Notes under the pieces: model-generated
Databases searched by the model: none
Seen by the model: only the letters and a program-made list of their open reading frames with translations
Told to the model about the DNA's origin: nothing
Made by a program: the position numbers and the translations under genes
DNA from: a virus
Virus record (IMG/VR): IMGVR_UViG_3300044857_000472
Direction: 5' to 3' (one strand)
Length of the DNA stretch: 64,000 bases
Shown: piece after piece, positions 1-64,000 of the stretch
How the letters are laid out: each line of letters begins with the position of its first letter
Position numbering within the stretch: position 1 is the first letter of the stretch

Positions 1-2
1 GA

Positions 3-3000
3 GTTAGATCTAACAAGATATATAAAGTAGAAAAACTTTTAGTCAATATCACTAAAAGAAAGAAACCTTTATGTAATATCTTATTTAATGATAACTCTGT
101 TACTAGCATCGAAAGAGATTTTGAGCTAATTCGAACTATTCCAAATAGTACTAAAAAGATTTTCTATCCTCCTATTAAATTGAATCCTAATACTATGACT
201 ACTAGGAAAGATTCTGTAGGAGCTAATGATTATTATTTAGAATTAAAAAATTCTCGTATCCTATTCTCTAGATTAAAGACTATTGATTTAGTAGAATCAT
301 CTAAGTTTGCCAATAAACCTATTTATGCTGATTTATCTAAATATAGAGAAGCTTATAATCTTTATTGTGCTAACAAGAAAAAGACATTTGTAACTGGTTA
401 TATGATGTTTAAAAACATCGTTAAGAGTTTCCTAAGCCAGCTACCTAAGAAAGCTGATTATCAGATTTTCATTGACTTAGATGAAGAACCTGATTTCTTT
501 GTTAATACCTTTTTATATGGTCTTAAGAAAGAACCTAAAATTATTAATGATCTTTTCAAGAATGTAAATATAGTTTTCTTCCATCAAATAGGTAATTTAA
601 TATATAAACCTGATTTGAATGAAATTAATAAGAAAACTCAAACTATTAACTTAATTACTAAAGTTATTAAACTTGGTAAAGCTATTGCTCAGAAACAGGA
701 AGTAAATGATCCTGATTTAGAAGTAGTAACTAAAATTGATCCTAAAGATCAGGAATTGTATGATCAGTCTTTAGCTTATCAACATGATGAGGAAGATGAG
801 ACTGAAAATACAGAAACCTCTGATGAACCTGATTCAAAACGCTTTACTGCTACTGATGATTCTGAAGAAGAGTCAGATGATAAGGAATCTAAGGAAACTG
901 ATGACGAAACTAAATCAGACTCAGAAGATGAAGACGAAAGTTTTACAATCGGAAGTTCCTCAGATGGTGAAACACCTGATTTAGAGATAGTCGATGATGC
1001 TCTTAAAGATGGCGATATCGACTTAGATACTGTTTTAAATACTTCTACAGTTAATGCTTATACTGAAAAGGTTAGAGAGGAAAATGAAAAATTCCTTAAT
1101 AATAACCTTAAACTTCAAGAAGCGGCATTAAAAGAATTTGAAGATGAAGCAAATAAGTTAGCCTCTTCAAATACATTAGAAGACATTCCGGTTAATGATA
1201 ATAGTATTATTAACCCTAAAGTTAAATCTTTCCGTACTAGTTCTATCACTCATAGCTATTACAAAAAAGGATTTAAAAAAGACGTTGCTAACATTATCAA
1301 ATGTTTGAATAACGACCCTGAACATCCTGTAATAGTTACTAAATTGGCAGTGACTAATGTTTCTAACCCATTAACTAAAGCTAATGAATACCATATTGAA
1401 TATATGGATAAAACATTCAAACGCCATCAGTTTAGAGTAAATGTACCTATTCTATCGCATGATGGGTTTATGCTTATTAATGGTAACAAAAACTTTATAG
1501 CTAAGCAATCTATTGTGCTTCCAGTAATTAAAGAAGCTAATGATAGGGTGCAGATCACTACCAACTATAAAAAGACTTTCTTGTACCGTAAAGGTGATAA
1601 GATCAACGGTCAAATTGATAGAGTGATTCGTATCTTAGTTGGTAAAGAGATTGATGGCATTACTAAGAAGCATGGTAATAGCTACGAGTCTAACTTAGAA
1701 TTTAATATTAGTATTCCATATAACTATTTATCTCGTAAGTTGTTCTCGATTAAATTCGAAGGTTATGATATTCATCTTAACCAGAAAGAACTTAGAGAGA
1801 CTTTAGCTAATAAGAAGATTACTGTTGACTATGAAAAGTATATTCCTATTGGTTTTAAAGGTAAAACTGTTATTTTGGAAGAAATTGCTACTAGGAATAT
1901 AGTTGGATTTGAAACTGGTAAAAAATATGAAGCTCTTTCAGATAATCTTACTAAGTTTATTCTAGATATTCTTATTAATAGCAAAGACCCTGAAATTCAA
2001 GATGCTTTAAAATCTACTAAACCTTCTTTAAGTTTGTCCTATACAAACATGAAGATTGTTTCAACATCTGTAGCATTGGGTGTACTGGTAGCCGCATATA
2101 GAGGTCTCCTACCAGCTCTTGATCTTTATGATATTCCTTATCGTATTGAAGAGAAGCGTGTAGCTAAAACTGATTCTGAAATTCTGCTTACTTTTAGCGA
2201 CTATTATGTATTTATTGATACTAAATTTGACCCTGCAAAGGAACTCTTTGTAAACGGTTTACTATTCTTAAATGCAAATGAGTATAAGCTTGAAGAAGCT
2301 ACTCGAATGTCACCTATTTTCTTAGATTACTTCGAAACTCATTCCGGTAGTCGAAACACTGCAAAAGCATTAGTTAACTTTGAAAACTCCATGATTGATC
2401 CTATCACTCTGGAAATTCTTAAAGAACTTAAAATGCCTACTAACTTCACAGAACTTCTCTTATATGGTAATAATCTTTTAGGTGATTACCAACGTGATAG
2501 AAAAAATGATATGTATCATTTCCGTATCCGTGATAGTGAAGTAATTGCAGTAGCTTTCTATAACTCTCTGGTAGATGCATTCAACAACTATAAGCGTTCT
2601 ACTGGTTCTGGTGTACCTCAAACTATTTCAGTTAAGAGGGATGATGTTATTAGACGTATTCAGGCTATGCCTAACGTTGAAGAATATTCAACTCTTAACC
2701 CTATTCAAGAAATTGAAGCGAAAAGTAAGGTTACATTTAAAGGGCCATCTGGTTTAAACTCAGAAGATTCTTATATTGCTGAGAACCGTGCTTATAGTAA
2801 GACAATGCTCGGCCTTTATGGTATTTTCTCACCAATTTCGGCACAGATAGGTGTAAACCGTTCTATGGCATTTAACCCCAAAATTGATACAATTAGGGGC
2901 TATATTCGTGAGAAAGATATTAAGGACTTCACTGCAGATAATCTGTTTAGTGCCGCTGAATTAGTTAACGGGTTTACTCCAAAACATGCAGATGCTCCTA

Positions 3001-4169
3001 GAGCAATCATGGCAACTACTCAGAACAAGCATATTATCAATACTAAAGTTCAGCATCCTACTTTAGTAGGTACTGGTGTTGATAAAGCACTGGCGCATAT
3101 CATTGGTCAGGAATTTGCTTGGAAAGCTGTAAAAGATGGTAAAATTGCTAAAATTGATGAAGATAAAAATCTTGTATTCGTAGAATATGATGATGGTACA
3201 ACTTCAGCAATTGATATCAGTATGAAAGCTGCTAAAAACTCTGGTGGCGGTTTCTATATTCAGAATAAACTGGATTTGGTTAACGGTATTAAAGTTGGTA
3301 GTAAGTTTAAAGCTGGTAAGGTAATAGCCTACGATAAGAACTTCTTTAAAGAAACTCTTGATGGTAGCATTTGCTTTGCAGGTGGTCGTCTGTCCAAAGT
3401 AGCTGTTATGGCTCTTCCTGAAACATTTGAGGATAGTGCTGTAGTAACCGATACTCTATCTAAAGATCTTTCTTCGGAAGTTATTAACAAACGTGATGTA
3501 ATACTTAAAGCTAATTCCCGTATCATCAAGATGGCTCAAGTTGGTGATGAAATTGAAGTTAACGACGCTCTTGTTATCTTTGAGGAAGTAGGGAATGATG
3601 AAGCATTGGCTATTGCCGCATTAGAGAAACTTGATAAACAAACTCAGGCTTCTATTAGTGAATTAGCCCGTTCTTCTGCAAAAGCTAAGTATGCTGGTAG
3701 AATTGTAGATATGAAATTATACTACAATACTCCTATTGAAAAAATGCATCCTACTTTAAGAAAAGTTGTACAGAATTATATTGCAAAATATGATGAAAAA
3801 TCATCTTCTCTTAAAAATATTTCCCCTGATGAATTTATTCAAACACCTTCAACTGAGATGATTGAATCAAATAAACTTATGGGTAATGAAGTTCAGGGTG
3901 TAGTTATTCAATACCTCATTCAGCATTTGGATCCGTTGGATGTTGGTGATAAAATCACGTTCTTTACAAGTCTTAAAACAATCGTTTCTAATACAGTTGA
4001 TTCTGAGAAAGCACCATATTCTGAACTTCATCCAGAAGAAGAAGTTTCAGCTTTATTGTCGCCGTTATCAATTATTAGCCGTATGACGATGGATTTCTAT
4101 TTACAAGGTGGAGCAAACAAAGTTCTTGTTGAACTTAAACGCCAAGTATTAGACATCTTAGACGAATAA
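3..4169 (+). CDS. rpoB: Phage multisubunit RNA polymerase beta-like subunit (5'-partial; probably virion RNAP, C-terminal end of beta missing)
   Basis: Beta motifs in order: GFMLINGNKNFIAKQ, KVTFKGPSGL, HADAPRAIMATTQNKH, PTLVGTGVD, VAVMALPETFEDSAVV, LDVGDKIT, PLSIISRMT. Frame 3 has no stop from position 3 to the track start at 180, so the real start lies upstream of the window. Confidence 0.92.
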   Translation, partial: VRSNKIYKVEKLLVNITKRKKPLCNILFNDNSVTSIERDFELIRTIPNSTKKIFYPPIKLNPNTMTTRKDSVGANDYYLELKNSRILFSRLKTIDLVESSKFANKPIYADLSKYREAYNLYCANKKKTFVTGYMMFKNIVKSFLSQLPKKADYQIFIDLDEEPDFFVNTFLYGLKKEPKIINDLFKNVNIVFFHQIGNLIYKPDLNEINKKTQTINLITKVIKLGKAIAQKQEVNDPDLEVVTKIDPKDQELYDQSLAYQHDEEDETENTETSDEPDSKRFTATDDSEEESDDKESKETDDETKSDSEDEDESFTIGSSSDGETPDLEIVDDALKDGDIDLDTVLNTSTVNAYTEKVREENEKFLNNNLKLQEAALKEFEDEANKLASSNTLEDIPVNDNSIINPKVKSFRTSSITHSYYKKGFKKDVANIIKCLNNDPEHPVIVTKLAVTNVSNPLTKANEYHIEYMDKTFKRHQFRVNVPILSHDGFMLINGNKNFIAKQSIVLPVIKEANDRVQITTNYKKTFLYRKGDKINGQIDRVIRILVGKEIDGITKKHGNSYESNLEFNISIPYNYLSRKLFSIKFEGYDIHLNQKELRETLANKKITVDYEKYIPIGFKGKTVILEEIATRNIVGFETGKKYEALSDNLTKFILDILINSKDPEIQDALKSTKPSLSLSYTNMKIVSTSVALGVLVAAYRGLLPALDLYDIPYRIEEKRVAKTDSEILLTFSDYYVFIDTKFDPAKELFVNGLLFLNANEYKLEEATRMSPIFLDYFETHSGSRNTAKALVNFENSMIDPITLEILKELKMPTNFTELLLYGNNLLGDYQRDRKNDMYHFRIRDSEVIAVAFYNSLVDAFNNYKRSTGSGVPQTISVKRDDVIRRIQAMPNVEEYSTLNPIQEIEAKSKVTFKGPSGLNSEDSYIAENRAYSKTMLGLYGIFSPISAQIGVNRSMAFNPKIDTIRGYIREKDIKDFTADNLFSAAELVNGFTPKHADAPRAIMATTQNKHIINTKVQHPTLVGTGVDKALAHIIGQEFAWKAVKDGKIAKIDEDKNLVFVEYDDGTTSAIDISMKAAKNSGGGFYIQNKLDLVNGIKVGSKFKAGKVIAYDKNFFKETLDGSICFAGGRLSKVAVMALPETFEDSAVVTDTLSKDLSSEVINKRDVILKANSRIIKMAQVGDEIEVNDALVIFEEVGNDEALAIAALEKLDKQTQASISELARSSAKAKYAGRIVDMKLYYNTPIEKMHPTLRKVVQNYIAKYDEKSSSLKNISPDEFIQTPSTEMIESNKLMGNEVQGVVIQYLIQHLDPLDVGDKITFFTSLKTIVSNTVDSEKAPYSELHPEEEVSALLSPLSIISRMTMDFYLQGGANKVLVELKRQVLDILDE

Positions 4170-4179
4170 AAAAATAAAC

Positions 4180-4208
4180 CCCTATATCCCCGAATGAGGG
4201 ATATAGGG
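4180..4208 (+). terminator. Conserved-family terminator hairpin between convergent genes
   Basis: CCCTATATCCC-cgaatga-GGGATATAGGG, flanked by A and T tracts. Confidence 0.8.
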
Positions 4209-4215
4209 AGTTTTA

Positions 4216-4614
4216 TTACATTACTGTAAAGCCGATAAATTCTTTATCTTCATTGAAATCAATACTGCTTACTTCCAGTTCAATACTGCCAATGATATCA
4301 TATAATCCAAATAGTTCGTCGCTATTAAGATTGATAAGAGAAGGATAAAGATTAAAATCGCGATTAATTGTAAAGCCTTCTTTTTCATTAACGTCCTTAA
4401 ATCTTACTACAAAATTATTTGCTTCATCTAAACTCAGTCCAGCTAAAAGCTTGCTTGATTTTTTAGCTACTCCTTTTAGATTATCATAAATAATTTTACC
4501 TAAAGTTTCACTAAGCCGAATACCACCACTAGTTAGCATAATAGTTCCATTCGGTAAAGTGGTATTCATTCGAAAAGTGGTATTATTAATAGGGGTAATT
4601 TTAGTACTAGACAT
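4216..4614 (-). CDS. Hypothetical protein (132 aa)
   Basis: ORF abuts the clpP-like stop (1-nt gap) and ends at the hairpin. Confidence 0.7.
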   Translation of the reverse strand: MSSTKITPINNTTFRMNTTLPNGTIMLTSGGIRLSETLGKIIYDNLKGVAKKSSKLLAGLSLDEANNFVVRFKDVNEKEGFTINRDFNLYPSLINLNSDELFGLYDIIGSIELEVSSIDFNEDKEFIGFTVM

Positions 4615-4615
4615 G

Positions 4616-5275
4616 TTAGTCCTCTACAATGAAATCAGTTATTTTATATTTAATGCAATCTTCGATAGTAAAGAAAACATCAATATCTTCTTTTTCAGAC
4701 AAGAATTTTTTAGGAATTTTAGTCTTTTTGGCAATTACATCCTGAACACCTCTATTGGCAGCAACCAAAGTTTCAGTATACCTAGATATAGCAGGTACCG
4801 TACCAACGTTCCAAGCCAGTATACTATGAACCATAGGCATTGCAAATCTACCGAGGTATCTTTGTTTACCGTGAATAAAGATATAAAAACCAGCACTTTG
4901 AGCATCTGCAAAGCAATATGTATCAATTGGAATAGGTGAACTTTCCATAAGCATTACAATATTATGCATAACACTAACATAACCACCATGACTATTAATA
5001 TTTAAGTTAATACGTTTAATTTTAGTCTCTGGTGGCAGATACTCTGCCTTAGCTTTAGGATCATTTTTCTTATCAAATACCATTTTAGCTTTATGATTCT
5101 TTTCTTTTTCATCAATTTCTCTATTTTTATTAATAATATCTTCTAAAAATTTAGAAAAATCTTTGAAAGTAGAATGCTCAATACCGCCACTTATAGTAAA
5201 AGTAGCATATTCTGGATCATTTAATAATTTCAATTCTTTAAATTTGATAGTCTTTATTGCTGTTGCTTTAGCCAT
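4616..5275 (-). CDS. clpP: ClpP-like serine protease
   Basis: INLNINSHGGYV, CFADAQSAG (catalytic Ser), PMVHS (His), DVFFTIEDCIKYKITD match ClpP motifs. Confidence 0.85.
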   Translation of the reverse strand: MAKATAIKTIKFKELKLLNDPEYATFTISGGIEHSTFKDFSKFLEDIINKNREIDEKEKNHKAKMVFDKKNDPKAKAEYLPPETKIKRINLNINSHGGYVSVMHNIVMLMESSPIPIDTYCFADAQSAGFYIFIHGKQRYLGRFAMPMVHSILAWNVGTVPAISRYTETLVAANRGVQDVIAKKTKIPKKFLSEKEDIDVFFTIEDCIKYKITDFIVED

Positions 5276-5298
5276 TAGATAAACCTCATTTGATTTAT

Positions 5299-5311
5299 GT
5301 AATAATTTGTT
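5299..5311 (-). promoter_or_regulatory. Late-type promoter AACA-N6-TA
   Basis: AACA-AATTAT-TAC on the minus strand, upstream of the clpP-like gene. Confidence 0.5.
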
Positions 5312-5343
5312 ATATAAATCAAATTTTTTAAAAAACGTATAAA

Positions 5344-5369
5344 AAAATAGCGGGTTTCCCCGCTATTTT
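5344..5369 (-). terminator. Intrinsic terminator of the RT gene
   Basis: AAAATAGCGGG-tttc-CCCGCTATTTT, 2 nt after the RT stop; A-run on plus gives a U-tract on minus. Confidence 0.85.
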
Positions 5370-5371
5370 AA

Positions 5372-7444
5372 TTACTCAGTAATAGTTACTAAGTTTACTA
5401 CATTCTTAAACATACGGTATGTAAAGAAGAACATAGCATCATTAGTACGAGCCATTGGTGGTTGGATTAAATATGATTTGAGCTGAGCTTGGTAGTTTAC
5501 TGCAAAGTGTTTCATCATGAATTTATTGTATACATCAACAAATTCAAGTTTAGTAGTTGTATAGTTAAAATGATTCATTTCAGCAAGTTTACGTTTAACA
5601 ATTGCTGCAAGGAACTTAATCTTACTAGGATAATTTTCTAATACAACTTCTATCAGCTCTGCCAACTTATCAGCATCATGTAGTTTGGTAAGATAGAAAT
5701 ATTGTAAAGCATTAAGGATTTCTGCATCATTTTTAACTTTAATAGCATTCATATAGAATTCTACTTTAGACTCATTAAAAATGAATTTCTCTTTATTCTT
5801 ATAGAGGAACATAATATCTCGTAATTTAAACTTATTACGAAGATATGTATTCATTACAAATGGATATTTTGTTTCAGAGAAAATTCTTTCTTCAAATCCT
5901 TTATTTTTAAGATTTGCAATATGGATATTTGCATCTTCTTTATATAAAAGTGAAAGATATTGATCACGGGCAGTGTACATACAGCACTTAACAATCTGTG
6001 TTAAGAACTTCTCACTGTTCCATCCAGTTGCTCCAGTTTCATCAAGATCTTTTAAGAAGCTAACAATATCCGTATCTGTTAATAATTCACCTTTATCATT
6101 AAAATAATGGGAAAGTTTATGAATTTGCTCCATTGAGTTTCTATAAAGCTCTACGGAATCACCACCATATTCAACCGATAATTCTAATTCATCAATATCA
6201 AAATAGTGAGTTCCTGGAAGACGTACTAAAGTTTTTAAATCTTCAAAAGTAGTGGACTTACTATCAGATTTTTTACGTTTAGTTTTAGTTGGAATATTTG
6301 AAGATTTAGCTTCATTGATTGTAAAACCATTTTCTTCAAGGGTTTCATTTAATTTTTCAAGAACACGATTTGCGTCCCAATCTTCTTTAGCTAAGATAAT
6401 AATATCATCTACATAAAATAAAACTTTAAAGTTATCAATATGGCGATATGAATTACGTTTAATTCTTCCAGTAAAATCTTTAAACATATACTGGATGATG
6501 ATTTTAGCAATTAAATGCTGGAAGTGAGATTCAATAGTTAGACCGGAATCTCGTCCATCTACATTCAGAAGAGATTTTACAAAGGTACGGAATTTAGCTT
6601 TCTCTAAAACTTCATCACTATAGTTAAATGTATTGAATCCAACCCATAGTGCATCAACAACTAAATCATGACTGATATTATCAAAGAATTTACTAATATC
6701 CGCATAACGAATATGGCTGTAACCTTCTTCATAGAGACGATAAGTTGTATCTTTAAATTCATCATATTCATGAATATAGTTACTGAATCGGAACTCTGAA
6801 GTATTTCCCCGCCAATCTTTTTCAGAAAGACGAATAAGACTTGTACCGAATGCCATTACATTCGGATCATAGAAAATATTTTCTGCATTAGGATTCCGGC
6901 GATAGTTCTGTACTACAATAGATCCTAATAGGATCTCCTGTACTAAGGATTTAAATACGAATTGACGTTTAGCATCAGTAGCTTTATCACTATTTTTAGG
7001 AACTGTCAAACCTAAATTGAAATCTTTTACAAGGACTTCAAGATTGTCTTTACGGTTATTAAGTTTTTCTAACTCTCTACGAATTTCTTTATCATTTTGT
7101 AGAGATACTTTATGCTTACCAAAAGAATTAATAGTTACATTATCAATAATTCCACTAGTTGAAGCAGTCAGTGCTTGATTTAGAAAAGTTCTTAAGACTT
7201 CAGTATTATTATCACTTCCTACAATGATATCTTTAATTTCACCTTTAGAATGATACGCTGTTTTAGACGCATGATAAATGGTACGCACCAAATGGTATTT
7301 GTTAATATCCATTAGCTTTAAACGATCATTAAAGTGATCATATTGAATACTTTCTCGGACATCCTTCTTCAAGATATCAATAGCCGTACCAATAGATTTT
7401 TTCAGGATTGGATAATTTTTAGTAAAGTGAATTTTCTTAGCCAT
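5372..7444 (-). CDS. Reverse transcriptase (Abi/UG/DRT-like class, long N- and C-terminal extensions)
   Basis: LTVPKN...KRQF (RT1-2), YADISKFFDNISHD (motif A), DSGLTIESHFQHLIAKI (motif B-like), LFYVDDIII (YxDD), GFTINEAKS (RT7). Confidence 0.92.
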   Translation of the reverse strand: MAKKIHFTKNYPILKKSIGTAIDILKKDVRESIQYDHFNDRLKLMDINKYHLVRTIYHASKTAYHSKGEIKDIIVGSDNNTEVLRTFLNQALTASTSGIIDNVTINSFGKHKVSLQNDKEIRRELEKLNNRKDNLEVLVKDFNLGLTVPKNSDKATDAKRQFVFKSLVQEILLGSIVVQNYRRNPNAENIFYDPNVMAFGTSLIRLSEKDWRGNTSEFRFSNYIHEYDEFKDTTYRLYEEGYSHIRYADISKFFDNISHDLVVDALWVGFNTFNYSDEVLEKAKFRTFVKSLLNVDGRDSGLTIESHFQHLIAKIIIQYMFKDFTGRIKRNSYRHIDNFKVLFYVDDIIILAKEDWDANRVLEKLNETLEENGFTINEAKSSNIPTKTKRKKSDSKSTTFEDLKTLVRLPGTHYFDIDELELSVEYGGDSVELYRNSMEQIHKLSHYFNDKGELLTDTDIVSFLKDLDETGATGWNSEKFLTQIVKCCMYTARDQYLSLLYKEDANIHIANLKNKGFEERIFSETKYPFVMNTYLRNKFKLRDIMFLYKNKEKFIFNESKVEFYMNAIKVKNDAEILNALQYFYLTKLHDADKLAELIEVVLENYPSKIKFLAAIVKRKLAEMNHFNYTTTKLEFVDVYNKFMMKHFAVNYQAQLKSYLIQPPMARTNDAMFFFTYRMFKNVVNLVTITE

Positions 7445-7481
7445 TTATTTCAATTCCTACTATTGTTATAAGATCACGTTA

Positions 7482-7491
7482 ATAATATATC
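7482..7491 (-). promoter_or_regulatory. Early-type promoter motif GATATATTAT (RT gene)
   Basis: ataatatatc on plus, about 38 nt upstream of the RT start; motif recurs upstream of about 10 genes. Confidence 0.6.
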
Positions 7492-7511
7492 ATTAAAAAA
7501 TAGAATAAAAT

Positions 7512-7541
7512 ACCCATATCCCTCAGAAGAAGGATATGGGT
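7512..7541 (-). terminator. Conserved-family terminator hairpin
   Basis: ACCCATATCC-ctcagaagaa-GGATATGGGT, just after the stop of 7549..8058. Confidence 0.8.
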
Positions 7542-7548
7542 TATACTT

Positions 7549-8058
7549 TTAATAAAAAATTTGGTAGTATTTCTTTTCAATGAAATACGCAATTCTATTC
7601 CTTAAAAATCTAGGATCGTAATTTTCTTGTAACTTATAAATGTTTGATGAGAATATTGCTGATTCTATTATACCTATCATATACTCTGGATGATTTGTCA
7701 TCAACCTAAATATCTTCTTTTCATCGCCAATCAGCAAAAATAACTGCTCTGTGTATGCTTCTATTTCAAAAGCTAACCTTCTCTTCTCAGAAAATGAATA
7801 GAGAAAGCAGAATAGCCCAAAAGTACTAAAGAACTGGGAAATATGTACTGACTCATGGGTTATTAGTTCAAAAGGAAGTTCAGACTTATCTTTAACTTTT
7901 ATAATCATTATTGGAATAAAAACAAAAGAGAATCTAAAAGTTTGATGCATTATAACTATAACTGGAATGAACTTATAGAATGTTAATGCAACACCTAAAC
8001 AAATAGGAATTATAACAATAGTACGCCTACCAAATTTCTTTGTGTGTACCAGTTTCAT
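7549..8058 (-). CDS. Membrane-anchored HExxH zinc metallopeptidase-like protein
   Basis: Hydrophobic N-terminal segments, ITHESVHISQ, downstream FEIEAY third-ligand motif. Confidence 0.6.
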   Translation of the reverse strand: MKLVHTKKFGRRTIVIIPICLGVALTFYKFIPVIVIMHQTFRFSFVFIPIMIIKVKDKSELPFELITHESVHISQFFSTFGLFCFLYSFSEKRRLAFEIEAYTEQLFLLIGDEKKIFRLMTNHPEYMIGIIESAIFSSNIYKLQENYDPRFLRNRIAYFIEKKYYQIFY

Positions 8059-8080
8059 TTTTATTTTAACCTTTTAGTAA

Positions 8081-8093
8081 CTAATACCGTGTT
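8081..8093 (-). promoter_or_regulatory. Late-type promoter AACA-N6-TAG
   Basis: AACA-CGGTAT-TAG upstream of 8058. Confidence 0.6.
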
Positions 8094-8128
8094 ATTATTT
8101 TTTCTAATAAAAAATATTATCATTTATA

Positions 8129-8141
8129 AACACACTAATAG
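8129..8141 (+). promoter_or_regulatory. Late-type promoter AACA-N6-TAG
   Basis: AACA-CACTAA-TAG upstream of 8192. Confidence 0.65.
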
Positions 8142-8191
8142 TCTATAGTTTAGGCTAGAGAACTTTCTATATAGAAATTAAAGGATCTAAA

Positions 8192-8632
8192 ATGGCTATT
8201 AATCCGAAACTGAATGATCTTAAGTTTTTCCCTGATGGTGTTTCTTATAACATCGTAAAACTGTCTGCACTGGTAGCAAGTGGTGCGGATACTCAGGTAA
8301 CTTTGATCACTACTAAGACTCCGGCTCTTGCTCAGTCTTTATCTGCTTCTACTCAGACTATTGTCTATGTAGATGGTGGTGCTGTTGTTCAAAAAACACG
8401 AGTACCTAATGCTGAAGGTAAATTCACTACTGATTTTACTGCGGCTGCTGGTGGTGGTTCAGGTGGCGGTGTAACTACTTCTGAAATGAATACTGCAATT
8501 TCTAATGCAGTTAAAGATTTTGTTACCACTTCTGCTATGACTACTGCTATCACTAATGCTACTAAAGATCTTGCTACTGCAGCATCTGTAACTGCATTGG
8601 ATGGCCGTGTTGCTGCTCTTGAATCTAAGTAA
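8192..8632 (+). CDS. Small virion protein, probable fibre/decoration protein with C-terminal coiled coil
   Basis: AAGGA SD; Ala/Thr/Gly-rich; GGGSGGG hinge; repeats TTSEMNTAISNAVKD and TTSAMTTAITNATKD; ends LDGRVAALESK. Confidence 0.6.
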   Translation: MAINPKLNDLKFFPDGVSYNIVKLSALVASGADTQVTLITTKTPALAQSLSASTQTIVYVDGGAVVQKTRVPNAEGKFTTDFTAAAGGGSGGGVTTSEMNTAISNAVKDFVTTSAMTTAITNATKDLATAASVTALDGRVAALESK

Positions 8633-8650
8633 CAAGTAAAAAAAAAAATA

Positions 8651-8679
8651 CCCTATATCCCTCTTTTGGGGATATAGGG
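8651..8679 (-). terminator. Conserved-family terminator hairpin between convergent genes
   Basis: CCCTATATCCC-tcttttg-GGGATATAGGG with a long A-run before it. Confidence 0.8.
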
Positions 8680-8684
8680 GTTTA

Positions 8685-9182
8685 TTACACCATTCTACTA
8701 TATAATCTGAATAAGTTAAACTTTGGATGCGGAACAAAGGCTTCTACACCGGAAGCTCGTATTTTTTCTTCCATATTAATACAATGATGTATTACTGCAG
8801 AAGGTAAGGGTACTTTCTCATCTAATGCTATCATTATAAATTTTACTTTATAATGTAGTAAGAGAGAAATTATAGAGTCCCTAATATAGTTAACCTCATT
8901 AGAATGGAAATTACTACTTACAAACTTAGGTACTTCATAAAATGAACTAAGTAGATAAAATTCCACATCAGTATTATGAATCCTGAGTAAGTCTTTAGGG
9001 TTAATTACTATATTGAGATAATAGAACAGTCCATAGAAAGCAAAATAATCTACCAGCCAAACCGGATACGGATTAAGAATCTTATCACTAAATGGATAGT
9101 ATGTATGGTAGATCATTTCTTTTTGAAAGGCTACATCTTTCTTAAAGTGCTTAGCCTTATATAAATTTGTAGTAAATGTCAT
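8685..9182 (-). CDS. Hypothetical protein (165 aa)
   Basis: ORF with AAGGA SD and an upstream promoter motif. Confidence 0.7.
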   Translation of the reverse strand: MTFTTNLYKAKHFKKDVAFQKEMIYHTYYPFSDKILNPYPVWLVDYFAFYGLFYYLNIVINPKDLLRIHNTDVEFYLLSSFYEVPKFVSSNFHSNEVNYIRDSIISLLLHYKVKFIMIALDEKVPLPSAVIHHCINMEEKIRASGVEAFVPHPKFNLFRLYSRMV

Positions 9183-9238
9183 TGAGTATTCCTTATAAAA
9201 AATTAACCTACCCTACCTCCACAAAATTTCACATTAAG

Positions 9239-9248
9239 ATAATATATC
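9239..9248 (-). promoter_or_regulatory. Early-type promoter motif
   Basis: GATATATTAT on minus, upstream of 9182. Confidence 0.6.
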
Positions 9249-9269
9249 AGTGATAGGGAAGTTATATTT

Positions 9270-9965
9270 TTAGTGAACTACCTGACCTGAAGCACTCTCA
9301 TCAATATTCAAGAATTCCTCAACATCAATCTCATCCAGGAATTCAGCTCTGAAAATACCTTGATTGGTTACGGAGTTATGAATTGCTTCTGGAAGAACTG
9401 ATTCTAAGAAAAGTGAAAATCCTTCAAAGGAATTAAGAATTTCATGAACATCTTCACCTAGAGTAATCTCAATATTATTGATGATATCCAAGATTTTAAC
9501 AGTATTCATGTCGCTTCCAATATTACTAAGAACTTTAGTGTATGAAGGAGGAGACATGGTTAATTCTTTAAAAGAAAATAAAGTGAACAGCCTTTCCATA
9601 GAAATAGCAATTTGTTTAGAAGACATTTTATCGGTATCAATTAAAAATGGTTCGATAGTAGTAGATAGGTCACTGATGAAGTTTTTATCAGTAAACATCA
9701 ACCCTAAGAAGCATGTAATAGTTGCTTCAACTACATTAGCCATAATACCGAATTCATTTGGAAAAGCTTCTAATCCTTTTAGAATATCCAATTCTAAATC
9801 GGTAAAATCATCTTCATCATAACCAATATTACCTTCCTCATCATATGATAATCGTTCTATTAGAGATAGAACGGCTTCAATTTCTTCAGCATTATATAAA
9901 GTTTTAAATACTTCAGGAGGAAGATTCAGGCCTTTACAAAGAGAAGTATATTTATTAGTGTGCAT
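9270..9965 (-). CDS. Hypothetical acidic protein (231 aa)
   Basis: Long ORF overlapping the upstream ORF by 11 nt. Confidence 0.7.
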   Translation of the reverse strand: MHTNKYTSLCKGLNLPPEVFKTLYNAEEIEAVLSLIERLSYDEEGNIGYDEDDFTDLELDILKGLEAFPNEFGIMANVVEATITCFLGLMFTDKNFISDLSTTIEPFLIDTDKMSSKQIAISMERLFTLFSFKELTMSPPSYTKVLSNIGSDMNTVKILDIINNIEITLGEDVHEILNSFEGFSLFLESVLPEAIHNSVTNQGIFRAEFLDEIDVEEFLNIDESASGQVVH

Positions 9966-10569
9966 TCTGTTTAACCTTATTTTGAATTTCGATTATGGTT
10001 TCTACTGGAATTACCTTTACTAATTTACTAATTTTTGTGTTAAGTAGATTTACTATATCTGGTAAAGAGGATATAAACTCCATTTCAGATTCAGATAAGT
10101 AAAATGATACGTGGAGCTGTATGAATGCCAGAATATCTTTTTGGCTAGCAGATAAAGGAGTCCTTCCAGGAGACAATAGAAATAACTCAGCTGGAGAAAG
10201 TTTGCTTATCAAATCTAATACTTTTTTACCTTTAATCCTATTATTAGTATATGCTGAATAGGGAATAGCTATTGCTTTAACAAATTCATGAAATTTGATT
10301 GTATAAAGTATAGAAAGCCCTAAAGTCATAAAGACTATAGTTTCTGTATAAGAGAAATCTTTGTTATTCTTTATTGTCTCTATGAGCTTTTCTGATACTA
10401 AATTACTTTTAAGAGTAGCTAACCCATTTTCGCTTATATGTACTTCCAGTAATCCTTTTCGAATTATATTTAGATCACCTATTGTTATATCTGTATTATT
10501 TAATTCATCAATAGATGTTAAAAAAAGTGATGGAGATTTCTCAATTAGATTGTTTATACTAGCTTTCAT
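9955..10569 (-). CDS. Hypothetical protein (204 aa)
   Basis: ORF with GAGG SD and an upstream promoter motif. Confidence 0.7.
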   Translation of the reverse strand: MKASINNLIEKSPSLFLTSIDELNNTDITIGDLNIIRKGLLEVHISENGLATLKSNLVSEKLIETIKNNKDFSYTETIVFMTLGLSILYTIKFHEFVKAIAIPYSAYTNNRIKGKKVLDLISKLSPAELFLLSPGRTPLSASQKDILAFIQLHVSFYLSESEMEFISSLPDIVNLLNTKISKLVKVIPVETIIEIQNKVKQNAH

Positions 10570-10627
10570 TAAAAGGCCTCTTCAAAAAAATTTACCTACC
10601 CGACCGCCCTCACATTTGATCACAAAG

Positions 10628-10637
10628 ATAATATATC
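10628..10637 (-). promoter_or_regulatory. Early-type promoter motif
   Basis: GATATATTAT on minus, upstream of 10569. Confidence 0.6.
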
Positions 10638-10656
10638 ATTGATGAGAAAGTTAAAT

Positions 10657-10688
10657 TTCCCCTATAGATTCTGAGATCTATAGGGGAA
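10657..10688 (-). terminator. Terminator hairpin
   Basis: TTCCCCTATAGAT-tctgag-ATCTATAGGGGAA after the stop at 10693. Confidence 0.7.
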
Positions 10689-10692
10689 TAAT

Positions 10693-11295
10693 TTAAATCA
10701 TATAAGAGAATAGTACTTCTAAATCTTCATCAATATCAGCATTTTCATAAGTTGGGAAAAGACATGCTGAAAGATTCATAAAGGAAAACATCAAGTCTCC
10801 CATTTCTGGATCTTCTTTGATTACATCTGAAATACGATTCTCGATACCTTCCATATCTAGACCTTCAGTAAGACGATCTGCAATTTGAATGTATCTTTCT
10901 TCTTCAGCTTCCTTTTTCTTAGAGATACGGGCTAGAATAACTCCTAGTGCTCTAGATAAAGGGAAAGCGATTTCATCGTGAATTAAACGTTGACGGTTAG
11001 CTAAAACTTCTTTCAGAAGAGTCTCTTTACCCTCTAGTCGAAAAACCTTCTTAGGAAAATTTTTCTCAGCTAATTCTAAATTGAAGTTTACAGACACGGA
11101 TGGCCTGATCTTATCAATAAATTTAGCGGCACGTTTAGAAGTAAAAGAAACATATGGAGATTCTTCTACTAATTCACGAATAATTACTACTAAGTTATCT
11201 CTATTGATGAGAGAAGATAAGGTTTTTCTAAACAGTAGGATCTGTTCGGAAAGCTTTTTATTATCTTCACTCTCAAGTAAGCTTTCGTCCAACAT
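10693..11295 (-). CDS. Hypothetical protein (200 aa), possible head-associated protein
   Basis: Helical ORF; N-terminus MLDESLLESE has an LLxE-like motif. Confidence 0.65.
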   Translation of the reverse strand: MLDESLLESEDNKKLSEQILLFRKTLSSLINRDNLVVIIRELVEESPYVSFTSKRAAKFIDKIRPSVSVNFNLELAEKNFPKKVFRLEGKETLLKEVLANRQRLIHDEIAFPLSRALGVILARISKKKEAEEERYIQIADRLTEGLDMEGIENRISDVIKEDPEMGDLMFSFMNLSACLFPTYENADIDEDLEVLFSYMI

Positions 11296-11350
11296 GGTAA
11301 GACCTTCTGAGGTGAATTGATTTCTAAAAAGAGGTTTAACTAGTTATTTT

Positions 11351-12448
11351 TTATAGGTATTCTATTGAAAGACTATTAACAGATTTACTTGGAGAGTTTA
11401 TGACAGTATTCTGTATAGTGTACCCTTCATAAGTATAAGGTAGTGTCATGTGTATACCGTTACTTGGAATAAGAATACCGAAATTAATACCAAGTGCCCC
11501 ACTTTTAAGATCACTTAGAAGTTTCTTATAATCTATACCAACCATTGTAAAATCTACAGCTTCACCTCTACTATGTCGGCTAAAGCTACTACCAGCAGCT
11601 ACGCTATTGATTTCAGAGCGACTTCCTATACCGAAGAACACTTTAATCTGACAGGAAGGGGCTGTGGTATTACCGTAGTAGAAATTGTACAAAGGTAGCA
11701 AAATTTCATTATGTACGCGCTTAAGATTAGCTACTTTAGATGGGGTAATAAAAAGTTTTTCGGAATTAGAGTAAATATAGTTATCTAATTTAAATACTGG
11801 TTCGAAGCATTTAAAGACACTCTTATTTATATCTATACCATTATCAAATTCATAATTAGGAATATTATAAATGGGGTTTCCAGATTCTCCAAAGATATCA
11901 TCCGTTGTTAAATCTGAGCCATCCCCATTATTACCATCATTATAATCGGGTGGTACTATTACCAGATTATTTTCACCATTATTTATATTATCATTACCAT
12001 TGTTATTATTGTTTAGATGATCAATAATAGCATTCTTATCAGAATCAGATAAACCATCGGGGAATAGTGGTTTTGTATAACCTCCATTACCGCCATTATT
12101 ATATTTGTCATCTATATCAATAATTCCACCACCTTGACCTCTACACAGTAGATCATTATAATCATTAATCAGATTATTATATGTATTGTCAGAGATATTG
12201 TTATAGTCTGATACATCATATCTTCCGCCACTATTATTTACATTATTTATATCGTCTACTAGCTTTTGCATAGCAAAGATATTAAGACCGTTCCAATTAC
12301 CGAAAGCGTTCTTTAATGTATTATTATTGGCGCAGTTTAATAATCCCAATAGGAAATTTAATAGGTTAAATGGTAAATTCTCTTTTAAAGAATTCACTAC
12401 ATCTTCCTTAGTATTCCCATAGCAGTTTAAACTACATGGCTTACTCAT
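11351..12448 (-). CDS. Virion/baseplate protein with C-terminal peptidase M15-like domain
   Basis: Asn/Gly/Asp-rich linker, then SRHSRGEAVDF and GIHM zinc-ligand pattern. Confidence 0.6.
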   Translation of the reverse strand: MSKPCSLNCYGNTKEDVVNSLKENLPFNLLNFLLGLLNCANNNTLKNAFGNWNGLNIFAMQKLVDDINNVNNSGGRYDVSDYNNISDNTYNNLINDYNDLLCRGQGGGIIDIDDKYNNGGNGGYTKPLFPDGLSDSDKNAIIDHLNNNNNGNDNINNGENNLVIVPPDYNDGNNGDGSDLTTDDIFGESGNPIYNIPNYEFDNGIDINKSVFKCFEPVFKLDNYIYSNSEKLFITPSKVANLKRVHNEILLPLYNFYYGNTTAPSCQIKVFFGIGSRSEINSVAAGSSFSRHSRGEAVDFTMVGIDYKKLLSDLKSGALGINFGILIPSNGIHMTLPYTYEGYTIQNTVINSPSKSVNSLSIEYL

Positions 12449-12701
12449 ATATAGTAAAACCTCCAGTAAGTTTTCTATCTAGATATACGGACTGGAATAA
12501 AAGCTCATAGTCAATACCTGTAAATTTAAGGAATAATTGGTTCTTTAGAGCTTCAATAGCTCTATCTGTTACCGCATTATTACTATTGGCATTAGACTGT
12601 TGAACTTTTACATAATTTTCTACAGCGGTCTTAACTATTCTTTTTACGGATTCGTTTAGCTGCCTGTTGTCTAAATACGATAGCCTTTCAGTACTTTCCA
12701 T
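12441..12701 (-). CDS. Hypothetical protein (86 aa), tail module
   Basis: Overlaps both neighbouring ORFs. Confidence 0.65.
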   Translation of the reverse strand: MESTERLSYLDNRQLNESVKRIVKTAVENYVKVQQSNANSNNAVTDRAIEALKNQLFLKFTGIDYELLFQSVYLDRKLTGGFTIYE

Positions 12702-14131
12702 TATACCACCTTATACCTATTAATGATCTCTTGTACAGAATAGATATCTTCTATGCTATCTACCTTAATAGTATTAGAACCAGTACAATTCTTGGCACCA
12801 TGTAAATATATTAATGACTTATCATTAAGTACTTTATCAGTGGTTATCCACAGTTCATCAATATCTGGGAAGATTTCAACCGTATACTCATCTTCGTTTA
12901 AAAGATTATTTGAAGAGTCATAGATTTCAAATCCACATAATCTAATAGATATACCGTCTATGAAATATTTATGTGTTCCGTCTTCATATTTATAGTAACT
13001 AGTACTTTCTAAGTCACCATTAGTTAGATCTATATACTGACGAAAGTTAATTAGATTTATATTACTATTATTATACGTATCAAAAACAATAATAGCTAAA
13101 CCTTCTTTTGGTTGCTTGAAGGTAATATTTACTTGCTCTTCTGTTTTACCAGTAACCGTAAAATCTGTAGTAAAGGTATAATTGGAAGAGTCTCTCTCAA
13201 ATATAAATAATCTAAACGAATCTATCCCTAAATTGTGATTTATTTGCCATTCTTTAAGTAAGCTATTCTGTTCAAAGAAATATGTACTTAGTCTTCCAGG
13301 AAGAATCTGTTTACTGAATAATCTTTTAATGTTATTAGTCACATCTGATTGGAAAGTGGAATTGGAATAGGCTACTGTTTCATTACTCATATAAGTAGAT
13401 TTACCTATATAGGTTAAAAACTTATCAACCAATCTAACTTTTAAATCAGCAATTGCTTGTTGCAATGTATTGTCATTAAAATAATATTTATTGTACACTT
13501 TATTCCTATAAAGATCTATAGGATTTCCAGTTTTAATTAGAATATTAGTGCTATTAGCTATAGATGATATAATATACTGAGAATATTTTTTATCATCATA
13601 CATATCTGGATGAAGAATTTCATCATAATAATTAGATTTTACCGCTACATCTTTTACAGGGTCATTAGTTTTCTCAGGAGGTAGCAAAGATGAATTTACA
13701 GTAATATCACTATGCTTTAAACTATTATAATTACTTCTGGCTCTCTTGAGAATCTCTTGACCGTAATACGGCTCTAAGTAATAGGATAAATCTGGAAGAG
13801 AAGAAGTACATTTAGTAATATTTATTTTAGGTACAGTTTCGATAGGTTTAGTATCGTATATACCATAAAGTACTACTATGACTCTATTTTGTTGATCTTC
13901 CATAGTTATATCTGTAATTACTTCGTCATTAAACTTTTTAACTATTACTTCTTCCATGTAGCTAAAAGGTAAAATCGAAGTAGTGTCTTCATCATCTGGC
14001 GCAGATGATGAAGATTCTTTAATCTTATTAAAAAGACTTACTGCGTTTTTATACCTATCGCTTTCAAAAAAGGAACTTCCTTGTTCCTTTAAGAAAGACA
14101 AAGGTATATTCTTTATGAATACATCAGCCAT
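12701..14131 (-). CDS. Putative virion structural protein (476 aa)
   Basis: Long ORF in the late-promoter operon of tail genes. Confidence 0.6.
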   Translation of the reverse strand: MADVFIKNIPLSFLKEQGSSFFESDRYKNAVSLFNKIKESSSSAPDDEDTTSILPFSYMEEVIVKKFNDEVITDITMEDQQNRVIVVLYGIYDTKPIETVPKINITKCTSSLPDLSYYLEPYYGQEILKRARSNYNSLKHSDITVNSSLLPPEKTNDPVKDVAVKSNYYDEILHPDMYDDKKYSQYIISSIANSTNILIKTGNPIDLYRNKVYNKYYFNDNTLQQAIADLKVRLVDKFLTYIGKSTYMSNETVAYSNSTFQSDVTNNIKRLFSKQILPGRLSTYFFEQNSLLKEWQINHNLGIDSFRLFIFERDSSNYTFTTDFTVTGKTEEQVNITFKQPKEGLAIIVFDTYNNSNINLINFRQYIDLTNGDLESTSYYKYEDGTHKYFIDGISIRLCGFEIYDSSNNLLNEDEYTVEIFPDIDELWITTDKVLNDKSLIYLHGAKNCTGSNTIKVDSIEDIYSVQEIINRYKVV

Positions 14132-14132
14132 G

Positions 14133-14669
14133 TTATTTCCTATATAGGATAGTAACTTCTACTCTTGGCTTACAACTAAAGAATTTAGAATGATTACCAT
14201 GAATAATTACACCGTCATCTGTGTATAAGAATCCATTTAATGCATCATAAAATAATTTCTCATAGTTATCTAAGTCAGGTTTAGTAGTTGGACGAATAAT
14301 ACCTAATTCTGCAAGAACTGCATCTTTTTTACATAGCTTTTTAGGAGTCTGTCTGTAAAACCTAGCAGTGAAATAGATTTCTTTACTAATAGGCTTAAAA
14401 TCATTACCTATTGCAAATCTTACTTGTTCATTGACAAACTGCTTAAATGATTTATCAGGGTCAAAGAAATGAGTAAAATTACTGGTAATCCTAGCCCTTG
14501 CCTGTGCTTTAGGTGTACCATAATAAGTAAATTCAATCTTTTGGTAGCTACCAGAATCCATGTATTTCTCATACTCAGATTCTATTAAGGACTCATCCTT
14601 TTCAGTAAGATTAAGTTCTTCTAGTAATGTACCTGCAAGATCTTTCATTAAATCAGTAGGTTCAAACAT
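14133..14669 (-). CDS. rusA: RusA-family Holliday junction resolvase
   Basis: PKAQARAR, TTKPDLDNYEKLFYDALNGFLYTDDGVI (D-x2-N-x2-K...DAL...DD), PRVEVTI. Confidence 0.85.
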   Translation of the reverse strand: MFEPTDLMKDLAGTLLEELNLTEKDESLIESEYEKYMDSGSYQKIEFTYYGTPKAQARARITSNFTHFFDPDKSFKQFVNEQVRFAIGNDFKPISKEIYFTARFYRQTPKKLCKKDAVLAELGIIRPTTKPDLDNYEKLFYDALNGFLYTDDGVIIHGNHSKFFSCKPRVEVTILYRK

Positions 14670-14699
14670 TAAATAATCCTTTGTTTATTAAAAAACTCA

Positions 14700-14712
14700 C
14701 TATTTTAATGTT
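14700..14712 (-). promoter_or_regulatory. Late-type promoter AACA-N6-TAG
   Basis: AACA-TTAAAA-TAG upstream of rusA. Confidence 0.65.
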
Positions 14713-16084
14713 AGTAGATACCGAAATAACGACGAACTTTAAGCGACTCTTCATTCATCCAGTTGTATGGTTGAATAAATTTAGTAAGAGTATCTTTAGA
14801 CCAGTTTTGTACATAGTTTCTTGCGCTAACGTCCATTACTGAATATAAGCTCATACCACCCATGTTACTCAAGAAAGCTGAAGTCCCTAAGTTAGTAGCA
14901 AACTGATCAAAGCTTAAAGGTAGACTTAAGTTAGCATATAAGTCCTGAATAGACAAAGTTCCTTCAATAATAAGTGGTAAGCCTCTATTATTGAATAACT
15001 TCTCATCACCACCCTTAATGAATGATAAAGCTGTTACAACACCCATAGGGCAACTGAAATATCCAGGAGCATCAACTTGCATAATAAATGGTGAAGTATA
15101 ACCTGAAATATTATCCTGTCTTGGTAGAGCTGCAGTTAGCATAGCTAAGAAAGGGAATAATACATGGTAGAATACACTACGGTCGTCACCGTAAGGAGAC
15201 ATGAATCGGAAATATAATTCATAGCTTCTTGAGAATTTACTATCATCAAATACTTGAGGGAATTGGAAGGAAGAACCAGCTAATGTACGACTAGCTAATT
15301 CGTTCATATTACCAACCGCTTCAAGATTCGAATCAGAAGACTTAACTACTGATTCAGCATTCATACCAGCTATATTGGCTGCACCACCTAAGAATCTAGC
15401 CTGTTTAACGGCACTAGATATACTTTTTTGAGTACTTTCTAATACGGACTGAGTAAAACTATTATCTACTGATTCAGAAATAGATGTAGCTTTATCTACC
15501 CATACTTTAAAGCCACGTAACATTATATCTTCAGATACATTGGAAGCAACTAAATCAGATACAAATCCAGTTACACCTTGGTTCCAACCAAATACAGATG
15601 TACCTACACGGTTAACCATTATCTGTAAAGCTCTCATGAATCCCGCTACATCCTGTTTAAAGGTATAGTATCTTAAATCACATTGCTGTGATAATAGGGC
15701 ATCTTGAGTATCTTGACATAAACTAGCAATAGCTCTTTCATCAGGTACTGGAGAGTTTAATAAAATATCAAGCTTTTCTCTATGAGCAGTAAGAATTGTA
15801 TTAGCTTGATCAACCATACTCTGATTAGTATATGGTACTCCTGGAACAAAGTTCACAATAGTATCATTTCTTAGAAGAGTTCTTTGAAAAACTCTCTGGT
15901 TTGGGTCGGCTTTAGGGTTGAACGCTAAAGGTTTACCAAAGATAAATCCTGCATTGTCATTATAAAGATTTGAGTAAGGGTTATCACCAACCGCAAAACT
16001 TTTACCTGTATTGGAGTTTGAAACCCCCGATACATATGACGTAGCAGTATTTAATGCATTCATCGCTGTGTTGATGATTTCCAT
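14711..16084 (-). CDS. Putative baseplate hub / tail-tube-initiator-like structural protein
   Basis: Position next to the tape-measure-like gene; beta-rich C-terminus (FRFMSP...YTSPFIMQV...GLPLIIEGTLSIQDLY). Confidence 0.45.
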   Translation of the reverse strand: MEIINTAMNALNTATSYVSGVSNSNTGKSFAVGDNPYSNLYNDNAGFIFGKPLAFNPKADPNQRVFQRTLLRNDTIVNFVPGVPYTNQSMVDQANTILTAHREKLDILLNSPVPDERAIASLCQDTQDALLSQQCDLRYYTFKQDVAGFMRALQIMVNRVGTSVFGWNQGVTGFVSDLVASNVSEDIMLRGFKVWVDKATSISESVDNSFTQSVLESTQKSISSAVKQARFLGGAANIAGMNAESVVKSSDSNLEAVGNMNELASRTLAGSSFQFPQVFDDSKFSRSYELYFRFMSPYGDDRSVFYHVLFPFLAMLTAALPRQDNISGYTSPFIMQVDAPGYFSCPMGVVTALSFIKGGDEKLFNNRGLPLIIEGTLSIQDLYANLSLPLSFDQFATNLGTSAFLSNMGGMSLYSVMDVSARNYVQNWSKDTLTKFIQPYNWMNEESLKVRRYFGIY

Positions 16085-16094
16085 CTATCACCTC

Positions 16095-16454
16095 TTAACG
16101 ATAATCCCATCTGGATTTATTTGCTCTTACATCAATATGAGTAAAGGTATTGTACATACCGATACCATATTTATCAGGATATTTGTTAAGAAGATAAGTC
16201 GCCACGCTATTAGGAGAAACACCATTAATGCGTATATCCGCAGCCATCCCTTTTAAATGTTGACTGTTTTTAGAACCTTTTTCTTTAGCATTATGAGTTT
16301 CACAGCGATTTGCTGAATTAATGATCAAGGGTTTACCAAAATGAGTACGAACATCTTCAATAACTTCGAGCAATTCCTTATCTACGGCATTGAAACCGCA
16401 ACCGCATTTACATGCAAATTCCTTTCTATTAAAATGAGTTGAAATGTCACCCAC
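16095..16454 (-). CDS. Peptidase M15A-type zinc D-Ala-D-Ala peptidase / endolysin
   Basis: HFNRKEFACKCGCG, SANRCETHN, SQHLKGMAADI, FTHIDVR; GTG start. Confidence 0.9.
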   Translation of the reverse strand: MGDISTHFNRKEFACKCGCGFNAVDKELLEVIEDVRTHFGKPLIINSANRCETHNAKEKGSKNSQHLKGMAADIRINGVSPNSVATYLLNKYPDKYGIGMYNTFTHIDVRANKSRWDYR

Positions 16455-16484
16455 AATTTTCTCCTTAAAGATTCATAAAAAAGA

Positions 16485-16514
16485 ATCCCCTGTAGAAAAT
16501 AATCTACAGGGGAT
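16485..16514 (-). terminator. Terminator hairpin
   Basis: ATCCCCTGTAGA-aaataa-TCTACAGGGGAT after the tape-measure-like gene. Confidence 0.7.
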
Positions 16515-16517
16515 ATA

Positions 16518-16530
16518 CTATTTAAGTGTT
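16518..16530 (-). promoter_or_regulatory. Late-type promoter AACA-N6-TAG
   Basis: AACA-CTTAAA-TAG upstream of the M15 peptidase. Confidence 0.6.
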
Positions 16531-16538
16531 AGTAACTA

Positions 16539-19500
16539 TCAACCAGCACCACCTTGAGCAATTCTTCTAGCTCCTTCACTTGGGTAAAGGTCATTTAAGC
16601 CTTGATCAAAGAATCTTCTATTACTACCTACTCGTTCATCTTTACCTGAACGACTAGCCGCACTAGAGGATCTGTTGCTATAATGAATACTTTCTGAAGT
16701 TTCATCAGCGGAAGTATTCTCTGCAACAATACCGGTATCTGTCTTAATTCCAGTAAGTATTTCATTAGTTTTCTTAATGAGTTCTGCCAGAGAAGAGCTT
16801 GCATCTGCATTAGCGATGTTATCTTTAATCTGAGAGTACTTAGCTGGATCTGCAGTCACTATAGCATTATTAACAGCTTGTGCTTTAACAACTTCCTGAG
16901 AAGTCATAGAAGGACTTGCCGTAGCTACACCAGCGGTTACATTACCGTTACCAGTTGTAGGCATTGCATTCATAGAAGACTTCATAGCCACTTGAGCAGT
17001 TGGTCTGTTAGGATTGCTACCTACTGTTGGTCTACCATTACCAGTTTCAACTTCTGCAGTACTTGATACTAAATTAGGATTAAGTCCTTTAGACATACCT
17101 ACTAAGAGTGCCGAAGGATCAAATCCTGAACTACCATTAGCTGAAGTAACTGCATTGTTTATACCAGAAATAGCTCCGGCAGTACCTTGTGAAATTCCAC
17201 TACTTGCATTAAATGCTGGTAAGCTATCAGTTAAATCACCACTATCACCACCACCTTTCATTTTAACTGCAACAGCCCAACGACGTAAGAATTCGTTAGG
17301 GTCAGATGTAGCTGCCTTATTACCATCTTGTGGACGGTTATTAGACATATTACGAATAGTAGTTTGATCAAGAGGTGTACCATTTTTAGCTGCATTATAA
17401 ATCTTAACTATACCACCTGGGCCTTGCTGGTGTGCCAGATAAACAGAAGTATTATCAATTGGAACTCCTTTGGACTTCATGTAATTGATATTTTTCTTAA
17501 TAAATCTTGCAGCAGCAATAGAGTTAAGATAAGGGTCAAAGATATCACCATTTGGATTAGGGGAGTTTTCTCTCCATGCATCCGGCCCCATCTGATATAA
17601 CCCTTTGAAGGTACCATTTCCAGGAGACATTGCTCTCGGATTACCGTTAGACTCGATTTTGGCCATAGTCATCATCAAGCCTACTGGAACACCTTCTTCG
17701 TTCGCAGCTTTTGCTATAGCTTCAGAAATACTGCCTTGGAAACCTTTATATTCTGGAGAAGTAACGCCATCATCAGTACCATTTCTGATATTTTGAGCAC
17801 GTTCTTGATACGCCCATGCATCTTCACCATCTTTAGCAGATTTTCCGCCAGAAGTATAAGACTTAATAAATGCATCTTTAGCTTTCGCTTTATCTCCACC
17901 AGAATCCTTCATGGATTTCTCATAGTTAAGTTTCTCCTGCATTACTGAAGAAGATTCAATACCAGTAGGTATTTTATCTGCAACACTAAAGCTAGCTATG
18001 CTTTTCGTTAGACCATTAACGAATTCCATAGTATTTGAAGAACTAACTATTGCAGCTTTTTCATCTGCAGCTTGTTTATCAAGTTCTTTGTATTGTTTAT
18101 CGGCTTCTTCATCAGAAAGTAAGAATGTTTTATTCTTAATAGCAACGATAGCTCTAGCTGCCATCATCTTGATATCTACACCAAGACCGCCTACAAAGTT
18201 CATCGCAGAGTTAACAACGTTACCCATTAATGATACTACAGTAGTAAGAATACCTTTAACTAATCCTTCTACTAAAGTTGCTGCAATACGAGGTAATGCT
18301 TTAGCAACAGACATTACGGCACTACCAATAGAACTAAATAGACTTCCCATGATGCCAGGTTTTTTCTGAATTACCTGACCAGTTTTTTCATCAATTTTAG
18401 GAGTTTCTTCGGCATCACCTAAGAACCAACCATTAATCATTTCTGGAATTTTACCTACTAAACCAGATATTTTATTTGGAAGTTCTTGAGCATACTGAGA
18501 AATTCTGTCAGGAATTTCAGCAAAGTAATCCGTCATACCAATAATAGGTTTCTTAAAGGTTTCTATCAGGTGAGGGATTGCTCCTTTAACTGCACCTACT
18601 AAACCACCAATAATTGCACCTACTGCAGTACCAACTCCAGGAATTACAGAACCAATTGTAGCGCCCCAACCAGCATATGATGCACCTGTACCCATTACAT
18701 CATTACCAGCAGTACCTTTATCAAAGAAAGTATCTGCAAGGCCACCACCAATGGCACTTATACCAAAGCCTTTCCAGCCACCTTTAAGTAGTCTACCACC
18801 AAAGCCTTTAACAGCTCCACCGATACCACCACCTGTAGCAAGTCTTTCACCAGCTTTAGTAAAGAATCCTTTAGCGCCATTAATAGCTCTAGAGAACATA
18901 CCACCACCAGATTTAGCTGCATTTGCAGCACCTTCTGCGGCTCCTGCACCACTTCTTGAGAGACTACCACCTTCAGCAACAGTTTTACGAGCATTAGCTA
19001 ATTTTTCAGCAATTTTGTTACCACTGGTCTTAGCGGATGCCTGTTTTTCAGCTATTGCATTTCTTGCATTAGCCAACTTATCTGCTGATTTAGCAGCTCT
19101 ATCTTTGATTGCCTGTCTTTCAGCTTTTGCAGCAGTATATCTATCAGCTATATTACCTTTACGACCAGCTCTACCCAATTTCCCTCTTCCGCGTCTTCCT
19201 GGAAGATTATCAATTAGATCACCAGCCCTTTTACCAAAGACAAGGGTTGCCACATTTTTAGCTATGGTACCGATAAGACTCATTAAACCTTTACTCATTA
19301 CAGTAATAGCTAATAGAATTTTACCGAAGATACCACCACCTTTAAGTATACCTGTTAAAGCACCTAAACCTTTAGCTAATAATCCGCCACTGAATAAAGA
19401 ACCAAGAGCATTAGCAATTTTACCAAAGATACTAGTATTATCTTTTTCTTTAGCTTTGTCTCGTTTAGAGTTAAGTAAAGAACGATCTTCTACTTTATCC

Positions 19501-22500
19501 TTGAAGAATGTAGATGTTGGTGGTTTATATTCATATGTAGCTACTTTACCATCCTCAATGTAAACATGCATAGGACGTTTCTTAGTAGCTAGGATCAAAT
19601 CTTTAAAGTTAGTAATTGAAGAGAAGCTAGCACTTAGCTTTCTATCTCTACCAAATACTTTACCCATTAAACCACTAGCCATACGACCAGCAAGTTTCAT
19701 AGTACCTTTAATAGACTTAACAAAACCATCTATTACAAGAGTACCTAATTCGAATAGTCCCTTACCAAGTCTTCCGACCATAGCAGTTAGACCTTCGAAA
19801 GCAGGTAATAGACCTTTACCTATAGCTTTAGTGGCATTTAAAACACCTCTAGCTAAGCTTGCAGCGGCTTTGGCAGCAATATCAATAGAGGTAGCAATTA
19901 AGCTTGTAATACTTCTTACAATACTATTAACCGCTTTACCTATAGTTTCAATCGTCTTGCCAATCCCTTGTGCAATAAAGTCTACAGCTTTAAAGATTCC
20001 TTTGGTTAAGGAAGCTGCAACATTTAAAGTCATACTGGCTAATTTGGTACCTAAATCAACGGTAATTCCGATGATTTTCTTAGGTACTTCCATTAAACCT
20101 TTAACCATTTTAGAGCCTACTGAAAACATTCCTTTCATCATGGATAGTGGGAATCCAAGGACTTTCATGGAAGTTCTCATAGCCCATTTTAATGGGTTTC
20201 TAAAGAAGGAAACAGACTCTTTATCTTCACCTGAAATTTTACTTACAGCTTTACCTTTAGCTACGGCGTTAACGATTTTAGTTAACTTCTGAGTGGTATT
20301 ACTTAAGTGATGCTTCAGGAAGTTAAGGATATCCATATTGGATTTAGCAGTAGCGGCACTAGATGCTGAAGTTAATTCAGCCATCTTAGAAATTGTGTCT
20401 ACTCTGGATGCTAGTTTAGGAGCATTTAAATGGCCTACAATTCCACCTAGTTTTGCGCCACTTCCAACAGGTATACCTGTGAGTGTACCTGCTTTAATTT
20501 TAGTCGAACCCTGTACAGAATCTTCTGAGTTTTGACCTTTCCCTCTACCGAATAGAGAACCAACTTTGTCTCGGCTAGGAAGTCTTTCGATAATACCGAA
20601 GCGTGATTTATCACCTTCAATCGGATTACCATTCTTATCAACACTATTAGAATTCTTACCAGAGGCTCTATTTCTTAAACCATCGATAAATCCAGTTTTA
20701 GTTCCTTTTTTACCATTAGTACTTGATGCTGAAATAATATTTCCATCTGCATCTGTATTAGGGTTATTGGAACCATTAACGCTGCCGACTTTACCTTTTC
20801 TATTAAATAGATTTCTAGCTCTATCGCTAATACTTTCAGTTTTACCTTTAGTATCAGCAGAATTAGTATCAAGAGTTTCTACATTGGCATTAGCAGATGG
20901 CGAGCCATCAGTAGCTTTTTTACCTCTGTTAAGGAAGCCTGTTACTTTATTCTTAAGAGAAGATATCTTTTTATTACTTTCCTCATTACCTACATCTAGG
21001 AAATTAAACAGAGAACCTTTCTTCTCCATATCGAGAAGTCTAGCTTTTTCTTCATCTGAATAATTACCTTTACCCGATTTAACTCTATTAAGTTTTAATG
21101 TATTAGTAATACCCTTAATAAAATTAGCTGGTACTCTCAGTAAGAGTTTAGCAATCATACCTATAGAACTGGTAAGTTTTTTGGTAACGTCATTTAAAGG
21201 AGTTACAATATTATCTCTAAGGATTTTAACTGTTTCGTCACCAAATACAGTTTTAAAGAAACCTTTAGCTCCTTCTTTAAATCCTTTTCCGATATTAATA
21301 TTAAGCGAACCTAAGAAGTCTTTAGCCGAATCACGCAGAGTTCCAATGAAATCCTGCATAGTCTTACCAAAGAAATCACTGAAAGCATCTTTAATAGGCT
21401 TAATAAATTTATCAGAGAATCCTTTAAATACATTACTACCAAAGTCTTTCAGGTTGGCCATAAAGCCAGCTTTCTCAGCCTTCTCGCTACCAAAGAGTAG
21501 TTTATTGAAGAAAGGAGATAAGGTCTCACCAATATTTTTAAAGAATGATTTATTTCTGTTACCTTGACCAAAAAGCATAGTCTTGATAGGTCTACCGATA
21601 TTTCTATCAAAAGATAAACCTAACGCTTTAAAGAATCCAGTTTTAGTAGGATCGACTGAACCACCATTGGTAGTAGAGTGTTTACCTAATAATAGACCTT
21701 TAAGGGGATTCAGGATAGATTGCTCAAATCTCTGCCCTATCGCTTTGGTAAAAGGTGTTTTCAAGAGAGTTTTAAGATCAGTATCCTTACCTAGTAAAGC
21801 TAACTTCATAGGTAAAACTACATTTTTCTTGAAAGTATCTTTTAATGCAGTAACGAAAGTAACTTTTTCAGCTTTGACTTTGTTACCACCTAAAAGCATA
21901 GTCTTAAATGGTAGTAACACAGATTTATCAATACGAATACCTAAAGACTTGATGAATGAAGTCTTCATAATAGTTCGTATATCGGTATCTTTACCTAAAA
22001 GAGTTCTCTTGAAAGGAAATACAATGTTTCTGTCAAATGACTTTTGGATAGCTCCAAAGATATTCATTCTTTCCGCTTGTTTCTCATTACCGTTTAATAA
22101 GGCTTTTTTCAGAGGGAACAGAACGGTTTTATCAAATTTAGTGCCTACTGCTGTAATAAAAGGAGTTTTAGCAATAGTTCTAGTATCGGCATCTTTACCT
22201 AATAAAGCTTTCTTCATTGGGAAAAGAATGTGACGGTTAAAGCCTCTAGAGAGTTTATTCATACCTATAGTCAAGGTACCAACTAAACCTTCAGTGAAAG
22301 AAGTTAATGAAAAACCTCTTCCACCTGAGAACTTACCTAACCAACGTTTGAACCAGCTATCTCCAGCGGCGTCATCATCGCCATCAGATCCACCATTATT
22401 ACCTGAATCACCTGCACCGCCACTAGGAGGGGGATTACCACCGCCACGACGTCTATCTTTGATACCATTAAGTTTTTTCTTAACGGAATCTTTGATACGA

Positions 22501-24191
22501 TCTTTCAGTTTTTTACGCTCATTTTCATCAAGTTTAGTACGCTTATTGGCTTTTTCTACAGCATCATAACCAAGAATTCTTGGGTTAACACCTTCAAGAA
22601 TTGCTGAAGTTTCAACTCCTTTATTCTCATCATACATAGAGTTCTGATAGTCTTTCAGCTTAGCAGCAACATCATATTTATGAGATTGGAAGGAATGATA
22701 TAGGCTTGCTTTGGATTTTTCGTCTAGACTTTTGATATAATTATCATACGTTTCCTGAAGTCTAGCATCACGCATTTTAACCTGATCTAGTTTGATTTCA
22801 TGAGAGTTCATTGACGATGCAGAACGAATCATTGAAGCTCTAATCTTACCAAAATCAGATTTGGATACTGAAGGGTCTCCTCTCAGGCCAGTAAGCTCAT
22901 TACTTATACCACCTAAGAATTCACCTCTACGTAATTCTTTTACATTTTTAACGTGTTCAGCAGCACCGGCTTTAGAAGTAATGAATGCACCTTTATTGTA
23001 ATCATATACTTCATGAGTAGAGTTACCTGAAATAGCTTTAAGAATTTTAGCTAAATACATAGGAATAACGTCTACAATAGCTTTTCTAGTAGTTCCGTCA
23101 AATTGAGCAGCACCTTTATCATATGCGCCTAATTTTGCAACAGTAGCCGATTCACGTTTAATGCGTAAGGTATCACCTATCCATGATTTAAACATTCCTG
23201 TAAAAGAATCATCATAAGTAGCTGACCATTTTTCAAGAGTAGATTGTAATCTTACCCCTGCAGTTTTGAAAGCACCTTTAGCTTTATCAATAGCACCACC
23301 AAATAGACTACCTGCACCGTGGGCTAAACCCAAAGCCATAATAGTACCTAATGGGTCTACTGATACCTGTTGGAAGAAACCTCTCAATGGAGACATTTCG
23401 CCAAACAGCATTCCTAATGGGCCTTCATTAATATCTTTGGCAATTCTGGTAGGGTCAAAACCTTCCCAACCTACTCCAGAACCGGTTGCCATTTTCTTCT
23501 CGGCAGCTTTCTTTTCTGCCATTAATTTTTCCTTCATTAAGTCATTTACTTCACGGCTTAATGAGAGGTTATCTGACATTAATTTTTGGTATTCTAAAGT
23601 ACCTTGATAGTGAGAAACTGTTTGTTCACCTAAGAAGTTACCGATACCAGCTAATTGAGAACCTATACCCTGTAAAAGAGTAATTTGAGTTTGGCCAATC
23701 TGAGCCTGAATACCTGTAATATAAGCAAGTCTTTCGCTAATTAAAGCTGAACCTGCATCTAAACCACCGCTCCTACCACGAGAAGATTTACCCATAATAG
23801 GGATGATAATATTTTTAGAAGTTTTAGGTGTTCCTGAACTATTCTCATTTCCATCCTGTTCTAGAGCTTGATCTAATGAATCACCTAGTGAATCCATATC
23901 AAAATCAAAGCCCATTGCCTTCATGTCGATATCATCACGTTCATCTTGAGTCAGGCCAAATTTACCTGATCTTACTTGACGACCTAGATTTCTACCGACT
24001 TTAGAGAAACCTTCAAAACTCTGCATAGTAGTTTTGATATTACTTTGGGTCTCTCTTAAAATCTCTCTACTGGTGAAAACTTTATCTTTAATTTCTTTAT
24101 ATGTATTAAGTTCATCACCAAATATCTTATTCCCGACATCAGGAATAACCCTCTTTGCAAGAGAGGTAGCTAAACCTTTTAAATAAGCCAT
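16539..24191 (-). CDS. Tape-measure-like tail protein with C-terminal SLT lytic transglycosylase domain (2550 aa)
   Basis: Very long Ala/Gly/Lys-rich amphipathic ORF; AIAKAANEEGVPVGLMMTMAKIESNGNPRA...GLYQM...IFDPYLNSIAAARFI is an SLT signature. Confidence 0.8.
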   Translation of the reverse strand: MAYLKGLATSLAKRVIPDVGNKIFGDELNTYKEIKDKVFTSREILRETQSNIKTTMQSFEGFSKVGRNLGRQVRSGKFGLTQDERDDIDMKAMGFDFDMDSLGDSLDQALEQDGNENSSGTPKTSKNIIIPIMGKSSRGRSGGLDAGSALISERLAYITGIQAQIGQTQITLLQGIGSQLAGIGNFLGEQTVSHYQGTLEYQKLMSDNLSLSREVNDLMKEKLMAEKKAAEKKMATGSGVGWEGFDPTRIAKDINEGPLGMLFGEMSPLRGFFQQVSVDPLGTIMALGLAHGAGSLFGGAIDKAKGAFKTAGVRLQSTLEKWSATYDDSFTGMFKSWIGDTLRIKRESATVAKLGAYDKGAAQFDGTTRKAIVDVIPMYLAKILKAISGNSTHEVYDYNKGAFITSKAGAAEHVKNVKELRRGEFLGGISNELTGLRGDPSVSKSDFGKIRASMIRSASSMNSHEIKLDQVKMRDARLQETYDNYIKSLDEKSKASLYHSFQSHKYDVAAKLKDYQNSMYDENKGVETSAILEGVNPRILGYDAVEKANKRTKLDENERKKLKDRIKDSVKKKLNGIKDRRRGGGNPPPSGGAGDSGNNGGSDGDDDAAGDSWFKRWLGKFSGGRGFSLTSFTEGLVGTLTIGMNKLSRGFNRHILFPMKKALLGKDADTRTIAKTPFITAVGTKFDKTVLFPLKKALLNGNEKQAERMNIFGAIQKSFDRNIVFPFKRTLLGKDTDIRTIMKTSFIKSLGIRIDKSVLLPFKTMLLGGNKVKAEKVTFVTALKDTFKKNVVLPMKLALLGKDTDLKTLLKTPFTKAIGQRFEQSILNPLKGLLLGKHSTTNGGSVDPTKTGFFKALGLSFDRNIGRPIKTMLFGQGNRNKSFFKNIGETLSPFFNKLLFGSEKAEKAGFMANLKDFGSNVFKGFSDKFIKPIKDAFSDFFGKTMQDFIGTLRDSAKDFLGSLNINIGKGFKEGAKGFFKTVFGDETVKILRDNIVTPLNDVTKKLTSSIGMIAKLLLRVPANFIKGITNTLKLNRVKSGKGNYSDEEKARLLDMEKKGSLFNFLDVGNEESNKKISSLKNKVTGFLNRGKKATDGSPSANANVETLDTNSADTKGKTESISDRARNLFNRKGKVGSVNGSNNPNTDADGNIISASSTNGKKGTKTGFIDGLRNRASGKNSNSVDKNGNPIEGDKSRFGIIERLPSRDKVGSLFGRGKGQNSEDSVQGSTKIKAGTLTGIPVGSGAKLGGIVGHLNAPKLASRVDTISKMAELTSASSAATAKSNMDILNFLKHHLSNTTQKLTKIVNAVAKGKAVSKISGEDKESVSFFRNPLKWAMRTSMKVLGFPLSMMKGMFSVGSKMVKGLMEVPKKIIGITVDLGTKLASMTLNVAASLTKGIFKAVDFIAQGIGKTIETIGKAVNSIVRSITSLIATSIDIAAKAAASLARGVLNATKAIGKGLLPAFEGLTAMVGRLGKGLFELGTLVIDGFVKSIKGTMKLAGRMASGLMGKVFGRDRKLSASFSSITNFKDLILATKKRPMHVYIEDGKVATYEYKPPTSTFFKDKVEDRSLLNSKRDKAKEKDNTSIFGKIANALGSLFSGGLLAKGLGALTGILKGGGIFGKILLAITVMSKGLMSLIGTIAKNVATLVFGKRAGDLIDNLPGRRGRGKLGRAGRKGNIADRYTAAKAERQAIKDRAAKSADKLANARNAIAEKQASAKTSGNKIAEKLANARKTVAEGGSLSRSGAGAAEGAANAAKSGGGMFSRAINGAKGFFTKAGERLATGGGIGGAVKGFGGRLLKGGWKGFGISAIGGGLADTFFDKGTAGNDVMGTGASYAGWGATIGSVIPGVGTAVGAIIGGLVGAVKGAIPHLIETFKKPIIGMTDYFAEIPDRISQYAQELPNKISGLVGKIPEMINGWFLGDAEETPKIDEKTGQVIQKKPGIMGSLFSSIGSAVMSVAKALPRIAATLVEGLVKGILTTVVSLMGNVVNSAMNFVGGLGVDIKMMAARAIVAIKNKTFLLSDEEADKQYKELDKQAADEKAAIVSSSNTMEFVNGLTKSIASFSVADKIPTGIESSSVMQEKLNYEKSMKDSGGDKAKAKDAFIKSYTSGGKSAKDGEDAWAYQERAQNIRNGTDDGVTSPEYKGFQGSISEAIAKAANEEGVPVGLMMTMAKIESNGNPRAMSPGNGTFKGLYQMGPDAWRENSPNPNGDIFDPYLNSIAAARFIKKNINYMKSKGVPIDNTSVYLAHQQGPGGIVKIYNAAKNGTPLDQTTIRNMSNNRPQDGNKAATSDPNEFLRRWAVAVKMKGGGDSGDLTDSLPAFNASSGISQGTAGAISGINNAVTSANGSSGFDPSALLVGMSKGLNPNLVSSTAEVETGNGRPTVGSNPNRPTAQVAMKSSMNAMPTTGNGNVTAGVATASPSMTSQEVVKAQAVNNAIVTADPAKYSQIKDNIANADASSSLAELIKKTNEILTGIKTDTGIVAENTSADETSESIHYSNRSSSAASRSGKDERVGSNRRFFDQGLNDLYPSEGARRIAQGGAG
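21560..22240 (-). repeat. Degenerate tandem protein repeats (about 32-33 aa) in the tape-measure-like protein
   Basis: ILFPMKKALLGKD, VLFPLKKALLNGN, IVFPFKRTLLGKD, VLLPFKTMLLGGN, VVLPMKLALLGKD, ILNPLKGLLLGK, IGRPIKTMLFGQG. Confidence 0.75.
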
Positions 24192-24193
24192 AA

Positions 24194-24772
24194 TTATTTT
24201 TCCTTGATAGGATCGTATTTTATTTCTACCTTATATGCAAGAAATTTTCTTTCATAAGATTCATTATTAAATGGATGATAATAAATCTCAGGAGGGTTAT
24301 TTGATTTTTTAAGAGGATTAAATACTCTTAAGTGCCCTACTTTTTGCATAAAGACTTTCTCTAGAATACAATATTCGTTAGTTACATGTGCATCATGTAC
24401 TAATTTCTTATCAGTTAAATATTCTGGAGTCCAAATCTTTTCTTCACCATTCAATCTAGGTGAATAGACTGTAAAATCCATATACGGAAATTTCTTTGTT
24501 TCAAAAAAGAAAGAAATATTAGGATAAATAGCATAAAAACATTTCTTAAGGTCAGTTGAACAAGATATTCTAGGAGTTTTGGGTTCAGTTATATTGACTT
24601 CTTTTTCTTTATTTTTTTCTTTAGCTTTAATTTGAAATCCATCTGGTGGGCGGGGCTTCCATTCACCCTCTAAATTATCTTTGAAACTAATATGAAATAA
24701 TGCAGGAATCCTTTTACTGGATTCTTCATTTAGTAAAAAATTTATTATATTGTCTGAATGATTAAATCCCAT
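24194..24772 (-). CDS. Hypothetical protein with possible ADP-ribosyltransferase-like fold
   Basis: LFHIS ... PRISCSTDL ... VTNEYCI resembles the H/R-S-E strands of the ART fold; N-terminal FLLNEE. Confidence 0.4.
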   Translation of the reverse strand: MGFNHSDNIINFLLNEESSKRIPALFHISFKDNLEGEWKPRPPDGFQIKAKEKNKEKEVNITEPKTPRISCSTDLKKCFYAIYPNISFFFETKKFPYMDFTVYSPRLNGEEKIWTPEYLTDKKLVHDAHVTNEYCILEKVFMQKVGHLRVFNPLKKSNNPPEIYYHPFNNESYERKFLAYKVEIKYDPIKEK

Positions 24773-24807
24773 AATTTGATCCGTTTTTTAATTTAATATA
24801 AACGTTA

Positions 24808-24820
24808 CTAAATGAATGTT
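24808..24820 (-). promoter_or_regulatory. Late-type promoter AACA-N6-TAG (divergent pair, left)
   Basis: AACA-TTCATT-TAG. Confidence 0.65.
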
Positions 24821-24825
24821 GATGG

Positions 24826-24838
24826 AACATCAAATTAG
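24826..24838 (+). promoter_or_regulatory. Late-type promoter AACA-N6-TAG (divergent pair, right)
   Basis: AACA-TCAAAT-TAG. Confidence 0.65.
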
Positions 24839-24866
24839 TATACTAATCGAATAGGAAAGTCATACC

Positions 24867-26258
24867 ATGACTGCAAAAGCTAAAGTATATGATCTTAATG
24901 ACAAGATCATAACGGAGTTATCTACTATAGATACTTCATCTAAGCTATTGGCTGGTGAAAATAATGACTTAAAAGCCATTAATATTGATATTGTTAAGGC
25001 AAGTCTTAATTATATTAGTACTGGAAGCAAAGCAGATTATAATTTTGCAATGGAGGGAATTTTAGTTCTCTCTAATTTGTATAGTGATACTTTTTACAGT
25101 ATAAATCAAGATATGAATGATATCCTCAATGTATTATATCCTGATTCAAGATCACTATCTGCATTTGCCGTATCGAATTCAATTTCTTCAAGTATGAGTT
25201 CAATCTCTTCCAGCTGTAATAAGGCTTTAGGCTCATGTACTTCGTTTGCTAATAGTATAAATCCTGCAAATTATAGTGATATTTCTTCTTATATTAAATC
25301 CATAGCTCAATTTTTATTATGTCCAGAAGCTTCTTTATTAGGAGATTTATTAGGAGCTGCTAAATCTATACTTAATGCGGTAACTAATCTACGTCCTGCA
25401 GAATTACTAAATGCTATTAAATCAGATCTAGCCTCTCTTATGAGGGATGTTGTATCAGCGGCTAAATCCTATGCTACATCAGCTTTAGGTAGTGTTTTAA
25501 ATACTATAATGAGTAACTTACCCCCTTCGGCTAACTCATTACTAGGATTCATAGAAAAAGTTCAATTATATGCTTCAGCATTCATTGATTTAGCTCAAGA
25601 GCTATGGGATGCTATTGAAAGTATAATGAAAATGTTTGGCTTAACTGCTGATGATCTATTTGGAATTGGAATTCTATCAGATTTAGGTACTTCTATTAAG
25701 AATGCTATTACTAATAACAATAGCAGTAATAATAGTGGCATCCAGATAGTTCCTGGAATAAAAGTTCCTAGCCCCGTAGATACTATAAGATGTAGTCAGT
25801 TAGCTAAAATCATGCAACAGCAGACTAATTCATATAGAGCTAATAATCGATATGATTATTTGAATAATAATTCAAGTATCGTGTCCGGCATTACTGATAG
25901 TTCTATTAAGAGTCTTTTCTCAAATTATTCTAATTATCAAACTAATGCTTCTAATGCAAATCAATCTACTAAAGTATATACTTCAATGGGATACTTAGGT
26001 AAGACTGCATTAAACTCATCTATGGCTGCTATGGTTAGAAATGCTTCTTCTACAAGAACTATTAATTCTCTTTTAAATGGGATTAATACAGATGCCGATT
26101 ATAGCGCAGCTAAATCATCTATTGGTAACATCGCTAATAACTTGATTACCGTAAATAATGTAGAAATGCAGAAGCAAACTACTATGAGAGAAGGTCTTAA
26201 GAATATTATGACTGAATCTAACTACTATAATATTCCTTCTACCAAGTTTGGAGTTTGA
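24867..26258 (+). CDS. Putative virion structural protein (463 aa, Ser/Asn/Ala-rich)
   Basis: Long ORF after a late-type promoter. Confidence 0.6.
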   Translation: MTAKAKVYDLNDKIITELSTIDTSSKLLAGENNDLKAINIDIVKASLNYISTGSKADYNFAMEGILVLSNLYSDTFYSINQDMNDILNVLYPDSRSLSAFAVSNSISSSMSSISSSCNKALGSCTSFANSINPANYSDISSYIKSIAQFLLCPEASLLGDLLGAAKSILNAVTNLRPAELLNAIKSDLASLMRDVVSAAKSYATSALGSVLNTIMSNLPPSANSLLGFIEKVQLYASAFIDLAQELWDAIESIMKMFGLTADDLFGIGILSDLGTSIKNAITNNNSSNNSGIQIVPGIKVPSPVDTIRCSQLAKIMQQQTNSYRANNRYDYLNNNSSIVSGITDSSIKSLFSNYSNYQTNASNANQSTKVYTSMGYLGKTALNSSMAAMVRNASSTRTINSLLNGINTDADYSAAKSSIGNIANNLITVNNVEMQKQTTMREGLKNIMTESNYYNIPSTKFGV

Positions 26259-26259
26259 T

Positions 26260-27015
26260 ATGACTCTAGAAGAGTATTTAGAAAAAAATAAAGGATATGA
26301 TTTCTTTTATTCAGAAGATGATGCTAAGGATTTCTATACTTCTTTAATGTCGGGTAACTATCAAATTTGCGCAGCTTTAGCATATGATGTACTTAGAAAG
26401 AAGTATGGCTTAGTTAATCTAAATTCCTTAATAAATACTAAATTTAAGGAAGATTTTGGATATCTTACCTTAGAAAATCAAGAGAAATTGTTAAATCTTA
26501 ACTTTTTAGCTGATTCTATAGTAGCCTTAGATTTTGGTAATAGTCCATTAACTGGAAATTATTTCATCCCTGATGTAATCAATAATGATGAAGCCGTCAA
26601 AACTAAGTTTGGTCTGAAATATAGTCGTACAATGATGTCTGACCCTGAAAAATTCATTAAAGGGGTTGTCAAAGAACTTGATACCTCTTTTACAGGGATA
26701 ACTAAGACTATTATTGTAGATAAGATGCTTAATTTCTTACCTTCTACAACCGATTTAGAAGCTATATTCCCTAACTCAACTAGAAAGTTGAAAACTCATA
26801 TAGTTAATATAAAAAGTAGTAACGAATTTGCTCTTTATATGGCATTTAATGACTTTATTACTAAATCTCTAATCAATGCAGAGAAAACGTTTTATCTTAG
26901 CCATATAAGTATATTTGGTATTCATAATGAGGGTGATTGGGAGTATGTATTTTCTTCCTTCATCGGCAAAAATCAAGTTTTAGAAGATATGTTGTGTTTC
27001 GACATAACAAACTAA
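26260..27015 (+). CDS. Hypothetical protein (about 251 aa)
   Basis: GGAG SD before ATG 26260 (the track starts at TTG 26248). Confidence 0.65.
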   Translation: MTLEEYLEKNKGYDFFYSEDDAKDFYTSLMSGNYQICAALAYDVLRKKYGLVNLNSLINTKFKEDFGYLTLENQEKLLNLNFLADSIVALDFGNSPLTGNYFIPDVINNDEAVKTKFGLKYSRTMMSDPEKFIKGVVKELDTSFTGITKTIIVDKMLNFLPSTTDLEAIFPNSTRKLKTHIVNIKSSNEFALYMAFNDFITKSLINAEKTFYLSHISIFGIHNEGDWEYVFSSFIGKNQVLEDMLCFDITN

Positions 27016-27018
27016 TAG
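27006..27018 (+). promoter_or_regulatory. Late-type promoter AACA-N6-TAG
   Basis: AACA-AACTAA-TAG upstream of the prohead protease. Confidence 0.65.
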
Positions 27019-27049
27019 AAACTATATAGTTAGCAAAGGATTCCTGGAA

Positions 27050-27850
27050 ATGTCTGAACAAGTAGTAGGACGGATTTTCTATGAATCGGCTCCAGTAGAA
27101 GATGCAATTAGATCATTCAAAGTACTCCCTAACGGAGTAGTTAAGATGGAAGCTATTCTTCAGGATGCTGATGCAGAAAACCGCAATAAACGTGTATACC
27201 CTAAGAGCGTAATCAATAATTCTCTTCAACATCCTTTCGTTCAAGAAAAGCTCGCTACTAACTCATTATTTGGTGAGATGAACCACCCTGATGCTAAATT
27301 AGGTCTGGAACGTCAGCTTAAAATTGATATGCATAATGTATGTCATTTAATTAAGAACCCTCGTTGGGATGATGAAAATCCTAACCTGTTAATCGGTGAT
27401 GTAGAAACTACTGGTAACGCAGTAGGTAAAGACTTAGCTGGTTTGATTGTATGTAATAACATGCTTCCTAGCTTCTCTATGCGTGGCGCTGGTGATGTGG
27501 TTAATAAACGTGGCCTTGCTTATGTAAAAGACCCTATGCGTCTGATTACATGGGATAACGTTCATTATCCATCACACAAAGTAGCTTATGCTAGAGCTAT
27601 GAATGAAGATGTAAATGAAGTACCTATCACGGCTAAAATGTTGGCTGAGTACGTAGCTTCTAATAGTAAGAACACTCAGATGATGCTTGAAGATGTCATG
27701 CAGTTGTCTGGCGGCGCTATGTCCTTTAGTGTTGATAAAGGTAAAGTTCTTATTACTGAGAAGAAATCTGGTAAACTTGCTGGTTTTGCTTTAGTAGAAG
27801 CTAACCTTCAAGCTGAATACCAAGATGCTATTCTGTCAATTATGCGTTAA
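27050..27850 (+). CDS. Prohead core maturation protease (T4 gp21-like)
   Basis: QDADAENRNKRVYP, LFGEMNHP, HNVCHLI, SFSMRGAG, LITWDNVHYPSH. Confidence 0.85.
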   Translation: MSEQVVGRIFYESAPVEDAIRSFKVLPNGVVKMEAILQDADAENRNKRVYPKSVINNSLQHPFVQEKLATNSLFGEMNHPDAKLGLERQLKIDMHNVCHLIKNPRWDDENPNLLIGDVETTGNAVGKDLAGLIVCNNMLPSFSMRGAGDVVNKRGLAYVKDPMRLITWDNVHYPSHKVAYARAMNEDVNEVPITAKMLAEYVASNSKNTQMMLEDVMQLSGGAMSFSVDKGKVLITEKKSGKLAGFALVEANLQAEYQDAILSIMR

Positions 27851-27856
27851 AATTAT

Positions 27857-27886
27857 TCCCTAATCTAATTCATTTTAGATTAGGGA
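27857..27886 (+). terminator. Terminator hairpin
   Basis: TCCCTAATCTAA-ttcatt-TTAGATTAGGGA followed by a T-tract. Confidence 0.75.
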
Positions 27887-27903
27887 GTTTTTATCAAAAA
27901 AAA

Positions 27904-27923
27904 AAAAGACCCGGAGGTCTTTT
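27904..27923 (-). terminator. Terminator hairpin
   Basis: AAAAGACC-cgga-GGTCTTTT with a long A-run on plus. Confidence 0.7.
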
Positions 27924-28465
27924 TACGCTTCCCAATCATTCCCATTACGAGCTTGATTGAGAACTGTAGCAGTTACACTTGATTTATCCTGATTACGGTT
28001 AGTAAAGTAAGTTCTTACAAACCCTTCAGCTAAATCAAGATTTTCATCGGAATAATTAATACCTTTAGTAAGTAATGTTCCGACAAAGTTCAGTCTTGCT
28101 TTCTTAATATTAATAGCATTCCCATCTTCATTAAAATCTTTATTGATTGAATGAAAGATGTTTATAGCTACAGAAGCAACTTTAATACAGTTTTCCTTGC
28201 TAATCATTACCATTCCTTCAGGCGTATCTTCTTGCATAGCCTTGAGTTTGATAATTGTAGCAACAGTAAAAGCTGCAGTTCGACCAAGATGATCTTTATT
28301 ATTCAGATCATAACCAAAGGTCTTTGCAATACGTGTAATGGATGAACGAGCTTCTTCATTTTCAATGAAGTATGGAGCCAATTCTGCAATTTCTAAACGA
28401 CGGCAATATACACGTACATTTGTATTGAATGCATTCATGACTTCAGTAGAAATAGATGTATTCAT
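27923..28465 (-). CDS. Hypothetical protein (180 aa)
   Basis: AGGAGG SD, early-type motif upstream, own terminator. Confidence 0.75.
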   Translation of the reverse strand: MNTSISTEVMNAFNTNVRVYCRRLEIAELAPYFIENEEARSSITRIAKTFGYDLNNKDHLGRTAAFTVATIIKLKAMQEDTPEGMVMISKENCIKVASVAINIFHSINKDFNEDGNAINIKKARLNFVGTLLTKGINYSDENLDLAEGFVRTYFTNRNQDKSSVTATVLNQARNGNDWEA

Positions 28466-28512
28466 GGTAATCCTCCTAGTGTGTATGATTATTTTTATTT
28501 ACTAACACTAAA

Positions 28513-28522
28513 ATAATATATC
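28513..28522 (-). promoter_or_regulatory. Early-type promoter motif
   Basis: GATATATTAT on minus, upstream of 28465. Confidence 0.6.
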
Positions 28523-28601
28523 AATGATGCGTATACAGTTACGGGAACATAGAAATATTTCAATAAACCTTATTACTACAAAGAGAAATTTTTTTCATAC
28601 T

Positions 28602-28614
28602 AACATTAAAATAG
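28602..28614 (+). promoter_or_regulatory. Late-type promoter with no downstream ORF
   Basis: AACA-TTAAAA-TAG, identical to the site upstream of rusA. Confidence 0.55.
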
Positions 28615-28723
28615 AAAATTAAGATCGAGTCACTCGGCTTACTCTCCATGTGTATTACTACTCCTCTGACCCCATAACTAGGTTTTTGCTCCGCTTTGTT
28701 TCCCTAGTTATGGGGACTTTTTT
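28613..28723 (+). ncRNA. Candidate phage small RNA (about 111 nt)
   Basis: Late-type promoter, small hairpin CGAG-tca-CTCG, three CTCC motifs, 13-bp stem (28670-28682/28703-28715) followed by T6; only a 9-codon ORF without an SD. Confidence 0.55.
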
Positions 28724-28741
28724 CTAAAAAAAAAACAACTT

Positions 28742-28771
28742 CCCTTATACCCTCCAAAGAAGGTATAAGGG
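28742..28771 (-). terminator. Conserved-family terminator hairpin
   Basis: CCCTTATACC-ctccaaagaa-GGTATAAGGG. Confidence 0.8.
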
Positions 28772-28775
28772 TTAA

Positions 28776-29168
28776 TTAGTAGTCCATTACGACTTTACGG
28801 TATATAGATTGATAGGATTTTGGTAGACCTTTAGCTATAAAAGCTTCGATTAACTCGATAGCTTCTAGATCTTTAGGTCTACCAAGTTGCCTTTTCTCTT
28901 TAATAATACTTTCAAGAGTTTGACACTGAAAACCATCAATCAGCACATAATCGATGGTATTTCTTACACTACCAAATCCAAAATCAAATTTCTGAGCTTT
29001 TTTACTTGAAAATTTAAGACGGCTGATATATTTAATATGAATAAGTATATCAATGTCATTAGTTTGATCTTTTACTCCATGCATAACCATACTGGCACCA
29101 TGTAGTAAATATCCATGTCTTAAATTGAACTCTACTACTAGTTTAACCATTTCTTTTTTGTCGATCAT
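28776..29168 (-). CDS. Minimal nucleotidyltransferase (Pol-beta superfamily)
   Basis: LLHGASMVMHGVKDQTNDIDILI (G-x...DxD) and C-terminal LESIIKEKRQLGRPKDLEAIELI. Confidence 0.7.
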   Translation of the reverse strand: MIDKKEMVKLVVEFNLRHGYLLHGASMVMHGVKDQTNDIDILIHIKYISRLKFSSKKAQKFDFGFGSVRNTIDYVLIDGFQCQTLESIIKEKRQLGRPKDLEAIELIEAFIAKGLPKSYQSIYRKVVMDY

Positions 29169-29202
29169 GATTAAAAATCCTTTACTTAGTCAGAGATCAT
29201 CG

Positions 29203-29214
29203 TAATTATATATG
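29203..29214 (-). promoter_or_regulatory. Variant early-type promoter motif
   Basis: CATATATAATTA on minus, upstream of 29168. Confidence 0.3.
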
Positions 29215-29249
29215 TATATTAAGCCTACAGTTACAAAAAAAAAGAATGA

Positions 29250-29279
29250 ACCCTATACCCTCCGAAGAAGGTATAGGGT
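29250..29279 (-). terminator. Conserved-family terminator hairpin (cUUCGg loop on minus)
   Basis: ACCCTATACC-ctccgaagaa-GGTATAGGGT. Confidence 0.8.
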
Positions 29280-29283
29280 AGTT

Positions 29284-29649
29284 TTATTTGATTCGCTTAG
29301 AAGAATCTTGACAGATATTTGAGTATCCATCAACTTCTTTTACAACTCTACCATCATAGTAGTATTTGGTAATTAAATCGAATTTCCATACGCTACCAAT
29401 AGGTACTTTTGTACTATAAAAAGCGCAACGCTTTGATACATACATATGGCGGTAAATCACACCCGTTTCATTATCCTGTACGGTAATATAGAATCGCTTA
29501 GGGGGATCCACATCAATTACAGTAAACTTATGACTTTCTTTAATTTCTTTGATAGGATGATACTTACTAAAATCAATCTTATTGACTAAAGCTACGCAAA
29601 GCGCTACCGCTAGAATCGTTATAATTACAGTAGTTAATTTAGGACGCAT
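29284..29649 (-). CDS. Membrane-anchored hypothetical protein (121 aa)
   Basis: N-terminal hydrophobic helix VIITILAVALCVALV. Confidence 0.65.
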   Translation of the reverse strand: MRPKLTTVIITILAVALCVALVNKIDFSKYHPIKEIKESHKFTVIDVDPPKRFYITVQDNETGVIYRHMYVSKRCAFYSTKVPIGSVWKFDLITKYYYDGRVVKEVDGYSNICQDSSKRIK

Positions 29650-29957
29650 TATTCAGCATCCTCAATTACTAGATATCCATCAGTGAATCTACCAGATAGT
29701 ACAATAGTTTCACCATTTGGAAGGGTACCAATTGCCAGCTTTCCAGTTTTGTAAATTTTTATCTCTTTATACTTAAAGAGATTGCCTTTCATATTGATGA
29801 TTTTGTTACCTTGGCGAACAGTAACCGTAATATATTGAGTAGTTTCTTCAATTGTGGCATCGCCATTATTGATATTATAAGTATCTGCAAAACTATCACC
29901 TGTAAAAATGAAAGTTAATGCAATACCTAAAGCGATTGTATAAAAGATCTTTTTCAT
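29649..29957 (-). CDS. Secreted hypothetical protein (102 aa)
   Basis: Signal-peptide-like MKKIFYTIALGIALTFIFTGDSFA. Confidence 0.65.
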   Translation of the reverse strand: MKKIFYTIALGIALTFIFTGDSFADTYNINNGDATIEETTQYITVTVRQGNKIINMKGNLFKYKEIKIYKTGKLAIGTLPNGETIVLSGRFTDGYLVIEDAE

Positions 29958-30454
29958 TAATCAATATCCCATTCAATTTCCGAAGACTTCGGTTCAGCCA
30001 ATTCAATATGATAAGAAAATTCATATCTGCCAAGCCTACCGCATTCTACAGGAATATCCTGATCATTATCTACTTCTTCAATAATGGTATTCAGGTTATT
30101 TATGAGAAAAGCGCCTACAAGAATTTTTATTACTTCACCATCAGTTTGAACTTTAAATTTACCTGTATCATTATCTAAAATAGAAACTTTAAGTCTATTC
30201 GACTCTTTTCCATCACCATCAATTAGTACTATATTAGCAGAAAATGATAAGCCGAAACTCTGGAGATTATTTTTGATATGGAAATATTCAGGAGAAATTT
30301 TTTCCTTAAAATGATAATGTAATTGAGCTATGGCATCTCCTGATAAATTAATATAATCTCTACAGAATGTAATTTCCGGAGCTTTTATATCAAAAGAGTT
30401 TCCATTGGAGTGCTCTATAAAAGATCTTGGATGGAGTTCATAATTTATAGACAT
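29957..30454 (-). CDS. Hypothetical protein (165 aa)
   Basis: 1-nt overlaps with both neighbours. Confidence 0.65.
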   Translation of the reverse strand: MSINYELHPRSFIEHSNGNSFDIKAPEITFCRDYINLSGDAIAQLHYHFKEKISPEYFHIKNNLQSFGLSFSANIVLIDGDGKESNRLKVSILDNDTGKFKVQTDGEVIKILVGAFLINNLNTIIEEVDNDQDIPVECGRLGRYEFSYHIELAEPKSSEIEWDID

Positions 30455-31050
30455 TATCTTGCCGTCCCTTCATCATAATGTAATTTTAATAACATCCATA
30501 CGGCACGGTATACGTTATCGCCAGATATGAATAATGGATTGGAATCAACTTTAAAATAAATACGCTGCTTTAATTCGTTAATCGTTTCAGGCATTAAATC
30601 GCCAATGAAACGATTTAGATGACCGCTTGTACTGGTAACACTTTCAGTTATAACACGGTATAAATAAGCATTTTTAAAAGCTTCTCTTTTAAGATTGTAA
30701 ATATGCTTAAAGTTATTTTCATTTTGGAAACTTTCACCACCAATACGACTTTGTACTATACGTTTATTAAAAATTGAAATAGGAACATCAATTTCTATTT
30801 CTACACGGGTGCAGAAAGAACTACGCATATAATAGAATGGTTTTTGTATATAATCTGGAAAAACTTTAGTAATTTTAGTATAAATATAATTAGAAAGATG
30901 AATTATATCACTAAACACATCTTCAATAGTACAAACTTTGTCGCCAATTGTTTTAATACTAAAAACTAAAGTTATCATTTCCTCATCATAATAACATGCT
31001 TTTTTGCATGGAGTATTTTGAAAGTCGTATACTTTATGCATCTTCAACAT
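30454..31050 (-). CDS. Hypothetical protein (198 aa)
   Basis: Overlaps both neighbours in the operon. Confidence 0.65.
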   Translation of the reverse strand: MLKMHKVYDFQNTPCKKACYYDEEMITLVFSIKTIGDKVCTIEDVFSDIIHLSNYIYTKITKVFPDYIQKPFYYMRSSFCTRVEIEIDVPISIFNKRIVQSRIGGESFQNENNFKHIYNLKREAFKNAYLYRVITESVTSTSGHLNRFIGDLMPETINELKQRIYFKVDSNPLFISGDNVYRAVWMLLKLHYDEGTAR

Positions 31051-31393
31051 CCTCTACTTCAATTTTATAATGAATGTCATTAAATGATTCAATACTGCCA
31101 TCGATATATACAATTAACATTTCCGGCATAAAGAAATGCTTTTTTATAACGGAAATATTTGTTTTTTCTTCAAATAAACCGTTAGGGTTAAATAGCCTTA
31201 ATATTTTAGTCGTATTTCTGTTTTGTGGAGGATAGAACTCAATCCACTTATCATTAGTTCTAGTTTTTACTTCATAATCTGAAGAATTTGAATTTGATTT
31301 TCTACTAGAAGCCATACCGTTTTCCCTTATTCTATAAATTTCTGATGCAAGTCTATCTTGTGGAGATGAATCTACATAGTCATCAAAAAACAT
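31034..31393 (-). CDS. Hypothetical protein (119 aa)
   Basis: GAGG SD; first gene after an early-type motif. Confidence 0.65.
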   Translation of the reverse strand: MFFDDYVDSSPQDRLASEIYRIRENGMASSRKSNSNSSDYEVKTRTNDKWIEFYPPQNRNTTKILRLFNPNGLFEEKTNISVIKKHFFMPEMLIVYIDGSIESFNDIHYKIEVEDVEDA

Positions 31394-31433
31394 GATAACC
31401 TCTTGAAAAAAATTGATCTAATGTATCATTAGA

Positions 31434-31443
31434 ATAATATATG
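31434..31443 (-). promoter_or_regulatory. Early-type promoter motif
   Basis: CATATATTAT on minus, upstream of 31393. Confidence 0.55.
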
Positions 31444-31461
31444 AACAAAAAAGCTATTAAT

Positions 31462-31491
31462 AATCCGTATCTTGGTAAAAAGATACGGATT
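31462..31491 (-). terminator. Terminator hairpin
   Basis: AATCCGTATCTT / AAGATACGGATT inverted repeat after the stop at 31496. Confidence 0.65.
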
Positions 31492-31495
31492 CATT

Positions 31496-32005
31496 TTAAA
31501 GACTTAGATCAAAATTGACATATGCTTCAGAGAAGAGATCAGAGAATTCATTCTCAAGATATTCTTTAACTTTATCAATATTAGGAAAAGCTACCGCATC
31601 ACTAAAGGTAATGAAGTCATTAGTAAGGTAGTTAAAGAGAATTTCTGAAAGTACCTCATATGGTTTATTTTCTAGCTCTTCCATTTTACTAGTAATTTCT
31701 TCATCACTAGTGACTTCATGAGTCATACGGAAGTCTTCAATAGTCTGACATACGATAACTTTATCATTATGACAATAAATAAATGAAGTTGTACCACCGA
31801 CTAAAGGCTGAACTGGAATATAATGATCATGAATCTCTTCAATAATTTCAGTATAGAAATCTTCAAGACTGTTAACCATAGCAGTAAACTCTAATGGTTT
31901 ACTTTCCATTAATTCTTTCCATTCTGGAATAGCATCAAAAATTTTTGTAGCAAATTCATTAAAACTTTTAGTACTATTTTCTAAACATTCTTCAATAATA
32001 TTCAT
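31496..32005 (-). CDS. Hypothetical acidic protein (169 aa)
   Basis: ORF with AAGG SD. Confidence 0.7.
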   Translation of the reverse strand: MNIIEECLENSTKSFNEFATKIFDAIPEWKELMESKPLEFTAMVNSLEDFYTEIIEEIHDHYIPVQPLVGGTTSFIYCHNDKVIVCQTIEDFRMTHEVTSDEEITSKMEELENKPYEVLSEILFNYLTNDFITFSDAVAFPNIDKVKEYLENEFSDLFSEAYVNFDLSL

Positions 32006-32016
32006 TTCTATTAGCC

Positions 32017-32193
32017 TTAAATCGATTGGTATTCATTAACTGCATCAGACAAGGCTTCTTCAAGAGAACTACCCCATCCAGTAACACCTTTATAAACTAC
32101 TTCATACATAGAGGTGTCATCATTAAATCTTCCTTGAAATTTTTCTTTTTTACCTTCTATGGTAATTTCATAATTACTAAATTTTTTAGCCAT
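32017..32193 (-). CDS. 58-aa protein with HicB-like motif (not in the ORF track)
   Basis: Translated by hand: MAKKFSNYEITIEGKKEKFQGRFNDDTSMYEVVYKGVTGWGSSLEEALSDAVNEYQSI; GAGGTG SD. Confidence 0.6.
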   Translation of the reverse strand: MAKKFSNYEITIEGKKEKFQGRFNDDTSMYEVVYKGVTGWGSSLEEALSDAVNEYQSI

Positions 32194-32220
32194 TACACAC
32201 CTCTTTACAAAAAAGTAAAA

Positions 32221-32250
32221 CCCTTATACCCTCCGAAGAAGGTATAAGGG
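32221..32250 (-). terminator. Conserved-family terminator hairpin (cUUCGg loop on minus)
   Basis: CCCTTATACC-ctccgaagaa-GGTATAAGGG after the Nampt-like gene. Confidence 0.8.
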
Positions 32251-32257
32251 ATGTTTA

Positions 32258-34036
32258 TTACAGTTGGCTATTCAAACGTTGACGGATCACAGTAAAATCT
32301 TCATTAGCGGCTTCAGTAAACTTACCGTTTTTGAAAATCATACGCAATTCGTTATCATCTGAATCAATTTGATCAAGAGTCAGGTCTTCTACTAACTGCA
32401 GTACACCTTTATCATTACGAATGACTTTAAGGAAGCCACGCGCTGATTTCTTACCTGGATCAGTCTTAGGTTCTTTACTAACGAGAATAGTACGGTCGCC
32501 GATGATTGAACCTGTAGCTTTACAAGCAAAGCCGAAGGTATCACGGGTATTCATCTGATAAGTAAAGGAACCGATACCCAATACTACGTTAGATGATGCA
32601 AAACCTTTCTCTTTAAGACGAGTAAAGATTTCTACAGCACGAGGAATAGTAATTGAGTCACCATAGATCAAACCGATATGGTCATTCAGTACTTTAAAGC
32701 CTTTAGTGTTAACTGAACCACCAAAGATATCCCAAAGCACTTCAATAGAACCTTTTACTTCATGAGTAGGGAGAATTTCATCCTGAATATAGAAACCTTC
32801 AAATTCGTCTTCATCTTCTGTTACAGCATAGAAGTTTCCGTTAACCATTACCGCTTCTGGATAAGGAAGAGAAGCATCCATTTCATTAATGTAACGATAA
32901 GCTTCAGATTCAGAGATAAAGTTCTTCTCTGGATAACGGAGACCACAAATTACTTTTACAGGGTCACCACTATCAGGACGAATTACCAGTTTACCAGCTC
33001 GCTTAGTAATTGACTCCAACAGGTCAGGGAGAATAACCGTCAGTACTGACCAGTAGTCGTAGGAGTCAGCTACATAAGAACATAAGCCTTCAGGTACGAT
33101 AGAAGTAATATAATGCTCAAGATAGATTTTTTCAGCTTTTAAACGTAGTGCATCAAGACTCAGGTTTGTACCATCAATCTCTGATTGTTTACGTAGGTCT
33201 TCTACGATATACATAATATTCGTAGTTGCTACAGAGTGCTCAGTTGCCGGAATACTACCCGCTACGAACTCACCTTCAGGGATTCTGTAGAAATCATGAA
33301 CTGCTTCAATAGCCAGAACAGTATCAGTACCACTAAATGACATGATATGAGCGATACCATTCTTATAGCCTTCTTCACTACAACCTAACCCACGGAATGA
33401 GAAGTCATGGAATTGGAAATCAACATGAAGATTGTTATCACAAGTTTCTTCAGCAAACTTCATACCGAGACGTTTGTAATGGAACGCAATAGTAGCGTTA
33501 GTCATTACCTTCCAGGTTTCGTCAGATAATACTGATTCGAAGTAGTTGGTTAACCATGCAAAATAGTTGTCAGCATATTTCCCTGAAAGATCATAGTCAG
33601 GAACTTTAGGGTTGGTATTGTGTACGGTATACACTGGTACCTGAATAGGGACTAAGTAGCCTTCAGGGATGCAACGGATTTCTAATGGGAGATATCCGAG
33701 GGTATGGAGAGCTTCTAAATGTTTTAAAGAGACTTTGTCTTTACCTAATGAAGCGTCTACGATGCGTTTGTATTTAACAATGGCTACTTCTTTAGGAAGT
33801 TGGAAGAAGGTTACTGACCAGAGGGATACAAGCATTTTGATACGCATTGAAATCCCTGCTGAGATAACACCACGTTTTTGATCATCCCAATAGTGATTAA
33901 AGTACTTATCTGAACGAGGAGTAAAGTTGGTAAAGATTACTTTACTTTCTTTATGGTACATGCTAGGATGACCAATTTTATAGAAGTCGGTAGACAGTGA
34001 TGCAGAAGGTACAGCTAAGCCATTTTCAAGAAACAT
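32258..34036 (-). CDS. Nicotinamide phosphoribosyltransferase-like enzyme (Namat of NARP1 if paired with Adps)
   Basis: TDFYKIGH, FHDFSFRG, HIMSFSGTDT, SIPATEHSV, VADSYD, LVIRPDSGDP, GLIYGDSIT, LGIGSFTYQMNTRDTFGFACK. Confidence 0.93.
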   Translation of the reverse strand: MFLENGLAVPSASLSTDFYKIGHPSMYHKESKVIFTNFTPRSDKYFNHYWDDQKRGVISAGISMRIKMLVSLWSVTFFQLPKEVAIVKYKRIVDASLGKDKVSLKHLEALHTLGYLPLEIRCIPEGYLVPIQVPVYTVHNTNPKVPDYDLSGKYADNYFAWLTNYFESVLSDETWKVMTNATIAFHYKRLGMKFAEETCDNNLHVDFQFHDFSFRGLGCSEEGYKNGIAHIMSFSGTDTVLAIEAVHDFYRIPEGEFVAGSIPATEHSVATTNIMYIVEDLRKQSEIDGTNLSLDALRLKAEKIYLEHYITSIVPEGLCSYVADSYDYWSVLTVILPDLLESITKRAGKLVIRPDSGDPVKVICGLRYPEKNFISESEAYRYINEMDASLPYPEAVMVNGNFYAVTEDEDEFEGFYIQDEILPTHEVKGSIEVLWDIFGGSVNTKGFKVLNDHIGLIYGDSITIPRAVEIFTRLKEKGFASSNVVLGIGSFTYQMNTRDTFGFACKATGSIIGDRTILVSKEPKTDPGKKSARGFLKVIRNDKGVLQLVEDLTLDQIDSDDNELRMIFKNGKFTEAANEDFTVIRQRLNSQL

Positions 34037-34050
34037 AGTGTAATTCCTTA

Positions 34051-34221
34051 TTAAATATTTTCGTCGAAGGTTTCTGGAAACTCTCTGAATCCAGATAGTA
34101 CGGTATAACCTAACTCTTTTAGTAAAGCTTCTACTTGCTTTTGAGAGTACGCTGGATAACTATGATCGGCAAACGTACATCTAGGAGCTGGAAGCCTTAC
34201 TGTTTTTTCTTCGTCAGCCAT
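34051..34221 (-). CDS. Small hypothetical protein (56 aa) between the Prs-like and Nampt-like genes
   Basis: ATG at 34221 overlaps the Prs-like stop (TAATG). Confidence 0.5.
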   Translation of the reverse strand: MADEEKTVRLPAPRCTFADHSYPAYSQKQVEALLKELGYTVLSGFREFPETFDENI

Positions 34222-35045
34222 TACTTCTCCATCAGAGTCCAATCTTGGAAGGCCATTACTTTTTCAATACCTGCTTCATGGAGAACTTCTTTACCTTTAG
34301 AGAAGATACCATGAGTAACATACAGGTGAACCGCGTTAGCCCCATTAGCTTTGAGAATTTCAGCTAATTTAATAAAGGTCATACCCCCATCACAGATATC
34401 ATCAATGATCAATACATTACGACCTTTGACTTTTTCTTCACCTACTACAGTTGTACCACTAATACGACCAGTAGCTACATCACGATGCTTCATTCCTACT
34501 ACTAAATCACTACTAGGGATATTTGCAGAAGCCATGAATTCATAGACTTTCTTAAGCGCACCGCCATCAGGAGAACATACTACATATTGGTTGCTAAGAA
34601 TAGCTTCTCGCCCAATTTTATCCATTGCAACGTGGTGCTGCTTATATTCACGCAAATTCTTAATAGAATAGGCCGAAACGTCGCTATGAAGGTCGTAAAC
34701 ATAAACCTCGTCAAAAGCCATCATATTGATAACTTCGCTCATCATTTCGAGAGACAGAGGCTCACCTTTAACTGCAATACGGTCTTGACGGGCATAAGGA
34801 AGATAAGGGATAATTAGAGTACGATGAGCTGTATGATCTAACGTATCCAAATGCTTAACGGCATTGTTGAGCAGCATCATATCCACCATAGCTTCTGGAC
34901 TATGCAAGTCTACATAGATAGATACTTTACTGATTTTAGCTTGAGGTACAGTACCCATGTTAATTTTAACATGGCGTTCACCGCCTGGGAAGCTAAAGAA
35001 TTCTAATTTAGAAGCGTAACCATTTAACTGAAGACTAATAGACAT
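34221..35045 (-). CDS. prs: Ribose-phosphate pyrophosphokinase-like enzyme (Adps of NARP1 if paired with Namat)
   Basis: FPGGERHVKI, PYLPYARQDR, DLHS, SPDGGA, VLIIDDICDGGMTF, YVTHGIFSKG. Confidence 0.92.
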   Translation of the reverse strand: MSISLQLNGYASKLEFFSFPGGERHVKINMGTVPQAKISKVSIYVDLHSPEAMVDMMLLNNAVKHLDTLDHTAHRTLIIPYLPYARQDRIAVKGEPLSLEMMSEVINMMAFDEVYVYDLHSDVSAYSIKNLREYKQHHVAMDKIGREAILSNQYVVCSPDGGALKKVYEFMASANIPSSDLVVGMKHRDVATGRISGTTVVGEEKVKGRNVLIIDDICDGGMTFIKLAEILKANGANAVHLYVTHGIFSKGKEVLHEAGIEKVMAFQDWTLMEK

Positions 35046-35056
35046 GATTGTATTCC

Positions 35057-35149
35057 TTAATATAAATAAACTACTGAAACTATGATGACTGCACTAATGA
35101 GTATTGAAACTAAAGTACATAATGAAATATAACCTAGTATTTCACTCAA
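35057..35149 (-). CDS. 30-aa single-pass membrane peptide (not in the ORF track)
   Basis: Translated by hand: MSEILGYISLCTLVSILISAVIIVSVVYLY; TTG start overlaps the upstream TGA; AAAGGA SD. Confidence 0.5.
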   Translation of the reverse strand: MSEILGYISLCTLVSILISAVIIVSVVYLY

Positions 35150-35511
35150 TAATCTTTTCCTTTACAGTTACTGGCTAATTCACATTTATCATGATAAGAA
35201 CCATTTAGAAAAACCTGAGTTTGTTTATAGGTCTCTTGAGTCTTACCATTTTGCCTAGTTTTTGTCTGTACGGTAGTTACAGAATTATAATCTTCTGTAA
35301 AGAAGATTACCATATTAGAATAACCTGTAGGAGCTACTTCTACCATAAATACGTCTCTGCCATCAGGAAGCGTACCTGCTTTAATTGGATTAGCAAAGTT
35401 ATGATTGTTTTCTGGGTTATTAAAAGCAGCCTCAGTCACTGGAGCCGAATCGCAACCAGTAACAGTGAAACTAAAAAATACTAATGTAGTTATTAAAATT
35501 ATTTTCCACAT
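35146..35511 (-). CDS. Lipoprotein (121 aa)
   Basis: MWKIILITTLVFFSFTVTG-C lipobox signal. Confidence 0.75.
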   Translation of the reverse strand: MWKIILITTLVFFSFTVTGCDSAPVTEAAFNNPENNHNFANPIKAGTLPDGRDVFMVEVAPTGYSNMVIFFTEDYNSVTTVQTKTRQNGKTQETYKQTQVFLNGSYHDKCELASNCKGKDY

Positions 35512-35663
35512 GGTTTAGTTTCACCTGTCAAGACAAAGGATGCATCCATATCTACTAGATTCAAAGATTCTACAGCCGTTTCAGCAGATTCCAAAGAGTC
35601 TTCATAAATCCAGATAGTTTGATGGAATAGCCCATAAGAGTATACGTTTACTGCAAAAAGCAT
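35499..35663 (-). CDS. 54-aa hypothetical protein (not in the ORF track)
   Basis: Translated by hand: MLFAVNVYSYGLFHQTIWIYEDSLESAETAVESLNLVDMDASFVLTGETKPCGK; fills the gap between two co-oriented genes. Confidence 0.55.
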   Translation of the reverse strand: MLFAVNVYSYGLFHQTIWIYEDSLESAETAVESLNLVDMDASFVLTGETKPCGK

Positions 35664-35664
35664 T

Positions 35665-36060
35665 TTAATATCCTACTATGAAAGATTTAAGTTTCTGAGT
35701 CTTTTCGTCAATTTCAGTTTCTTTTACGTAAAGCCTTACATAATCTATATCTTTATGGATTATTGACATGGCTCTAGATTGTACTGAAATAGAACTGCCA
35801 TGACCGCATAAAGTTGAAATAGTGGAACGAAAATTACCTTTATATTCCTTTGTAGGAGTAAATTTCAATAGTCTATTTTCAGAATCCTTATCAATTTGGA
35901 AGAAGATTCTGTAATAGCTTGCCTTTTCACTGAAATTTTTAGCTAAGAGTTTAGCTAGAGCCATATTAATAGAAAACCCTGTTCCGTTAGGGCGAACAAA
36001 GCATTCAGATATGGAATCTTTTTTCTCAACCTTATCAGTACTAGAAATGTTTACAAACAT
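35665..36060 (-). CDS. Hypothetical protein (131 aa)
   Basis: GAGG SD; first gene after an early-type motif. Confidence 0.65.
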   Translation of the reverse strand: MFVNISSTDKVEKKDSISECFVRPNGTGFSINMALAKLLAKNFSEKASYYRIFFQIDKDSENRLLKFTPTKEYKGNFRSTISTLCGHGSSISVQSRAMSIIHKDIDYVRLYVKETEIDEKTQKLKSFIVGY

Positions 36061-36096
36061 TAGTTTAACCTCTTATTAATAAGATTTATCATTAAT

Positions 36097-36106
36097 ATAA
36101 TATATT
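36097..36106 (-). promoter_or_regulatory. Early-type promoter motif
   Basis: AATATATTAT on minus, heading the operon that contains the Prs-like and Nampt-like genes. Confidence 0.5.
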
Positions 36107-36127
36107 ACTAAAAAAAGAATTATAATT

Positions 36128-36159
36128 TCTCCCATACCCTCTTTTGAAGGTATGGGAGA
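36128..36159 (-). terminator. Conserved-family terminator hairpin
   Basis: TCTCCCATACC-ctcttttgaa-GGTATGGGAGA. Confidence 0.8.
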
Positions 36160-36163
36160 TTGG

Positions 36164-38953
36164 TTAATCAGTCAATTTGAAGATGATGTGTTTGTTGCTT
36201 GTAAAAGCATCATCTTCTAGTTTATGGTCAATACTATCATCTAAGATAATTAACCCTATTTCTTCACTATCAAAGGAATCATTATGACTAATAATGAAAC
36301 ATTGTTCACTACCAAGCATAGCTAATTGCTTATCTAGCATTTCAAGGAATAATGGTCTTGAACGAGGGTCTAACACCCCATCCAGTTCATCTAAATAAAT
36401 AATATTGAATTTATTATCAGTCAATTCAAAGATACGACTAATAATCCCCATAGATAATGATATCTTAATTAGTGAAGATTCACCTCCACTACATTCGGCT
36501 ACGTCACCAGAGTTAAGAATACCATTTTTATAAATTGGTATATTGAACTCTTTATCGGTTAACTCAAAGTCGATAAAGAATCTACCTTTATGGGCAATAT
36601 GTAGAAAATCATTAGTCTTCTTCTTGATAGGCTCTAAATAACTACCTACAAGGACTAATGGAATACCAGTTTTAACATCTAATGCATCTTTAATTAAAGC
36701 TAATTTATCCTTATTAGCCAAGATAGTTTGTAAACGTTCTTCAAATTCTTCAATGCGCTTAATTTTAACTTTAAGGGCATTAGAGCTATCTGTTTCAGAC
36801 TCAATATTCTCCTGAATGGCTTCTAGATTATCATTGGCATCTTTGATAGCTTCTTTAATATCAAGGATATCGTTAATTTTCTTTTTGAGCTTATCAAGTT
36901 CTTTTTCAATAGGAGCTAATAAAGCTTCCTTATTAGTAATGTCATTGAGAATTTTAATACATTTCTCAATATATTCTTTAGACCTAGATACTAATCTAAT
37001 ACGTTTAGAAAGTTCCTCATACTGAACTCTAGCTTCTTCACAAAGAGGCTGTTCTTTATCTAAAGAATCTTTACTTTGTTTAATAAGGTTATCAATTTCT
37101 TTAATAGATGCTTCTACTTGTGAAAACTGATTGAGTTTATTTTCAGTATTAGCAATATTGGATTCAGCTACTTTATGATTAAATGCTTTTTGTAGAAAAT
37201 CAATACTTTCTTTAAAAGTTTTAACTTCAGCATTAATGTCTTTAGTAACCATTGTAAAAATTAATTCAAGAGCATTCTTATCTGTTTCGGAATACTCTTT
37301 ATATTTTTCATATCCTTGATCACTATTAAGTAAATCCATATTTTCGATAAACGTAGCAAGACGTTTAAGCTCTTTAGTATCAGCTTTAACAAGATTAGTC
37401 TTTTCGACAATATCCTTAAGTTTCTTACGTAGCTTAGTTACTTTTTCTTGCTTAGTATCTTTATTAATATTATCTTTAATGAATTCTACTAATCCACATG
37501 TACCTTTACAAGTACACTTATCAAGGTGTTTGGAAATATGTTTATACTCAATATTTTCACCTTGAGCTTCTTCCAAATCTTTTTCACATACCTCATAGAT
37601 TTTTTCAAGACCTTCTTCCATTCCATCTAATTGAGTAATATGTTTCTCAATTACAGCCAACATACCATTTCTAGTATATTTGCTTTTTGGATGGTCTTTA
37701 AAAATATCGTCGATTAGTAAGCTTTCTACCGACAAAGAAGGTTTATTATTTCTTTGAGAAGCTAGATTGTTTTCTAAGAAGCTTATACCTAATCGATAAT
37801 CATCAATAGTATCCTGAATATCTTGGATGGAAGCATCTTTAGTATACTCTAGAATATCTTCATCATCTGACAGATTTGCTCTATATTCTTCTAAAGTTTC
37901 TCTTAAAGAATCAGTTTCTTCTGTAGATTCAACTTCACTTAGAATCTTTTTCTTCTGAGTTTCTAAGTTCTTGATGTTATCTAAGAGTGATTGACAAGTA
38001 CTTTCTAATTTTGAAAGATTTTTAAATAGATTATTCTTCTCTTCATCATATGATGATAAATTAGTAGTTACCGTATCAAGTAAATCTGTAATTTGAGTTA
38101 AATCATAATCACGTTTAGAAAATGCTTTCTTAGCATTCTCATCCAACTCCTCTAGAGCATCTTGGAGGATTTTAAGTTCTTTTACAAACTTTACTTTCTC
38201 TTTTGTCAATTCAGCGATGCGTTCTTCACTTTCTGACATAGATGATAATTCAGCTTCTAGCTTAGCTACAGAAGCATTAGCAGCTTTAAGCTGTTTATTT
38301 AAACGAGATATATTACCTTCAATTAGATTTAGATTCTTCTCACAATCTTCTTTACTATCTAATCTATCAAGCTCATTGCCAATATATTTAATATCTTTAT
38401 TTAATGCATTTAATTTATCATTAGTATTTTTATATGCAACCAAATACTCATCAACGCTTGGTACAAATTGACCTAAGAATTCTTTACGTTCAGATGCAAT
38501 GAAATCAATAAAACTTAAAGCTTTATCACTAAGCTTTACCAGTTTCATAATATCTTTACTGATACCTAATTCTTGCTCAACTATCTTAACAAAGCTACCA
38601 ACGTTACCAGCTGGATTCAGATCTTCTTTGTTACCTTCAGAGTCAATCTTAGTAATAAAGGATTTATTCTTTTTAGGTGCATAGAAGTGTTTAATTTTAT
38701 AAAGATACTCTCCATTACGAATATCTATTTCTTTTAAACCTTCAGTACCTTCAATGATAATATTCTTACGTTTATCAAAGTTTTCACTGAAAGGAGTTAG
38801 AGCTGATTGAATAACAGTTTTACCTCTACCATTCTCACCTATCAGCATAACTTTCCTGTATGGATTACTAGTGAAATCAATTTCGATTTCTTTAATACCC
38901 ATACCTGAGAAAATACCTTTAAAGTTAACAAGTTTAAGTCTTTCTACTAGCAT
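36164..38953 (-). CDS. sbcC: Rad50/SbcC (T4 gp46-like) SMC ATPase
   Basis: Walker A IGENGRGKT, long coiled coil with central CTCKGTC hook-like motif, signature CSGGE, Walker B IYLDELDGVLD. Confidence 0.9.
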   Translation of the reverse strand: MLVERLKLVNFKGIFSGMGIKEIEIDFTSNPYRKVMLIGENGRGKTVIQSALTPFSENFDKRKNIIIEGTEGLKEIDIRNGEYLYKIKHFYAPKKNKSFITKIDSEGNKEDLNPAGNVGSFVKIVEQELGISKDIMKLVKLSDKALSFIDFIASERKEFLGQFVPSVDEYLVAYKNTNDKLNALNKDIKYIGNELDRLDSKEDCEKNLNLIEGNISRLNKQLKAANASVAKLEAELSSMSESEERIAELTKEKVKFVKELKILQDALEELDENAKKAFSKRDYDLTQITDLLDTVTTNLSSYDEEKNNLFKNLSKLESTCQSLLDNIKNLETQKKKILSEVESTEETDSLRETLEEYRANLSDDEDILEYTKDASIQDIQDTIDDYRLGISFLENNLASQRNNKPSLSVESLLIDDIFKDHPKSKYTRNGMLAVIEKHITQLDGMEEGLEKIYEVCEKDLEEAQGENIEYKHISKHLDKCTCKGTCGLVEFIKDNINKDTKQEKVTKLRKKLKDIVEKTNLVKADTKELKRLATFIENMDLLNSDQGYEKYKEYSETDKNALELIFTMVTKDINAEVKTFKESIDFLQKAFNHKVAESNIANTENKLNQFSQVEASIKEIDNLIKQSKDSLDKEQPLCEEARVQYEELSKRIRLVSRSKEYIEKCIKILNDITNKEALLAPIEKELDKLKKKINDILDIKEAIKDANDNLEAIQENIESETDSSNALKVKIKRIEEFEERLQTILANKDKLALIKDALDVKTGIPLVLVGSYLEPIKKKTNDFLHIAHKGRFFIDFELTDKEFNIPIYKNGILNSGDVAECSGGESSLIKISLSMGIISRIFELTDNKFNIIYLDELDGVLDPRSRPLFLEMLDKQLAMLGSEQCFIISHNDSFDSEEIGLIILDDSIDHKLEDDAFTSNKHIIFKLTD

Positions 38954-38977
38954 CTTATTACCTTTTTAAAATAAAAC

Positions 38978-39004
38978 CCCTAATATACGCCTTGTATATT
39001 AGGG
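38978..39004 (-). terminator. Terminator hairpin
   Basis: CCCTAATATAC-gcctt-GTATATTAGGG after the Nudix stop. Confidence 0.7.
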
Positions 39005-39010
39005 ATCTTT

Positions 39011-39448
39011 TTACTCAATGATTAAACCACGAGATATTGCAATGTCAATCATACTGGTATTGACTGAGTTATATGAACTTCTAGACATTTCTTCTCTGAA
39101 GTTTGCAATGCTCATCCAATATGCTTTATTTTCAGTAGTGTTATAAGAAAGTCTAAATTCTTTACCTACATGACCTACAAAGAATACTACTTCATGTTCA
39201 GAATGATCATTCTTATTGACAAAGATTGTAGTTTCTAACTTAGAAATATTCTTACAATCGATACCAGTTTCTTCTTTCAGTTCTCGAATAGCTGCCATAT
39301 AGTGAGCTAAATCATGATCATCTTCTTTAAAATAATCTGCTTCTTCTACACTACCTCCTGGAAGACCGTAACCTTTTTTACGAGTTTTCACAATAGCAAT
39401 TCGTTTGGTAGCTCTTGATTGAATAATAGTAACCGATGCTCTTTTCAT
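39011..39448 (-). CDS. Nudix hydrolase
   Basis: GLPGGSVEEAD...AAIRELKEETGI (Nudix box with a short insertion). Confidence 0.85.
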   Translation of the reverse strand: MKRASVTIIQSRATKRIAIVKTRKKGYGLPGGSVEEADYFKEDDHDLAHYMAAIRELKEETGIDCKNISKLETTIFVNKNDHSEHEVVFFVGHVGKEFRLSYNTTENKAYWMSIANFREEMSRSSYNSVNTSMIDIAISRGLIIE

Positions 39449-39489
39449 TTTTAATTCCTTTAATTTTAATTCTTTAATATATCTTAGTA

Positions 39490-39499
39490 ATAATATATG
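39490..39499 (-). promoter_or_regulatory. Early-type promoter motif
   Basis: CATATATTAT on minus, upstream of the Nudix gene. Confidence 0.55.
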
Positions 39500-39597
39500 T
39501 ATGAAATTTATACTAAGATAACTTCTTTACACAAAATACTGTTATCTTTTTCTAATTTTTTGTATGTTCCATGAATGTAAATAAGATTAAAAATAAA

Positions 39598-39607
39598 GAT
39601 ATATTAT
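39598..39607 (+). promoter_or_regulatory. Early-type promoter motif
   Basis: GATATATTAT on plus, upstream of 39652 (divergent from the Nudix gene). Confidence 0.6.
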
Positions 39608-39651
39608 AATTTTGATTACTCTTTAATGAGTAAGAATATACTAATTCAAAG

Positions 39652-40989
39652 ATGGAGATTCAAATGAGTTCTTATTCACATCCATTAGTGGCATCAAAGT
39701 TCATGAAACCTTTTTCACGTCCTTTCCATATTAGTGGGAACTCGTTCTTTCAGTTGGGCTGTACTAGTAACAAACGCTGGCAATACTTTTCCATCCATAT
39801 TCCGGTAGAATATATTGATGCGGATAAGCCTTTGGTATCCAATCCAATTATTATGCTACTGACGGATTTTACAGAACGTTTAGAGAACTTTTCTGAGTTC
39901 ACTAAATCACTCTCTCAGATGGGAAATTTTGTAGTAGAATTCGATATTACTAAAGCAACAAGTGGCTTTGTCATGGAGTCGGGTATAATCTCTGATAAAG
40001 TAAAAGAAATCATCAATGATCGTTTCGGTAACGAATTAATTAAAATTACTGATAATTTGATCGATATCATTAATGAACCTGCTAATAAACAGGATGAATC
40101 TATCTCTAAATTAGCTACTGAGTTTGATGAATTCTTGCTGGATATTGGTTTGGAAATTATTTCTTTATCCGAAGAGGAAGACCCTAAGACTGCTTTAGAA
40201 TTAGCTAGTAAAAAAGTAGTAGCTTCTGAATCAATGGATCTTGGTAGGACTACTAATACCGTTCTAGTAAAAGAAGAACGTAACAATGTTTATACCATGA
40301 AATTGATTCATCCTACCTTCCTTGCATTACATATAATGCATGAAGATTATATGGCTAAGTATAATCAGGTTTGTCACTTCTTTGAAGAACTTCTTATTGA
40401 TGTGAAGAAGTACTACGATCAAAAAGAAGCAAAAGACCTTGATTTAGAAATTGCAGTTAAATTTAATGCTAACTATAATTCTATCCGCATTGAATCTATT
40501 GAAGTAAGTAATAAAAATGTAGATTCTCAGGAAACGAATGCATTCAGAATTACTGCATTAAGTAATCTTTTGAATGATTACTTATTAGCTAATCTCAGTA
40601 AGAGTTATTCGTATGTTGAATTTGTTAGTGAATTCAATAAAAATGCGATAACTTTGACTAAAGGGCTTAAAAGCGAAGTAGCTAGAGACGCATTTCGCAA
40701 GATGAGTGTTAAAGTATCATTCGTAAATGGGGTTACTCAATTAACGTTTACTGAAAACGATAATAAAGAGAATTCGGCGGTAGTCACTTTCGCTCCGAAT
40801 ATTTTACCTAATGATCGTTTGGTTAAGCTTTGTAATACAGTAGAAGAAAAAATTAGCTATGGCTTAATTGAGCACTTAGGTATTTCTAAAACTACTGCTT
40901 CAGCCGTCACTCGCTTTATTGAGTCTTCTAGCAATAACATTGATGCAAATTATGCGAAGACTCTGTTACAGTTAATGGCTTTTCACTAA
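39652..40989 (+). CDS. Hypothetical protein (445 aa; start may be 39664)
   Basis: Long ORF; GGAG lies just before the second Met. Confidence 0.75.
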   Translation: MEIQMSSYSHPLVASKFMKPFSRPFHISGNSFFQLGCTSNKRWQYFSIHIPVEYIDADKPLVSNPIIMLLTDFTERLENFSEFTKSLSQMGNFVVEFDITKATSGFVMESGIISDKVKEIINDRFGNELIKITDNLIDIINEPANKQDESISKLATEFDEFLLDIGLEIISLSEEEDPKTALELASKKVVASESMDLGRTTNTVLVKEERNNVYTMKLIHPTFLALHIMHEDYMAKYNQVCHFFEELLIDVKKYYDQKEAKDLDLEIAVKFNANYNSIRIESIEVSNKNVDSQETNAFRITALSNLLNDYLLANLSKSYSYVEFVSEFNKNAITLTKGLKSEVARDAFRKMSVKVSFVNGVTQLTFTENDNKENSAVVTFAPNILPNDRLVKLCNTVEEKISYGLIEHLGISKTTASAVTRFIESSSNNIDANYAKTLLQLMAFH

Positions 40990-41003
40990 GAAGGATTTTT
41001 GTA

Positions 41004-41759
41004 ATGAATGATTATAATTTTAATAAAAAAGCGGTTATCGGCTTTCAGCTAGTTAAAACTATCCTCAATCTTCCAGATGGGGTTAATTTAGTCATTAATT
41101 ATCGTGTTGACGTGTCTAATCAAACAGAGATTAGTCGTACTATGGCGGCTGTTTCTCTTTGGCAGAATTCTTTCCTTGATATGTTTAATAAGGTTAGAAA
41201 CGTAGAGATGCGTACAGCGTTAGGTAATTTATTAGAAGATTTACGTTCAGCTAAATACAATGACCGAGATCCAGTTATTCGCTGTAATGTATTTTCTTCT
41301 CCATCTAATATTACATTTAATTTCCTACCAGACCCTAGCATCACTTGGTCTGGATATGAAACTGCAATGGATAAATTGCTACCTATCCTCAATATTGCTT
41401 CCGTATATACATCAAAACTTCTTCCTGCAGCTAACTGTTACGAAAGTATGGTAAATGAGCTACGACTTAAGTATGGCTCTAAGTTACTTGGCGGGGTAGT
41501 TGAGTACGAAGATAATAAAACTATCTTACGATTCAAAGATGATAATGAAGTGATTCTGAGTGTAAGCTTTGAGGGTAAATTCCCTTCAAAAAATATTATC
41601 GCTATTATGGCTAAACCATTTGTGGAGCTTGACTTTATCAATAAGATTAAACCGACTAACGGTATGATCCTTGATAAAGATTTGGCTAAAGCTGCTGGTC
41701 GTCGTTACAGCAGTCCTACAAAAGACACCTTTATGGAAGTTCTTGAAGGTAAATGGTAA
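41004..41759 (+). CDS. Hypothetical protein (251 aa)
   Basis: AAGGA SD. Confidence 0.75.
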   Translation: MNDYNFNKKAVIGFQLVKTILNLPDGVNLVINYRVDVSNQTEISRTMAAVSLWQNSFLDMFNKVRNVEMRTALGNLLEDLRSAKYNDRDPVIRCNVFSSPSNITFNFLPDPSITWSGYETAMDKLLPILNIASVYTSKLLPAANCYESMVNELRLKYGSKLLGGVVEYEDNKTILRFKDDNEVILSVSFEGKFPSKNIIAIMAKPFVELDFINKIKPTNGMILDKDLAKAAGRRYSSPTKDTFMEVLEGKW

Positions 41760-41765
41760 TAGCTT

Positions 41766-41781
41766 GGGACAAGGAAGTCCC
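41766..41781 (+). terminator. Weak hairpin after the stop codon
   Basis: GGGAC-aaggaa-GTCCC. Confidence 0.35.
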
Positions 41782-41802
41782 TTAATAATAGGATAATAAT
41801 AA

Positions 41803-42450
41803 ATGTTGATTCAAGATTCTGAAAAACGTATTTCTATTGAAGTACCCAATATGAATTTGGAAACAGATGATCGAGTAAAATTAATGGATTTTATCCATAT
41901 TCTCGAAATGTCATCCATTCCTACTATCTTTAAATACTTCAAACTTCCAGGAGTATTAAAGATTAATAAGAATAATTTCGCCGTTGATCTTGAAGATTCA
42001 CCTAATGATAAATATAATCTCTTACATTCAGTTGTAAAAGTTTATAAAGAGATTTGGATTCTCTTTTTAAAATACACTAATGATGAAATTGACATGGATA
42101 CATTAACTAGTGATATTTTCCCTATAGTTAATAGTATCTATAATAATATCGATATTCATGTTGATGTGCGCACTGGAAAAGACGACCCTACGGTCGATTT
42201 AGATTTCTATGCAAATAAAGAATTGGTTGCACGAATTGTTGATGTAACGAATCCTTTCTTAAAGACTTTTGAACAGTTTACTGATAAAGTGAACCTGTTT
42301 CAACTGATAAAAATTATAGACAAAAAACTTAATGACGATAATAGTTTACTCAATCGTCAGCGCCGTTGTATAATGTTTGCTGATATACAACAAGAATATG
42401 TAGCATTACTTTCTTTAATTAATGAAACTAAGGAGCTTTCGCATGAATAA
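41803..42450 (+). CDS. Hypothetical protein (215 aa)
   Basis: AGGA SD. Confidence 0.7.
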   Translation: MLIQDSEKRISIEVPNMNLETDDRVKLMDFIHILEMSSIPTIFKYFKLPGVLKINKNNFAVDLEDSPNDKYNLLHSVVKVYKEIWILFLKYTNDEIDMDTLTSDIFPIVNSIYNNIDIHVDVRTGKDDPTVDLDFYANKELVARIVDVTNPFLKTFEQFTDKVNLFQLIKIIDKKLNDDNSLLNRQRRCIMFADIQQEYVALLSLINETKELSHE

Positions 42451-43006
42451 AGTATTGGTGATTTGTGGTGTTTCCGGTAGTGGTAAATCTACTTTAGAAA
42501 GCAACCTAATTTCAACACGCCCTGAACTATTTCATAAATGGCCTCAAGTAACTACTCGTCCTAAACGCCCTAATGAATCATTTGGTAATCCGTATCTCTT
42601 CTTGCAAGAAGATACTTATGATCATATCGAAGAAAAGCTAGTAGGCCGCTTAGGTAATAAACCGGATTCCCACTTCCAGTACAAATATGGATCATTCCCA
42701 GATTTCGTATCCGGTAAAGTTAGTACTGTCATTCTGGCTAAAGAAGCTATCGAAGACCTTCTGGAAACTGCTGAATGTTGGCGTGGTACTAATTTAGAGA
42801 TTGAAGTATTTATTGTAGGTATCGATATTGGTATTGATGAAATCCCTGAATCGGCTCGTCGTGAAGGGCGCAATGATGAGTTCCTAGCTCATGAAAGAAC
42901 TGTATTCCGTTACGCTAATCATGTTTTTAAAGTAGCTAATGGCGATTACATTTCAGTAGATCAAGTAGTAGATTTACTGAATGAGAATAAATTTATCGAG
43001 GCATAG
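42443..43006 (+). CDS. gmk: Guanylate kinase-like nucleoside monophosphate kinase
   Basis: VLVICGVSGSGKSTL P-loop, QVTTRPKRPNE, YLFL; AAGGAG SD before ATG 42443. Confidence 0.8.
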   Translation: MNKVLVICGVSGSGKSTLESNLISTRPELFHKWPQVTTRPKRPNESFGNPYLFLQEDTYDHIEEKLVGRLGNKPDSHFQYKYGSFPDFVSGKVSTVILAKEAIEDLLETAECWRGTNLEIEVFIVGIDIGIDEIPESARREGRNDEFLAHERTVFRYANHVFKVANGDYISVDQVVDLLNENKFIEA

Positions 43007-43007
43007 T

Positions 43008-43280
43008 ATGTCACGAAGTATTAATCTTCCAGAAAATATTCCAGTTAAAACTATCTTCAATAAAATTGATGACTGTTTTCAACAAGTTAGTCAATGGGAA
43101 AAAATGGGCGCTTATGATCTCTGTACAGAGTACAAATCTAAAGCCGTCGTACTTATTGAATTATTAGAGGTAGCTCATTGTGGATCCTCTGGTGGGGTAC
43201 AAACTAATTTCCCTAAAGGTCGTGATGGATTAAAGAAACGTCGGGATTATCTCTACGAAGTTTTAGTAAAAAAGGAATAA
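43008..43280 (+). CDS. Hypothetical protein (about 90 aa)
   Basis: GAGG SD before ATG 43008. Confidence 0.6.
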   Translation: MSRSINLPENIPVKTIFNKIDDCFQQVSQWEKMGAYDLCTEYKSKAVVLIELLEVAHCGSSGGVQTNFPKGRDGLKKRRDYLYEVLVKKE

Positions 43281-43287
43281 GAGTAAA

Positions 43288-44178
43288 ATGCAATACTTGG
43301 GAAGAGACATAGATAAACATACAGAGATTGAATATCATTGTATTGATCTAGCATTAGCTTTCTTCTCGGCACCTAGTAAAAATCGTAATATTCGTAATAA
43401 GCATCTTAAAAAATGTATCGAATATAAAATTAAGAAATATCGTCCAAAAGGATTGGTTAGGGATTATCTAGATTTCCTATATCGTCATAACTCACCCTTC
43501 CAATTAGTCGCCGAGGTCATAAGAATTTCATACGAGCAGCCTCAAACCGTAGCAGAATTCTTTGATAAAATAAAATTTGACACTGAAGTAGTCGAAAAGT
43601 TTAAGGAATGTAAAATGACTAAAGATCAACCTAATAATAAATCCCTTATGACTAACCCATTGCTGTGGGAAAATTCGCATCCTATTCCTGTAGTAACTCC
43701 TCTTTTTAATATCAATGAAGGTAATTTGATCACTGATGTTAATAATCGTGGATGTGGTATTGTATTCCTTCAAGAGCCAGTACAACGTCGCACCATTATC
43801 CTCTCAAATATCGGTGAGTTTATTAGTGTTCCGAATGATACTAATTATGTTGATAGCAAAATTGGTGTCTCAGTTCGCTATGATATTCTGACTGAAAAAG
43901 AGAATATCTCTTATGGAGCGCTTATTCATGCTGAGAACCTCCAAATTGGTATGAGATTCTGTTTTGACAAAGCTCCCGATCTCTATTTCGTAGTAATCCA
44001 GTCTTATACGGCTGGTAACGGAATTAACTACATTGTAGAATGTCTGAATAATACAGTTGAAGGTGAAACCACTACTAAGTTGGTTAACCGAATTCTGAAA
44101 GGTCAGAAATTCGCAGATGCAGAACTTCGGGTTATTAACAACCTGCAATTTAATTTGGTTGTAGTAAACCGAGATTAA
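43288..44178 (+). CDS. Hypothetical protein (296 aa)
   Basis: Long ORF ending at a hairpin. Confidence 0.7.
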   Translation: MQYLGRDIDKHTEIEYHCIDLALAFFSAPSKNRNIRNKHLKKCIEYKIKKYRPKGLVRDYLDFLYRHNSPFQLVAEVIRISYEQPQTVAEFFDKIKFDTEVVEKFKECKMTKDQPNNKSLMTNPLLWENSHPIPVVTPLFNINEGNLITDVNNRGCGIVFLQEPVQRRTIILSNIGEFISVPNDTNYVDSKIGVSVRYDILTEKENISYGALIHAENLQIGMRFCFDKAPDLYFVVIQSYTAGNGINYIVECLNNTVEGETTTKLVNRILKGQKFADAELRVINNLQFNLVVVNRD

Positions 44179-44185
44179 TAAAATC

Positions 44186-44213
44186 CCCCTTATAGGCAAT
44201 AGTCTATAAGGGG
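44186..44213 (+). terminator. Terminator hairpin
   Basis: CCCCTTATAG / CTATAAGGGG followed by a T-tract. Confidence 0.7.
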
Positions 44214-44234
44214 TTTATTTTTTTAGGAAAGAAA

Positions 44235-44531
44235 ATGAAAATAGAAAGAACTGATTATGCTTATGCATTTACGGCTTCTGAATTTCTTAGAAAGATGCAT
44301 ATCTGTCAATTATTGGCAGAACTAACTATAATGAAATCTTCAGTTTTCCCATTAGTAAAAAGAGTGTCTAATATAGATCATTATTCAAGATTAAATATAA
44401 TTACTTCTATACGAAATGCTATCGCTCATGAAGATTGGTTGTCTTGTATAGAAATATATACTCAATTTGATCCATATGATACATGGTCTGATGAAGGCTA
44501 CTTTAGGGTGTTGACACTAAAATGTTTATAA
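44235..44531 (+). CDS. MKI-start small protein with HEPN-like RNAIAH motif
   Basis: Starts MKIERT; contains SIRNAIAHE (R-N-x3-H). Confidence 0.55.
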   Translation: MKIERTDYAYAFTASEFLRKMHICQLLAELTIMKSSVFPLVKRVSNIDHYSRLNIITSIRNAIAHEDWLSCIEIYTQFDPYDTWSDEGYFRVLTLKCL

Positions 44532-44932
44532 TGAAAATTGATATTTCTAAACCGTATGCAATAAGTCATCCTTCCCCTACTATGGAGACAGTAATTGAAA
44601 ATTTCTTTTATGTATTAAACTTTTATCATTTAATAAATATTTTTTATGATACCGTGGATACTGATAAAGGTGCTAGTAATTTTATAAATCAAGGTATGTG
44701 GAATATTTTACTTCTTAAAAAAGATTTCATCTATCCTATCCAAAGTATGGATGTAATACAACACTGTATGATGATTAAAAGTTCTAGTATATATCAGATA
44801 GTGCATTCCTTTTCAAGAAATTTCAATCCTTCTAATAAAATTTATCTTAAAAACAAGAATATAAATAGAATTTTAATGAGAATTAATTATGAAGATATTC
44901 AAAATAAATGGAGCTTTCGTCAAAATACCTGA
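44531..44932 (+). CDS. MKI-start small hypothetical protein
   Basis: ATG 44531 overlaps the upstream TAA; starts MKIDISK. Confidence 0.6.
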   Translation: MKIDISKPYAISHPSPTMETVIENFFYVLNFYHLINIFYDTVDTDKGASNFINQGMWNILLLKKDFIYPIQSMDVIQHCMMIKSSSIYQIVHSFSRNFNPSNKIYLKNKNINRILMRINYEDIQNKWSFRQNT

Positions 44933-45293
44933 TAAATCATATATAACTTATATAGATTTCATAGCTGACACTTTTAGAGATTATTTAGATTTCTTATTTT
45001 TACTGGCAGAGTATAATGAACCTTCTGGAAGCCGATATAGGTTAGATATAAATTTAGCGCTTGAGAACTTTATAACCATAGGTCAAGACAATAAATTAGA
45101 TGAAATGATTCAAAATGATGAATTTAGTAATCGTAGAAATATATTTATTTTACCTTGGTTTGTAGGTGCTCAGTTCTATTCAGATACTTTATATATTATA
45201 AAAGAACCTAATAGTCACGGCGATCTCAAACTTGCTAGAGTTAATATATTTAATTCAAGAGAAGTATTAGCTAAAGAGGTCGTAATATGGTAA
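44889..45293 (+). CDS. MKI-start small hypothetical protein
   Basis: Starts MKIFKI; overlaps both neighbours. Confidence 0.6.
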   Translation: MKIFKINGAFVKIPDKSYITYIDFIADTFRDYLDFLFLLAEYNEPSGSRYRLDINLALENFITIGQDNKLDEMIQNDEFSNRRNIFILPWFVGAQFYSDTLYIIKEPNSHGDLKLARVNIFNSREVLAKEVVIW

Positions 45294-45637
45294 TATTTAG
45301 CCTATCTAAAGAAGCTCTAAACTCTCATGAACCATTTGATGAAGTAATAAGTGATTTGCTTATTGAATATATAGAACATAAAATGTCTGTTTTAACCCAT
45401 AAGGGTGAAAAGATTTACAATGCAGCATTAGATGAATTTATAGAAAATCATTACTCTCAAGGTATAGATAATTTTTTAAATCAAAAACAATCATACCCCT
45501 TTTATATAATTGGTAGTGATTCACAAGTAGTATTTAACTTTATAGTAGAATACTTAGATTCTAGAATAGTATATGGTACTTTAGATTTACACGAATCTTT
45601 TGATTGCTTTGGGAGAAAAGGTAAATGGTTAGAATAA
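45287..45637 (+). CDS. Small hypothetical protein (116 aa)
   Basis: GAGG SD; overlaps both neighbours. Confidence 0.6.
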   Translation: MVIFSLSKEALNSHEPFDEVISDLLIEYIEHKMSVLTHKGEKIYNAALDEFIENHYSQGIDNFLNQKQSYPFYIIGSDSQVVFNFIVEYLDSRIVYGTLDLHESFDCFGRKGKWLE

Positions 45638-45972
45638 AATACCCTATTAGAGAATATCGCAAATTATATAATGGTAAAAAGATTTATTGGTTCACCAGTA
45701 ACTACTTCTGGTTATGTGATTATGATAATAAAGAAAATTTAGACATAGTAACCAATCCAGTAACCATTTATTCATTAGACTCCGATGATGATTATTTAAC
45801 CGATAGCGATACCTATCCAGATTTCTTTGCAAGAGAAGAAAAAGTTGATTTATTCTTCTTAACTAATTTAAACTATGGAAGACATTCAGAAGAAAGTGTC
45901 TGTTTCGATGAACTGATTGTTAATTATGAAATAAAAGATAAAAGATTTTTAGACGCAGTAACAATTAGATAG
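45625..45972 (+). CDS. Small hypothetical protein (115 aa)
   Basis: AAAGG SD; overlaps the upstream ORF. Confidence 0.6.
   Translation: MVRIKYPIREYRKLYNGKKIYWFTSNYFWLCDYDNKENLDIVTNPVTIYSLDSDDDYLTDSDTYPDFFAREEKVDLFFLTNLNYGRHSEESVCFDELIVNYEIKDKRFLDAVTIR
45960..45972 (+). promoter_or_regulatory. Late-type promoter AACA-N6-TAG
   Basis: AACA-ATTAGA-TAG upstream of phoH. Confidence 0.55.
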
Positions 45973-46000
45973 TTATTTGTTTCATAAAAGGTATATACCT

Positions 46001-46783
46001 ATGGGTCGTAAAAGAAGAAATAACAATGCTGCGCAAATGGTAGTTGAAGAAGAAAGTTTTTCTACAACTTATGAAAGGCGCACTACTAAAAAAGCAAGTC
46101 GTTATGGTAAAAATGATGATAACCGTAGTCTAAATCTTAAGACTAGACTATCGGCTCAGACTGAAGCTCAGGGACAAATGATTGCTGCAATTGTCTCTAA
46201 CACCATTACGGTGGCAAAAGGCCCGGCAGGTACAGGTAAAACCTGTGTCGCTACTTTAAAAGCGTCTCAGATGCTTAACGATAAGGAAGTTGATAAAGTC
46301 ATTTTAACTCGTCCAGTTGTAGAAATTGGTAAGAGTATGGGCTTTCTCCCTGGTAGTATAGAAGAAAAATATGAACCTTATCTGGTTCCCTTTAAAGAGC
46401 ATTTGATTATGGCTTTTGGCAAGAGTGGATATGAAGCTCGACTCAATAAGTCAATTTTTCCTGTAGCGATTAACTTTGTACAAGGTCAAACATGGGATGA
46501 CGCGGTTATCCTTATTGATGAAGTACAGAACATGACTGCACAAGAAATGTATATGGTTTTAACTCGTATTGGTAAAAACAGTAAAGCTATTCTTACTGGT
46601 GATATCAAACAGACCGCTAATGGTAATCTGAAACATGATAACGGTTTAGCCGATCTGGAACGTCGTTATAAATCAAATACATCAATCTTTGAAAAGGGTG
46701 ACTTCGGGTTTGTAGAATTTACTTCTGAAGACATTGTTCGTTCTGATATTGTACGACGTATTATTGAAATGTATGAAGCATAA
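46001..46783 (+). CDS. phoH: PhoH-family ATPase
   Basis: GPAGTGKT, ILTRPVVE, GFLPGSIEEK, IDEVQN, LTRIG, TGDIKQ, DIVRS; ATG 46001 follows an AAAGG SD. Confidence 0.93.
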   Translation: MGRKRRNNNAAQMVVEEESFSTTYERRTTKKASRYGKNDDNRSLNLKTRLSAQTEAQGQMIAAIVSNTITVAKGPAGTGKTCVATLKASQMLNDKEVDKVILTRPVVEIGKSMGFLPGSIEEKYEPYLVPFKEHLIMAFGKSGYEARLNKSIFPVAINFVQGQTWDDAVILIDEVQNMTAQEMYMVLTRIGKNSKAILTGDIKQTANGNLKHDNGLADLERRYKSNTSIFEKGDFGFVEFTSEDIVRSDIVRRIIEMYEA

Positions 46784-46789
46784 CAAAAG

Positions 46790-46821
46790 CTCCCCATACC
46801 TTCGAAAGAGGGTATGGGGAG
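46790..46821 (+). terminator. Conserved-family terminator hairpin between convergent genes
   Basis: CTCCCCATACC-ttcgaaagag-GGTATGGGGAG followed by a T-tract. Confidence 0.8.
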
Positions 46822-46836
46822 TTTATTTCTTTTTTT

Positions 46837-47301
46837 TTATAGTAAATCTTTAGTAGCTAGATCATCTTCTTGTACTGTACGATATAAACCTTTGTGTAAC
46901 TGTACAAACTTAGTAATCTTGGTTAATTTATCATTAGGGATGTAATTGATAGTTTCTTTATCATATTCCATCACCGTTGATATATTGTTCACCAAGAGTA
47001 ATATCTCCCACAAATCGGCGCTTCCGTATAGCCTTTTGGCTGTCATTTCAGGGCGATATTTTTCAGTTGGTAGTACAGGTACCGAGGCATAATAAGGTTT
47101 AAAGAAGTGAAGCATATCTTTAAAAGTACAAGTTGGATCCTGAAGAATAACCTCCTCAGAATCCAAGTTAACCACTAGCTTGTCTGATAGATTTACCAAT
47201 AATAAAGGGTTTACTTTAGAATCTGCAATAGACTCTGGAAAGGTAGCAAACTTACTACTATCAAACCCCTCATATGATATTGAATCTACACCAACAGTCA
47301 T
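46837..47301 (-). CDS. Baseplate wedge / LysM-like (gp53, tail-X-like) protein
   Basis: YRPEMTAKRLYGSADLWEILLLVNNI motif. Confidence 0.6.
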   Translation of the reverse strand: MTVGVDSISYEGFDSSKFATFPESIADSKVNPLLLVNLSDKLVVNLDSEEVILQDPTCTFKDMLHFFKPYYASVPVLPTEKYRPEMTAKRLYGSADLWEILLLVNNISTVMEYDKETINYIPNDKLTKITKFVQLHKGLYRTVQEDDLATKDLL

Positions 47302-47906
47302 GAGTAAGTCCTACAAGCTATATTAAACATAACCCTATCAAAGAACTTCATTTCAGTTACTTGGAAAGGATACTTGTTTTTTAGATATGTATAACGTTCC
47401 ATATCTGAATCATACTGAGATTTATTAAAAGCTTCATCAAACCATACAACTGAATCTAAGTAATCTTTATTACGAAGAAGTTGTTTGTATGGAATAACAA
47501 TTTTAGAAGCTATAATATCATGGAGTCTCTGATCTGGAACTCTTAGAGAGAAGTTATCCTGAACCGCTACTACAATGGATTCAGTATAAGCAGTCTGGAT
47601 ATATCCTGCAGAAGACAATTCAGTAAGTAAAGGGCTTCTAAAGTTAATAGGAGCGCCTGTAAATACCTTCCAATCACCTTTGATATAACATACATAAAAA
47701 TGATATGGTAATTGTTTCTTTTCAAGATTCTCTAGGAAGTATGATTCTACCTTATCCAAATTGTATCCGGTTACAAAGTTCTTTAGATATGGGGCAATAG
47801 GATTGAATTTTAAACTGAAGTTCGCCATCTGTGATATAAAGATATACGGAATACGGCGCATTTTATCAGGAGTTTTAATTGGAAACAGTTTGGATTGGGT
47901 AGCCAT
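47298..47906 (-). CDS. Possible degenerate amidase_2 / PGRP-fold virion protein
   Basis: LPYHFYV...VFTGAP...SIVVAVQDNF...PDQ pattern; the N-terminal zinc-binding His is not evident. Confidence 0.4.
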   Translation of the reverse strand: MATQSKLFPIKTPDKMRRIPYIFISQMANFSLKFNPIAPYLKNFVTGYNLDKVESYFLENLEKKQLPYHFYVCYIKGDWKVFTGAPINFRSPLLTELSSAGYIQTAYTESIVVAVQDNFSLRVPDQRLHDIIASKIVIPYKQLLRNKDYLDSVVWFDEAFNKSQYDSDMERYTYLKNKYPFQVTEMKFFDRVMFNIACRTYS

Positions 47907-49012
47907 TAGACACCTTTACTTTGTAGTAGAGTGAACTTTATACCTAGATTATTTTTATTGAATTGCTTCATATAATCATTAATAGCATGGTTTTGTTCAG
48001 TAGTTTTAAGATATCTGTCTGAGATATGCTCAATTTTCTTCTGAACTACATCCAATGATAAAGCTTCCCTATCACCAGAGAAGTAACCCATTACTGTTAG
48101 TTTACCTTTATAAGCAAAACTGGAACAGAATTCTTTAATGAATTTTAATAGCATTTTCTGGTACTGATGGGAAATCTTTTTAGCTATCAGAATATTCTTC
48201 GCTTTAAGCTGATAGGGAGGCATTTCAGCTAGGATATCTAGCTTCATTTCCTCTACCCATTTAACAAATTCTTTGTCTTTTGAGTAGAGTCTATCAAACA
48301 TGCTTAATGCTTTATTGAATGATTCAGGTTTATTATATCGCATAGGGATATTCTTATAAGTGTTAGCTTTAACACCATAAGAGATTTTAACAAGATCATT
48401 CAAATCAATATCGGCGTTTCGCAGAATATCAAATAATGGTGTTGCAATAGCACTTACTTTACCGGAAATAATTTTACCAGCAGTGTTAAATGCCAACTCC
48501 CATACTTTATTAGCTAATGGATTAGCATGGATATCTACTTTTGTACGAATATTGAGATTGTTATTCTCATCTACAGAAATCTTGGTTTCGATGGCTTTCT
48601 TCTCAAGTTTTTCACCTTGATTCATTTTATATACAAGTACACCTAGTACTGCAATATAAAAGTCAGCTTCATCAAAATAAACTTCATTCCAGTCAATGTA
48701 ATCTGGATTGATTACAAAAACAAAAGCATCTTTACCAGATAAATCGTTAAAAGCATCTGAACGCTTTGTAGCATACCAGTTAAAAGCTCTTCCAAGATCA
48801 TCTGTAAAATAAACTGCATCATTAGCTCTGTAAGCTTTATCAGTTCTTAGACGATATTGGGAAGCATCAATTACCCCTGATGAAAGAATTTCCTGAATAG
48901 CTTTATAGTTAGATACACCATAAAATTTATAAGGTTTTTTAACTTTCATTAGAGGATTTTTATGTAGAGTATCATTTTCATCTTCAAGTAGAAGACTGGT
49001 TAAAGACATCAT
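47906..49012 (-). CDS. Protein with N-terminal ADP-ribosyltransferase-like domain (368 aa)
   Basis: FYGVSNYKAIQEILSSGVI and AVYFTDDLGRAFNWYA resemble the YHGT...IL..GL and VYLT...A..YA motifs of PARP/DarT/Tpt1-type folds. Confidence 0.5.
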   Translation of the reverse strand: MMSLTSLLLEDENDTLHKNPLMKVKKPYKFYGVSNYKAIQEILSSGVIDASQYRLRTDKAYRANDAVYFTDDLGRAFNWYATKRSDAFNDLSGKDAFVFVINPDYIDWNEVYFDEADFYIAVLGVLVYKMNQGEKLEKKAIETKISVDENNNLNIRTKVDIHANPLANKVWELAFNTAGKIISGKVSAIATPLFDILRNADIDLNDLVKISYGVKANTYKNIPMRYNKPESFNKALSMFDRLYSKDKEFVKWVEEMKLDILAEMPPYQLKAKNILIAKKISHQYQKMLLKFIKEFCSSFAYKGKLTVMGYFSGDREALSLDVVQKKIEHISDRYLKTTEQNHAINDYMKQFNKNNLGIKFTLLQSKGV

Positions 49013-49043
49013 TATAAATTTCCTTTAAGTTTTTAAAAGAATA

Positions 49044-49056
49044 CTAAATTCTTGTT
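49044..49056 (-). promoter_or_regulatory. Late-type promoter AACA-N6-TAG
   Basis: AACA-AGAATT-TAG upstream of 49012. Confidence 0.6.
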
Positions 49057-49099
49057 TATTTTTGTAAACTTTTTACCGGATCATATAAAATTTACAAAA

Positions 49100-49127
49100 A
49101 AAAAAGAGTAGCGAACTACTCTTTTTT
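49100..49127 (-). terminator. Terminator closing the small-ORF array
   Basis: AAAAAAGAGTAG-cgaa-CTACTCTTTTTT (UUCG loop on minus). Confidence 0.85.
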
Positions 49128-49385
49128 CAGTGTTTGTTTTAAATCTATTACAGCTCCACTATCGCTTATAATAGCTAATACAACGCTTACTCTTAACCTA
49201 GAAATCCTTACTGACCTATTGATTGAAAAGCTTTTAATAATTAGTTTAAAGTCAGTACTATTCATAAGTTCTGACATTAGATTTATAAGGAATCCTAAAT
49301 TGAATACTTTGTTTCTTAGACCACTAAGCATTACTTGGTCGTTTAGTATGTATTTTCTATTTTGTCTCTGATAATGTATATGCAT
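49116..49385 (-). CDS. Array small protein
   Basis: 89 aa, starts MHIHYQ. Confidence 0.6.
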   Translation of the reverse strand: MHIHYQRQNRKYILNDQVMLSGLRNKVFNLGFLINLMSELMNSTDFKLIIKSFSINRSVRISRLRVSVVLAIISDSGAVIDLKQTLKKE

Positions 49386-49409
49386 TATTAGTTCTCAGAA
49401 ATATAATAT

Positions 49410-49649
49410 TTAATGGTCATCTATAAAGATGAATCTTGAGTCTAATGGAGAAAATTTATCATAGAATTCAGAATATGGATTTTTTCTTGTAGTTAGCATC
49501 ATCTTTTTAGGAGGAAGGAAAGAACGCATAACTTTGATACAGTCATTAACTAAATATCTTAAAGTAGGGCGATAATAACCGGATTTATCACATTTCGATT
49601 TATAATTTAATCGCACTACTTCTAATTTAGATTTTACTATTATTTTCAT
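49410..49649 (-). CDS. Array small protein
   Basis: 79 aa, starts MKIIVK. Confidence 0.65.
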   Translation of the reverse strand: MKIIVKSKLEVVRLNYKSKCDKSGYYRPTLRYLVNDCIKVMRSFLPPKKMMLTTRKNPYSEFYDKFSPLDSRFIFIDDH

Positions 49650-49984
49650 AGATTAATGGTTAATGAAAGACTTTGATCAATACGATAGCTTTTAACTTTT
49701 TTAACTGGATTTTCAGAGAAGAAAATTCCATCTAGAAACATTTCAGCAAGTTGGGAAGATTCCGTTTCTTTCCTGCCAAATACGATATAGTCTGAAATAT
49801 GTTTTCTAGTAAAATCAAGGCTCTCAGAACCTAATTCTTTATAGAAATCGGTTTCAGTATAGTCTTTCTTAGATTCTTTTTTAATATTATTATAACATTC
49901 ATTGAACATTTGAGAAATAGAAAGATACCCTCCAATGAGTGATCGGACAGATTCTTTTTTAACCATTTTATTGCGAATTTTCAT
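49646..49984 (-). CDS. Array small protein
   Basis: 112 aa, starts MKIRNK. Confidence 0.65.
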   Translation of the reverse strand: MKIRNKMVKKESVRSLIGGYLSISQMFNECYNNIKKESKKDYTETDFYKELGSESLDFTRKHISDYIVFGRKETESSQLAEMFLDGIFFSENPVKKVKSYRIDQSLSLTINL

Positions 49985-50208
49985 TATTGGATGCCACCAT
50001 ATGGAGTATATAAGAGAAAAAGCGTGTTTACATATTCTTCAGAAAACCCTACATAATGTCTAGAGAATTCACGGTTTAATACCGAAGGAGTTCTTAATCT
50101 TTTAAATTTATTACGAGTTTTGTCTACATATACTATCAAGTCTATATATTCAGAGATAAATGTATGGACTGTTACTAGAGTATGAAACCGACATTTATTT
50201 ATTTTCAT
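49984..50208 (-). CDS. Array small protein
   Basis: 74 aa, starts MKINKC. Confidence 0.65.
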   Translation of the reverse strand: MKINKCRFHTLVTVHTFISEYIDLIVYVDKTRNKFKRLRTPSVLNREFSRHYVGFSEEYVNTLFLLYTPYGGIQ

Positions 50209-50458
50209 AGTATAATTTTAAAACTAAGCATGTAAATGATGTATCTGATACTAAGCAGTCTCTCCATATTTTCATAAATATATCAATATTTGAATCTGTT
50301 AGCCTTAGATCAAATGCTTTTCTACCTATACATGAACTAGCAACTACATCAGAACTTACACAAATTTTTGGAAGATCTCTAAATATAGTTTCTACTAGTT
50401 CGTTAGTTTCCATAAGTCTGAAAACTGACATCCTAACAGACCTGCTAAGTATTTGCAT
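50195..50458 (-). CDS. Array small protein
   Basis: Likely start MQILSR at 50458 after AAAGGT (track start 50509). Confidence 0.55.
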   Translation of the reverse strand: MQILSRSVRMSVFRLMETNELVETIFRDLPKICVSSDVVASSCIGRKAFDLRLTDSNIDIFMKIWRDCLVSDTSFTCLVLKLYYENK

Positions 50459-50708
50459 AATAGAAATGTACCTTTGGTAATTCATTAGGAATAAAAGGTA
50501 ATTCATCAATTATTATAAACGATTTATTACTTACTCCCCTTCCAAAAGCTTTAGATACCATTGTTAATCCTTGCATGATTGGAGAAATATCTATGATAGG
50601 TGTAACGGATATCATTTCTTTACGCAATTCTACTGAATCAATCAGATATGCTAAATCATTAACAATATCCTTCAGATCCATTTGCTCTTCATTTTTGATT
50701 ATTTTCAT
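50445..50708 (-). CDS. Array small protein
   Basis: 87 aa, starts MKIIKN. Confidence 0.65.
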   Translation of the reverse strand: MKIIKNEEQMDLKDIVNDLAYLIDSVELRKEMISVTPIIDISPIMQGLTMVSKAFGRGVSNKSFIIIDELPFIPNELPKVHFYYANT

Positions 50709-51052
50709 ATATTAAACTTTAGTTCTGTTATGAAGGATTCTAATTTAACAAAGGAGGTAATTCGACAGGGATATAATAAACTTACATCAGTATCCATCAT
50801 CATACGTCTTACGGAAGCCGGTAAAGTGCTACCTCCCCTACCAAAGTTCTGTGTCCATGAAAGTTTATCAATATTAAACTCTATATCTATTTTTATAGTA
50901 GTACCTAGATAAACGTCTTTACTATAAAGCTCTTTCATGTTTGGTGGGAAAAGACGCTGAATACTTGATTCAACACTCTTTCTTTCTTTAGCTAATTTAA
51001 TGTACTCTCTTTTTGAGATATAAGAATTAATATTACCTTTAATTACTTTCAT
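50705..51052 (-). CDS. Array small protein
   Basis: 115 aa, starts MKVIKG. Confidence 0.65.
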   Translation of the reverse strand: MKVIKGNINSYISKREYIKLAKERKSVESSIQRLFPPNMKELYSKDVYLGTTIKIDIEFNIDKLSWTQNFGRGGSTLPASVRRMMMDTDVSLLYPCRITSFVKLESFITELKFNI

Positions 51053-51287
51053 TTTTTCCTATTTCCGTATTATCAATTTCTATAAAATAAATCCCATCAG
51101 TTTTTATAAAGTAATTTATATCATTACTTCCTTTATTGAAAGCTGATGTATTATCAAATTCCATATGAACTGTTAGATTTACTATACGATTAATTTGTCG
51201 AATAGTACGGTCTAGATACTTTTCACAAACTACCATTTTTCTGTGAAAATTAAGATTGTCAAAGTTGGAAACTTGTAGATGAAACAT
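51039..51287 (-). CDS. Array small protein
   Basis: 82 aa, starts MFHLQV. Confidence 0.6.
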   Translation of the reverse strand: MFHLQVSNFDNLNFHRKMVVCEKYLDRTIRQINRIVNLTVHMEFDNTSAFNKGSNDINYFIKTDGIYFIEIDNTEIGKNESN

Positions 51288-51568
51288 TATAATCTCGCTA
51301 GTTTTTCAAAGTTATTATCCACTTTATATACAATTTTAACCCTATGATCAAAAATTTTATCTTTGACATTCCTAGTACCTATGAATGGAACAAAGTTAAT
51401 ATTTCCTACACTAAGAATAGTAGTTTTAACATCATTAACTTCGTAAGTAATAGTAACAATATCAGGAAATAGATAATCCTCTAAATACCACGGAAGAGAA
51501 ATACTTTTTATAAACGCTTCCAGCATATGATTAGATCTAAATTTTATCTTAACCATGAATATATCCAT
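51287..51568 (-). CDS. Array small protein
   Basis: 93 aa, starts MDIFMVKIK. Confidence 0.6.
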   Translation of the reverse strand: MDIFMVKIKFRSNHMLEAFIKSISLPWYLEDYLFPDIVTITYEVNDVKTTILSVGNINFVPFIGTRNVKDKIFDHRVKIVYKVDNNFEKLARL

Positions 51569-51767
51569 ATTCTCTGAAAAATTTGATTGAGTTAGTTTCT
51601 AAATGTATTACATATTCATTATACATCCTTGTTTCAGAATACTCATCCCATTCCATTCTTATAAGAAACTTCTCCTCATTAGTAACTATTATCCCTCGAA
51701 TATAGTAAAATGGAAATGCATCATTAGGTTCCGCTCTAATTGCATTAGCTCTTTTAAAATGTCTCAT
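51549..51767 (-). CDS. Array small protein
   Basis: 72 aa, starts MRHFKR. Confidence 0.6.
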   Translation of the reverse strand: MRHFKRANAIRAEPNDAFPFYYIRGIIVTNEEKFLIRMEWDEYSETRMYNEYVIHLETNSIKFFREYGYIHG

Positions 51768-52156
51768 TTAATATCTGCTACCTTTATCTTTACAGAGACT
51801 CTAGTAGTGTAGAAATCCTTTTTAATTGGAGGTAATTCCAATGATACTGTTATTGGTAGGTGGAGATAATCTGTTGGTAGCGCATAATTAAAATCTATAT
51901 CGTCATCACCAGTTTCATATTGTGCTTCTACTACAATATAATCAGGTGAATTCTTTATATTATTACAACAAGCATGAGACAGAAAGAAGGTAGAAAATAG
52001 TTCAGCGGGGAAGGGTTTAGTTTCGTCACGTTCTCTAGGATTTACACGCTTTATTCCATTATTAGTTAATACATCATGACTAAAACATTTTACCGATATC
52101 ATTTTATAACTAGTTTTTTCACGACCATCATTATTATTAAATTTTACTATTTTCAC
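51764..52156 (-). CDS. Array small protein
   Basis: 130 aa, starts MKIVKF. Confidence 0.65.
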   Translation of the reverse strand: MKIVKFNNNDGREKTSYKMISVKCFSHDVLTNNGIKRVNPRERDETKPFPAELFSTFFLSHACCNNIKNSPDYIVVEAQYETGDDDIDFNYALPTDYLHLPITVSLELPPIKKDFYTTRVSVKIKVADIK

Positions 52157-52535
52157 CTTTTATCTCCATAATTGACTTTATAATAGGCGCAGAAAAATTT
52201 ATAGTTTCATTATAATTACTAAAAGTAACTTTATGCTTAGGAAGGTTACTCTCTACTACAAAATTATGCTCTTTTATTAGGTCATAATCATTCCTATGAA
52301 GGTGCCTAAATACAGCTGATTTAGAGGTTAACATTTTATTTATCCTTCCAAAATCCTTACAATTTACAACTTCTATGGTTATATTTCCTTTAAAACATAC
52401 ACTTTTAGTAATATCTTGAAGCTTTCTTAATTGAAAATTTCTAGCTTCTTTAGAACTGAGTCCAGTAGACAAAGAAATTTTGTTAATTAGCATTGACATT
52501 CCATCAGTACTAGTATGTTTCTTAAATATTTTCAT
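52137..52535 (-). CDS. Array small protein
   Basis: 132 aa, starts MKIFKK. Confidence 0.65.
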   Translation of the reverse strand: MKIFKKHTSTDGMSMLINKISLSTGLSSKEARNFQLRKLQDITKSVCFKGNITIEVVNCKDFGRINKMLTSKSAVFRHLHRNDYDLIKEHNFVVESNLPKHKVTFSNYNETINFSAPIIKSIMEIKGENSKI

Positions 52536-52807
52536 AGTATATCTTTCTTATTAACGAATCTTATTGGAAAAACAACGCTATTCATTACTAAGGCGAAAGG
52601 ATCTTCTTCATCTAATTCAAAATAGACAAATGAATTATACTCATAAACTGAATCAAATCCTTGAGATGGGCTAATTACAAGCGTTTTAAAATCTTTTTCC
52701 ATATAGTTCACTAAAGACCTTATATATTCTTGGTCTTTAGTACGCCCTTCTTTCTCTAGATAGATTCTAATACTCTCCCAATCTTCATCAAGAATAGTTA
52801 TCTTCAT
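52532..52807 (-). CDS. Array small protein
   Basis: 91 aa, starts MKITIL. Confidence 0.65.
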   Translation of the reverse strand: MKITILDEDWESIRIYLEKEGRTKDQEYIRSLVNYMEKDFKTLVISPSQGFDSVYEYNSFVYFELDEEDPFALVMNSVVFPIRFVNKKDIL

Positions 52808-52813
52808 AGGATA

Positions 52814-53329
52814 TCACTTAATTATGTAAATATGGTGTTTAATAGTTTTAGGTAAAGACTCGTTAATCAGATTTACGGCTTTTATAGAAGGAAGCAAATC
52901 TTTATATTTCTTATTATCTACAATTTCTCCTAGATTAGGACTAGGTACTTTAAAATCTCTAATAGGTTTATTACGCATCTTAAGATAACTTGAGCTTTCA
53001 GCATAATAACTCATAAAAGGCGACAATTGAGATTGATGTGCATAATAGCTCATTACATCTCCATCAAAATCAACTCCCATCGCGCTATTATATACATAAT
53101 CATACTTGTTTACACTTAGATCAGTGAATGGTATGTTATCTATTAGAAAATGTACTTTCTCAGTAGTGTAAGTATGCAACATAAGAGGATTTATAAATAA
53201 GCAAACTTCTCTAAAATCTCTAAGCTTATTTTCTCGTTCAATCATTATATCCATCAATCGTGATGGTAGAAAGAACATTTGTTTCTTTACAGAAGGGAAT
53301 AATTTCTTTGGAAGCTTAGCTACGATCAT
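52814..53329 (-). CDS. Array protein with RNAP beta'-like DFDGD motif
   Basis: 171 aa; LFINPLMLHTY ... MGVDFDGDVMSYY. Confidence 0.6.
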   Translation of the reverse strand: MIVAKLPKKLFPSVKKQMFFLPSRLMDIMIERENKLRDFREVCLFINPLMLHTYTTEKVHFLIDNIPFTDLSVNKYDYVYNSAMGVDFDGDVMSYYAHQSQLSPFMSYYAESSSYLKMRNKPIRDFKVPSPNLGEIVDNKKYKDLLPSIKAVNLINESLPKTIKHHIYIIK

Positions 53330-53658
53330 TACATATGTCCTTTTATTTTCAGTAAATCAACCCAATGAAATTTCATTCCAGTGAATTGTAAAAAGATTGA
53401 ATATTCCCCACTTATCCCTATATTTAACATATTGTCAAATGCAGCTGATGAAGATTTTGCTATAGGGGTCTTAAAATTTTTAGATGCTAATTGGAGCCTA
53501 ACTGTATTCACGAATATAGAGTTCATACTGAAATTAGAACGCATTAATTCATAATTACTAGTATGATTATCCTGTCTATATAGAGCAAATATATGCGCCA
53601 TATCAACTTTTTTAAATATATTGCTTTTTCGCTTAGTAAAACGTTTGTGTATTTTCAT
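53329..53658 (-). CDS. Array small protein
   Basis: 109 aa, starts MKIHKR. Confidence 0.65.
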   Translation of the reverse strand: MKIHKRFTKRKSNIFKKVDMAHIFALYRQDNHTSNYELMRSNFSMNSIFVNTVRLQLASKNFKTPIAKSSSAAFDNMLNIGISGEYSIFLQFTGMKFHWVDLLKIKGHM

Positions 53659-53659
53659 A

Positions 53660-53908
53660 CTATCCTTTATGATACTTATAACAACGGTTTCTATTCTTTT
53701 TACTCACAAAATACAATATTTCAGGAGTGGTATCTATTGTACCTTTACTAGCAATTTTAGATGAGCTTAGTATCAATATATGAGTAGCTATTTTATTGAT
53801 GAGGCTATACATGAAATCATTATAGATGGACTTATAAATTCTATAGATATGGCTACCCGCTGGATCTAGCCCAAGATTATTAGTATACTCTCTTTCATAT
53901 ATCTTCAT
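53660..53908 (-). CDS. Array small protein
   Basis: GGAGG SD 8 nt before ATG 53908; starts MKIYER (track start 53923). Confidence 0.65.
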   Translation of the reverse strand: MKIYEREYTNNLGLDPAGSHIYRIYKSIYNDFMYSLINKIATHILILSSSKIASKGTIDTTPEILYFVSKKNRNRCYKYHKG

Positions 53909-53927
53909 TTGATAATCCTCCATTATA

Positions 53928-53937
53928 ATAATATATC
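53928..53937 (-). promoter_or_regulatory. Early-type promoter motif inside the array
   Basis: GATATATTAT on minus. Confidence 0.6.
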
Positions 53938-53952
53938 AATAAAAAAAGAGTA

Positions 53953-53971
53953 GGTTCCTTTTTGAGGAACC
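53953..53971 (-). terminator. Terminator inside the array
   Basis: GGTTCCT-ttttg-AGGAACC with an A-run on plus. Confidence 0.6.
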
Positions 53972-53978
53972 ATATCTT

Positions 53979-54245
53979 TTACTTAAGGGATGATAAATTT
54001 ATACTAACGTAGTCTTCAACTTCAATATATTCACTATAATCCTTCTCGATACAAAAGATAGGTGCTGGAAGGGTCTTTAATTCACTAAAAATTTCAAGAT
54101 CTACCACCTCTACTATAATTAATACCGCATCCAATATAGTTCTTATAGATAGCCATCTAATTTCTAAATTTATTCTAAATATATCATATCTTAATCTTGC
54201 TGGATCAACATTTAAGTGATTTTTATGGAATTTACAAGTTCTCAT
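53979..54245 (-). CDS. Array small protein
   Basis: 88 aa, starts MRTCKF. Confidence 0.6.
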   Translation of the reverse strand: MRTCKFHKNHLNVDPARLRYDIFRINLEIRWLSIRTILDAVLIIVEVVDLEIFSELKTLPAPIFCIEKDYSEYIEVEDYVSINLSSLK

Positions 54246-54505
54246 TTAGTAAATCCTATTCTAATTAAACCATGTTTCTTATAAGAAACATTCTTTTCAA
54301 AATAAAATCTTGGATCTGCTGTTTCAAGTTCATTATTTATACCGTGAATAATGAAAAGAAATTCACTTCCTTTTAATACATCATTTATGTGGCTTGATTT
54401 GCATAAATTTTCTTCTTTATTATCATGAATTCCTACTATAGTACAAGTGTTTCTATAGAAATCTACATATTCGGCTGGAACCTGATCAAGTTTTATTTTG
54501 TACAT
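54242..54505 (-). CDS. Array small protein
   Basis: 87 aa, starts MYKIKL. Confidence 0.6.
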   Translation of the reverse strand: MYKIKLDQVPAEYVDFYRNTCTIVGIHDNKEENLCKSSHINDVLKGSEFLFIIHGINNELETADPRFYFEKNVSYKKHGLIRIGFTK

Positions 54506-54707
54506 TATAAAGACTCTTAAAAGTGATTCTCATGATATGATAATTTCTTGCAACGTAATATCTCTTTCCTATATAGATTATACTTTCTAGATATTCATTA
54601 TCTTTTTCAAGCATTCCTGAGAGATTATGAGTAGTTGCAAGTCTTACTACATTTTTAGTAGTAAAGTCATCTTCTTTTATATGTGATGGATATTCTACTC
54701 TAAACAT
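54486..54707 (-). CDS. Array small protein
   Basis: 73 aa, starts MFRVEY. Confidence 0.6.
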   Translation of the reverse strand: MFRVEYPSHIKEDDFTTKNVVRLATTHNLSGMLEKDNEYLESIIYIGKRYYVARNYHIMRITFKSLYNVQNKT

Positions 54708-54933
54708 CCTTAATTTCCTTTACATACATTTTTATCGTAGTTCTAGTAGAACCGTAGGAATCCGGTCGTTTAAGTAAGCATATTGCTTCCGGTAGACCAT
54801 TCACCAAAACTCTAATACTGCCTACAATTCTATACACATCATCAATATCAAAAGGTAAGCTAGTAGAGCTATGCATATTATCTTTAAAGAAATCTGATGC
54901 AATATGCATTAGACTAAATTTTGAGTGTCGCAT
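54700..54933 (-). CDS. Array small protein
   Basis: 77 aa, starts MRHSKF. Confidence 0.6.
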   Translation of the reverse strand: MRHSKFSLMHIASDFFKDNMHSSTSLPFDIDDVYRIVGSIRVLVNGLPEAICLLKRPDSYGSTRTTIKMYVKEIKDV

Positions 54934-55147
54934 TTAAAAGTCCCTTATTCAGCATGTTAAAAATTTCTTTTTCACTAAAATCAATAACAAATCTATCATA
55001 TTCTAAGTAAATCATATTTTTAAAGCCGAAAACCATATCAGAACTTGTAATATAATGAATTTGAGTTCTTAGTTCTGGTAGGTTCATTGAATCGGCTGCA
55101 GCAAAATCATTAGCAAAGTAGGAAAAAAGTTTCTTATACTTCTTCAT
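54914..55147 (-). CDS. Array small protein
   Basis: 77 aa, starts MKKYKK. Confidence 0.6.
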   Translation of the reverse strand: MKKYKKLFSYFANDFAAADSMNLPELRTQIHYITSSDMVFGFKNMIYLEYDRFVIDFSEKEIFNMLNKGLLNATLKI

Positions 55148-55356
55148 AGATATTTCCTATCTTTATATACTTCTCTAGCTCCTAAAACTAGTGGAATCGT
55201 ATAACTACTAAGATACAAACATGGATGAATAACGCCTTGATGATCATTTACCAATTGCAAAATTACATTATAACTTTTAAGTATCACTCCATTACGTATT
55301 GAATAATCTTTATCTATTTTTAAATTACTACGTTTGTTTTTCTTGTAACGTTCCAT
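55144..55356 (-). CDS. Array small protein
   Basis: 70 aa, starts MERYKK. Confidence 0.55.
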   Translation of the reverse strand: MERYKKNKRSNLKIDKDYSIRNGVILKSYNVILQLVNDHQGVIHPCLYLSSYTIPLVLGAREVYKDRKYL

Positions 55357-55571
55357 GATATATCCTCTCTAGCCATATCAGGATAGCCTTTATGAAAGTA
55401 ATACAATGAAGATTGTATCATATTCTCAGTATCTGGTAGAACTATCGAAATGACGATATCTTGTAATTTATTTGCAAACCTATTTCTAATACTAACTAGA
55501 ATGAAAGAGAACATCAGAGTTACAGTAGATAGAAATGGTTGATTTGATAGCTTGGCTTTATGTACTTTCAT
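55320..55571 (-). CDS. Array small protein
   Basis: 83 aa, starts MKVHKA. Confidence 0.6.
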   Translation of the reverse strand: MKVHKAKLSNQPFLSTVTLMFSFILVSIRNRFANKLQDIVISIVLPDTENMIQSSLYYFHKGYPDMAREDISWNVTRKTNVVI

Positions 55572-55786
55572 TTAAATAGTTCTCTATATAATGAAATACT
55601 ATACCTACCTTCTTTTTCTATACAATACTCAACACCGCCTCGTATAAGATAGAAATCCGGTCTCTTAGTAGTATTAACGGTTACTTTTAATTTAGAAGAG
55701 TATGAACGCCTTACCTCCTTGTCAATTTCCTCTTTACTTAATAACTGTATATCTTCATTATTTTGTGAGTATTTTCTTACATGCAT
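55568..55786 (-). CDS. Array small protein
   Basis: 72 aa, starts MHVRKY. Confidence 0.6.
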   Translation of the reverse strand: MHVRKYSQNNEDIQLLSKEEIDKEVRRSYSSKLKVTVNTTKRPDFYLIRGGVEYCIEKEGRYSISLYRELFK

Positions 55787-56019
55787 TAGAATTCAATCTC
55801 TCTTTTATCATTTTTATCCATACATAATACTAAATCGCCTGTCCTATAGTCTAAATATAGGGTCTTATAGACAAGAATATTGTACTTTTCAGTACTAGCT
55901 TTCCTAAAGTCCATATCTATACCATTAATATCAGCTATATGGGCTGCTAAAATTGGATGACTTAGTGTCATTACTTGACAACTATATATGGATGATTGAC
56001 ACTTTGAATGGATATACAT
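55786..56019 (-). CDS. Array small protein
   Basis: 77 aa, starts MYIHSK. Confidence 0.6.
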   Translation of the reverse strand: MYIHSKCQSSIYSCQVMTLSHPILAAHIADINGIDMDFRKASTEKYNILVYKTLYLDYRTGDLVLCMDKNDKREIEF

Positions 56020-56236
56020 TTTTTATTCTCCACAACTTAATTTTTACTATATAGATCATTCTTCTATCAATTTCGATGATTTCTTCCATTAAGTAGAACG
56101 GGCATGCATTCAGATCTACTAAAAGATCTTTATGAAATGATTTCATCTGTAATTTTCTTTTAAATACCCTATCCTCCTCGAAATTATCTAGTTTTCCACT
56201 TGGATGATTCTTCAAACATATAATTTTCACGACCAA
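55982..56236 (-). CDS. Array small protein (start uncertain)
   Basis: 84 aa; alternative internal start MKSFHK. Confidence 0.5.
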   Translation of the reverse strand: MVVKIICLKNHPSGKLDNFEEDRVFKRKLQMKSFHKDLLVDLNACPFYLMEEIIEIDRRMIYIVKIKLWRIKNVYPFKVSIIHI

Positions 56237-56420
56237 TTACCTTTATGTATTTTTTAATAATAGTTTTCTCGTCAGAACCAGTTAAGTAAATACCTTGTTT
56301 GTTAGTTGTAATCCATCTTGTATCATAAATTACATTCTTTTGTGGATTTAGTATATTATTCCGAATAAATGATTCTGGCTTGTAAGCCGTATGGTTATAT
56401 TCTTTAACTAAAATTTTCAT
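56184..56420 (-). CDS. Array small protein
   Basis: 78 aa, starts MKILVK. Confidence 0.65.
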   Translation of the reverse strand: MKILVKEYNHTAYKPESFIRNNILNPQKNVIYDTRWITTNKQGIYLTGSDEKTIIKKYIKVIGRENYMFEESSKWKTR

Positions 56421-56432
56421 AGGTACCTCAAG

Positions 56433-56762
56433 TTATTTATACCATTCAATTAGTACCTTTTCTTCATTAGGATTCCGCATTACATTTCTAATGCTACCAT
56501 ATACGCCTTTACCATGCTTTTCTAACTCAGGTTCAGACTTTATAAAGAAATATCTAGCGGCTACAGGGAAGGTAGAAAGTAACTCTTTGATGTATTTTGG
56601 TGCTAAATTTGTATGTTCCTCATACTTGTAATCAACAATTTCTTTATATATTTTCTCATGACCTTCTGTTTCCATGTATTGACTATTATTGTCTTTTAAA
56701 TGTAGATATACCCCTATAAACTTGCCAAAAGTATTACTCTTCTTAAATTTTAAAATAACCAT
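56433..56762 (-). CDS. Array small protein
   Basis: 109 aa, starts MVILKF. Confidence 0.6.
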   Translation of the reverse strand: MVILKFKKSNTFGKFIGVYLHLKDNNSQYMETEGHEKIYKEIVDYKYEEHTNLAPKYIKELLSTFPVAARYFFIKSEPELEKHGKGVYGSIRNVMRNPNEEKVLIEWYK

Positions 56763-57001
56763 CGTTGTCTTCCCTTAGCAATCTGGATGGTGATGGTACT
56801 AGAATTATACTTTTCAGTATAAGTCGTTATTTTTGATTCAGCAATAGTAGCCCTTCGAAAATTCCTACATCTTTCTATAATAAATCGTATTCCTGAGAAA
56901 TATTCAATATTTTCTCTATAGTCTAGATAGCACCATGTATCATAATGGAGATACATACCTCTTTTATCAGCTTCCTTTGTAGTATTCTTATGTATCTTCA
57001 C
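56750..57001 (-). CDS. Array small protein (EYFSGIRF paralog 1)
   Basis: 83 aa, starts MKIHKN. Confidence 0.65.
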   Translation of the reverse strand: MKIHKNTTKEADKRGMYLHYDTWCYLDYRENIEYFSGIRFIIERCRNFRRATIAESKITTYTEKYNSSTITIQIAKGRQRWLF

Positions 57002-57240
57002 TTAATGATTTTCCATTTAGAAGAGTTAAATAGAGCCTGAATAATAATCCAGGATAGCTTAAAATTTGAAACCGTAAAAGCAATTTTGATATCGATATCT
57101 ACTATAGAGACTCCATCAAATGATTTTAAATCTCGTATAAAAAATCGGATTCCTGAGAAGTATTCGGCACTTTGACGGTCAGATGATTCATTGTAGAAAT
57201 CAAATTCTTCTACATATACGCATTTTCTAAAGATTTTCAT
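56998..57240 (-). CDS. Array small protein (EYFSGIRF paralog 2)
   Basis: 80 aa, starts MKIFRK. Confidence 0.65.
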   Translation of the reverse strand: MKIFRKCVYVEEFDFYNESSDRQSAEYFSGIRFFIRDLKSFDGVSIVDIDIKIAFTVSNFKLSWIIIQALFNSSKWKIIK

Positions 57241-57463
57241 AACTATATTCTTCTCCCTTAACTAGACATATATAGTCTCCTTCTATTTCAAAAGTATTAA
57301 ATGCTGCGTAATCTGCTTGGGTTAAGAATGCTAACTTCGGGTGTTGTATTACAGCTTCACCTGTAGGAAGATATATTCCACTAACTTTATTTACATGCAT
57401 CTGAGAAATTAGATGAGCAAATGCTGAAACCGGTTTCTTTCTTACTTCTTTTAATACCTTCAT
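57227..57463 (-). CDS. Array small protein
   Basis: 78 aa, starts MKVLKE. Confidence 0.6.
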   Translation of the reverse strand: MKVLKEVRKKPVSAFAHLISQMHVNKVSGIYLPTGEAVIQHPKLAFLTQADYAAFNTFEIEGDYICLVKGEEYSYENL

Positions 57464-57674
57464 TAATCATATCCACATTATTAATTCTTATAGTATGCTC
57501 TATTCCCTTACCAAAATATATTACTACTTTTGAGGTAATAAGAATGATATTTGGACTGGAGTAGAATCTGGCATCCTGAACAACTTTATTCAAAGATATA
57601 TGCAGTCTAAAGCTATGGCCGCTAATAGTAATTAGGGCGTGATGATATTTTATATCCTGTTTTGCCTTGAACAT
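57387..57674 (-). CDS. Array small protein (start uncertain)
   Basis: Likely start MFKAKQ at 57674 (track start 57737); large overlaps on both sides. Confidence 0.45.
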   Translation of the reverse strand: MFKAKQDIKYHHALITISGHSFRLHISLNKVVQDARFYSSPNIILITSKVVIYFGKGIEHTIRINNVDMINEGIKRSKKETGFSICSSNFSDACK

Positions 57675-57900
57675 CGTAAATATCCCATGTGAATATACAG
57701 GCATTTCTAAGTCTATGCCATTTATACCTTGCAGCAATGTTTATCAATTGCATATCCATTAGAACGTGTCTGAGACTATTCTCATGCATGCATTCTTTAG
57801 TAAGTCTCAAGTTATGAATAAAATTCTCATTATCTGATAAGAAATGCTTATGGCTTGGTACTTGTTTAATCTTTATATTGGTTACTTTGATATGTTTCAT
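57622..57900 (-). CDS. Array small protein
   Basis: 92 aa, starts MKHIKV. Confidence 0.6.
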   Translation of the reverse strand: MKHIKVTNIKIKQVPSHKHFLSDNENFIHNLRLTKECMHENSLRHVLMDMQLINIAARYKWHRLRNACIFTWDIYDVQGKTGYKISSRPNYY

Positions 57901-58088
57901 AAGCTGGAGATCTTATAGTTATAGATATTCATAGCTATATTACTAGCATAATATAGTTTTACAAATTTTACATTACTAAATTCTGAAAAATATGATTTAA
58001 CAATGAATTCTGTATGAATAACCTTTCTAAGAGGTGCTTCTATTGGGTCTGTATACAGATAACTAGTTTTACATAGATATCGCATCAT
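57897..58088 (-). CDS. Array small protein
   Basis: 63 aa, starts MMRYLC. Confidence 0.55.
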   Translation of the reverse strand: MMRYLCKTSYLYTDPIEAPLRKVIHTEFIVKSYFSEFSNVKFVKLYYASNIAMNIYNYKISSL

Positions 58089-58128
58089 ATCAGTGATTAC
58101 CTTCTCTTATTTTCGAGATTCTACAAAA

Positions 58129-58138
58129 ATAATATATG
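58129..58138 (-). promoter_or_regulatory. Early-type promoter motif inside the array
   Basis: CATATATTAT on minus. Confidence 0.55.
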
Positions 58139-58146
58139 CTTAGAAT

Positions 58147-58347
58147 TCATTTAAAGACAACCTTATCATAAATTATAACATCGGTAATTTCCCAATGCTT
58201 TATAGAAAAATAAAATCTCCCTTGGTCTGGAAGGGAGATCCCACCAATAGCTTTCCTCCTAACACTATCTAGGAATGAGCTATACATATTAGGTGGAAAA
58301 ATTATCTGTCTAGCTTGTTTAGCCATAGATAATCTAATTGTTTTCAT
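58147..58347 (-). CDS. Array small protein
   Basis: 66 aa, starts MKTIRL. Confidence 0.6.
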   Translation of the reverse strand: MKTIRLSMAKQARQIIFPPNMYSSFLDSVRRKAIGGISLPDQGRFYFSIKHWEITDVIIYDKVVFK

Positions 58348-58349
58348 AG

Positions 58350-58583
58350 CTATTTCCTTACGCTTCCTGAATTAAAGCGTTTATGATTAATTGGATAGCT
58401 TACGTTAAAGATTATAAAAGAGAAAGCAATATTTTTATTATCAAAATTTATGTAAACCAAGTCTCTTTCTAATCCTCTTGATTTATTAAATTCTCTATAT
58501 ATGTTTTTTATAGATTTTAGATATTTTGTACGTGATCGCTTTTCAGGATCAGGGATGTAGTTTGACACTTTATAGTAGAACAC
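58350..58583 (-). CDS. Array small protein
   Basis: 77 aa, starts MFYYKV. Confidence 0.55.
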   Translation of the reverse strand: MFYYKVSNYIPDPEKRSRTKYLKSIKNIYREFNKSRGLERDLVYINFDNKNIAFSFIIFNVSYPINHKRFNSGSVRK

Positions 58584-58939
58584 TTAAGCTCCTTTGGTCT
58601 AATCCATGATGAATTTTCTTCATAATTTAATCGGACTGAGAACTGATATTCCTCTCCAATGTATTCTCTCATGAATACACTACCTTCTCCTTTCAATATA
58701 TTTCTTCTTAAAAAGGTATTAGCTTTTTCAAATCCTCTTTCTACTACCTTACGATAATTTGTCAAAGAATCCTTTTGTCTTTCGATTGCTCTTTCTAACT
58801 GAGCATAAATAAAATTATTGGGAGAAAGGTCATTCATCATCTCCTCCAATCTAGCCAGATTTCTTAATCTATCCTCTAACACTCCCTGATATTGTGTATT
58901 ACCATAACTGTTTAAAGCCTCTACCTTAATAAATTTCAT
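58517..58939 (-). CDS. Array protein
   Basis: 140 aa, starts MKFIKV. Confidence 0.6.
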   Translation of the reverse strand: MKFIKVEALNSYGNTQYQGVLEDRLRNLARLEEMMNDLSPNNFIYAQLERAIERQKDSLTNYRKVVERGFEKANTFLRRNILKGEGSVFMREYIGEEYQFSVRLNYEENSSWIRPKELKCSTIKCQTTSLILKSDHVQNI

Positions 58940-58955
58940 AAAGTCTTCCTAAAAA

Positions 58956-59174
58956 TTATATTCTTTGCTTAAATAGATTCTGAGAGATTAGATTTGACCA
59001 CATTGCTCCATTTCTTCCTTCAAAATGAAGTCTAACCATCGAATTTGTTAAATCTAAATCTATTTTCTTTAATTCCATATATACTTTATTTTGAAAATTT
59101 GTTCTAAGGTCTGGATAAGATACAGACCTTAAGGCTTTACCCCTATAAAAACCAACTGAGCTTTGGATTTTCAT
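58956..59174 (-). CDS. Array small protein
   Basis: 72 aa, starts MKIQSS. Confidence 0.65.
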   Translation of the reverse strand: MKIQSSVGFYRGKALRSVSYPDLRTNFQNKVYMELKKIDLDLTNSMVRLHFEGRNGAMWSNLISQNLFKQRI

Positions 59175-59400
59175 TATATTTAATCTTTGTCCTTATGAGC
59201 ATGGCATATGGTCTTTCGAATTTTTTGATAATATGTAAATCGTAATCCATTACTCTGAATTCTGAGTCCTCTTCAAATATTCTATATAGTCTATAAATAT
59301 TTACATCATGCACTTTAATCTGCATCTTTAATGAGCTATGAGGAATGTAATAAGTGGTTACTGAATGGCATGAATTATACTTTTTCTTATAAATAAACAT
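59143..59400 (-). CDS. Array small protein
   Basis: Likely start MFIYKK at 59400, 1 nt after the upstream stop (track start 59484). Confidence 0.6.
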   Translation of the reverse strand: MFIYKKKYNSCHSVTTYYIPHSSLKMQIKVHDVNIYRLYRIFEEDSEFRVMDYDLHIIKKFERPYAMLIRTKIKYNENPKLSWFL

Positions 59401-59401
59401 A

Positions 59402-59686
59402 TTATTTCGCCATATTATGAGAATTCCATAGGTTTTTGATTGAAATTTTACCTCTTTTGAAACTTTTTTTAAAAGATAAATCAATTACAATATATGGTTT
59501 AGCAACTCTTGGATTCTTTTTAGTACCATATGTATCGTTGAATCTATCTTCTCTTGTAAACTTCATATCACATCTAATATGAAGCATACTATTAACTAAT
59601 TCAAATTGCTCTCTAGTATAATAGGGTAAGAGAGCTTCTCTACTTAGATTAAACCATCTTGGGTTGGTAGCTGATAGTATCTTCAT
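59402..59686 (-). CDS. Array small protein
   Basis: 94 aa, starts MKILSA. Confidence 0.65.
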   Translation of the reverse strand: MKILSATNPRWFNLSREALLPYYTREQFELVNSMLHIRCDMKFTREDRFNDTYGTKKNPRVAKPYIVIDLSFKKSFKRGKISIKNLWNSHNMAK

Positions 59687-59687
59687 A

Positions 59688-59909
59688 TTAATATGGTAAC
59701 TTAAATTTTAAGGTAATGGGAGATAGCATTCTATAGATACGGTTGTTAGCAGTTTCTACAAGTGCTTCTACAATTAATAGCGATGAACTTTTACTATAAA
59801 ATTCAAAAAGGTTTCCACCATTTAACTGTAATTCGTGAAATGCAAGATCTTGCATCCATTTTGAATTCTTACGAATTACAGATTCTGTTTTAGTTTTGAA
59901 AATCATCAT
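59688..59909 (-). CDS. Array small protein
   Basis: 73 aa, starts MMIFKT. Confidence 0.6.
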   Translation of the reverse strand: MMIFKTKTESVIRKNSKWMQDLAFHELQLNGGNLFEFYSKSSSLLIVEALVETANNRIYRMLSPITLKFKLPY

Positions 59910-60134
59910 TTAATCGACCTTAATATTATTAATATCCTTAGTGTCTATCCATAGAGAATACTTAGACTTCGATTGTTTACCAGTATCTTCTAATGAAAAG
60001 GTTAGTTCAGTAGTAGCAAATAAACCATTGTAGTTATTGAATGATTTCTCTTCAAGGAAGGTCACTTCACCCCATGACCTAGACCAAGAGATTAATTTAG
60101 AAACTCCTATTACATCACTTCGTAGTTTTCTCAT
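59910..60134 (-). CDS. Array small protein
   Basis: 74 aa, starts MRKLRS. Confidence 0.6.
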   Translation of the reverse strand: MRKLRSDVIGVSKLISWSRSWGEVTFLEEKSFNNYNGLFATTELTFSLEDTGKQSKSKYSLWIDTKDINNIKVD

Positions 60135-60173
60135 TTACTGATCGATTATCCATGTAGATATGCTTTTTGGAGG

Positions 60174-60431
60174 TTAAATTGGAGTATATTCATTTACAAC
60201 TTCTACTTTTACACCAAAAAGTGGTCTAATGGTATGAATAGGATGTTTAACAAATTTAAATTCGACCTTTACTTGATCTAGGTCTATTTCACAATAAACA
60301 TCAAAATACAATTTGTATACATATAAAGTTAATTTATCATAGAGATTATTAATGTATATGTCTCTTACTATTAATGGATTAGATTTACGCTTAAAATTTA
60401 TTTCATTTTTATTAGTTTTGGAAATAAACAT
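60174..60431 (-). CDS. Array small protein
   Basis: 85 aa, starts MFISKT. Confidence 0.6.
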   Translation of the reverse strand: MFISKTNKNEINFKRKSNPLIVRDIYINNLYDKLTLYVYKLYFDVYCEIDLDQVKVEFKFVKHPIHTIRPLFGVKVEVVNEYTPI

Positions 60432-60673
60432 TACAGAATCCTTGTTTCTGAATCAACAGCGAATTTCCTTACAACGGGTTCTTTAGAAATTCGTTGTTGA
60501 TGATAATTAATGAATCTATTACATATACGGATAGCAGTAAGATTATCTTGTGCAATTATACCTACAGCTTTATAAGGACTTCCCATTAGATGGTCAGCCC
60601 TTAAATCTTCATCATCACGTTCAGATAAGGCTCTAAATAATCTTACATCTCTTGAAATACTTATAATTTTCAT
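60431..60673 (-). CDS. Array small protein
   Basis: 80 aa, starts MKIISI. Confidence 0.65.
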   Translation of the reverse strand: MKIISISRDVRLFRALSERDDEDLRADHLMGSPYKAVGIIAQDNLTAIRICNRFINYHQQRISKEPVVRKFAVDSETRIL

Positions 60674-60930
60674 ATGATCCTACGAGTTTCATTATCAACG
60701 ATTTCCATAAAAGGTCTATATTTGGATATAGATGATTTATTAGGATAGTTAAAATCTACGTTATATCCACATAGAAATAATATATACGTGTTTATATCAT
60801 TAGATTCATCAAATTTTATATCAGATATCGTATCTTCCAACTCAAAGATCATTAAAGATCTAGCGTGTAAGTAATATTCAATTATTGCATTAGCTAGCAT
60901 AGTTTGTTTACGAGCTTTATGCTTAATCAT
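60670..60930 (-). CDS. Array small protein
   Basis: 86 aa, starts MIKHKA. Confidence 0.6.
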   Translation of the reverse strand: MIKHKARKQTMLANAIIEYYLHARSLMIFELEDTISDIKFDESNDINTYILFLCGYNVDFNYPNKSSISKYRPFMEIVDNETRRII

Positions 60931-61208
60931 TTAATTTCCTTAAATGAATTCCATATTTTTGATTTATCAATCTTTGGTATGGCTAACTTCATAAACTTAT
61001 ATTTAACCTTTTGCGGCACCTTAACCAACCTAAAAATAGCACCTGGAGCTACTTCAAAGATAATATATGCTGGATCAATATACGCTGAAGATTTACTGAC
61101 CTTCCATTTATAAAGGATTGATCTAATATCTGTAAATGTATCCATAGCCGTCTTAGAATGACTTTCATCAGAATACTTATTACCGTCATATATCTGAATA
61201 GCTTTCAC
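60927..61208 (-). CDS. Array small protein
   Basis: 93 aa, starts MKAIQI. Confidence 0.6.
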   Translation of the reverse strand: MKAIQIYDGNKYSDESHSKTAMDTFTDIRSILYKWKVSKSSAYIDPAYIIFEVAPGAIFRLVKVPQKVKYKFMKLAIPKIDKSKIWNSFKEIK

Positions 61209-61447
61209 TTACACCTCTTAATAAAATGATAATTGAACCGAATAAGCTTATAATAAGCAGTTCCACCAATTTTCATAGTACGAGAATAATATATAAAAGG
61301 TGGGTCAATAAGATTATATGCAGACGCCCCTTCCACTATTTGCTTTAATTCTTTATAATGATTGTTAAGTAGGGTACTAAATACTGATTTAGCTATGGTT
61401 GGAACTCTGGTAATAGAAATTACTCTAAGTCTTTTATGAATTTTCAT
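61205..61447 (-). CDS. Array small protein
   Basis: 80 aa, starts MKIHKR. Confidence 0.65.
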   Translation of the reverse strand: MKIHKRLRVISITRVPTIAKSVFSTLLNNHYKELKQIVEGASAYNLIDPPFIYYSRTMKIGGTAYYKLIRFNYHFIKRCK

Positions 61448-61695
61448 AAATAATACCTTGAATTTATAGCATTAATAATATTTATCATATGAACTTCAAC
61501 AATTTCTTTACGAAAAGTTCTTTTCCCTCTCTGGATTAGATGAATTTCATATGCTAACTCTCTAGTCAGATTGCAATTGTATTCATATATAAATATAGCT
61601 AAGGAAGCTCTCACACGCTCTAGAATGAGAGAACCATAATTTGGTAGATTACTTACACCCTTATTAGTATTTCTTCTACCTTTATTAATTTTCAT
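61444..61695 (-). CDS. Array small protein
   Basis: 83 aa, starts MKINKG. Confidence 0.65.
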   Translation of the reverse strand: MKINKGRRNTNKGVSNLPNYGSLILERVRASLAIFIYEYNCNLTRELAYEIHLIQRGKRTFRKEIVEVHMINIINAINSRYYL

Positions 61696-61697
61696 GC

Positions 61698-61931
61698 TTA
61701 CCTCGGATTAATCAAGAAATTCTTCCTGAATTCTAAATGTACTACTTCCCTATCACCCCATCCACCATTAATCTTTTCTACTATATAAAAAGCAAACATA
61801 CATAGTGGAGCATAACTCATCTCAAACAGATCAATTATATTCTCTAGGTCAGATAGATTAACAGTATAAGTCGTAACCATAGTAAATTCAGTATTTGGTA
61901 TGCTATGCTTTAAACCTTTACGTATTTTCAT
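61698..61931 (-). CDS. Array small protein
   Basis: 77 aa, starts MKIRKG. Confidence 0.65.
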   Translation of the reverse strand: MKIRKGLKHSIPNTEFTMVTTYTVNLSDLENIIDLFEMSYAPLCMFAFYIVEKINGGWGDREVVHLEFRKNFLINPR

Positions 61932-62127
61932 TAGAAAACGCTCTTTTTCCTTTAAATTTTATATGTACATTGTGATTCTCATTGATTTTGATAATAGATG
62001 AGAATACTCCTTCACTCTTAATGAATCTGGAGACACTGGCATAAGATGCGTTCTTATCAAAGAAAACTCCGGCACTTATTACCATGTATGATGGTAATAG
62101 AAAACTAGGATATTTATTAATCTTCAT
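61918..62127 (-). CDS. Array small protein
   Basis: 69 aa, starts MKINKY. Confidence 0.65.
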   Translation of the reverse strand: MKINKYPSFLLPSYMVISAGVFFDKNASYASVSRFIKSEGVFSSIIKINENHNVHIKFKGKRAFSNENT

Positions 62128-62429
62128 GAGTGTATACTCGCAATTAAGAAAAGTTTAACTCTCATAGTCATATTATAATTAACGTCTCTAACTGGTGAGT
62201 CACACTCTTCATACAAATCCCAGAAATCAATTAATTCTGAATCAAATGTTGTAGGGATTACAGTAATCTCTCCAATATGACCACTAACCGGAAAGTTCTC
62301 CACAATCAATACACCCTCAGCAAAGGTCTCAAACTTCTTTTGAAGTATCTGTATTTGTATTGGAAGTATTTTATATAAGAATTTTAAATTTGACGAGTTA
62401 TTATCAAAGCGCATAGAGATTCTGAGCAT
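62124..62429 (-). CDS. Array small protein
   Basis: 101 aa, starts MLRISM. Confidence 0.6.
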   Translation of the reverse strand: MLRISMRFDNNSSNLKFLYKILPIQIQILQKKFETFAEGVLIVENFPVSGHIGEITVIPTTFDSELIDFWDLYEECDSPVRDVNYNMTMRVKLFLIASIHS

Positions 62430-62497
62430 ACTATTAAATTTTCCTTTATCTTCGTATTAATATTACTATATACTTCCCTATTATTAATCCCTCTCCC

Positions 62498-62920
62498 CTA
62501 GTAATCTACGTAGTACTCAATAGTTTGGAGTTTTATATAATTTAAGGAAGATTGAGAATCATTAGAATTTGTATATCGTCTATTATACATATTCCATTTT
62601 TCAATAATGCTAGTTCCATTAGTTACGTACTCGTATTCATCCTCATCACATTCGTCTTCATCTAGGGAGATAGTATCTCCATCGTTATCTTTTATGAAGA
62701 CGTGGTATTTATCAAAGATAGGAGATACTTTTAGTTCGTCCATAATAGTTGAAGGTAAGTGGGCTAGGTTAAAGAACTCTGTTAACCCTACTTCTCTACT
62801 AATAGTTTCTGAATCTACTAGCTTGAGGATATCCATATTGAGCATGTATATAGCTTTACGCTCTAGGGGTGAGTTATTTTCATTAGCAAGAATGAGTTGG
62901 ATGGATTTTATGTTCACCAT
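62498..62920 (-). CDS. Array protein with acidic patch
   Basis: 140 aa, starts MVNIKS; contains LDEDECDEDEYE. Confidence 0.6.
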   Translation of the reverse strand: MVNIKSIQLILANENNSPLERKAIYMLNMDILKLVDSETISREVGLTEFFNLAHLPSTIMDELKVSPIFDKYHVFIKDNDGDTISLDEDECDEDEYEYVTNGTSIIEKWNMYNRRYTNSNDSQSSLNYIKLQTIEYYVDY

Positions 62921-63195
62921 TGATCCTTATGACAGAAGTATAAAATAGTACCATTGTTCTTACCATATTCCGCTTCGGACTTGTATAAGGTTAATGGAAT
63001 TATTTGAGAACGATTGTTAAAGATGAGTACTGGTAAACGATAACGATCTCCTATACGTATATTGGCTGCGTCTATAGCATCCATTAAAGTATTCTGGTTG
63101 AAACGTTTCTTGAACTCGTATATACTTCTAAAATTACTAATTCTTTTATTAGTACGAACCGGGATACGAGAATACTCTATCTGTTGTATTTTCAT
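62914..63195 (-). CDS. Array small protein
   Basis: 93 aa, starts MKIQQI. Confidence 0.65.
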   Translation of the reverse strand: MKIQQIEYSRIPVRTNKRISNFRSIYEFKKRFNQNTLMDAIDAANIRIGDRYRLPVLIFNNRSQIIPLTLYKSEAEYGKNNGTILYFCHKDQW

Positions 63196-63401
63196 TATTT
63201 ACTCTTAAACCTTATTAGAATAGGTTCTATGTAATTATTAGGCTCCATTATAGGGTCAATTTGTTCTACTTGAGTTTCTATCCATGAGGAACTAAGCGTT
63301 TCTCCAATAAATACGTTTAAGCTTGATTTATTAAATGGAGAAAGGAATCGTGGATATGGACATGTGTTACTTATACTAAATCTAACTATTTTCATTTTCA
63401 T
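63195..63401 (-). CDS. Array small protein
   Basis: 68 aa, starts MKMKIV. Confidence 0.6.
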   Translation of the reverse strand: MKMKIVRFSISNTCPYPRFLSPFNKSSLNVFIGETLSSSWIETQVEQIDPIMEPNNYIEPILIRFKSK

Positions 63402-63639
63402 ACCTCAGATATATTGCTTGAGGTTTATAGATTCCAAATGGTAAAAGATGACCGTCATCTGCTTTAGGCCAAGTTTTAGGTAAACCGTAGTGATCTATAT
63501 AAATATCTTTGAGAGAATCTTCAACAGTAGTTGTTAGATTATAATCTGAAACGATATCTCTCATGAAGAAGTTCTTTAGATACTCTCTATGTATTGGTAG
63601 AAAGAAAGGCGAATCCTTTTCTCTAACAGTTATGAACAT
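63382..63639 (-). CDS. Array small protein
   Basis: 85 aa, starts MFITVR. Confidence 0.6.
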   Translation of the reverse strand: MFITVREKDSPFFLPIHREYLKNFFMRDIVSDYNLTTTVEDSLKDIYIDHYGLPKTWPKADDGHLLPFGIYKPQAIYLRYENENS

Positions 63640-63653
63640 GGAATACCCCTATT

Positions 63654-63926
63654 TTATAAATACTCATCCTCATCAGTCTCTACATTTAATACAACTTGTA
63701 GATCTCCATCAGACCAAACGCGTGCATATAGAACATTACTTACATTAAAGAATTCTAATGTTTTAGTAATGTCAGCCATCCTTAAATCTCTTAAAATAGT
63801 TAGTATTTCATAATGAATATCGTTAATGACCTCTTCTCTTCCTTTATCAGCAGAAATCCTGATTTTTAAGCTTTTAAGGTATCTTTCTACTCTATTTTCA
63901 ATATGTGCGTATACTATTTTCATCAT
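63654..63926 (-). CDS. Array small protein
   Basis: 90 aa, starts MMKIVY. Confidence 0.65.
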   Translation of the reverse strand: MMKIVYAHIENRVERYLKSLKIRISADKGREEVINDIHYEILTILRDLRMADITKTLEFFNVSNVLYARVWSDGDLQVVLNVETDEDEYL

Positions 63927-64000
63927 TTACTCGCTATTATTTTAACTAAAAGATCATCTCTTATAGAATTATGATTAAAATCTAATTTAAATATAGGTCT
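63923..64000 (-). CDS. 3' end of a further array ORF (partial)
   Basis: Open frame RPIFKLDFNHNSIRDDLLVKIIASK-stop; its TGA overlaps the ATG at 63926. Confidence 0.55.
   Translation of the reverse strand, partial: RPIFKLDFNHNSIRDDLLVKIIASK

Follow-up and report, generated by a model that had tools for sequence, protein, structure and literature searches.

The locus and its features

The window, which denotes the whole 64,000-nt stretch of viral DNA analysed here, is closely related over the region discussed (27900-29300) to Yersinia phage phiR1-37, a 262-kb jumbo phage, with 96.4% identity (AJ972879.2). Between crude gene calls, its largest gap spans positions 28466-28775 (310 nt) and is flanked by two minus-strand genes, a homologue of g078 (27923-28465) and a homologue of g077 (28776-29168). 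According to the published transcriptome of phiR1-37, g078 is an early and very highly expressed gene, and g077 is constitutive. A preliminary description of this DNA had placed in what it called the largest intergenic gap an ORF-less late transcription unit, referred to below as the RNA unit, converging on the terminator of the gene at 28776. Each sequence feature in that description is found at the coordinates given there. The gene calls agree on the gap, and the hairpin of that gene, at 28771-28742 on the minus strand, does converge on the terminator of the RNA unit. The equivalent of the unit in phiR1-37 lies on the minus strand of the record at 32,965-33,088, where AJ972879.2 carries no annotation; only the promoter of g078 and the terminator of g077 are marked. 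The features of the locus are as follows.

28501..28525, minus strand: early-type promoter of the g078 homologue, annotated in phiR1-37 and divergent from the RNA unit
28602..28614, plus strand: late promoter of the AR9 non-virion RNA polymerase type, AACATTAAAATAG, a match to the AR9 consensus
28613..28619, plus strand: A-rich single-stranded 5' end, AGAAAAU, invariant in all variants and partly unpaired in the ensemble
28620..28641, plus strand: 5' hairpin, UAAG-A-UCGAG / loop UCA / CUCGG-CUUA, 9 bp with one bulge, predicted in five variants
28642..28650, plus strand: pyrimidine box 1, CUCUCCAUG, with the first CUCC; invariant and predicted to be unpaired (probability about 0.6-0.9)
28651..28658, plus strand: variable linker, with substitutions and a 1-nt indel among relatives
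28659..28669, plus strand: pyrimidine box 2, UAC(U/C)CCUCU(G/A)A, with the second CUCC in the window; predicted to be unpaired
28670..28723, plus strand: intrinsic terminator, a stem-loop and U-tract with a 20-nt open loop, UUUUUGCUCCGCUUUGUUUC, that holds the third CUCC
28742..28771, minus strand: terminator of the g077 homologue, convergent, a member of a repeated terminator family and annotated in phiR1-37

Metagenome contigs break at the repeat of this last terminator.

The late promoter signal

Late transcription in phage AR9 follows the consensus AACA-N6-TA/G, in which the last base is the start site (PMC5312081). The non-virion RNA polymerase (nvRNAP) of AR9 reads this promoter in the template strand, which is uracil-containing and single-stranded, as 3'-UUGU-N6-AU-5', and also initiates on single-stranded DNA (PMC9209446). 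phiR1-37 has been described as the closest relative of AR9. Its DNA is reported to contain dU and is partly active as a template for the AR9 nvRNAP; according to the literature, it has not yielded a late consensus.

The site at 28602 has the layout of an AR9 late promoter, with AACA at -11 to -8, the 6-nt spacer TTAAAA, T28612 at -1, A28613 at +1 and G at +2. The predicted start, A28613, corresponds to position 33,077 of AJ972879.2; it had been proposed in the preliminary description and agrees with the AR9 start-site rule. The same description had called the promoter a perfect copy of a site at rusA. Indeed, the only other exact copy of AACATTAAAATAG in the window, at 14700-14712 on the minus strand, lies 32 nt upstream of a gene called RusA by Pfam, and the identity of the two copies reaches the 16-mer ACTAACATTAAAATAG.

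The motif AACA-N6-TAG occurs at 69 sites in the whole phiR1-37 genome, and its distribution is far from even. Wholly intergenic DNA, counted as 8% of the genome, holds 51 sites against 4.4 ± 2.0 expected (12-fold enrichment), whereas coding DNA holds 11 against 54 ± 6.8 expected (5-fold depletion). At 51 of the 69 sites, the predicted start falls 10-70 nt upstream of a co-oriented start codon, a position that control motifs take at 14-27 sites; for the commoner control AATA-N6-T[AG], the share of sites before start codons is 66 of 957 (7%). The association with genes is gone when the spacing is changed to 5 or 7 nt or the tetramer is permuted. Because it is enriched between genes and depleted inside them, AACA-N6-TAG is a real signal in phiR1-37, and the 28602 site belongs to it; selection acts both for this motif and against it. 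This site is among the very few copies without a protein gene downstream. Another copy stands 169 nt upstream of the phage tRNA-Arg/Leu/Leu cluster, a link that is counted as positional only because an annotated terminator and an early-type promoter lie between the two. AACA-N6-TAG thus supplies a late-promoter rule for phiR1-37, a lineage whose late transcription signals had been said to be unknown, and it can be used to re-annotate the transcription map.

A terminator without another gene to serve

The RNA unit ends, as had been noted from the sequence, in a 13-bp stem followed by six T residues. The stem is formed by CCCCATAACTAGG (28670-28682) and CCTAGTTATGGGG (28703-28715), includes six G-C pairs and encloses a 20-nt loop (28683-28702) with a GCUCCGC core; AC and T6 follow at 28716-28723. 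The U-tract is found on the plus strand only, as U6 in the window and as U7-U12 in relatives. No plus-strand gene among the gene calls ends at this terminator; thus, it would serve nothing except a transcript from the 28602 promoter.

The loop sets this hairpin apart. With 20 nt, it exceeds the 3-8 nt of the short-loop criterion for intrinsic terminators. Of 90 hairpins in phiR1-37 that combine a stem with a T-run, nearly all fall into a stereotyped small-loop family, and the terminator of the RNA unit is the sole 13-bp stem among them with a loop of at least 20 nt. Such a loop is unusual in an efficient terminator and counts against the best explanation given below, a late RNA that would act on ribosome-binding sites.

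Conservation among relatives

Ten metagenomic contigs were reached through homologues of g078 with 64-91% protein identity, and nine of the contigs extend to the locus. Together with the window, these nine represent five distinct versions of the locus, and the variants come from independent metagenomes. The promoter and 5' part of the unit are identical at 48-53 of 53 positions in the five variants, and box 2 and the terminator at 52-53 of 53. Little or no change is seen in AACA and TAG, in the first 38 nt, in the two boxes or in the terminator hairpin with its loop. Whether promoter and hairpin are kept in relatives had been named as a check on the unit, and they are: AACA and TAG are unchanged in 11/11 aligned relatives, the sole change in the promoter lies inside the N6 spacer of one of them (L013), and the terminator stem and loop are identical in all 11 sequences. 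The changes seen in the 5' hairpin are one U-G to U-A replacement in the stem, one substitution in the loop and one broken terminal pair.

Variation is concentrated in the linker, whose 8-12 nt carry clustered substitutions and an indel. Across the block 28651-28662, which extends 4 nt into box 2, only 8-9 of 12-13 positions are identical in L008, L009 and L013. The spacer just upstream of the promoter (28560-28598) is variable as well. For scale, g078 shows 70-72% nucleotide and 64-68% protein identity, and 17-18% of the four-fold sites differ in g079, a well-conserved protease gene. Conservation is 90-100% in further regulatory intergenic stretches of this block; therefore, the conservation of the unit shows function, not specifically function as an RNA. 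No base pair shows double-sided covariation among the aligned relatives, because these are too close, and the covariance analysis suggested in the preliminary description accordingly yielded no countable pair.

The RNA unit occurs only once in the window and once in the entire phiR1-37 genome. Beyond the close relatives, gene order and the AACA-N6-TAG motif are retained in phages at about 50% identity in the g079 protease; the RNA was not found in the 20-kb protease-gene neighbourhoods of three such relatives, where a covariance model matched generic terminators only, within 10 kb on each side. An exhaustive profile search of the library for g078 gave one 50% cluster and no distant homologues, and exact-pattern scans of IMG/VR for the loop and for the 5' half returned phiR1-37 itself only. 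The unit is best described as a new candidate phage small RNA that is restricted to this lineage. Five metagenome matches to the 20-mer of the loop proved to be unrelated sequences that match by chance, one of which reads as a helicase-like coding frame.

A rival reading takes the conserved island as a DNA-level element rather than an RNA gene, such as back-to-back insulating terminators or a recombination linker between gene modules, with a promoter-like motif that is incidental or weak. The surroundings fit such an element: the conserved island borders a variable region, in which a 232-aa ORF takes the place of g077 in L004 and L009 and g077 is missing from L008, and g078 on the other side is fast-evolving. 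Moreover, other intergenic regulatory DNA is equally conserved, and the published RNA-seq study reported no transcript at the locus. However, a motif that is kept out of coding DNA and stands, almost without exception, at the head of a transcription unit is unlikely to be silent in a perfect, invariant copy. In addition, the U-tract points in a direction where there is no other transcript to end, a bare terminator would have no evident use for the 38 conserved 5' nucleotides or for the invariant loop, and the unit is single-copy, unlike the repeated terminator family. Cumulative skew tracks gene orientation and reveals no replication-origin feature at the locus. We consider a purely DNA-level function improbable.

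The replacement of g077 also bears on the possibility that the unit acts as an attenuator or leader. If its weak, large-loop terminator were read through, a late antisense transcript across g077 would result, of which the reported RNA misc_3 would be the downstream part. misc_3 (record 32,500-32,820) shares the strand of the unit, is located about 145 nt downstream of it and runs antisense to the 5' end of g077, and a 20-nt loop may weaken termination. Nevertheless, the RNA unit is equally conserved in the relatives in which g077 is replaced or missing, misc_3 is reported to begin inside g077 and not at 33,077, and read-through would have to cross two hairpins. An attenuator is, on these grounds, quite improbable.

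Coding potential and known RNA families

The claim that the unit holds no credible ORF stands. The two plus-strand ORFs, of 9 and 25 aa, are not conserved in relatives. Because the substitutions and the 1-nt indel in the linker shift every reading frame, no reading frame is conserved. The unit also lies outside known RNA families: no family of Rfam 15 matches in the window, the best sub-threshold hit reaching 24.6 bits against a cut-off of 63 and reflecting generic hairpins, and ARAGORN reports no tRNA or tmRNA at the unit.

The minus strand offers a different account of the pyrimidine motifs, in which CTCC would mirror the ribosome-binding site of a small protein (ATG at 28649, MESKPSDSILIFYFNVS..., 29 aa) and the plus-strand RNA would be its antisense regulator, as in type I toxin-antitoxin systems. 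GAGGAG does lie 10-11 nt upstream of this ATG, the frame is open in 5/5 variants with a conserved SD-like GAGG(A/G)G and ATG, and the variable linker sits where the spacer between SD and start would be. Yet the ORF ranges in length from 17 to 42 aa with unrelated C-termini, and its first 17 codons carry four substitutions, all of them non-synonymous (4 non-synonymous, 0 synonymous). No early or late promoter motif is present between the g077 terminator and the ORF, which follows that terminator directly, the version in the window has no membrane-like segment, and the invariant hairpin upstream is left unexplained. A type I toxin-antitoxin locus was rejected as a candidate on the length, the C-termini, the substitutions and the missing promoter motif, and a minus-strand protein gene with an antisense RNA is highly unlikely.

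Known RNAs that work with reverse transcriptases (RTs), such as the msr/msd of retrons and those of DRT-type systems, adjoin their RT gene. The phage does encode an RT, with an RVT_1 match in phiR1-37 (record 54,883-55,326, equivalent to window 5372-7444), and the preliminary description had offered the RNA as a structured partner of this enzyme, for which it could act as template or primer. However, the RT gene (5372-7444) is 21 kb away, and the RNA has no match in Rfam, the sole RNA collection compared. We give this suggestion almost no credence.

A probable late non-coding transcription unit

Taken together, the promoter statistics, the logic of the terminator, the conservation and the lack of a conserved ORF make the reading of the locus as an ORF-less late transcription unit well supported by sequence evidence. 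We put the probability that a real late non-coding transcription unit lies here at roughly three in four. In this model, the nvRNAP of the phage would start at A28613 from the AACA-N6-TAG late promoter, and transcription would stop at the 13-bp hairpin and U-tract. The product would be a non-coding RNA of about 110 nt, from 28613 to about 28722 on the plus strand, made in phiR1-37-like uracil-DNA jumbo phages.

Such an RNA would consist of a 5' hairpin, two unpaired boxes (CUCUCCAUG and C-CCUCU-R-A) around a linker that is free to vary, and a terminator with an invariant loop. The predicted fold has a free energy of -30.5 kcal/mol (z = -3.7) and beats all 200 shuffles. It comprises the 5' hairpin, in which the small CGAG/CTCG hairpin noted previously is present (within 28620-28641), a pyrimidine-rich stretch of about 28 nt that is unpaired, and the 13-bp terminator stem with its 20-nt loop. 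The five variants share this predicted fold, and in each the boxes are unpaired; the two boxes and the loop are conserved, and their predicted unpaired probability is at least 0.6 in the five variants.

The three CTCC motifs start at 28644, 28661 and 28689. Three copies within 111 nt are found in 1.3% of composition-matched shuffles and in 0.25% of the 111-nt windows of the stretch, which makes the number uncommon, not extreme. All three lie where the preliminary description had put them, but the motif itself does not hold throughout: the second becomes CCCC in two of the five variants (L009 and L013). The conserved pattern in box 2 is C-CCUCU-R-A, not CUCC as such.

Possible pairing with ribosome-binding sites

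The anatomy of the predicted RNA is that of a base-pairing small RNA (sRNA) with seeds complementary to GGAG and GAGG. The best explanation of the unit is an anti-Shine-Dalgarno (anti-SD) late RNA that would damp early-class or host messages, an explanation that we advance tentatively, as possible rather than probable. The exposed CUCC and CCUC boxes would pair with purine-rich GGAG or GAGG ribosome-binding sites, which are concentrated in the early genes of this phage and occur in host mRNAs too. Late in infection, the RNA would thus lower the translation of early-class or host messages.

The ribosome-binding sites of the phage agree with this idea. Gene classes were defined by start regions directly behind early-type (TATAT[TA]AT) or late-type promoters. 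Between -20 and -3, GGAG or GAGG is present in 23 of 54 early-first genes (43%) versus 5 of 54 late-first genes (9%; Fisher p = 1.3e-4), and GGAG alone in 14 of 54 versus 2 of 54 (p = 0.002). Late genes mostly use AGGA. Early and late genes hence differ in the flavour of their ribosome-binding sites, and the candidate late RNA has the sequence complementary to the early one.

Predicted pairing gives a more qualified picture. Each of the three RNA segments has stronger predicted pairing with the start regions of early genes than with those of late genes, and for the loop this difference is larger than in all 150 composition-matched shuffles. The early-late contrast of boxes 1 and 2 does not beat shuffles (p = 0.07-0.25), and a plain anti-SD control sequence likewise prefers early genes. 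No single outstanding target was found in the phage genome. Perfect complementarity of at least 12 nt links the RNA to three non-self phage sites, one of them at a start region (record 155052), a count that stands without a valid chance comparison.

The anti-SD sRNA put forward in the preliminary description is partly supported. The boxes are predicted to be unpaired and are mostly conserved, and early ribosome-binding sites are richer in GGAG and GAGG; on the other side, no specific target stands out and covariation is absent. The target prediction that had been suggested as a further step likewise yielded no specific outstanding target in the phage. The idea is plausible, though its support is weak: the data are consistent with it, and late silencing of early-class messages would make biological sense. 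If the RNA is real, it offers a testable idea of how a jumbo phage could turn down its early genes.

Protein binding as the main alternative

The main alternative to anti-SD pairing is a protein-binding or decoy role. Here, the RNA would be real but would titrate, as a decoy or sponge, an RNA-binding protein of host or phage, for example Hfq, ribosomal protein S1 or a cold-shock protein, or the phage nvRNAP itself, with the invariant 20-nt loop and the pyrimidine stretch as putative protein-binding sites. The loop, which is invariant in 11/11 sequences, is more conserved than a pairing seed usually needs, its large open form is unique among the terminators of the phage, and no mRNA target stands out. 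This invariance is, however, less telling than it looks, the relatives being so close. Hfq-bound sRNAs carry A-R-N triplets and a U-tail, and the unit has A-R-N-like triplets at its 5' end and a U-tail at its 3' end. The loop also contains 5'-UGUU-3', which is the template-strand promoter element of the AR9 nvRNAP. Against these resemblances stands the shortness of the motifs; UGUU is estimated to arise by chance in about one-third of U-rich 20-mers. Overall, a protein-binding function is rather unlikely.

In the most unusual version of the decoy idea, the RNA would be a 6S-like decoy for the phage's own nvRNAP that mimics an open uracil promoter. 6S RNA is an open-promoter mimic that sequesters RNA polymerase. 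The likeness consists of a large open region beside a helix, with UGUU lying next to the helix as the template-strand -11 to -8 element lies next to the duplex upstream of it: the loop presents 5'-UGUU-3' two bases from the 13-bp helix and a C six bases further on. This C would take the place of +1 in a G-start promoter, but the -1 position is mismatched and does not fit. The RNA unit is also much smaller than 6S RNA, the match is a 4-mer that chance could supply, and the mimic would consist of ribo- rather than deoxyribonucleotides. An nvRNAP decoy is accordingly a very remote prospect. If it exists, such a decoy might modulate or stop late transcription, or it might retain the polymerase for events at the packaging stage.

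Comparison with known systems

A close parallel to the candidate RNA is offered by the late units of AR9, whose promoters are built alike: AACA at -11 to -8, six spacer nucleotides, T at -1 and a start at A or G (PMC5312081; PMC5449584; PMC9209446). AR9, like the present phage, is a jumbo phage with uracil DNA. Its late promoters drive a tRNA gene and antisense RNAs as well, and the transcripts end at hairpin terminators. In contrast to the situation proposed here, no free-standing late small RNA has been reported for AR9, and the start site of the RNA unit is predicted from sequence.

Bacterial and prophage sRNAs with C/U-rich seeds that mask Shine-Dalgarno sequences include the S. aureus RNAIII and RsaE, with UCCC loops, and Hfq-dependent enterobacterial sRNAs. 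Like these, the RNA unit has its own promoter, a U-tailed intrinsic terminator, a length of about 100 nt and conserved, predicted unpaired pyrimidine motifs. Unlike them, it has no Rfam match and no outstanding predicted target, one of its motifs sits in a 20-nt terminator loop, and it would be made by a phage polymerase late in the lytic cycle. Phage T4 RegB, an endoribonuclease, cuts the GGAG of ribosome-binding sites in early messages. The proposed silencing of early messages via GGAG would resemble it as a functional analogy only, RegB being a protein nuclease and the present candidate a pairing RNA.

To our knowledge, strictly lytic phages have yielded very few small RNAs, and hardly any of these comes with a function. 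If real, the RNA would be a conserved regulator transcribed from uracil DNA by a multisubunit polymerase that the phage itself encodes. Should the RNA turn out not to be made, the locus would still show cleanly how strictly the motif predicts transcription.

The expression record

Silica-column kits retain RNAs shorter than 200 nt poorly, and structured RNAs of 110 nt are under-represented. The RNA-seq study of phiR1-37, which used a silica-column total-RNA kit and 90-nt paired reads, described ten new RNAs, namely nine antisense RNAs and misc_4, and the RNA unit is not among them (Leskinen et al., 2016; PMC4848604). Because of the kit, this absence is weak negative evidence. misc_4 resembles the RNA unit in being an ORF-less RNA between genes of the same lineage, and it has been proposed to target host mRNAs (PMC4848604). 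It differs in position (record 61,640-61,936 versus 32,965-33,077) and has no sequence relation to the unit; moreover, misc_4 is defined by read coverage, whereas the RNA unit is defined by promoter, terminator and conservation only. A paper on ten thousand viral structured RNAs mentions phiR1-37 solely for misc_4.

Public RNA runs yield assembled contigs that span 13-22 kb over the locus and are uninformative on expression, ends and strand. Two small transcriptomic runs from 2015/2016 match phiR1-37 at every site at which phiR1-37 differs from the window.

Late-promoter motif

Across the whole phiR1-37 genome, AACA-N6-TAG is 12-fold enriched in intergenic DNA and 5-fold depleted in genes, and its extended form in phiR1-37-like phages is tAACA-N5-(T/A)TAG(T/A). 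Homologous positions also carry AACA-N6-TAG in more distant relatives, whose protease (g079) is about 50% identical. In phiR1-37-like phages the motif acts as the consensus of late promoters. The literature consulted states that phiR1-37 yielded no late consensus. Copies in the window include the following.

AACA-N6-TAG sites (window coordinates, strand)
5300-5311, minus strand
8082-8093, minus strand
8129-8140, plus strand
14701-14712, minus strand
16519-16530, minus strand
24809-24820, minus strand
24826-24837, plus strand
27006-27017, plus strand
49045-49056, minus strand

Genes lying directly behind early-type and late-type promoter motifs differ in their ribosome-binding sites: in start regions of the phiR1-37 genome (n = 54 for each class), GGAG/GAGG-type sites precede 43% of early-first versus 9% of late-first genes, a division that is crude, being set by the nearby promoter motif. 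The main type among the 54 late-first genes is AGGA.

Sequences around the candidate RNA

Two related sites lie 5' of the candidate late non-coding RNA on the same strand, and an ORF runs on the opposite strand of the locus.

28504-28516, plus strand, AACA-N6-TA site
28546-28558, plus strand, AACA-N6-TA site
28560-28649, minus strand, 29-aa ORF with GAGGAG 11 nt upstream

Both AACA-N6-TA sites lack the TAG ending, and the AACA of neither is kept across all relatives. The minus-strand ORF stays open in relatives, with a length that varies from 17 to 42 aa. A conserved block, TACGGGAACATAGAAAT (28540-28556), is located upstream of the g078 early promoter.

The far-side neighbour of the RNA is variable. 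In the window it is the g077 homologue (28776-29168), which gave no Pfam match; g077 is named a LinA-like nucleotidyltransferase in Table S2 of the phiR1-37 paper. Two metagenome contigs have an unrelated-looking 232-aa ORF in its place (L004:92-790 and L009:326-1024), and in a third a 101-aa ORF adjoins the RNA (L008:1851-2156).

A repeated terminator family, CCCTATACC-loop-GGTATAGGG, is present at 28742-28771, at 29250-29279 and at many phiR1-37 sites. Four metagenome contigs (L005, L010, L011 and L013) end exactly at this repeat, approximately 310 nt upstream of g078; the repeat therefore breaks assemblies.

Another short late unit and orphan late promoters in phiR1-37

An orphan late promoter is found just beyond the start of the window, on the minus strand (L036:1017-1028; phiR1-37 record 62,016-62,027), and is directed leftwards over the misc_4 interval, toward the RNA polymerase beta-like gene g099. 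The RNA-seq study gives misc_4 (61,640-61,936) as plus strand (Leskinen et al., 2016; PMC4848604). One possibility is that misc_4 forms a long late 5' leader; another is that its strand needs to be re-checked.

A second short late unit, also outside the window and without annotation, occupies record positions 71,138-71,271 (L036:10139-10272). Here AACA-N6-TAG is followed approximately 85 nt on by an annotated terminator, and a 39-codon ORF, which lacks an SD and begins 5 nt past the predicted start site, encodes a hydrophobic peptide (MKPPAVSASRFGYFLASFISFLLLWSLG...). A further orphan late promoter is found at record position 72,051.

What the first reader, a model, noticed from the sequence alone, without database searches (positions are those of the whole stretch)
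49116..64000. 15-kb array of at least 56 translationally coupled small ORFs with a shared MKI-x-K N-terminus
Seen: 56 complete ORFs of 63-171 aa plus one partial ORF, all on the minus strand, mostly overlapping or abutting. 19 start exactly MKI, 3 more do so from a nearby Met, and 3 start MKV; many others are close variants (MHIH, MYIH, MFIS, MMIF, MVIL). Outside the array only the 44235-45293 cluster starts MKI. Many members end in an alternating hydrophobic strand followed by basic residues (SLSLTINL, RVSVKIKV, LIRIGFTK, ITLKFKLPY, VVHLEFRK, VHIKFKGKR, ILIRFKSK), while the middles share almost nothing. Inference: a hyper-diverged paralog library with a common small alpha/beta scaffold, or unrelated proteins carrying a common N-terminal targeting or translation signal. 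It may be an early-expressed arsenal of host-takeover or anti-defence effectors. Caveat: ATGA overlaps force an A-starting second codon and AT-richness favours Lys and Ile, which explains part but probably not all of the motif.
Basis: partly seen in the sequence, partly recalled or inferred. Interest (0 to 1): 0.85.

Follow-up and report, generated by a model that had tools for sequence, protein, structure and literature searches.

The report
Jumbo-phage early-gene array, shared MKI start
This is the fast-evolving early-gene region of a relative of Yersinia jumbo phage phiR1-37: about 55 small, mostly unrelated genes that nonetheless share a real N-terminal Met-Lys-Ile-x-Lys signature, most likely a translation-start device rather than evidence of common descent.

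Summary
Window 49116-63926 holds 55-56 packed minus-strand ORFs, and 43 of 54 junctions overlap or lie within 15 nt.

- **Identity.** The array is gene-by-gene collinear with phiR1-37 g346-g044. Of the 74 genes in the phiR1-37 array, 60 are classed EARLY by published RNA-seq. AR9-type early promoters (ATATATTAT-N6) and terminators punctuate the window array.
- **Evolution.** Flanking genes are about 91% identical to phiR1-37 in protein; array orthologs are about 31-37%. pN/pS is 0.25-0.28 in closer pairs, against 0.02-0.06 for the neighbouring virion gene. So these are real genes under weak constraint. Genes are gained and lost as single-gene cassettes.
- **N-terminal motif.** MKI occurs in 35/126 array genes against 11/334 others (p=4e-13). 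ATGA overlaps and composition do not explain it, and it recurs in four clades.
- **No shared ancestry detected.** 290 array proteins fall into 87 families. Profile-profile scores equal those of reversed decoys.
- **C-terminal "strand plus basic" pattern.** It occurs at chance level.
- **Structure.** AlphaFold failed (pLDDT 29 and 47), so a shared fold remains untested.

Best reading: an early host-takeover-type region whose members converge on a K-I translational ramp. One member (52814-53329) carries an invariant beta'-like D[FY]DGD motif.

The parts
49116..63926 (-). Array of 55-56 small early-type genes (54-171 aa, median 83). It is collinear with phiR1-37 g044 back to g346 and runs on beyond the window end.
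   Evidence: purifying selection
63927..64000 (-). 3' end of a further upstream array ORF, cut by the window end.
   Evidence: phiR1-37 has g338-g345 upstream
53921..53936 (-). AR9/phiR1-37-type early (virion RNAP) promoter, ATATATTAT-TATAAT-G. It is orthologous to the annotated, RNA-seq-verified promoter before phiR1-37 g029. It places the true start of the next gene at 53908 (MKIYERE).
   Evidence: consensus AAATATATATTAT-N6-G from PMC5312081
53953..53971 (-). Intrinsic terminator (GGTTCC-loop-GGAACC plus a T run) ending the upstream early operon. It is conserved with the phiR1-37 g028 terminator.
58129..58137 (-). Second early promoter core (CATATATTAT) in the 58-nt gap before gene 57897-58088. 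It is the ortholog of the phiR1-37 promoter before g011.
49100..49127 (-). Bidirectional terminator hairpin that closes the array, before the virion gene 47906-49012.
47906..49012 (-). Conserved flank: ortholog of phiR1-37 virion protein g045 (96% aa identity, pN/pS 0.02). It was used as the anchor to find related arrays.
52814..53329 (-). Largest and best-conserved member (171 aa, = g031). It carries invariant P-[IL]-ML-x-TY and D[FY]DGD motifs, resembling the RNA polymerase beta' catalytic loop.
56750..57240 (-). Tandem paralog pair (56750-57001 and 56998-57240, 35% identity). It is the only BLAST-detectable duplication inside the window array.
61698..62127 (-). Two adjacent members (= g358, g357) of a small tandem subfamily. 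The subfamily shares a terminal F-[RKD]-K-N-[FW]-L-x-N-x motif.
61444..61695 (-). Single-gene cassette (MKINKG..., 83 aa) that is precisely absent from related strains. It is bounded by the direct repeat ATGAAAATT formed by two gene starts.

Best explanation
The region is the early-gene ('host-takeover-type') region of a phiR1-37-like, deoxyuridine-DNA jumbo phage recovered from bioreactor sludge. I put the identity of the region at about 0.9 and the translational reading of the motif at about 0.5.

Shown:
- About 55 small, mostly basic, soluble ORFan proteins are encoded head to tail.
- Terminators at 53953-53971 and 49100-49127, together with two ATATATTAT-N6 promoter sites, divide them into a few long units.
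- In the relative AR9 this promoter type is read by the virion-packaged RNA polymerase without new protein synthesis.
- Most orthologs in phiR1-37 are measured as early transcripts.
- The genes are real and under weak purifying selection, about 5-10 times faster than neighbouring virion genes.
- The gene set turns over by single-gene or multi-gene cassette gain, loss and replacement, with boundaries at gene junctions.
- At sequence level the members are unrelated to each other (87 families), apart from a few tandem duplicates.

Inferred:
- Independently of ancestry, the members converge on the N-terminus M-K-I-(hydrophobic or His)-K. I read this as selection on translation start and early elongation.
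- A Lys-Ile (K|N-I|Y) dipeptide and an A-rich stretch just after AUG gave the highest protein yield in an E. coli reporter library.
- Such a ramp would let weak-SD, coupled early cistrons compete with host mRNA in the first minutes of infection.
- As a side effect, the shared ATGAAAAT(H) start offers microhomology for cassette deletion and insertion.
- Individual functions (host shut-off, anti-defence) are inferred from position and timing only.
For: Identity and synteny:
- A virion protein is 98% identical to phiR1-37 g085, and the flank is 84% identical in DNA.
- Array ORFs match g044...g346 in strict order. The order is also kept in a third and a fourth clade (L022, L026).

Early expression:
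- 35 of 44 genes in g001-g044 and 25 of 30 in g338-g367 are EARLY in Table S2 of PMC4848604. That is 60 of the 92 early genes of the phage.
- The annotated physical left end of the genome lies in g352.
- Promoter cores sit at 53928 and 58129 and terminators at 53953 and 49100. The AR9 early consensus and its chloramphenicol independence come from PMC5312081.

Real genes evolving fast:
- Window against L024: pooled pN/pS 0.25, and all 38 genes are below 0.65.
- L021 against phiR1-37: median 0.28, against 0.06 for g045.
- Window against phiR1-37: array pN 0.43 against 0.065 in the flanks, at a similar near-saturated pS.

Cassette turnover:
- L021 lacks g016-g030, g035-g043 and other genes.
- 14 of 22 similarity breakpoints lie within 35 nt of a gene start (random mean 6.0, P=0.0004).
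- Gene 61444-61695 is precisely absent from related strains and is flanked by ATGAAAATT repeats.

No common ancestry detected.

Motif:
- It recurs in L022 (17/53), L023/L024 (10-11 of 37-38) and L026 (6/24).
- It is as frequent in lineage-specific families as in core families (24% against 34%).
- The A fraction of codons 2-6 is 0.47 against 0.40 (p=5e-7). SD pairing is weaker in the array (-4.0 against -5.1 kcal/mol, p=0.02).
- Verma 2019 (PMC6920384) found K|N-I|Y and 'KIH' at the start to be the best-expressing motifs in more than 250,000 E. coli reporters, whatever the synonymous codon. MKIHK itself occurs three times in the window.
Against: - Highly transcribed non-array genes of the same phage do not use the motif (N-termini, expression levels).
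- Small non-array genes lack it too (8/121). It is therefore not a general high-expression device in this phage.
- Within the phiR1-37 array the motif does not correlate with early mRNA level (p=0.85).
- Predicted local mRNA structure around the start is the same in array and non-array genes (p=0.57).
- Synonymous sites in codons 2-6 show no extra A/T selection (GC3 0.208 against 0.228, p=0.26; AAA share 0.77 against 0.70, p=0.09). Selection therefore acts on the amino acids or on codon positions 1-2, which equally fits a protein-level role.
- In Verma's reporters the motif sat at codons 3-5, not 2-3.
- No translation data exist for this phage or for phiR1-37. The metatranscriptome contig that covers part of the array cannot prove transcription.
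- Breakpoints inferred from BLAST segment ends are biased towards the better-conserved gene junctions.
Confidence: 0.6

Rival explanations
1. All members descend from one small ancestral gene by repeated tandem duplication. The N-terminal MKIxK, as the first beta-strand of a common small alpha/beta fold, is the last surviving trace, because the rest has diverged beyond recognition.
For: - Tandem duplication does happen here: 56750/56998, the g355/g363, g006/g359 and g027 families, and the g356-g359 plus g007 C-terminal-motif subfamily.
- Divergence is fast enough to erase paralogy, since orthologs in sister phages are already at about 31% identity.
- The low-confidence model of 52532-52807 puts residues 2-5 and 79-85 in strands.
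- N-terminal positions 2-6 are somewhat better conserved between orthologs than the middle (38-49% against 32%).
Against: - 703 and 1081 profile-profile comparisons give score distributions identical to reversed decoys (maximum 20.5 against 20.8).
- Lengths range from 54 to 171 aa.
- The C-terminal strand pattern is at chance.
- Within families the N-terminus wanders around the consensus (MRHFK / MKIYK / MKIFR). That looks like selection towards a consensus rather than inheritance.
- The same motif occurs in a separate mini-array on the other strand (44235-45972).
Confidence: 0.15
2. The N-terminal pentapeptide is a protein-level tag read by a host or phage factor. Candidates are a degron that limits early proteins to the first minutes (ClpXP or Lon type), a handle for a chaperone or partner, or a determinant of Met/fMet retention.
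For: - Selection is at the amino-acid level and not at synonymous sites.
- Position 2 is almost never a small residue, so the initiator Met should be retained. In non-array genes S and A are the commonest residues at position 2.
- The motif is restricted to the early or accessory gene class.
- From general knowledge, one class of N-terminal ClpX recognition signal begins Met-basic-hydrophobic.
Against: - No experimental link exists.
- There is no hydrophobic h-region for secretion or membrane targeting (3 of 56 proteins with a weak TM-like segment).
- This phage group lacks chimallin, so nuclear import is not needed.
- The motif is fuzzy and absent from about 40% of members, including conserved ones.
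Confidence: 0.12
3. The shared start AUG-AAA-AUH-NNN-AAA is an RNA or DNA element. It could be an operator for a RegA-like translational repressor that shuts off early cistrons together. It could also be maintained as recombination microhomology that mobilises gene cassettes.
For: - The motif is limited to one temporal and positional gene class.
- A gene-sized indel is bounded by ATGAAAATT repeats.
- Indel and replacement boundaries cluster at gene starts.
- T4 RegA is known to bind A/U-rich initiation regions of many early mRNAs (general knowledge).
Against: - There is no nucleotide conservation upstream of the start beyond the SD.
- Third codon positions vary as in gene bodies: ATA/ATT/ATC 25/21/10 against 405/391/135.
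- Nine bases are short for directed recombination.
- No RegA homolog was looked for or found.
Confidence: 0.08
4. The motif is a by-product of AT-rich composition, ATGA overlaps and ORF-calling choices.
For: - Genome GC is about 30%.
- A at the fourth CDS position is enriched in nearly all bacteria (PMC5850271, listed).
- ATGA overlaps force an A-starting second codon.
Against: - The expected MKI frequency from composition is about 0.7%, against 28-35% observed.
- The enrichment holds in non-overlapping genes, under three start-calling rules, against small non-array genes of the same genome, and in four clades.
Confidence: 0.02

Closest known systems
Early region g338-g367 plus g001-g044 of Yersinia phage phiR1-37 (AJ972879.2)
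   Same: - It is the direct positional ortholog, with the same gene order and the same flank (g045).
- The promoter and terminator between g028 and g029 are the same.
- It shows the same N-terminal bias (18/71 MKI).
- It is annotated as hypothetical CDS and mostly classed EARLY by RNA-seq.
   Different: - Median protein identity is only about 31-37%, against about 91% outside the array.
- About 10 genes are gained, lost or replaced.
- As far as I could find, the N-terminal motif and the concentration of early genes in this block were not pointed out. The RNA-seq paper states that it saw no link between gene location and expression class.
Early genes of AR9 / phiKZ-related jumbo phages, transcribed by the injected virion RNA polymerase
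   Same: - The promoter core is the same (AAATATATATTAT-N6-G in AR9).
- Early genes are mostly small ORFans (76% without predicted function in AR9).
- The phages carry multisubunit phage RNAPs and uracil-DNA.
   Different: - AR9 early genes are scattered behind 41 promoters, rather than packed into one block of about 19 kb with few promoters.
- No protein homology to the array members was detected.
SPO1 host-takeover module, T5 pre-early region, and T4 hyperplastic regions with PeSL cassettes
   Same: - They are clusters of small, tightly packed early genes near a genome end.
- They show rapid turnover between relatives, dispensable accessory content and cassette-like exchange at gene boundaries.
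   Different: - There is no homology.
- Those regions use host RNA polymerase promoters.
- In T4, exchange is mediated by promoter-stem-loop repeats and not by a shared coding start.
- I know of no shared N-terminal peptide reported for them (from memory, not tested here).
K|N-I|Y 'short translational ramp' motif (Verma et al. 2019, PMC6920384)
   Same: - Lys-Ile, and variants such as Lys-Ile-His, directly after the start gave the highest yields in E. coli.
- The effect was largely independent of synonymous codon and of mRNA folding, which matches the pattern seen here.
   Different: - It was defined at codons 3-5 of synthetic reporters. Here it sits at codons 2-3 with a further Lys at codon 5.
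- No natural gene class was reported to carry it.

Membership tests
phiR1-37-type early-gene array | Collinear orthology with phiR1-37 g338-g044, next to the g045 virion gene | tested here: met
   About 42-47 of the 56 window ORFs have their positional ortholog as best hit, in strict order. g045 is 96% identical.
phiR1-37-type early-gene array | AR9/phiR1-37 early promoter consensus (ATATATTAT-N6-purine) ahead of the operons | tested here: met
   Sites at 53928-53936 and 58129-58137 lie in the two largest internal gaps. They are orthologous to the annotated phiR1-37 promoters.
phiR1-37-type early-gene array | Transcripts accumulate in the first minutes of infection | not testable with these tools
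   This is shown only for the phiR1-37 orthologs (60 of 74 EARLY). The metatranscriptome contig is uninformative.
Multigene (paralogous) family with one fold | Detectable pairwise or profile similarity between members | tested here: not met
   There are 87 families among 290 proteins, and 4 of them contain paralogs. hhalign scores equal the decoys.
Multigene (paralogous) family with one fold | Shared three-dimensional fold | tested here: inconclusive
   Two AlphaFold2 models had pLDDT 28.8 and 47.0. The Atlas models are equally poor.
Secretion or membrane-targeting signal peptide | Basic n-region followed by a hydrophobic h-region of about 10-15 residues | tested here: not met
   Only 3 of 56 proteins have a weak TM-like 19-mer (Kyte-Doolittle above 1.6). 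Median pI is 9.3.
K|N-I|Y translational ramp | Lys/Asn followed by Ile/Tyr within the first five codons, independent of synonymous codon | tested here: met
   Position 2 is K in 48% and position 3 is I in 44% of array genes. Codon choice matches that of gene bodies.
K|N-I|Y translational ramp | The motif raises protein yield | not testable with these tools
   This needs reporter assays.
RNA polymerase beta' catalytic domain (PF00623), for member 52814-53329 only | Invariant [N]-A-D-F-D-G-D metal-binding loop in a double-psi barrel | tested here: inconclusive
   - D[FY]DGD is invariant in 6 sequences of 4 clades.
- Atlas features point to PF00623 (score 0.92, 10 of the 10 best named hits).
- hhalign to the phage's own beta'-like ORF gives probability 22%, E 1e-3.
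- Pfam, PDB and a search of 1.8 billion proteins give no RNAP hit, and there is no usable model.

The most novel reading that the evidence does not exclude
M-K-I-x-K is a genuine class-specific peptide or RNA signal. It would mark about 60% of the early accessory proteins of this phage group for a common fate, such as timed degradation, coordinated translational shut-off, or recognition by one phage or host factor. Its DNA image would also serve as the junction at which gene cassettes are exchanged.
Probability: 0.15. Interest if true: 0.8.

Novelty: new member of a known kind. Interest (0 to 1): 0.45.

Why it matters
- **A usable marker.** Early regions of jumbo phages are the main reservoir of unknown host-takeover and anti-defence proteins. 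A simple sequence signature that marks this gene class would help gene calling and start-site choice. For example, it selects 53908 over 53923. It would also help prioritise candidates for screens.
- **A natural case of an engineered rule.** If the K-I start is a natural translational ramp, it would be a large natural data set for a rule so far derived from synthetic reporters: 87 independent families converging on it.
- **A view of effector turnover.** The seven-genome comparison gives a clean picture of how such an arsenal evolves. About 33 core families are kept in order, pN/pS is about 0.25, and single-gene cassettes come and go at gene junctions.
- **A possible polymerase part.** The beta'-like DFDGD protein inside the array may be a missing part of the transcription machinery of these phages.

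Tried and rejected
- **DNA searches.** Megablast of the array against 50,697 phage records found nothing. blastn found only the 83-nt terminator/promoter. Homology is visible only at protein level.
- **Family libraries.** Pfam and PHROGs scans of all 55 proteins gave no family, apart from one chance-level hit at E 0.006.
- **Relatives in IMG/VR.** The scan returned only phiR1-37 itself.
- **Structure prediction.** AlphaFold2 on the 171-aa member (3 sequences) and on the 91-aa MKI member (5 sequences) gave pLDDT 28.8 and 47.0, which is unusable. I therefore ran no fold searches.
- **Wider protein searches for the DFDGD family.** The PDB profile search gave only noise. The 1.8-billion-protein HMM search found three members of the same family and no RNA polymerase.
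- **ESM Atlas.** It gave no usable feature hit for 52532-52807.
- **C-terminal hypothesis.** I considered an SD-in-coding explanation for the basic C-termini. I dropped it because the C-terminal enrichment itself is not specific to the array.
- **Toxicity screens.** The published screens by the same laboratory did not cover phiR1-37.
- **Sequencing reads.** Read laying on an RNA library could not show transcription, because only contigs were available and the flanks were equally covered.
- **Nuclear import.** I rejected an import-signal reading, because phiR1-37 lacks chimallin.

Full report
**What is there.** Between 49116 and 63926 the minus strand carries 56 ORFs of 63-171 aa by the mechanical list. 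My own overlap-resolved calls give 55 genes with a median of 83 aa. Of 54 junctions, 34 overlap (11 by ATGA, 6 by one base) and 9 have gaps of 15 nt or less. GC content is about 29-30%, like the rest of the window.

**Whose DNA it is.**
- A virion protein of the window is 98% identical to g085 of Yersinia jumbo phage phiR1-37.
- Window 31040-49111 aligns to phiR1-37 11450-31244 at 84% DNA identity.
- The array itself has no megablast match. Its only blastn match is 83 nt, covering the terminator and promoter between g028 and g029.
- At protein level the array is collinear with the phiR1-37 block of small genes: 49116=g044, 49410=g043, and so on to 63654=g346.
- In phiR1-37 that block is g338-g367 plus g001-g044: 74 genes over about 19 kb. 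The annotated physical left end of the linear genome lies inside g352.
- The window DNA comes from a bioreactor-sludge metagenome.

**Expression.**
- Table S2 of the phiR1-37 RNA-seq study (PMC4848604) classes 35 of g001-g044 and 25 of g338-g367 as EARLY.
- That is 60 of the 92 early genes of the phage, in a block that holds 20% of its genes.
- The two largest internal gaps of the window array carry the core ATATATTAT (53928-53936 and 58129-58137, minus strand). They are orthologous to promoters annotated and RNA-seq-verified in phiR1-37.
- The core matches the AR9 early consensus AAATATATATTAT-N6-G. In AR9, transcription from this promoter type does not need new protein synthesis and is attributed to the injected virion RNA polymerase (PMC5312081).
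- Intrinsic terminators sit at 53953-53971 and 49100-49127.
- The predicted transcription start at about 53921 lies downstream of the ATG at 53923. The next gene therefore starts at 53908, as MKIYERE.

**Are they genes, and how do they evolve?** Searches with the flank protein and with the 171-aa member found five more arrays:
- L021 is close to phiR1-37.
- L023 and L024 are close to the window.
- L022 is a third clade, on a 99-kb contig.
- L026 is a fourth clade.

| Comparison | Array genes | Reference gene(s) |
|---|---|---|
| Window vs L024 | pooled pN/pS 0.25; all 38 genes between 0.06 and 0.62, including genes without a phiR1-37 ortholog | - |
| L021 vs phiR1-37 | median dN/dS 0.28 | g045: 0.06 |
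| Window vs phiR1-37 | pS 0.68 (saturated), pN 0.43, identity about 31-37% | flanks: pS about 0.52, pN 0.065, median 91% aa identity |

- The sharp drop in identity at 49012/49116 therefore reflects constraint that is 5-10 times weaker at a comparable depth of divergence. It need not mean a foreign insert.
- dS between L021 and phiR1-37 jumps from 0 to 1.27 from gene to gene. That pattern indicates allele exchange by recombination.
- Gene content is plastic. L021 lacks g016-g030, g035-g043 and others.
- 14 of 22 similarity breakpoints lie within 35 nt of a gene start (random mean 6.0, P=0.0004). One caveat applies: segment ends are drawn towards the better-conserved junctions.
- Contigs from a wastewater and a food metagenome are about 92% alike over 59797-63935. 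They lack exactly 61449-61696, which is one gene. That gene is flanked by the repeat ATGAAAATT formed by two gene starts.

**Are the members related to each other?**
- BLAST finds one paralog pair in the window, 56750/56998.
- phmmer clustering of 290 array proteins from six genomes gives 87 families.
- 33 families occur in all three clades and keep their order. Only 4 contain within-genome paralogs.
- hhalign all-versus-all, with the first six residues removed, was run on 47 ortholog-pair profiles and on 38 family profiles of 4-8 sequences. Both score distributions were indistinguishable from reversed decoys (99th percentile 16.8 against 17.0 and 17.3 against 16.6; maximum 20.5 against 20.8).
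- A small tandem subfamily (g356-g359 and g007; window 61698 and 61918) shares a terminal F-[RKD]-K-N-[FW]-L-x-N motif. The motif is absent from 90,000 residues of non-array protein.
- No member hits Pfam or PHROGs.
- The proteins are mostly basic (median pI 9.3), and only 3 have a weak TM-like segment.

**The N-terminal motif.**
- MKI occurs in 35/126 array genes (window plus phiR1-37) against 11/334 other genes (p=4e-13). Against small non-array genes the count is 8/121 (p=9e-6).
- Position 2 is K in 48% of array genes against 10% elsewhere. Position 3 is I/V in 56% against 21%. Position 5 is K/R in 56% against 25%.
- Non-overlapping array genes are 10/43 MKI, against 5/260 for non-overlapping other genes. 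The ATGA overlap is therefore not the cause.
- The result holds under three start-calling rules.
- It also holds in L022 (17/53), L023/L024 (10/37 and 11/38) and L026 (6/24).
- It is about as frequent in lineage-specific families (24%) as in core families (34%).
- Within a family the N-terminus drifts around the consensus, for example MRHFK / MKIYK / MKIFR.
- Codon choice at K2, I3 and K5 mirrors gene bodies. GC3 of codons 2-6 is not lowered. There is no nucleotide conservation upstream beyond the SD. Selection is therefore on the residues, or on codon positions 1-2.
- In array genes the SD pairing is somewhat weaker (-4.0 against -5.1 kcal/mol, p=0.02) and codons 2-6 are more A-rich (0.47 against 0.40). 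Predicted local folding is the same.
- In a library of more than 250,000 E. coli reporters, the motifs most enriched among top expressers encoded K|N-Y|I. 'KIH' boosted unrelated proteins, whatever the synonymous codon or folding energy (PMC6920384).
- This is the best available precedent, so I favour a translational-ramp reading at about 0.5.
- Against it: highly transcribed non-array genes lack the motif, and it does not track early mRNA level (p=0.85).

**The C-terminal claim.** The 'alternating strand then basic residues' pattern is at background frequency: 18% against 17% for interior windows and 17-20% for other genes. K/R-rich ends occur in 27% of array proteins against 28% of small non-array proteins.

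**Structure.** The common-fold idea remains untested.

**A member with a functional lead.**
- The 171-aa protein at 52814-53329 (= g031) keeps P-[IL]-ML-x-TY and D[FY]DGD invariant in six sequences of four clades.
- Language-model features place it next to viral clusters carrying PF00623, the RNA polymerase Rpb1 domain 2 (score 0.92, 10 of the 10 best named hits).
- In the whole phiR1-37 genome only this protein and one 452-aa beta'-like ORF carry a beta'-type D[FY]DGD. Pfam finds only the latter.
- hhalign between the two gives probability 22%, E 1e-3.
- HMM searches of PDB and of 1.8 billion proteins give no polymerase hit.
- It may be a catalytic fragment of the early-made second polymerase. 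This is unproven.

**Verdict.**
- This is a real, ordinary-in-kind early-gene region of a phiR1-37-like jumbo phage.
- Its unusual feature is a statistically solid, class-specific N-terminal signature, which I did not find noted in the papers I read.
- The paralog-library and C-terminal-strand readings are not supported.
- The translation-signal reading is the most likely, but it has not been tested experimentally.

Noticed in passing
window 52814-53329 (-): This 171-aa array protein (= phiR1-37 g031) has an invariant beta'-like D[FY]DGD loop. Only one other ORF in phiR1-37 (195738-197096) carries such a loop, although the phage group is described as having two multisubunit RNAPs. Atlas features point to PF00623. 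HMM searches do not.
   Followed up: partly
window 44235-45972 (+): This is a second mini-array of five small genes. The phiR1-37 orthologs have N-termini of the same motif type (MKIVKT, MFIMQI, MKIYKI, MVIFKL, MVRIKY). Divergence is raised (58-76% aa identity, against 90% or more for neighbouring genes).
   Followed up: partly
window 24194-29957: This block of genes is nearly identical to phiR1-37 (pS 0.04-0.2). Neighbouring genes have pS 0.5-0.6. That suggests a recent recombination patch between the two phage lineages.
   Followed up: no
window 30454-31050 (-), 42981-43280 (+): These non-array genes have no phiR1-37 counterpart in my BLAST table. They may be lineage-specific insertions outside the array.
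   Followed up: no
window 58209-58245 (-): A 15-pair hairpin followed by a T run lies inside the coding sequence of gene 58147-58347, just upstream of the 58129 promoter. It may be an internal terminator or attenuator.
   Followed up: no
L019 (Proteus mirabilis assembly GCA_964210295.1, contig CAXOLO010000032.1): This contig holds a g045 homolog at 40% identity, next to PhoH, Acb1 (PF23474) and two GmrSD_N genes. It appears to be a more distant jumbo-phage relative inside a bacterial assembly.
   Followed up: no
phiR1-37 Table S2 (PMC4848604): 60 of the 92 EARLY genes lie in the g338-g044 block. The paper states that it saw no clear association between genomic location and expression pattern.
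   Followed up: yes
window 5372-7444 (-): This 690-aa protein has a reverse-transcriptase domain (PF00078, E 2.6e-10). It is 88% identical to its phiR1-37 ortholog.
   Followed up: no

What the first reader, a model, noticed from the sequence alone, without database searches (positions are those of the whole stretch)
52814..53329. 171-aa array protein carrying the RNA polymerase beta' catalytic motif DFDGD
Seen: LFINPLMLHTY, then about 28 residues, then SAMGVDFDGDVMSYY (DFDGD at 53057-53071). It also has a 14-nt near-perfect direct repeat (53001-53014 and 53040-53053) that duplicates MSYYA. Established: the beta' active site reads LHPLVCAAYNADFDGDQM in bacteria. Inference: a miniature or relic fragment of an RNAP catalytic barrel, possibly a decoy or mimic for RNAP-targeting defences or assembly factors, or evidence that the array captures fragments of other genes.
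Basis: partly seen in the sequence, partly recalled or inferred. Interest (0 to 1): 0.65.

Follow-up and report, generated by a model that had tools for sequence, protein, structure and literature searches.

The report
Early jumbo-phage protein with RNAP-like DFDGD loop
A small early gene of a giant uracil-DNA Yersinia-type phage carries a strictly conserved copy of the magnesium-binding motif of RNA polymerase, and may be a shrunken stand-alone piece of the polymerase's catalytic barrel, but the tools here could not prove that kinship.

Summary
ORF 52814-53329 (-) encodes 171 aa with DFDGD at 53057-53071, LFINPLMLHTY 27 residues upstream, and a 13/14-nt direct repeat that encodes MSYYA twice.

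The window is a jumbo phage related to Yersinia phage phiR1-37. The ORF is the homolog of phiR1-37 g031 (36% identity), an expressed EARLY gene, and sits third behind a conserved early promoter.

Only seven homologs were found, all of the phiR1-37 type. D87, D89, G90 and D91 are invariant down to 28% identity, so the motif is functional, not chance.

Kinship with the beta' catalytic barrel is suggested but not shown.
- For: hhalign aligns only 14 columns at the motif (probability 20-31%). Protein-language-model neighbours are small viral proteins with PF00623, also for residues 1-84 alone. A hairpin and short helix are predicted before the loop.
- Against: Pfam, PHROG, NCBIfam and PDB searches found no RNA polymerase match. 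AlphaFold2 reached pLDDT 34 and 51 with no fold match. The invariant barrel-A Arg is missing. Flank similarity is not significant, and two alignments disagree.

phiR1-37 already has both canonical N-beta' genes, so this is a third DxDGD protein. Other array ORFs are not gene fragments.

Best reading, at about 50%: a diverged, truncated barrel-A-like magnesium-binding module, not a polymerase by itself.

The parts
52814..53329 (-). 171-aa ORF, homolog of Yersinia phage phiR1-37 g031. Its ATG overlaps the stop of the upstream ORF (TAATG), and an AAGGA lies 9 nt upstream.
53057..53071 (-). DFDGD (aa 87-91). D87, D89, G90 and D91 are invariant in all 7 family members; position 88 is F or Y. Candidate Mg2+-chelating loop.
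53168..53200 (-). LFINPLMLHTY (aa 44-54). P48, M50, L51 and Y54 are invariant. P48 is a possible counterpart of Rpb1-P448, but the residue at the place of the invariant Arg is I, L or Q.
53096..53158 (-). Predicted beta-hairpin (aa 58-63 and 66-72, including the invariant I66-P67) and short helix (aa 75-78) just before the Asp loop. The order of elements is the same as beta4-beta5-alpha2 of barrel A. Confidence is low.
   Evidence: pLDDT below 50 in this stretch
53000..53053 (-). Two copies of ATGAG(C/T)TATTATGC encoding MSYYA (aa 93-97 and 106-110). This local duplication is specific to the lineage.
53329..53658 (-). Upstream 109-aa ORF, homolog of phiR1-37 g030 (29% identity). The gene pair is conserved. 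No RNAP-like feature is conserved in it.
53916..53940 (-). Early (virion-RNAP type) promoter element, ATTGATATATTATTATAATGGAGGA. It differs at 2 of 25 nt from the annotated phiR1-37 promoter upstream of g029, which was verified by RNA-seq. It heads the operon that holds the ORF as its third gene.
53953..53971 (-). Terminator-like hairpin that closes the preceding unit, as in phiR1-37 between g028 and g029.

Best explanation
This is a real early gene found only in phiR1-37-type uracil-DNA jumbo phages. Its product has a helical N-terminal part (aa 1-55), then a beta-hairpin and a short helix, then an invariant D-[F/Y]-D-G-D loop. That loop most likely chelates Mg2+ in the way the beta'/Rpb1 catalytic loop does. 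The protein is most likely an extremely diverged, truncated derivative of barrel A (Rpb1 domain 2) of the largest RNA polymerase subunit. It would keep only the second beta-beta-alpha-beta half with the Asp loop. It is a third DxDGD protein beside the phage's two canonical N-beta' subunits. It cannot be a polymerase on its own, because it lacks the invariant Arg, the first two barrel strands and any barrel B. The inferred mode of action is that it presents the metal-loaded acidic loop to a partner. The partner would most plausibly be a barrel-B-type (beta-like) surface of the host or phage polymerase, or a nucleic-acid or nucleotide substrate, early in infection. Shown: the gene, the family, the motif conservation and the early-operon position; for the phiR1-37 homolog, early expression. 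Inferred: the homology to barrel A, the metal binding, and the partner.
For: The homolog set and the invariant D87, D89, G90, D91, P48 and I66-P67 come. phiR1-37 g031 is classed EARLY with 2121, 1471 and 1078 reads, and the promoter is conserved. BLASTP against phiR1-37 N-beta' g274 aligns SAMGVDFDGDVMSYYA with SSLGADYDGDVLNFIA at E 5e-4. hhalign against 34 jumbo N-beta' sequences gives E 5e-4 and probability 31%; against bacterial beta' it gives probability 20%. In motif-preserving shuffles the real sequences score above 90-97% of shuffles. The right flank anchored at the motif gives p below 0.01. In the protein atlas the whole protein's nearest clusters are small viral proteins with PF00623 (score 0.92, 170-186 shared features). 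Residues 1-84, which lack the motif, also land on PF00623 or LEF-9 clusters (0.90-0.91, 23 of 30 hits). The AF2 secondary structure before the loop, E58-63, E66-72 and H75-78, has the order of beta4-beta5-alpha2 in beta'. Both canonical N-beta' genes exist in phiR1-37, so this is an extra copy.
Against: No member of the family matches PF00623 or any other Pfam, PHROG or NCBIfam model, or any RNAP chain in the PDB, at E up to 10. hhalign aligns only 14 columns. Flank similarity outside the immediate neighbours of the motif is within the shuffle range (p 0.09-0.5). hhalign and MAFFT place the upstream part on different beta' segments, and BLAST finds yet a third placement, which shows how easily short matches arise. 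The Arg equivalent to Rpb1-R446 is absent. The AF2 models are of low confidence and show no DPBB, and fold searches give nothing above Z 4.1. D[FY]DGDVM occurs in roughly 25 distinct viral ORF types, only about a quarter of which look like RNAP. The atlas result for residues 1-84 may carry context from the whole protein.
Confidence: 0.5

Rival explanations
1. The loop is convergent. The protein has a new, largely helical alpha/beta fold unrelated to RNA polymerase. It uses a DxDGD acidic loop to bind Mg2+ or Ca2+ for some other early function, such as a small hydrolase or transferase or a structural metal site.
For: All HMM and PDB sequence searches are negative. AF2 predicts a mostly helical protein with no barrel. 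Flank similarity is not significant and the alignments conflict. The same heptapeptide occurs in many unrelated viral proteins. The barrel-A Arg is missing.
Against: The atlas neighbours are PF00623 proteins both for the whole protein and for residues 1-84. The extended match G-x-D-[FY]-D-G-D-V-[ML] to the phage's own N-beta' gives E 5e-4. The predicted hairpin and helix before the loop match barrel A. The loop does not fit EF-hand rules (V at position 6, H at position 12) or HAD motif I (D where T or V is expected); this rests on sequence and general knowledge.
Confidence: 0.37
2. The protein supplies the catalytic loop to the phage's virion RNA polymerase, because the vRNAP N-beta' gene (phiR1-37 g178) stops inside DFDG.
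For: The g178 reading frame ends ...GMGGDFDGKF*, and MG.DFDG resembles AMGVDFDG of the window protein.
Against: g178 is followed by an HNH endonuclease gene. About 1.4 kb downstream lies an in-frame continuation, DEANREAERIM...LYMMTRD*, typical of beta' after the motif. So the gene is interrupted by an intron-like insertion and is not truncated. g031 carries no 'phage structural protein' note in the record, while g178 does.
Confidence: 0.03
3. It is a non-functional relic or chance ORF: a decaying captured fragment of a polymerase gene with no present role.
For: It lies in an array of small ORFs of unknown function. It has no database family and a poor structure prediction.
Against: The protein is conserved over its whole length in 7 sequences down to 28% identity with 26 invariant positions. 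Synteny with the g030 homolog is kept. The phiR1-37 homolog shows early transcription. No nucleotide or protein similarity suggests a recent capture.
Confidence: 0.03

Closest known systems
Barrel A (double-psi beta-barrel, Rpb1 domain 2, Pfam PF00623) of the largest subunit of multisubunit RNA polymerases (beta', A', Rpb1)
   Same: It has a D-[FY]-D-G-D loop followed by a hydrophobic residue and then M or L. A Gly or small residue lies two positions before the first Asp. An invariant Pro lies 39 aa upstream, against 31-37 aa in Rpb1, E. coli beta' and phiR1-37 g274. A predicted hairpin and short helix come directly before the loop.
   Different: It is 171 aa instead of more than 400. It has no Zn-binding N-terminus, switch 2, funnel or bridge. 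The Arg equivalent to Rpb1-R446 is missing. The first two barrel strands are not identifiable. It does not pass the Pfam model. It is encoded in an early small-gene array, not with the polymerase genes.
Jumbo-phage N-beta' subunits (phiR1-37 g274 and g178; Bacillus phage AR9 beta' protein P0039)
   Same: It is found in the same phage lineage and shares the motif variant DYDGDV[LM]. BLASTP over 16 aa gives E 5e-4, and hhalign gives E 5e-4.
   Different: A profile HMM of 34 N-beta' proteins does not detect g031 (E 0.71). The lengths are 171-180 aa against 410-560 aa. It is an early gene. g178 is a virion structural protein; when g274 is expressed was not checked here.
Small viral proteins (70-170 aa) in the ESM Atlas, part of whose members carry PF00623
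   Same: They are the nearest neighbours by language-model features (0.90-0.92) and have a similar size and viral origin.
   Different: No sequences could be retrieved for alignment. They may be fragments of split or intron-broken beta' genes rather than stand-alone proteins.
Single-chain two-barrel polymerases (YonO of SPbeta, the crAss-like phage virion RNAP, QDE-1-type RdRPs), as reviewed in PMC2919709
   Same: They are highly diverged phage or viral carriers of the DxDxD Mg-A loop that escape ordinary sequence searches.
   Different: Those proteins contain both barrels and all eight invariant residues. This protein has at most one (half) barrel and 4 of the 5 barrel-A invariants. No barrel-B motif was found nearby.

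Membership tests
Two-barrel RNA polymerase superfamily, barrel A (Rpb1/beta' DPBB) | DxDxD Mg-A loop (Rpb1 479-DFDGD-483, numbering as in PMC2919709) | tested here: met
   DFDGD at aa 87-91. D87, D89, G90 and D91 are invariant in 7 homologs.
Two-barrel RNA polymerase superfamily, barrel A (Rpb1/beta' DPBB) | Invariant Pro (Rpb1-P448) about 31-37 residues before the first Asp | tested here: inconclusive
   P48 is invariant and lies 39 aa upstream. hhalign in greedy mode pairs NP.ML with HPVLL/NR.P, but MAFFT places this segment elsewhere.
Two-barrel RNA polymerase superfamily, barrel A (Rpb1/beta' DPBB) | Invariant Arg (Rpb1-R446) two residues before that Pro | tested here: not met
   The position two residues before P48 is I, L or Q across the family; the definition is from PMC2919709.
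Two-barrel RNA polymerase superfamily, barrel A (Rpb1/beta' DPBB) | Double-psi beta-barrel fold | tested here: inconclusive
   AF2 gave pLDDT 34 with 4 sequences and 51 with 7 sequences, and the motif region stayed below 50. Foldseek and VIA-align gave no match above Z 4.1.
Two-barrel RNA polymerase superfamily, barrel A (Rpb1/beta' DPBB) | Partner barrel B (Rpb2 D837, K979, K987; GDK...GNKG) in the same protein or a neighbouring small gene | tested here: not met
   A motif scan of all ORFs of the window and of phiR1-37 found the canonical motif only in the 670-aa C-beta gene.
Pfam PF00623 RNA_pol_Rpb1_2 | Score above the gathering threshold (25.3 bits) | tested here: not met
   None of the 7 members gave a hit at E up to 10. 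phiR1-37 g274 passes with 27.3 bits.
Jumbo-phage N-beta' subunit family | Match to a profile of the family over the N-terminal Zn region, the LRPA and GK.G.IR motifs, the FSSR.VI strand, NRNP and DYDGD | tested here: not met
   An HMM of 34 members gives g274 E 4e-178, g178 E 2e-19 and g031 E 0.71, with only 12 residues at the motif aligned.
EF-hand or DxDxDG calcium-binding loops | Gly at loop position 6, a hydrophobic residue at position 8, Glu at position 12 | tested here: not met
   The loop reads DFDGDVMSYYAH, with V at 6, S at 8 and H at 12. The rule is from general knowledge, and there is no Pfam hit.
HAD phosphatases (motif I DxDG[TV]) | Motif I near the N-terminus of a Rossmann-like core of about 150 aa or more, with T or V after DxDG | tested here: not met
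   The motif sits at aa 87 of 171 and is followed by D-V-M. No HAD model matched.

The most novel reading that the evidence does not exclude
The family is a free-standing half or miniature barrel A. It would keep the catalytic Asp loop and work by docking onto a barrel-B surface. One possibility is an early-expressed beta' active-site mimic that poisons or sequesters the host RNA polymerase beta subunit. The other is a self-associating beta-beta-alpha-beta unit that rebuilds a double-psi barrel, a natural counterpart of the proposed homodimeric ancestor of RNA polymerase barrels.
Probability: 0.12. Interest if true: 0.85.

Novelty: new variant of a known kind. Interest (0 to 1): 0.45.

Why it matters
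phiR1-37-type and AR9-type phages transcribe their uracil-DNA genomes with their own split multisubunit polymerases. Almost none of their roughly 90 early genes has a known role. A conserved early protein that carries the polymerase's metal-binding loop is a concrete handle with testable mutants. If it derives from barrel A, it would be the smallest known carrier of that active-site element. It could show how a phage uses a polymerase fragment, whether as mimic, inhibitor, assembly factor or minimal enzyme. If it is convergent, it marks a new small metal-binding family in these phages. The case also gives a caution: the DFDGD pentapeptide, and even the heptapeptide D[FY]DGDVM, is not by itself diagnostic of an RNA polymerase.

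Tried and rejected
**Searches that found no RNAP or other significant family**
- Pfam, PHROG and NCBIfam scans of all seven members, and HMM searches of PDB sequences. The only hits were weak ones to the RsbU N-domain (E 0.14), treated as noise.
- An exhaustive phmmer search of 1.8 billion representatives and two word-seeded searches gave only 7 family members.
- IMG/VR returned only phiR1-37. The JGI metagenome scan found nothing. tblastn of divergent members against 50,697 phage records found only phiR1-37.

**Structure**
- AlphaFold2 was run twice, followed by Foldseek against the PDB and a wide VIA-align search. No usable fold came out.
- I did not fold a mixed alignment of the family plus beta' rows, because the result would be circular and the placement of the family on beta' is ambiguous.

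**Ideas dropped**
- I tested whether the upstream 109-aa ORF supplies the first barrel strands. Its 'SGEYSI' is not conserved in phiR1-37 g030, so I dropped the idea.
- I tested whether g031 replaces a broken vRNAP catalytic loop. A second exon exists, so this is rejected.
- I tested whether the array ORFs are captured fragments of larger genes. BLASTP of 56 array ORFs against 193 large ORFs gave no hit below E 0.01 other than the g031 pair, so this is rejected.

**Statistics on the flanks**
- Anchored and local profile-profile tests with column shuffles showed that only the residues directly next to the motif are significant.

- No whole genome is held for the window.

Full report
**1. The observation**

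The minus-strand ORF 52814-53329 encodes 171 aa. LFINPLMLHTY is aa 44-54. The two 14-nt copies at 53001-53014 and 53040-53053 match at 13 of 14 nt and each encodes MSYYA.

A second repeat of equal quality lies in the same 516 nt. The second MSYYA is missing in distant homologs. The repeat is therefore a minor feature of this lineage.

The ATG overlaps the stop of the upstream ORF (TAATG), and an AAGGA lies 9 nt upstream.

**2. Genomic setting**

The window holds a 1388-aa jumbo-phage RNAP beta gene (phrog_14872, E 0), an SbcC-like gene, a Nampt-like gene and a 2550-aa SLT-containing tail protein.

By tblastn the ORF matches only Yersinia phage phiR1-37 g031 (36% identity, E 6e-23). phiR1-37 is a 262-kb phage with deoxyuridine in place of thymidine and two multisubunit RNAPs (PMC7598289; PMC5312081).

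Synteny is kept:
- The upstream 109-aa ORF is the g030 homolog (29% identity, E 7e-10).
- Beyond the array lie three ORFs of 368, 202 and 154 aa. Their sizes and order match phiR1-37 g045-g047; no sequence comparison was run.
- Two genes upstream of the ORF, a terminator hairpin (53953-53971) and a 25-nt element (53916-53940) differ at only 2 nt from the annotated phiR1-37 promoter before g029. Table S2 of PMC4848604 marks that promoter as verified by RNA-seq.

So the homolog is an expressed early gene, and by the conserved early promoter and synteny the window ORF is very probably one too. It would then be transcribed by the injected virion RNAP (inference from PMC5312081).

**3. The family**

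An exhaustive phmmer search of 1.84 billion representatives found 3 clusters. Word-seeded searches with the protein and with its alignment brought the total to seven sequences of 168-180 aa. IMG/VR, a JGI metagenome scan and 50,697 phage records added nothing beyond phiR1-37.

In alignment A3 (identity to the window protein 95, 86, 39, 36, 38 and 28%) 26 positions are invariant. They include D87, D89, G90, D91 and S94, with F or Y at position 88. They also include P48, M50, L51, Y54, I66, P67, V73, P104 and P129.

**4. Is it a piece of the beta' barrel?**

*Evidence for*
- BLASTP against phiR1-37's own N-beta' (g274, P0004) aligns SAMGVDFDGDVMSYYA with SSLGADYDGDVLNFIA at E 5e-4 for the single comparison.
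- hhalign of A3 against 34 jumbo-phage N-beta' proteins gives E 5e-4 and probability 31% over 14 columns. Against 81 proteobacterial beta' segments it gives probability 20%.
- With the pentapeptide held in place, the real sequences outscore 90-97% of shuffles against beta' HMMs.
- The flank directly to the right of the motif is significant (p below 0.01).
- In the protein atlas the nearest clusters are small viral proteins. PF00623 is carried by 16% of members in the second cluster and 58% in the third, and further hits are Rpb1 domain-2 clusters (score 0.92, 170-186 shared features).
- Residues 1-84 alone, without the motif, again land on PF00623 or LEF-9 clusters (0.90-0.91, 23 of 30 hits). 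It is not known whether that part was embedded on its own.
- The better AF2 model predicts strands at 58-63 and 66-72 and a helix at 75-78 immediately before the loop. This is the order of beta4-beta5-alpha2 before DFDGD in beta' (general knowledge of the fold).

*Evidence against*
- No member reaches any Pfam, PHROG or NCBIfam model, or any RNAP chain in the PDB, at E up to 10.
- An HMM of the N-beta' family scores g031 at E 0.71.
- Local profile-profile scores of the flanks are no better than column shuffles (p 0.09-0.5).
- The alignments disagree. hhalign in greedy mode pairs KLPKK with GLPKK, NP.ML with HPVLL and VPS with VPSQD. MAFFT pairs KLP..KL[YF]PS with the LRPA motif, YTSKKIV with FSSR.VI and IPYNTF with LPYKTF. 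BLAST finds MLHTYISKKI opposite IHNYISKKI of g178. Short matches of this size clearly arise by chance.
- Of the invariant residues that define barrel A in all two-barrel polymerases (Rpb1 R446, P448 and the three Asp; PMC2919709), the Arg is absent. The position two residues before P48 is I, L or Q.
- AF2 models have mean pLDDT 34 and 51, below 50 around the motif. Foldseek and a wide VIA-align search give nothing above Z 4.1.
- A scan of IMG/VR for D[FY]DGDVM gave 41 sites in about 25 kinds of ORF. Only about a quarter show the NR.P...DFDGD signature of polymerases.

*Weighing.* I put homology to barrel A at about 50-55% and a convergent acidic metal loop at about 35-40%.

**5. What it is not**

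phiR1-37 has both canonical N-beta' genes. g274 carries DYDGD and passes PF00623 at 27.3 bits. g178 is a virion structural protein.

The g178 frame ends at ...GMGGDFDGKF*. It is followed by an HNH endonuclease gene and, about 1.4 kb downstream, by a continuation DEANREAERIM...LYMMTRD*. That gene is interrupted, not truncated, so g031 is not needed to supply its loop.

No small ORF in the window or in phiR1-37 carries the barrel-B motif. A miniature two-barrel enzyme encoded in the array is therefore unlikely.

No other array ORF is a fragment of a larger phage gene, and only one paralogous pair exists within the array. The 'array captures gene fragments' idea is not supported.

**6. Mechanism**

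*Shown:* the window ORF belongs to a conserved family, sits in an early-type operon, and has an invariant acidic loop; its phiR1-37 homolog is transcribed early.

*Inferred:* the loop binds Mg2+. The protein lacks the Arg, the first barrel strands and a barrel B, so it is not a polymerase alone. It most likely acts by presenting the metal-loaded loop to a partner or substrate. Candidates, in order of my preference:
- a beta-type surface of the host or phage polymerase, acting as a mimic, inhibitor or assembly factor;
- self-association into a full barrel;
- a small metal-dependent enzyme unrelated to transcription.

None of these was testable here.

**7. Novelty and score**

g031 and its relatives are annotated only as hypothetical proteins, and the papers I searched and read did not mention the motif. 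If the kinship holds, this is a new stand-alone variant of a known module. If not, it is a new small metal-binding family.

The evidence is moderate and the function is open. I set interest at 0.45.

Noticed in passing
L101:528-3509 (phiR1-37 record 122027-125008): The virion-RNAP N-beta' gene g178 stops inside the catalytic motif (...GMGGDFDGKF*). It is followed by the HNH endonuclease gene g179. A beta'-like continuation (DEANREAERIM...ISLYMMTRD*) lies in the frame of the tiny annotated g181. This looks like an endonuclease-bearing intron inserted exactly at DFDG|D, and the record annotates the pieces as separate genes.
   Followed up: partly
L102, L109, L117, L127, L138, L140 (IMG/VR contigs, several over 300 kb): Proteins of about 610-620 aa read ...DYDGDVM-CVEVDNH(V/I)W. 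A Cys-led block directly after the Mg-loop heptapeptide could be an intein or other insertion at a polymerase active site.
   Followed up: no
L107, L112, L141 (IMG/VR contigs of 104-316 kb): Identical small ORFs (98 aa where complete; one is cut by a locus end) carry ...ASDYDGDVMVITD on three large viral contigs. This is another small DxDGD protein of big phages, unrelated in sequence to the g031 family.
   Followed up: no
window 53916-53971 (-): A terminator hairpin plus an early-promoter element are nearly identical to the phiR1-37 g028/g029 intergenic region, although megablast finds no match for the surrounding DNA. The real start of the first gene is probably the second Met (MKIYE..., about 53908) after GGAGGA.
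   Followed up: partly
window 5372-7444 (-): A 690-aa protein has a weak PHROG hit to a reverse-transcriptase family (phrog_1423, E 1.3e-4, aa 238-387).
   Followed up: no
window 62501-62926 (-): A second array ORF (142-aa open frame) carries a DxDGD-type pentapeptide (DNDGD). It has no similarity to the g031 family (A3 HMM E 2.6).
   Followed up: partly
window 56753-57261 (-): This is the only clear paralogous pair within the 56-ORF array (28% identity, E 1e-6). The shared MKI-x-K N-termini of the array are therefore not backed by detectable full-length paralogy.
   Followed up: partly
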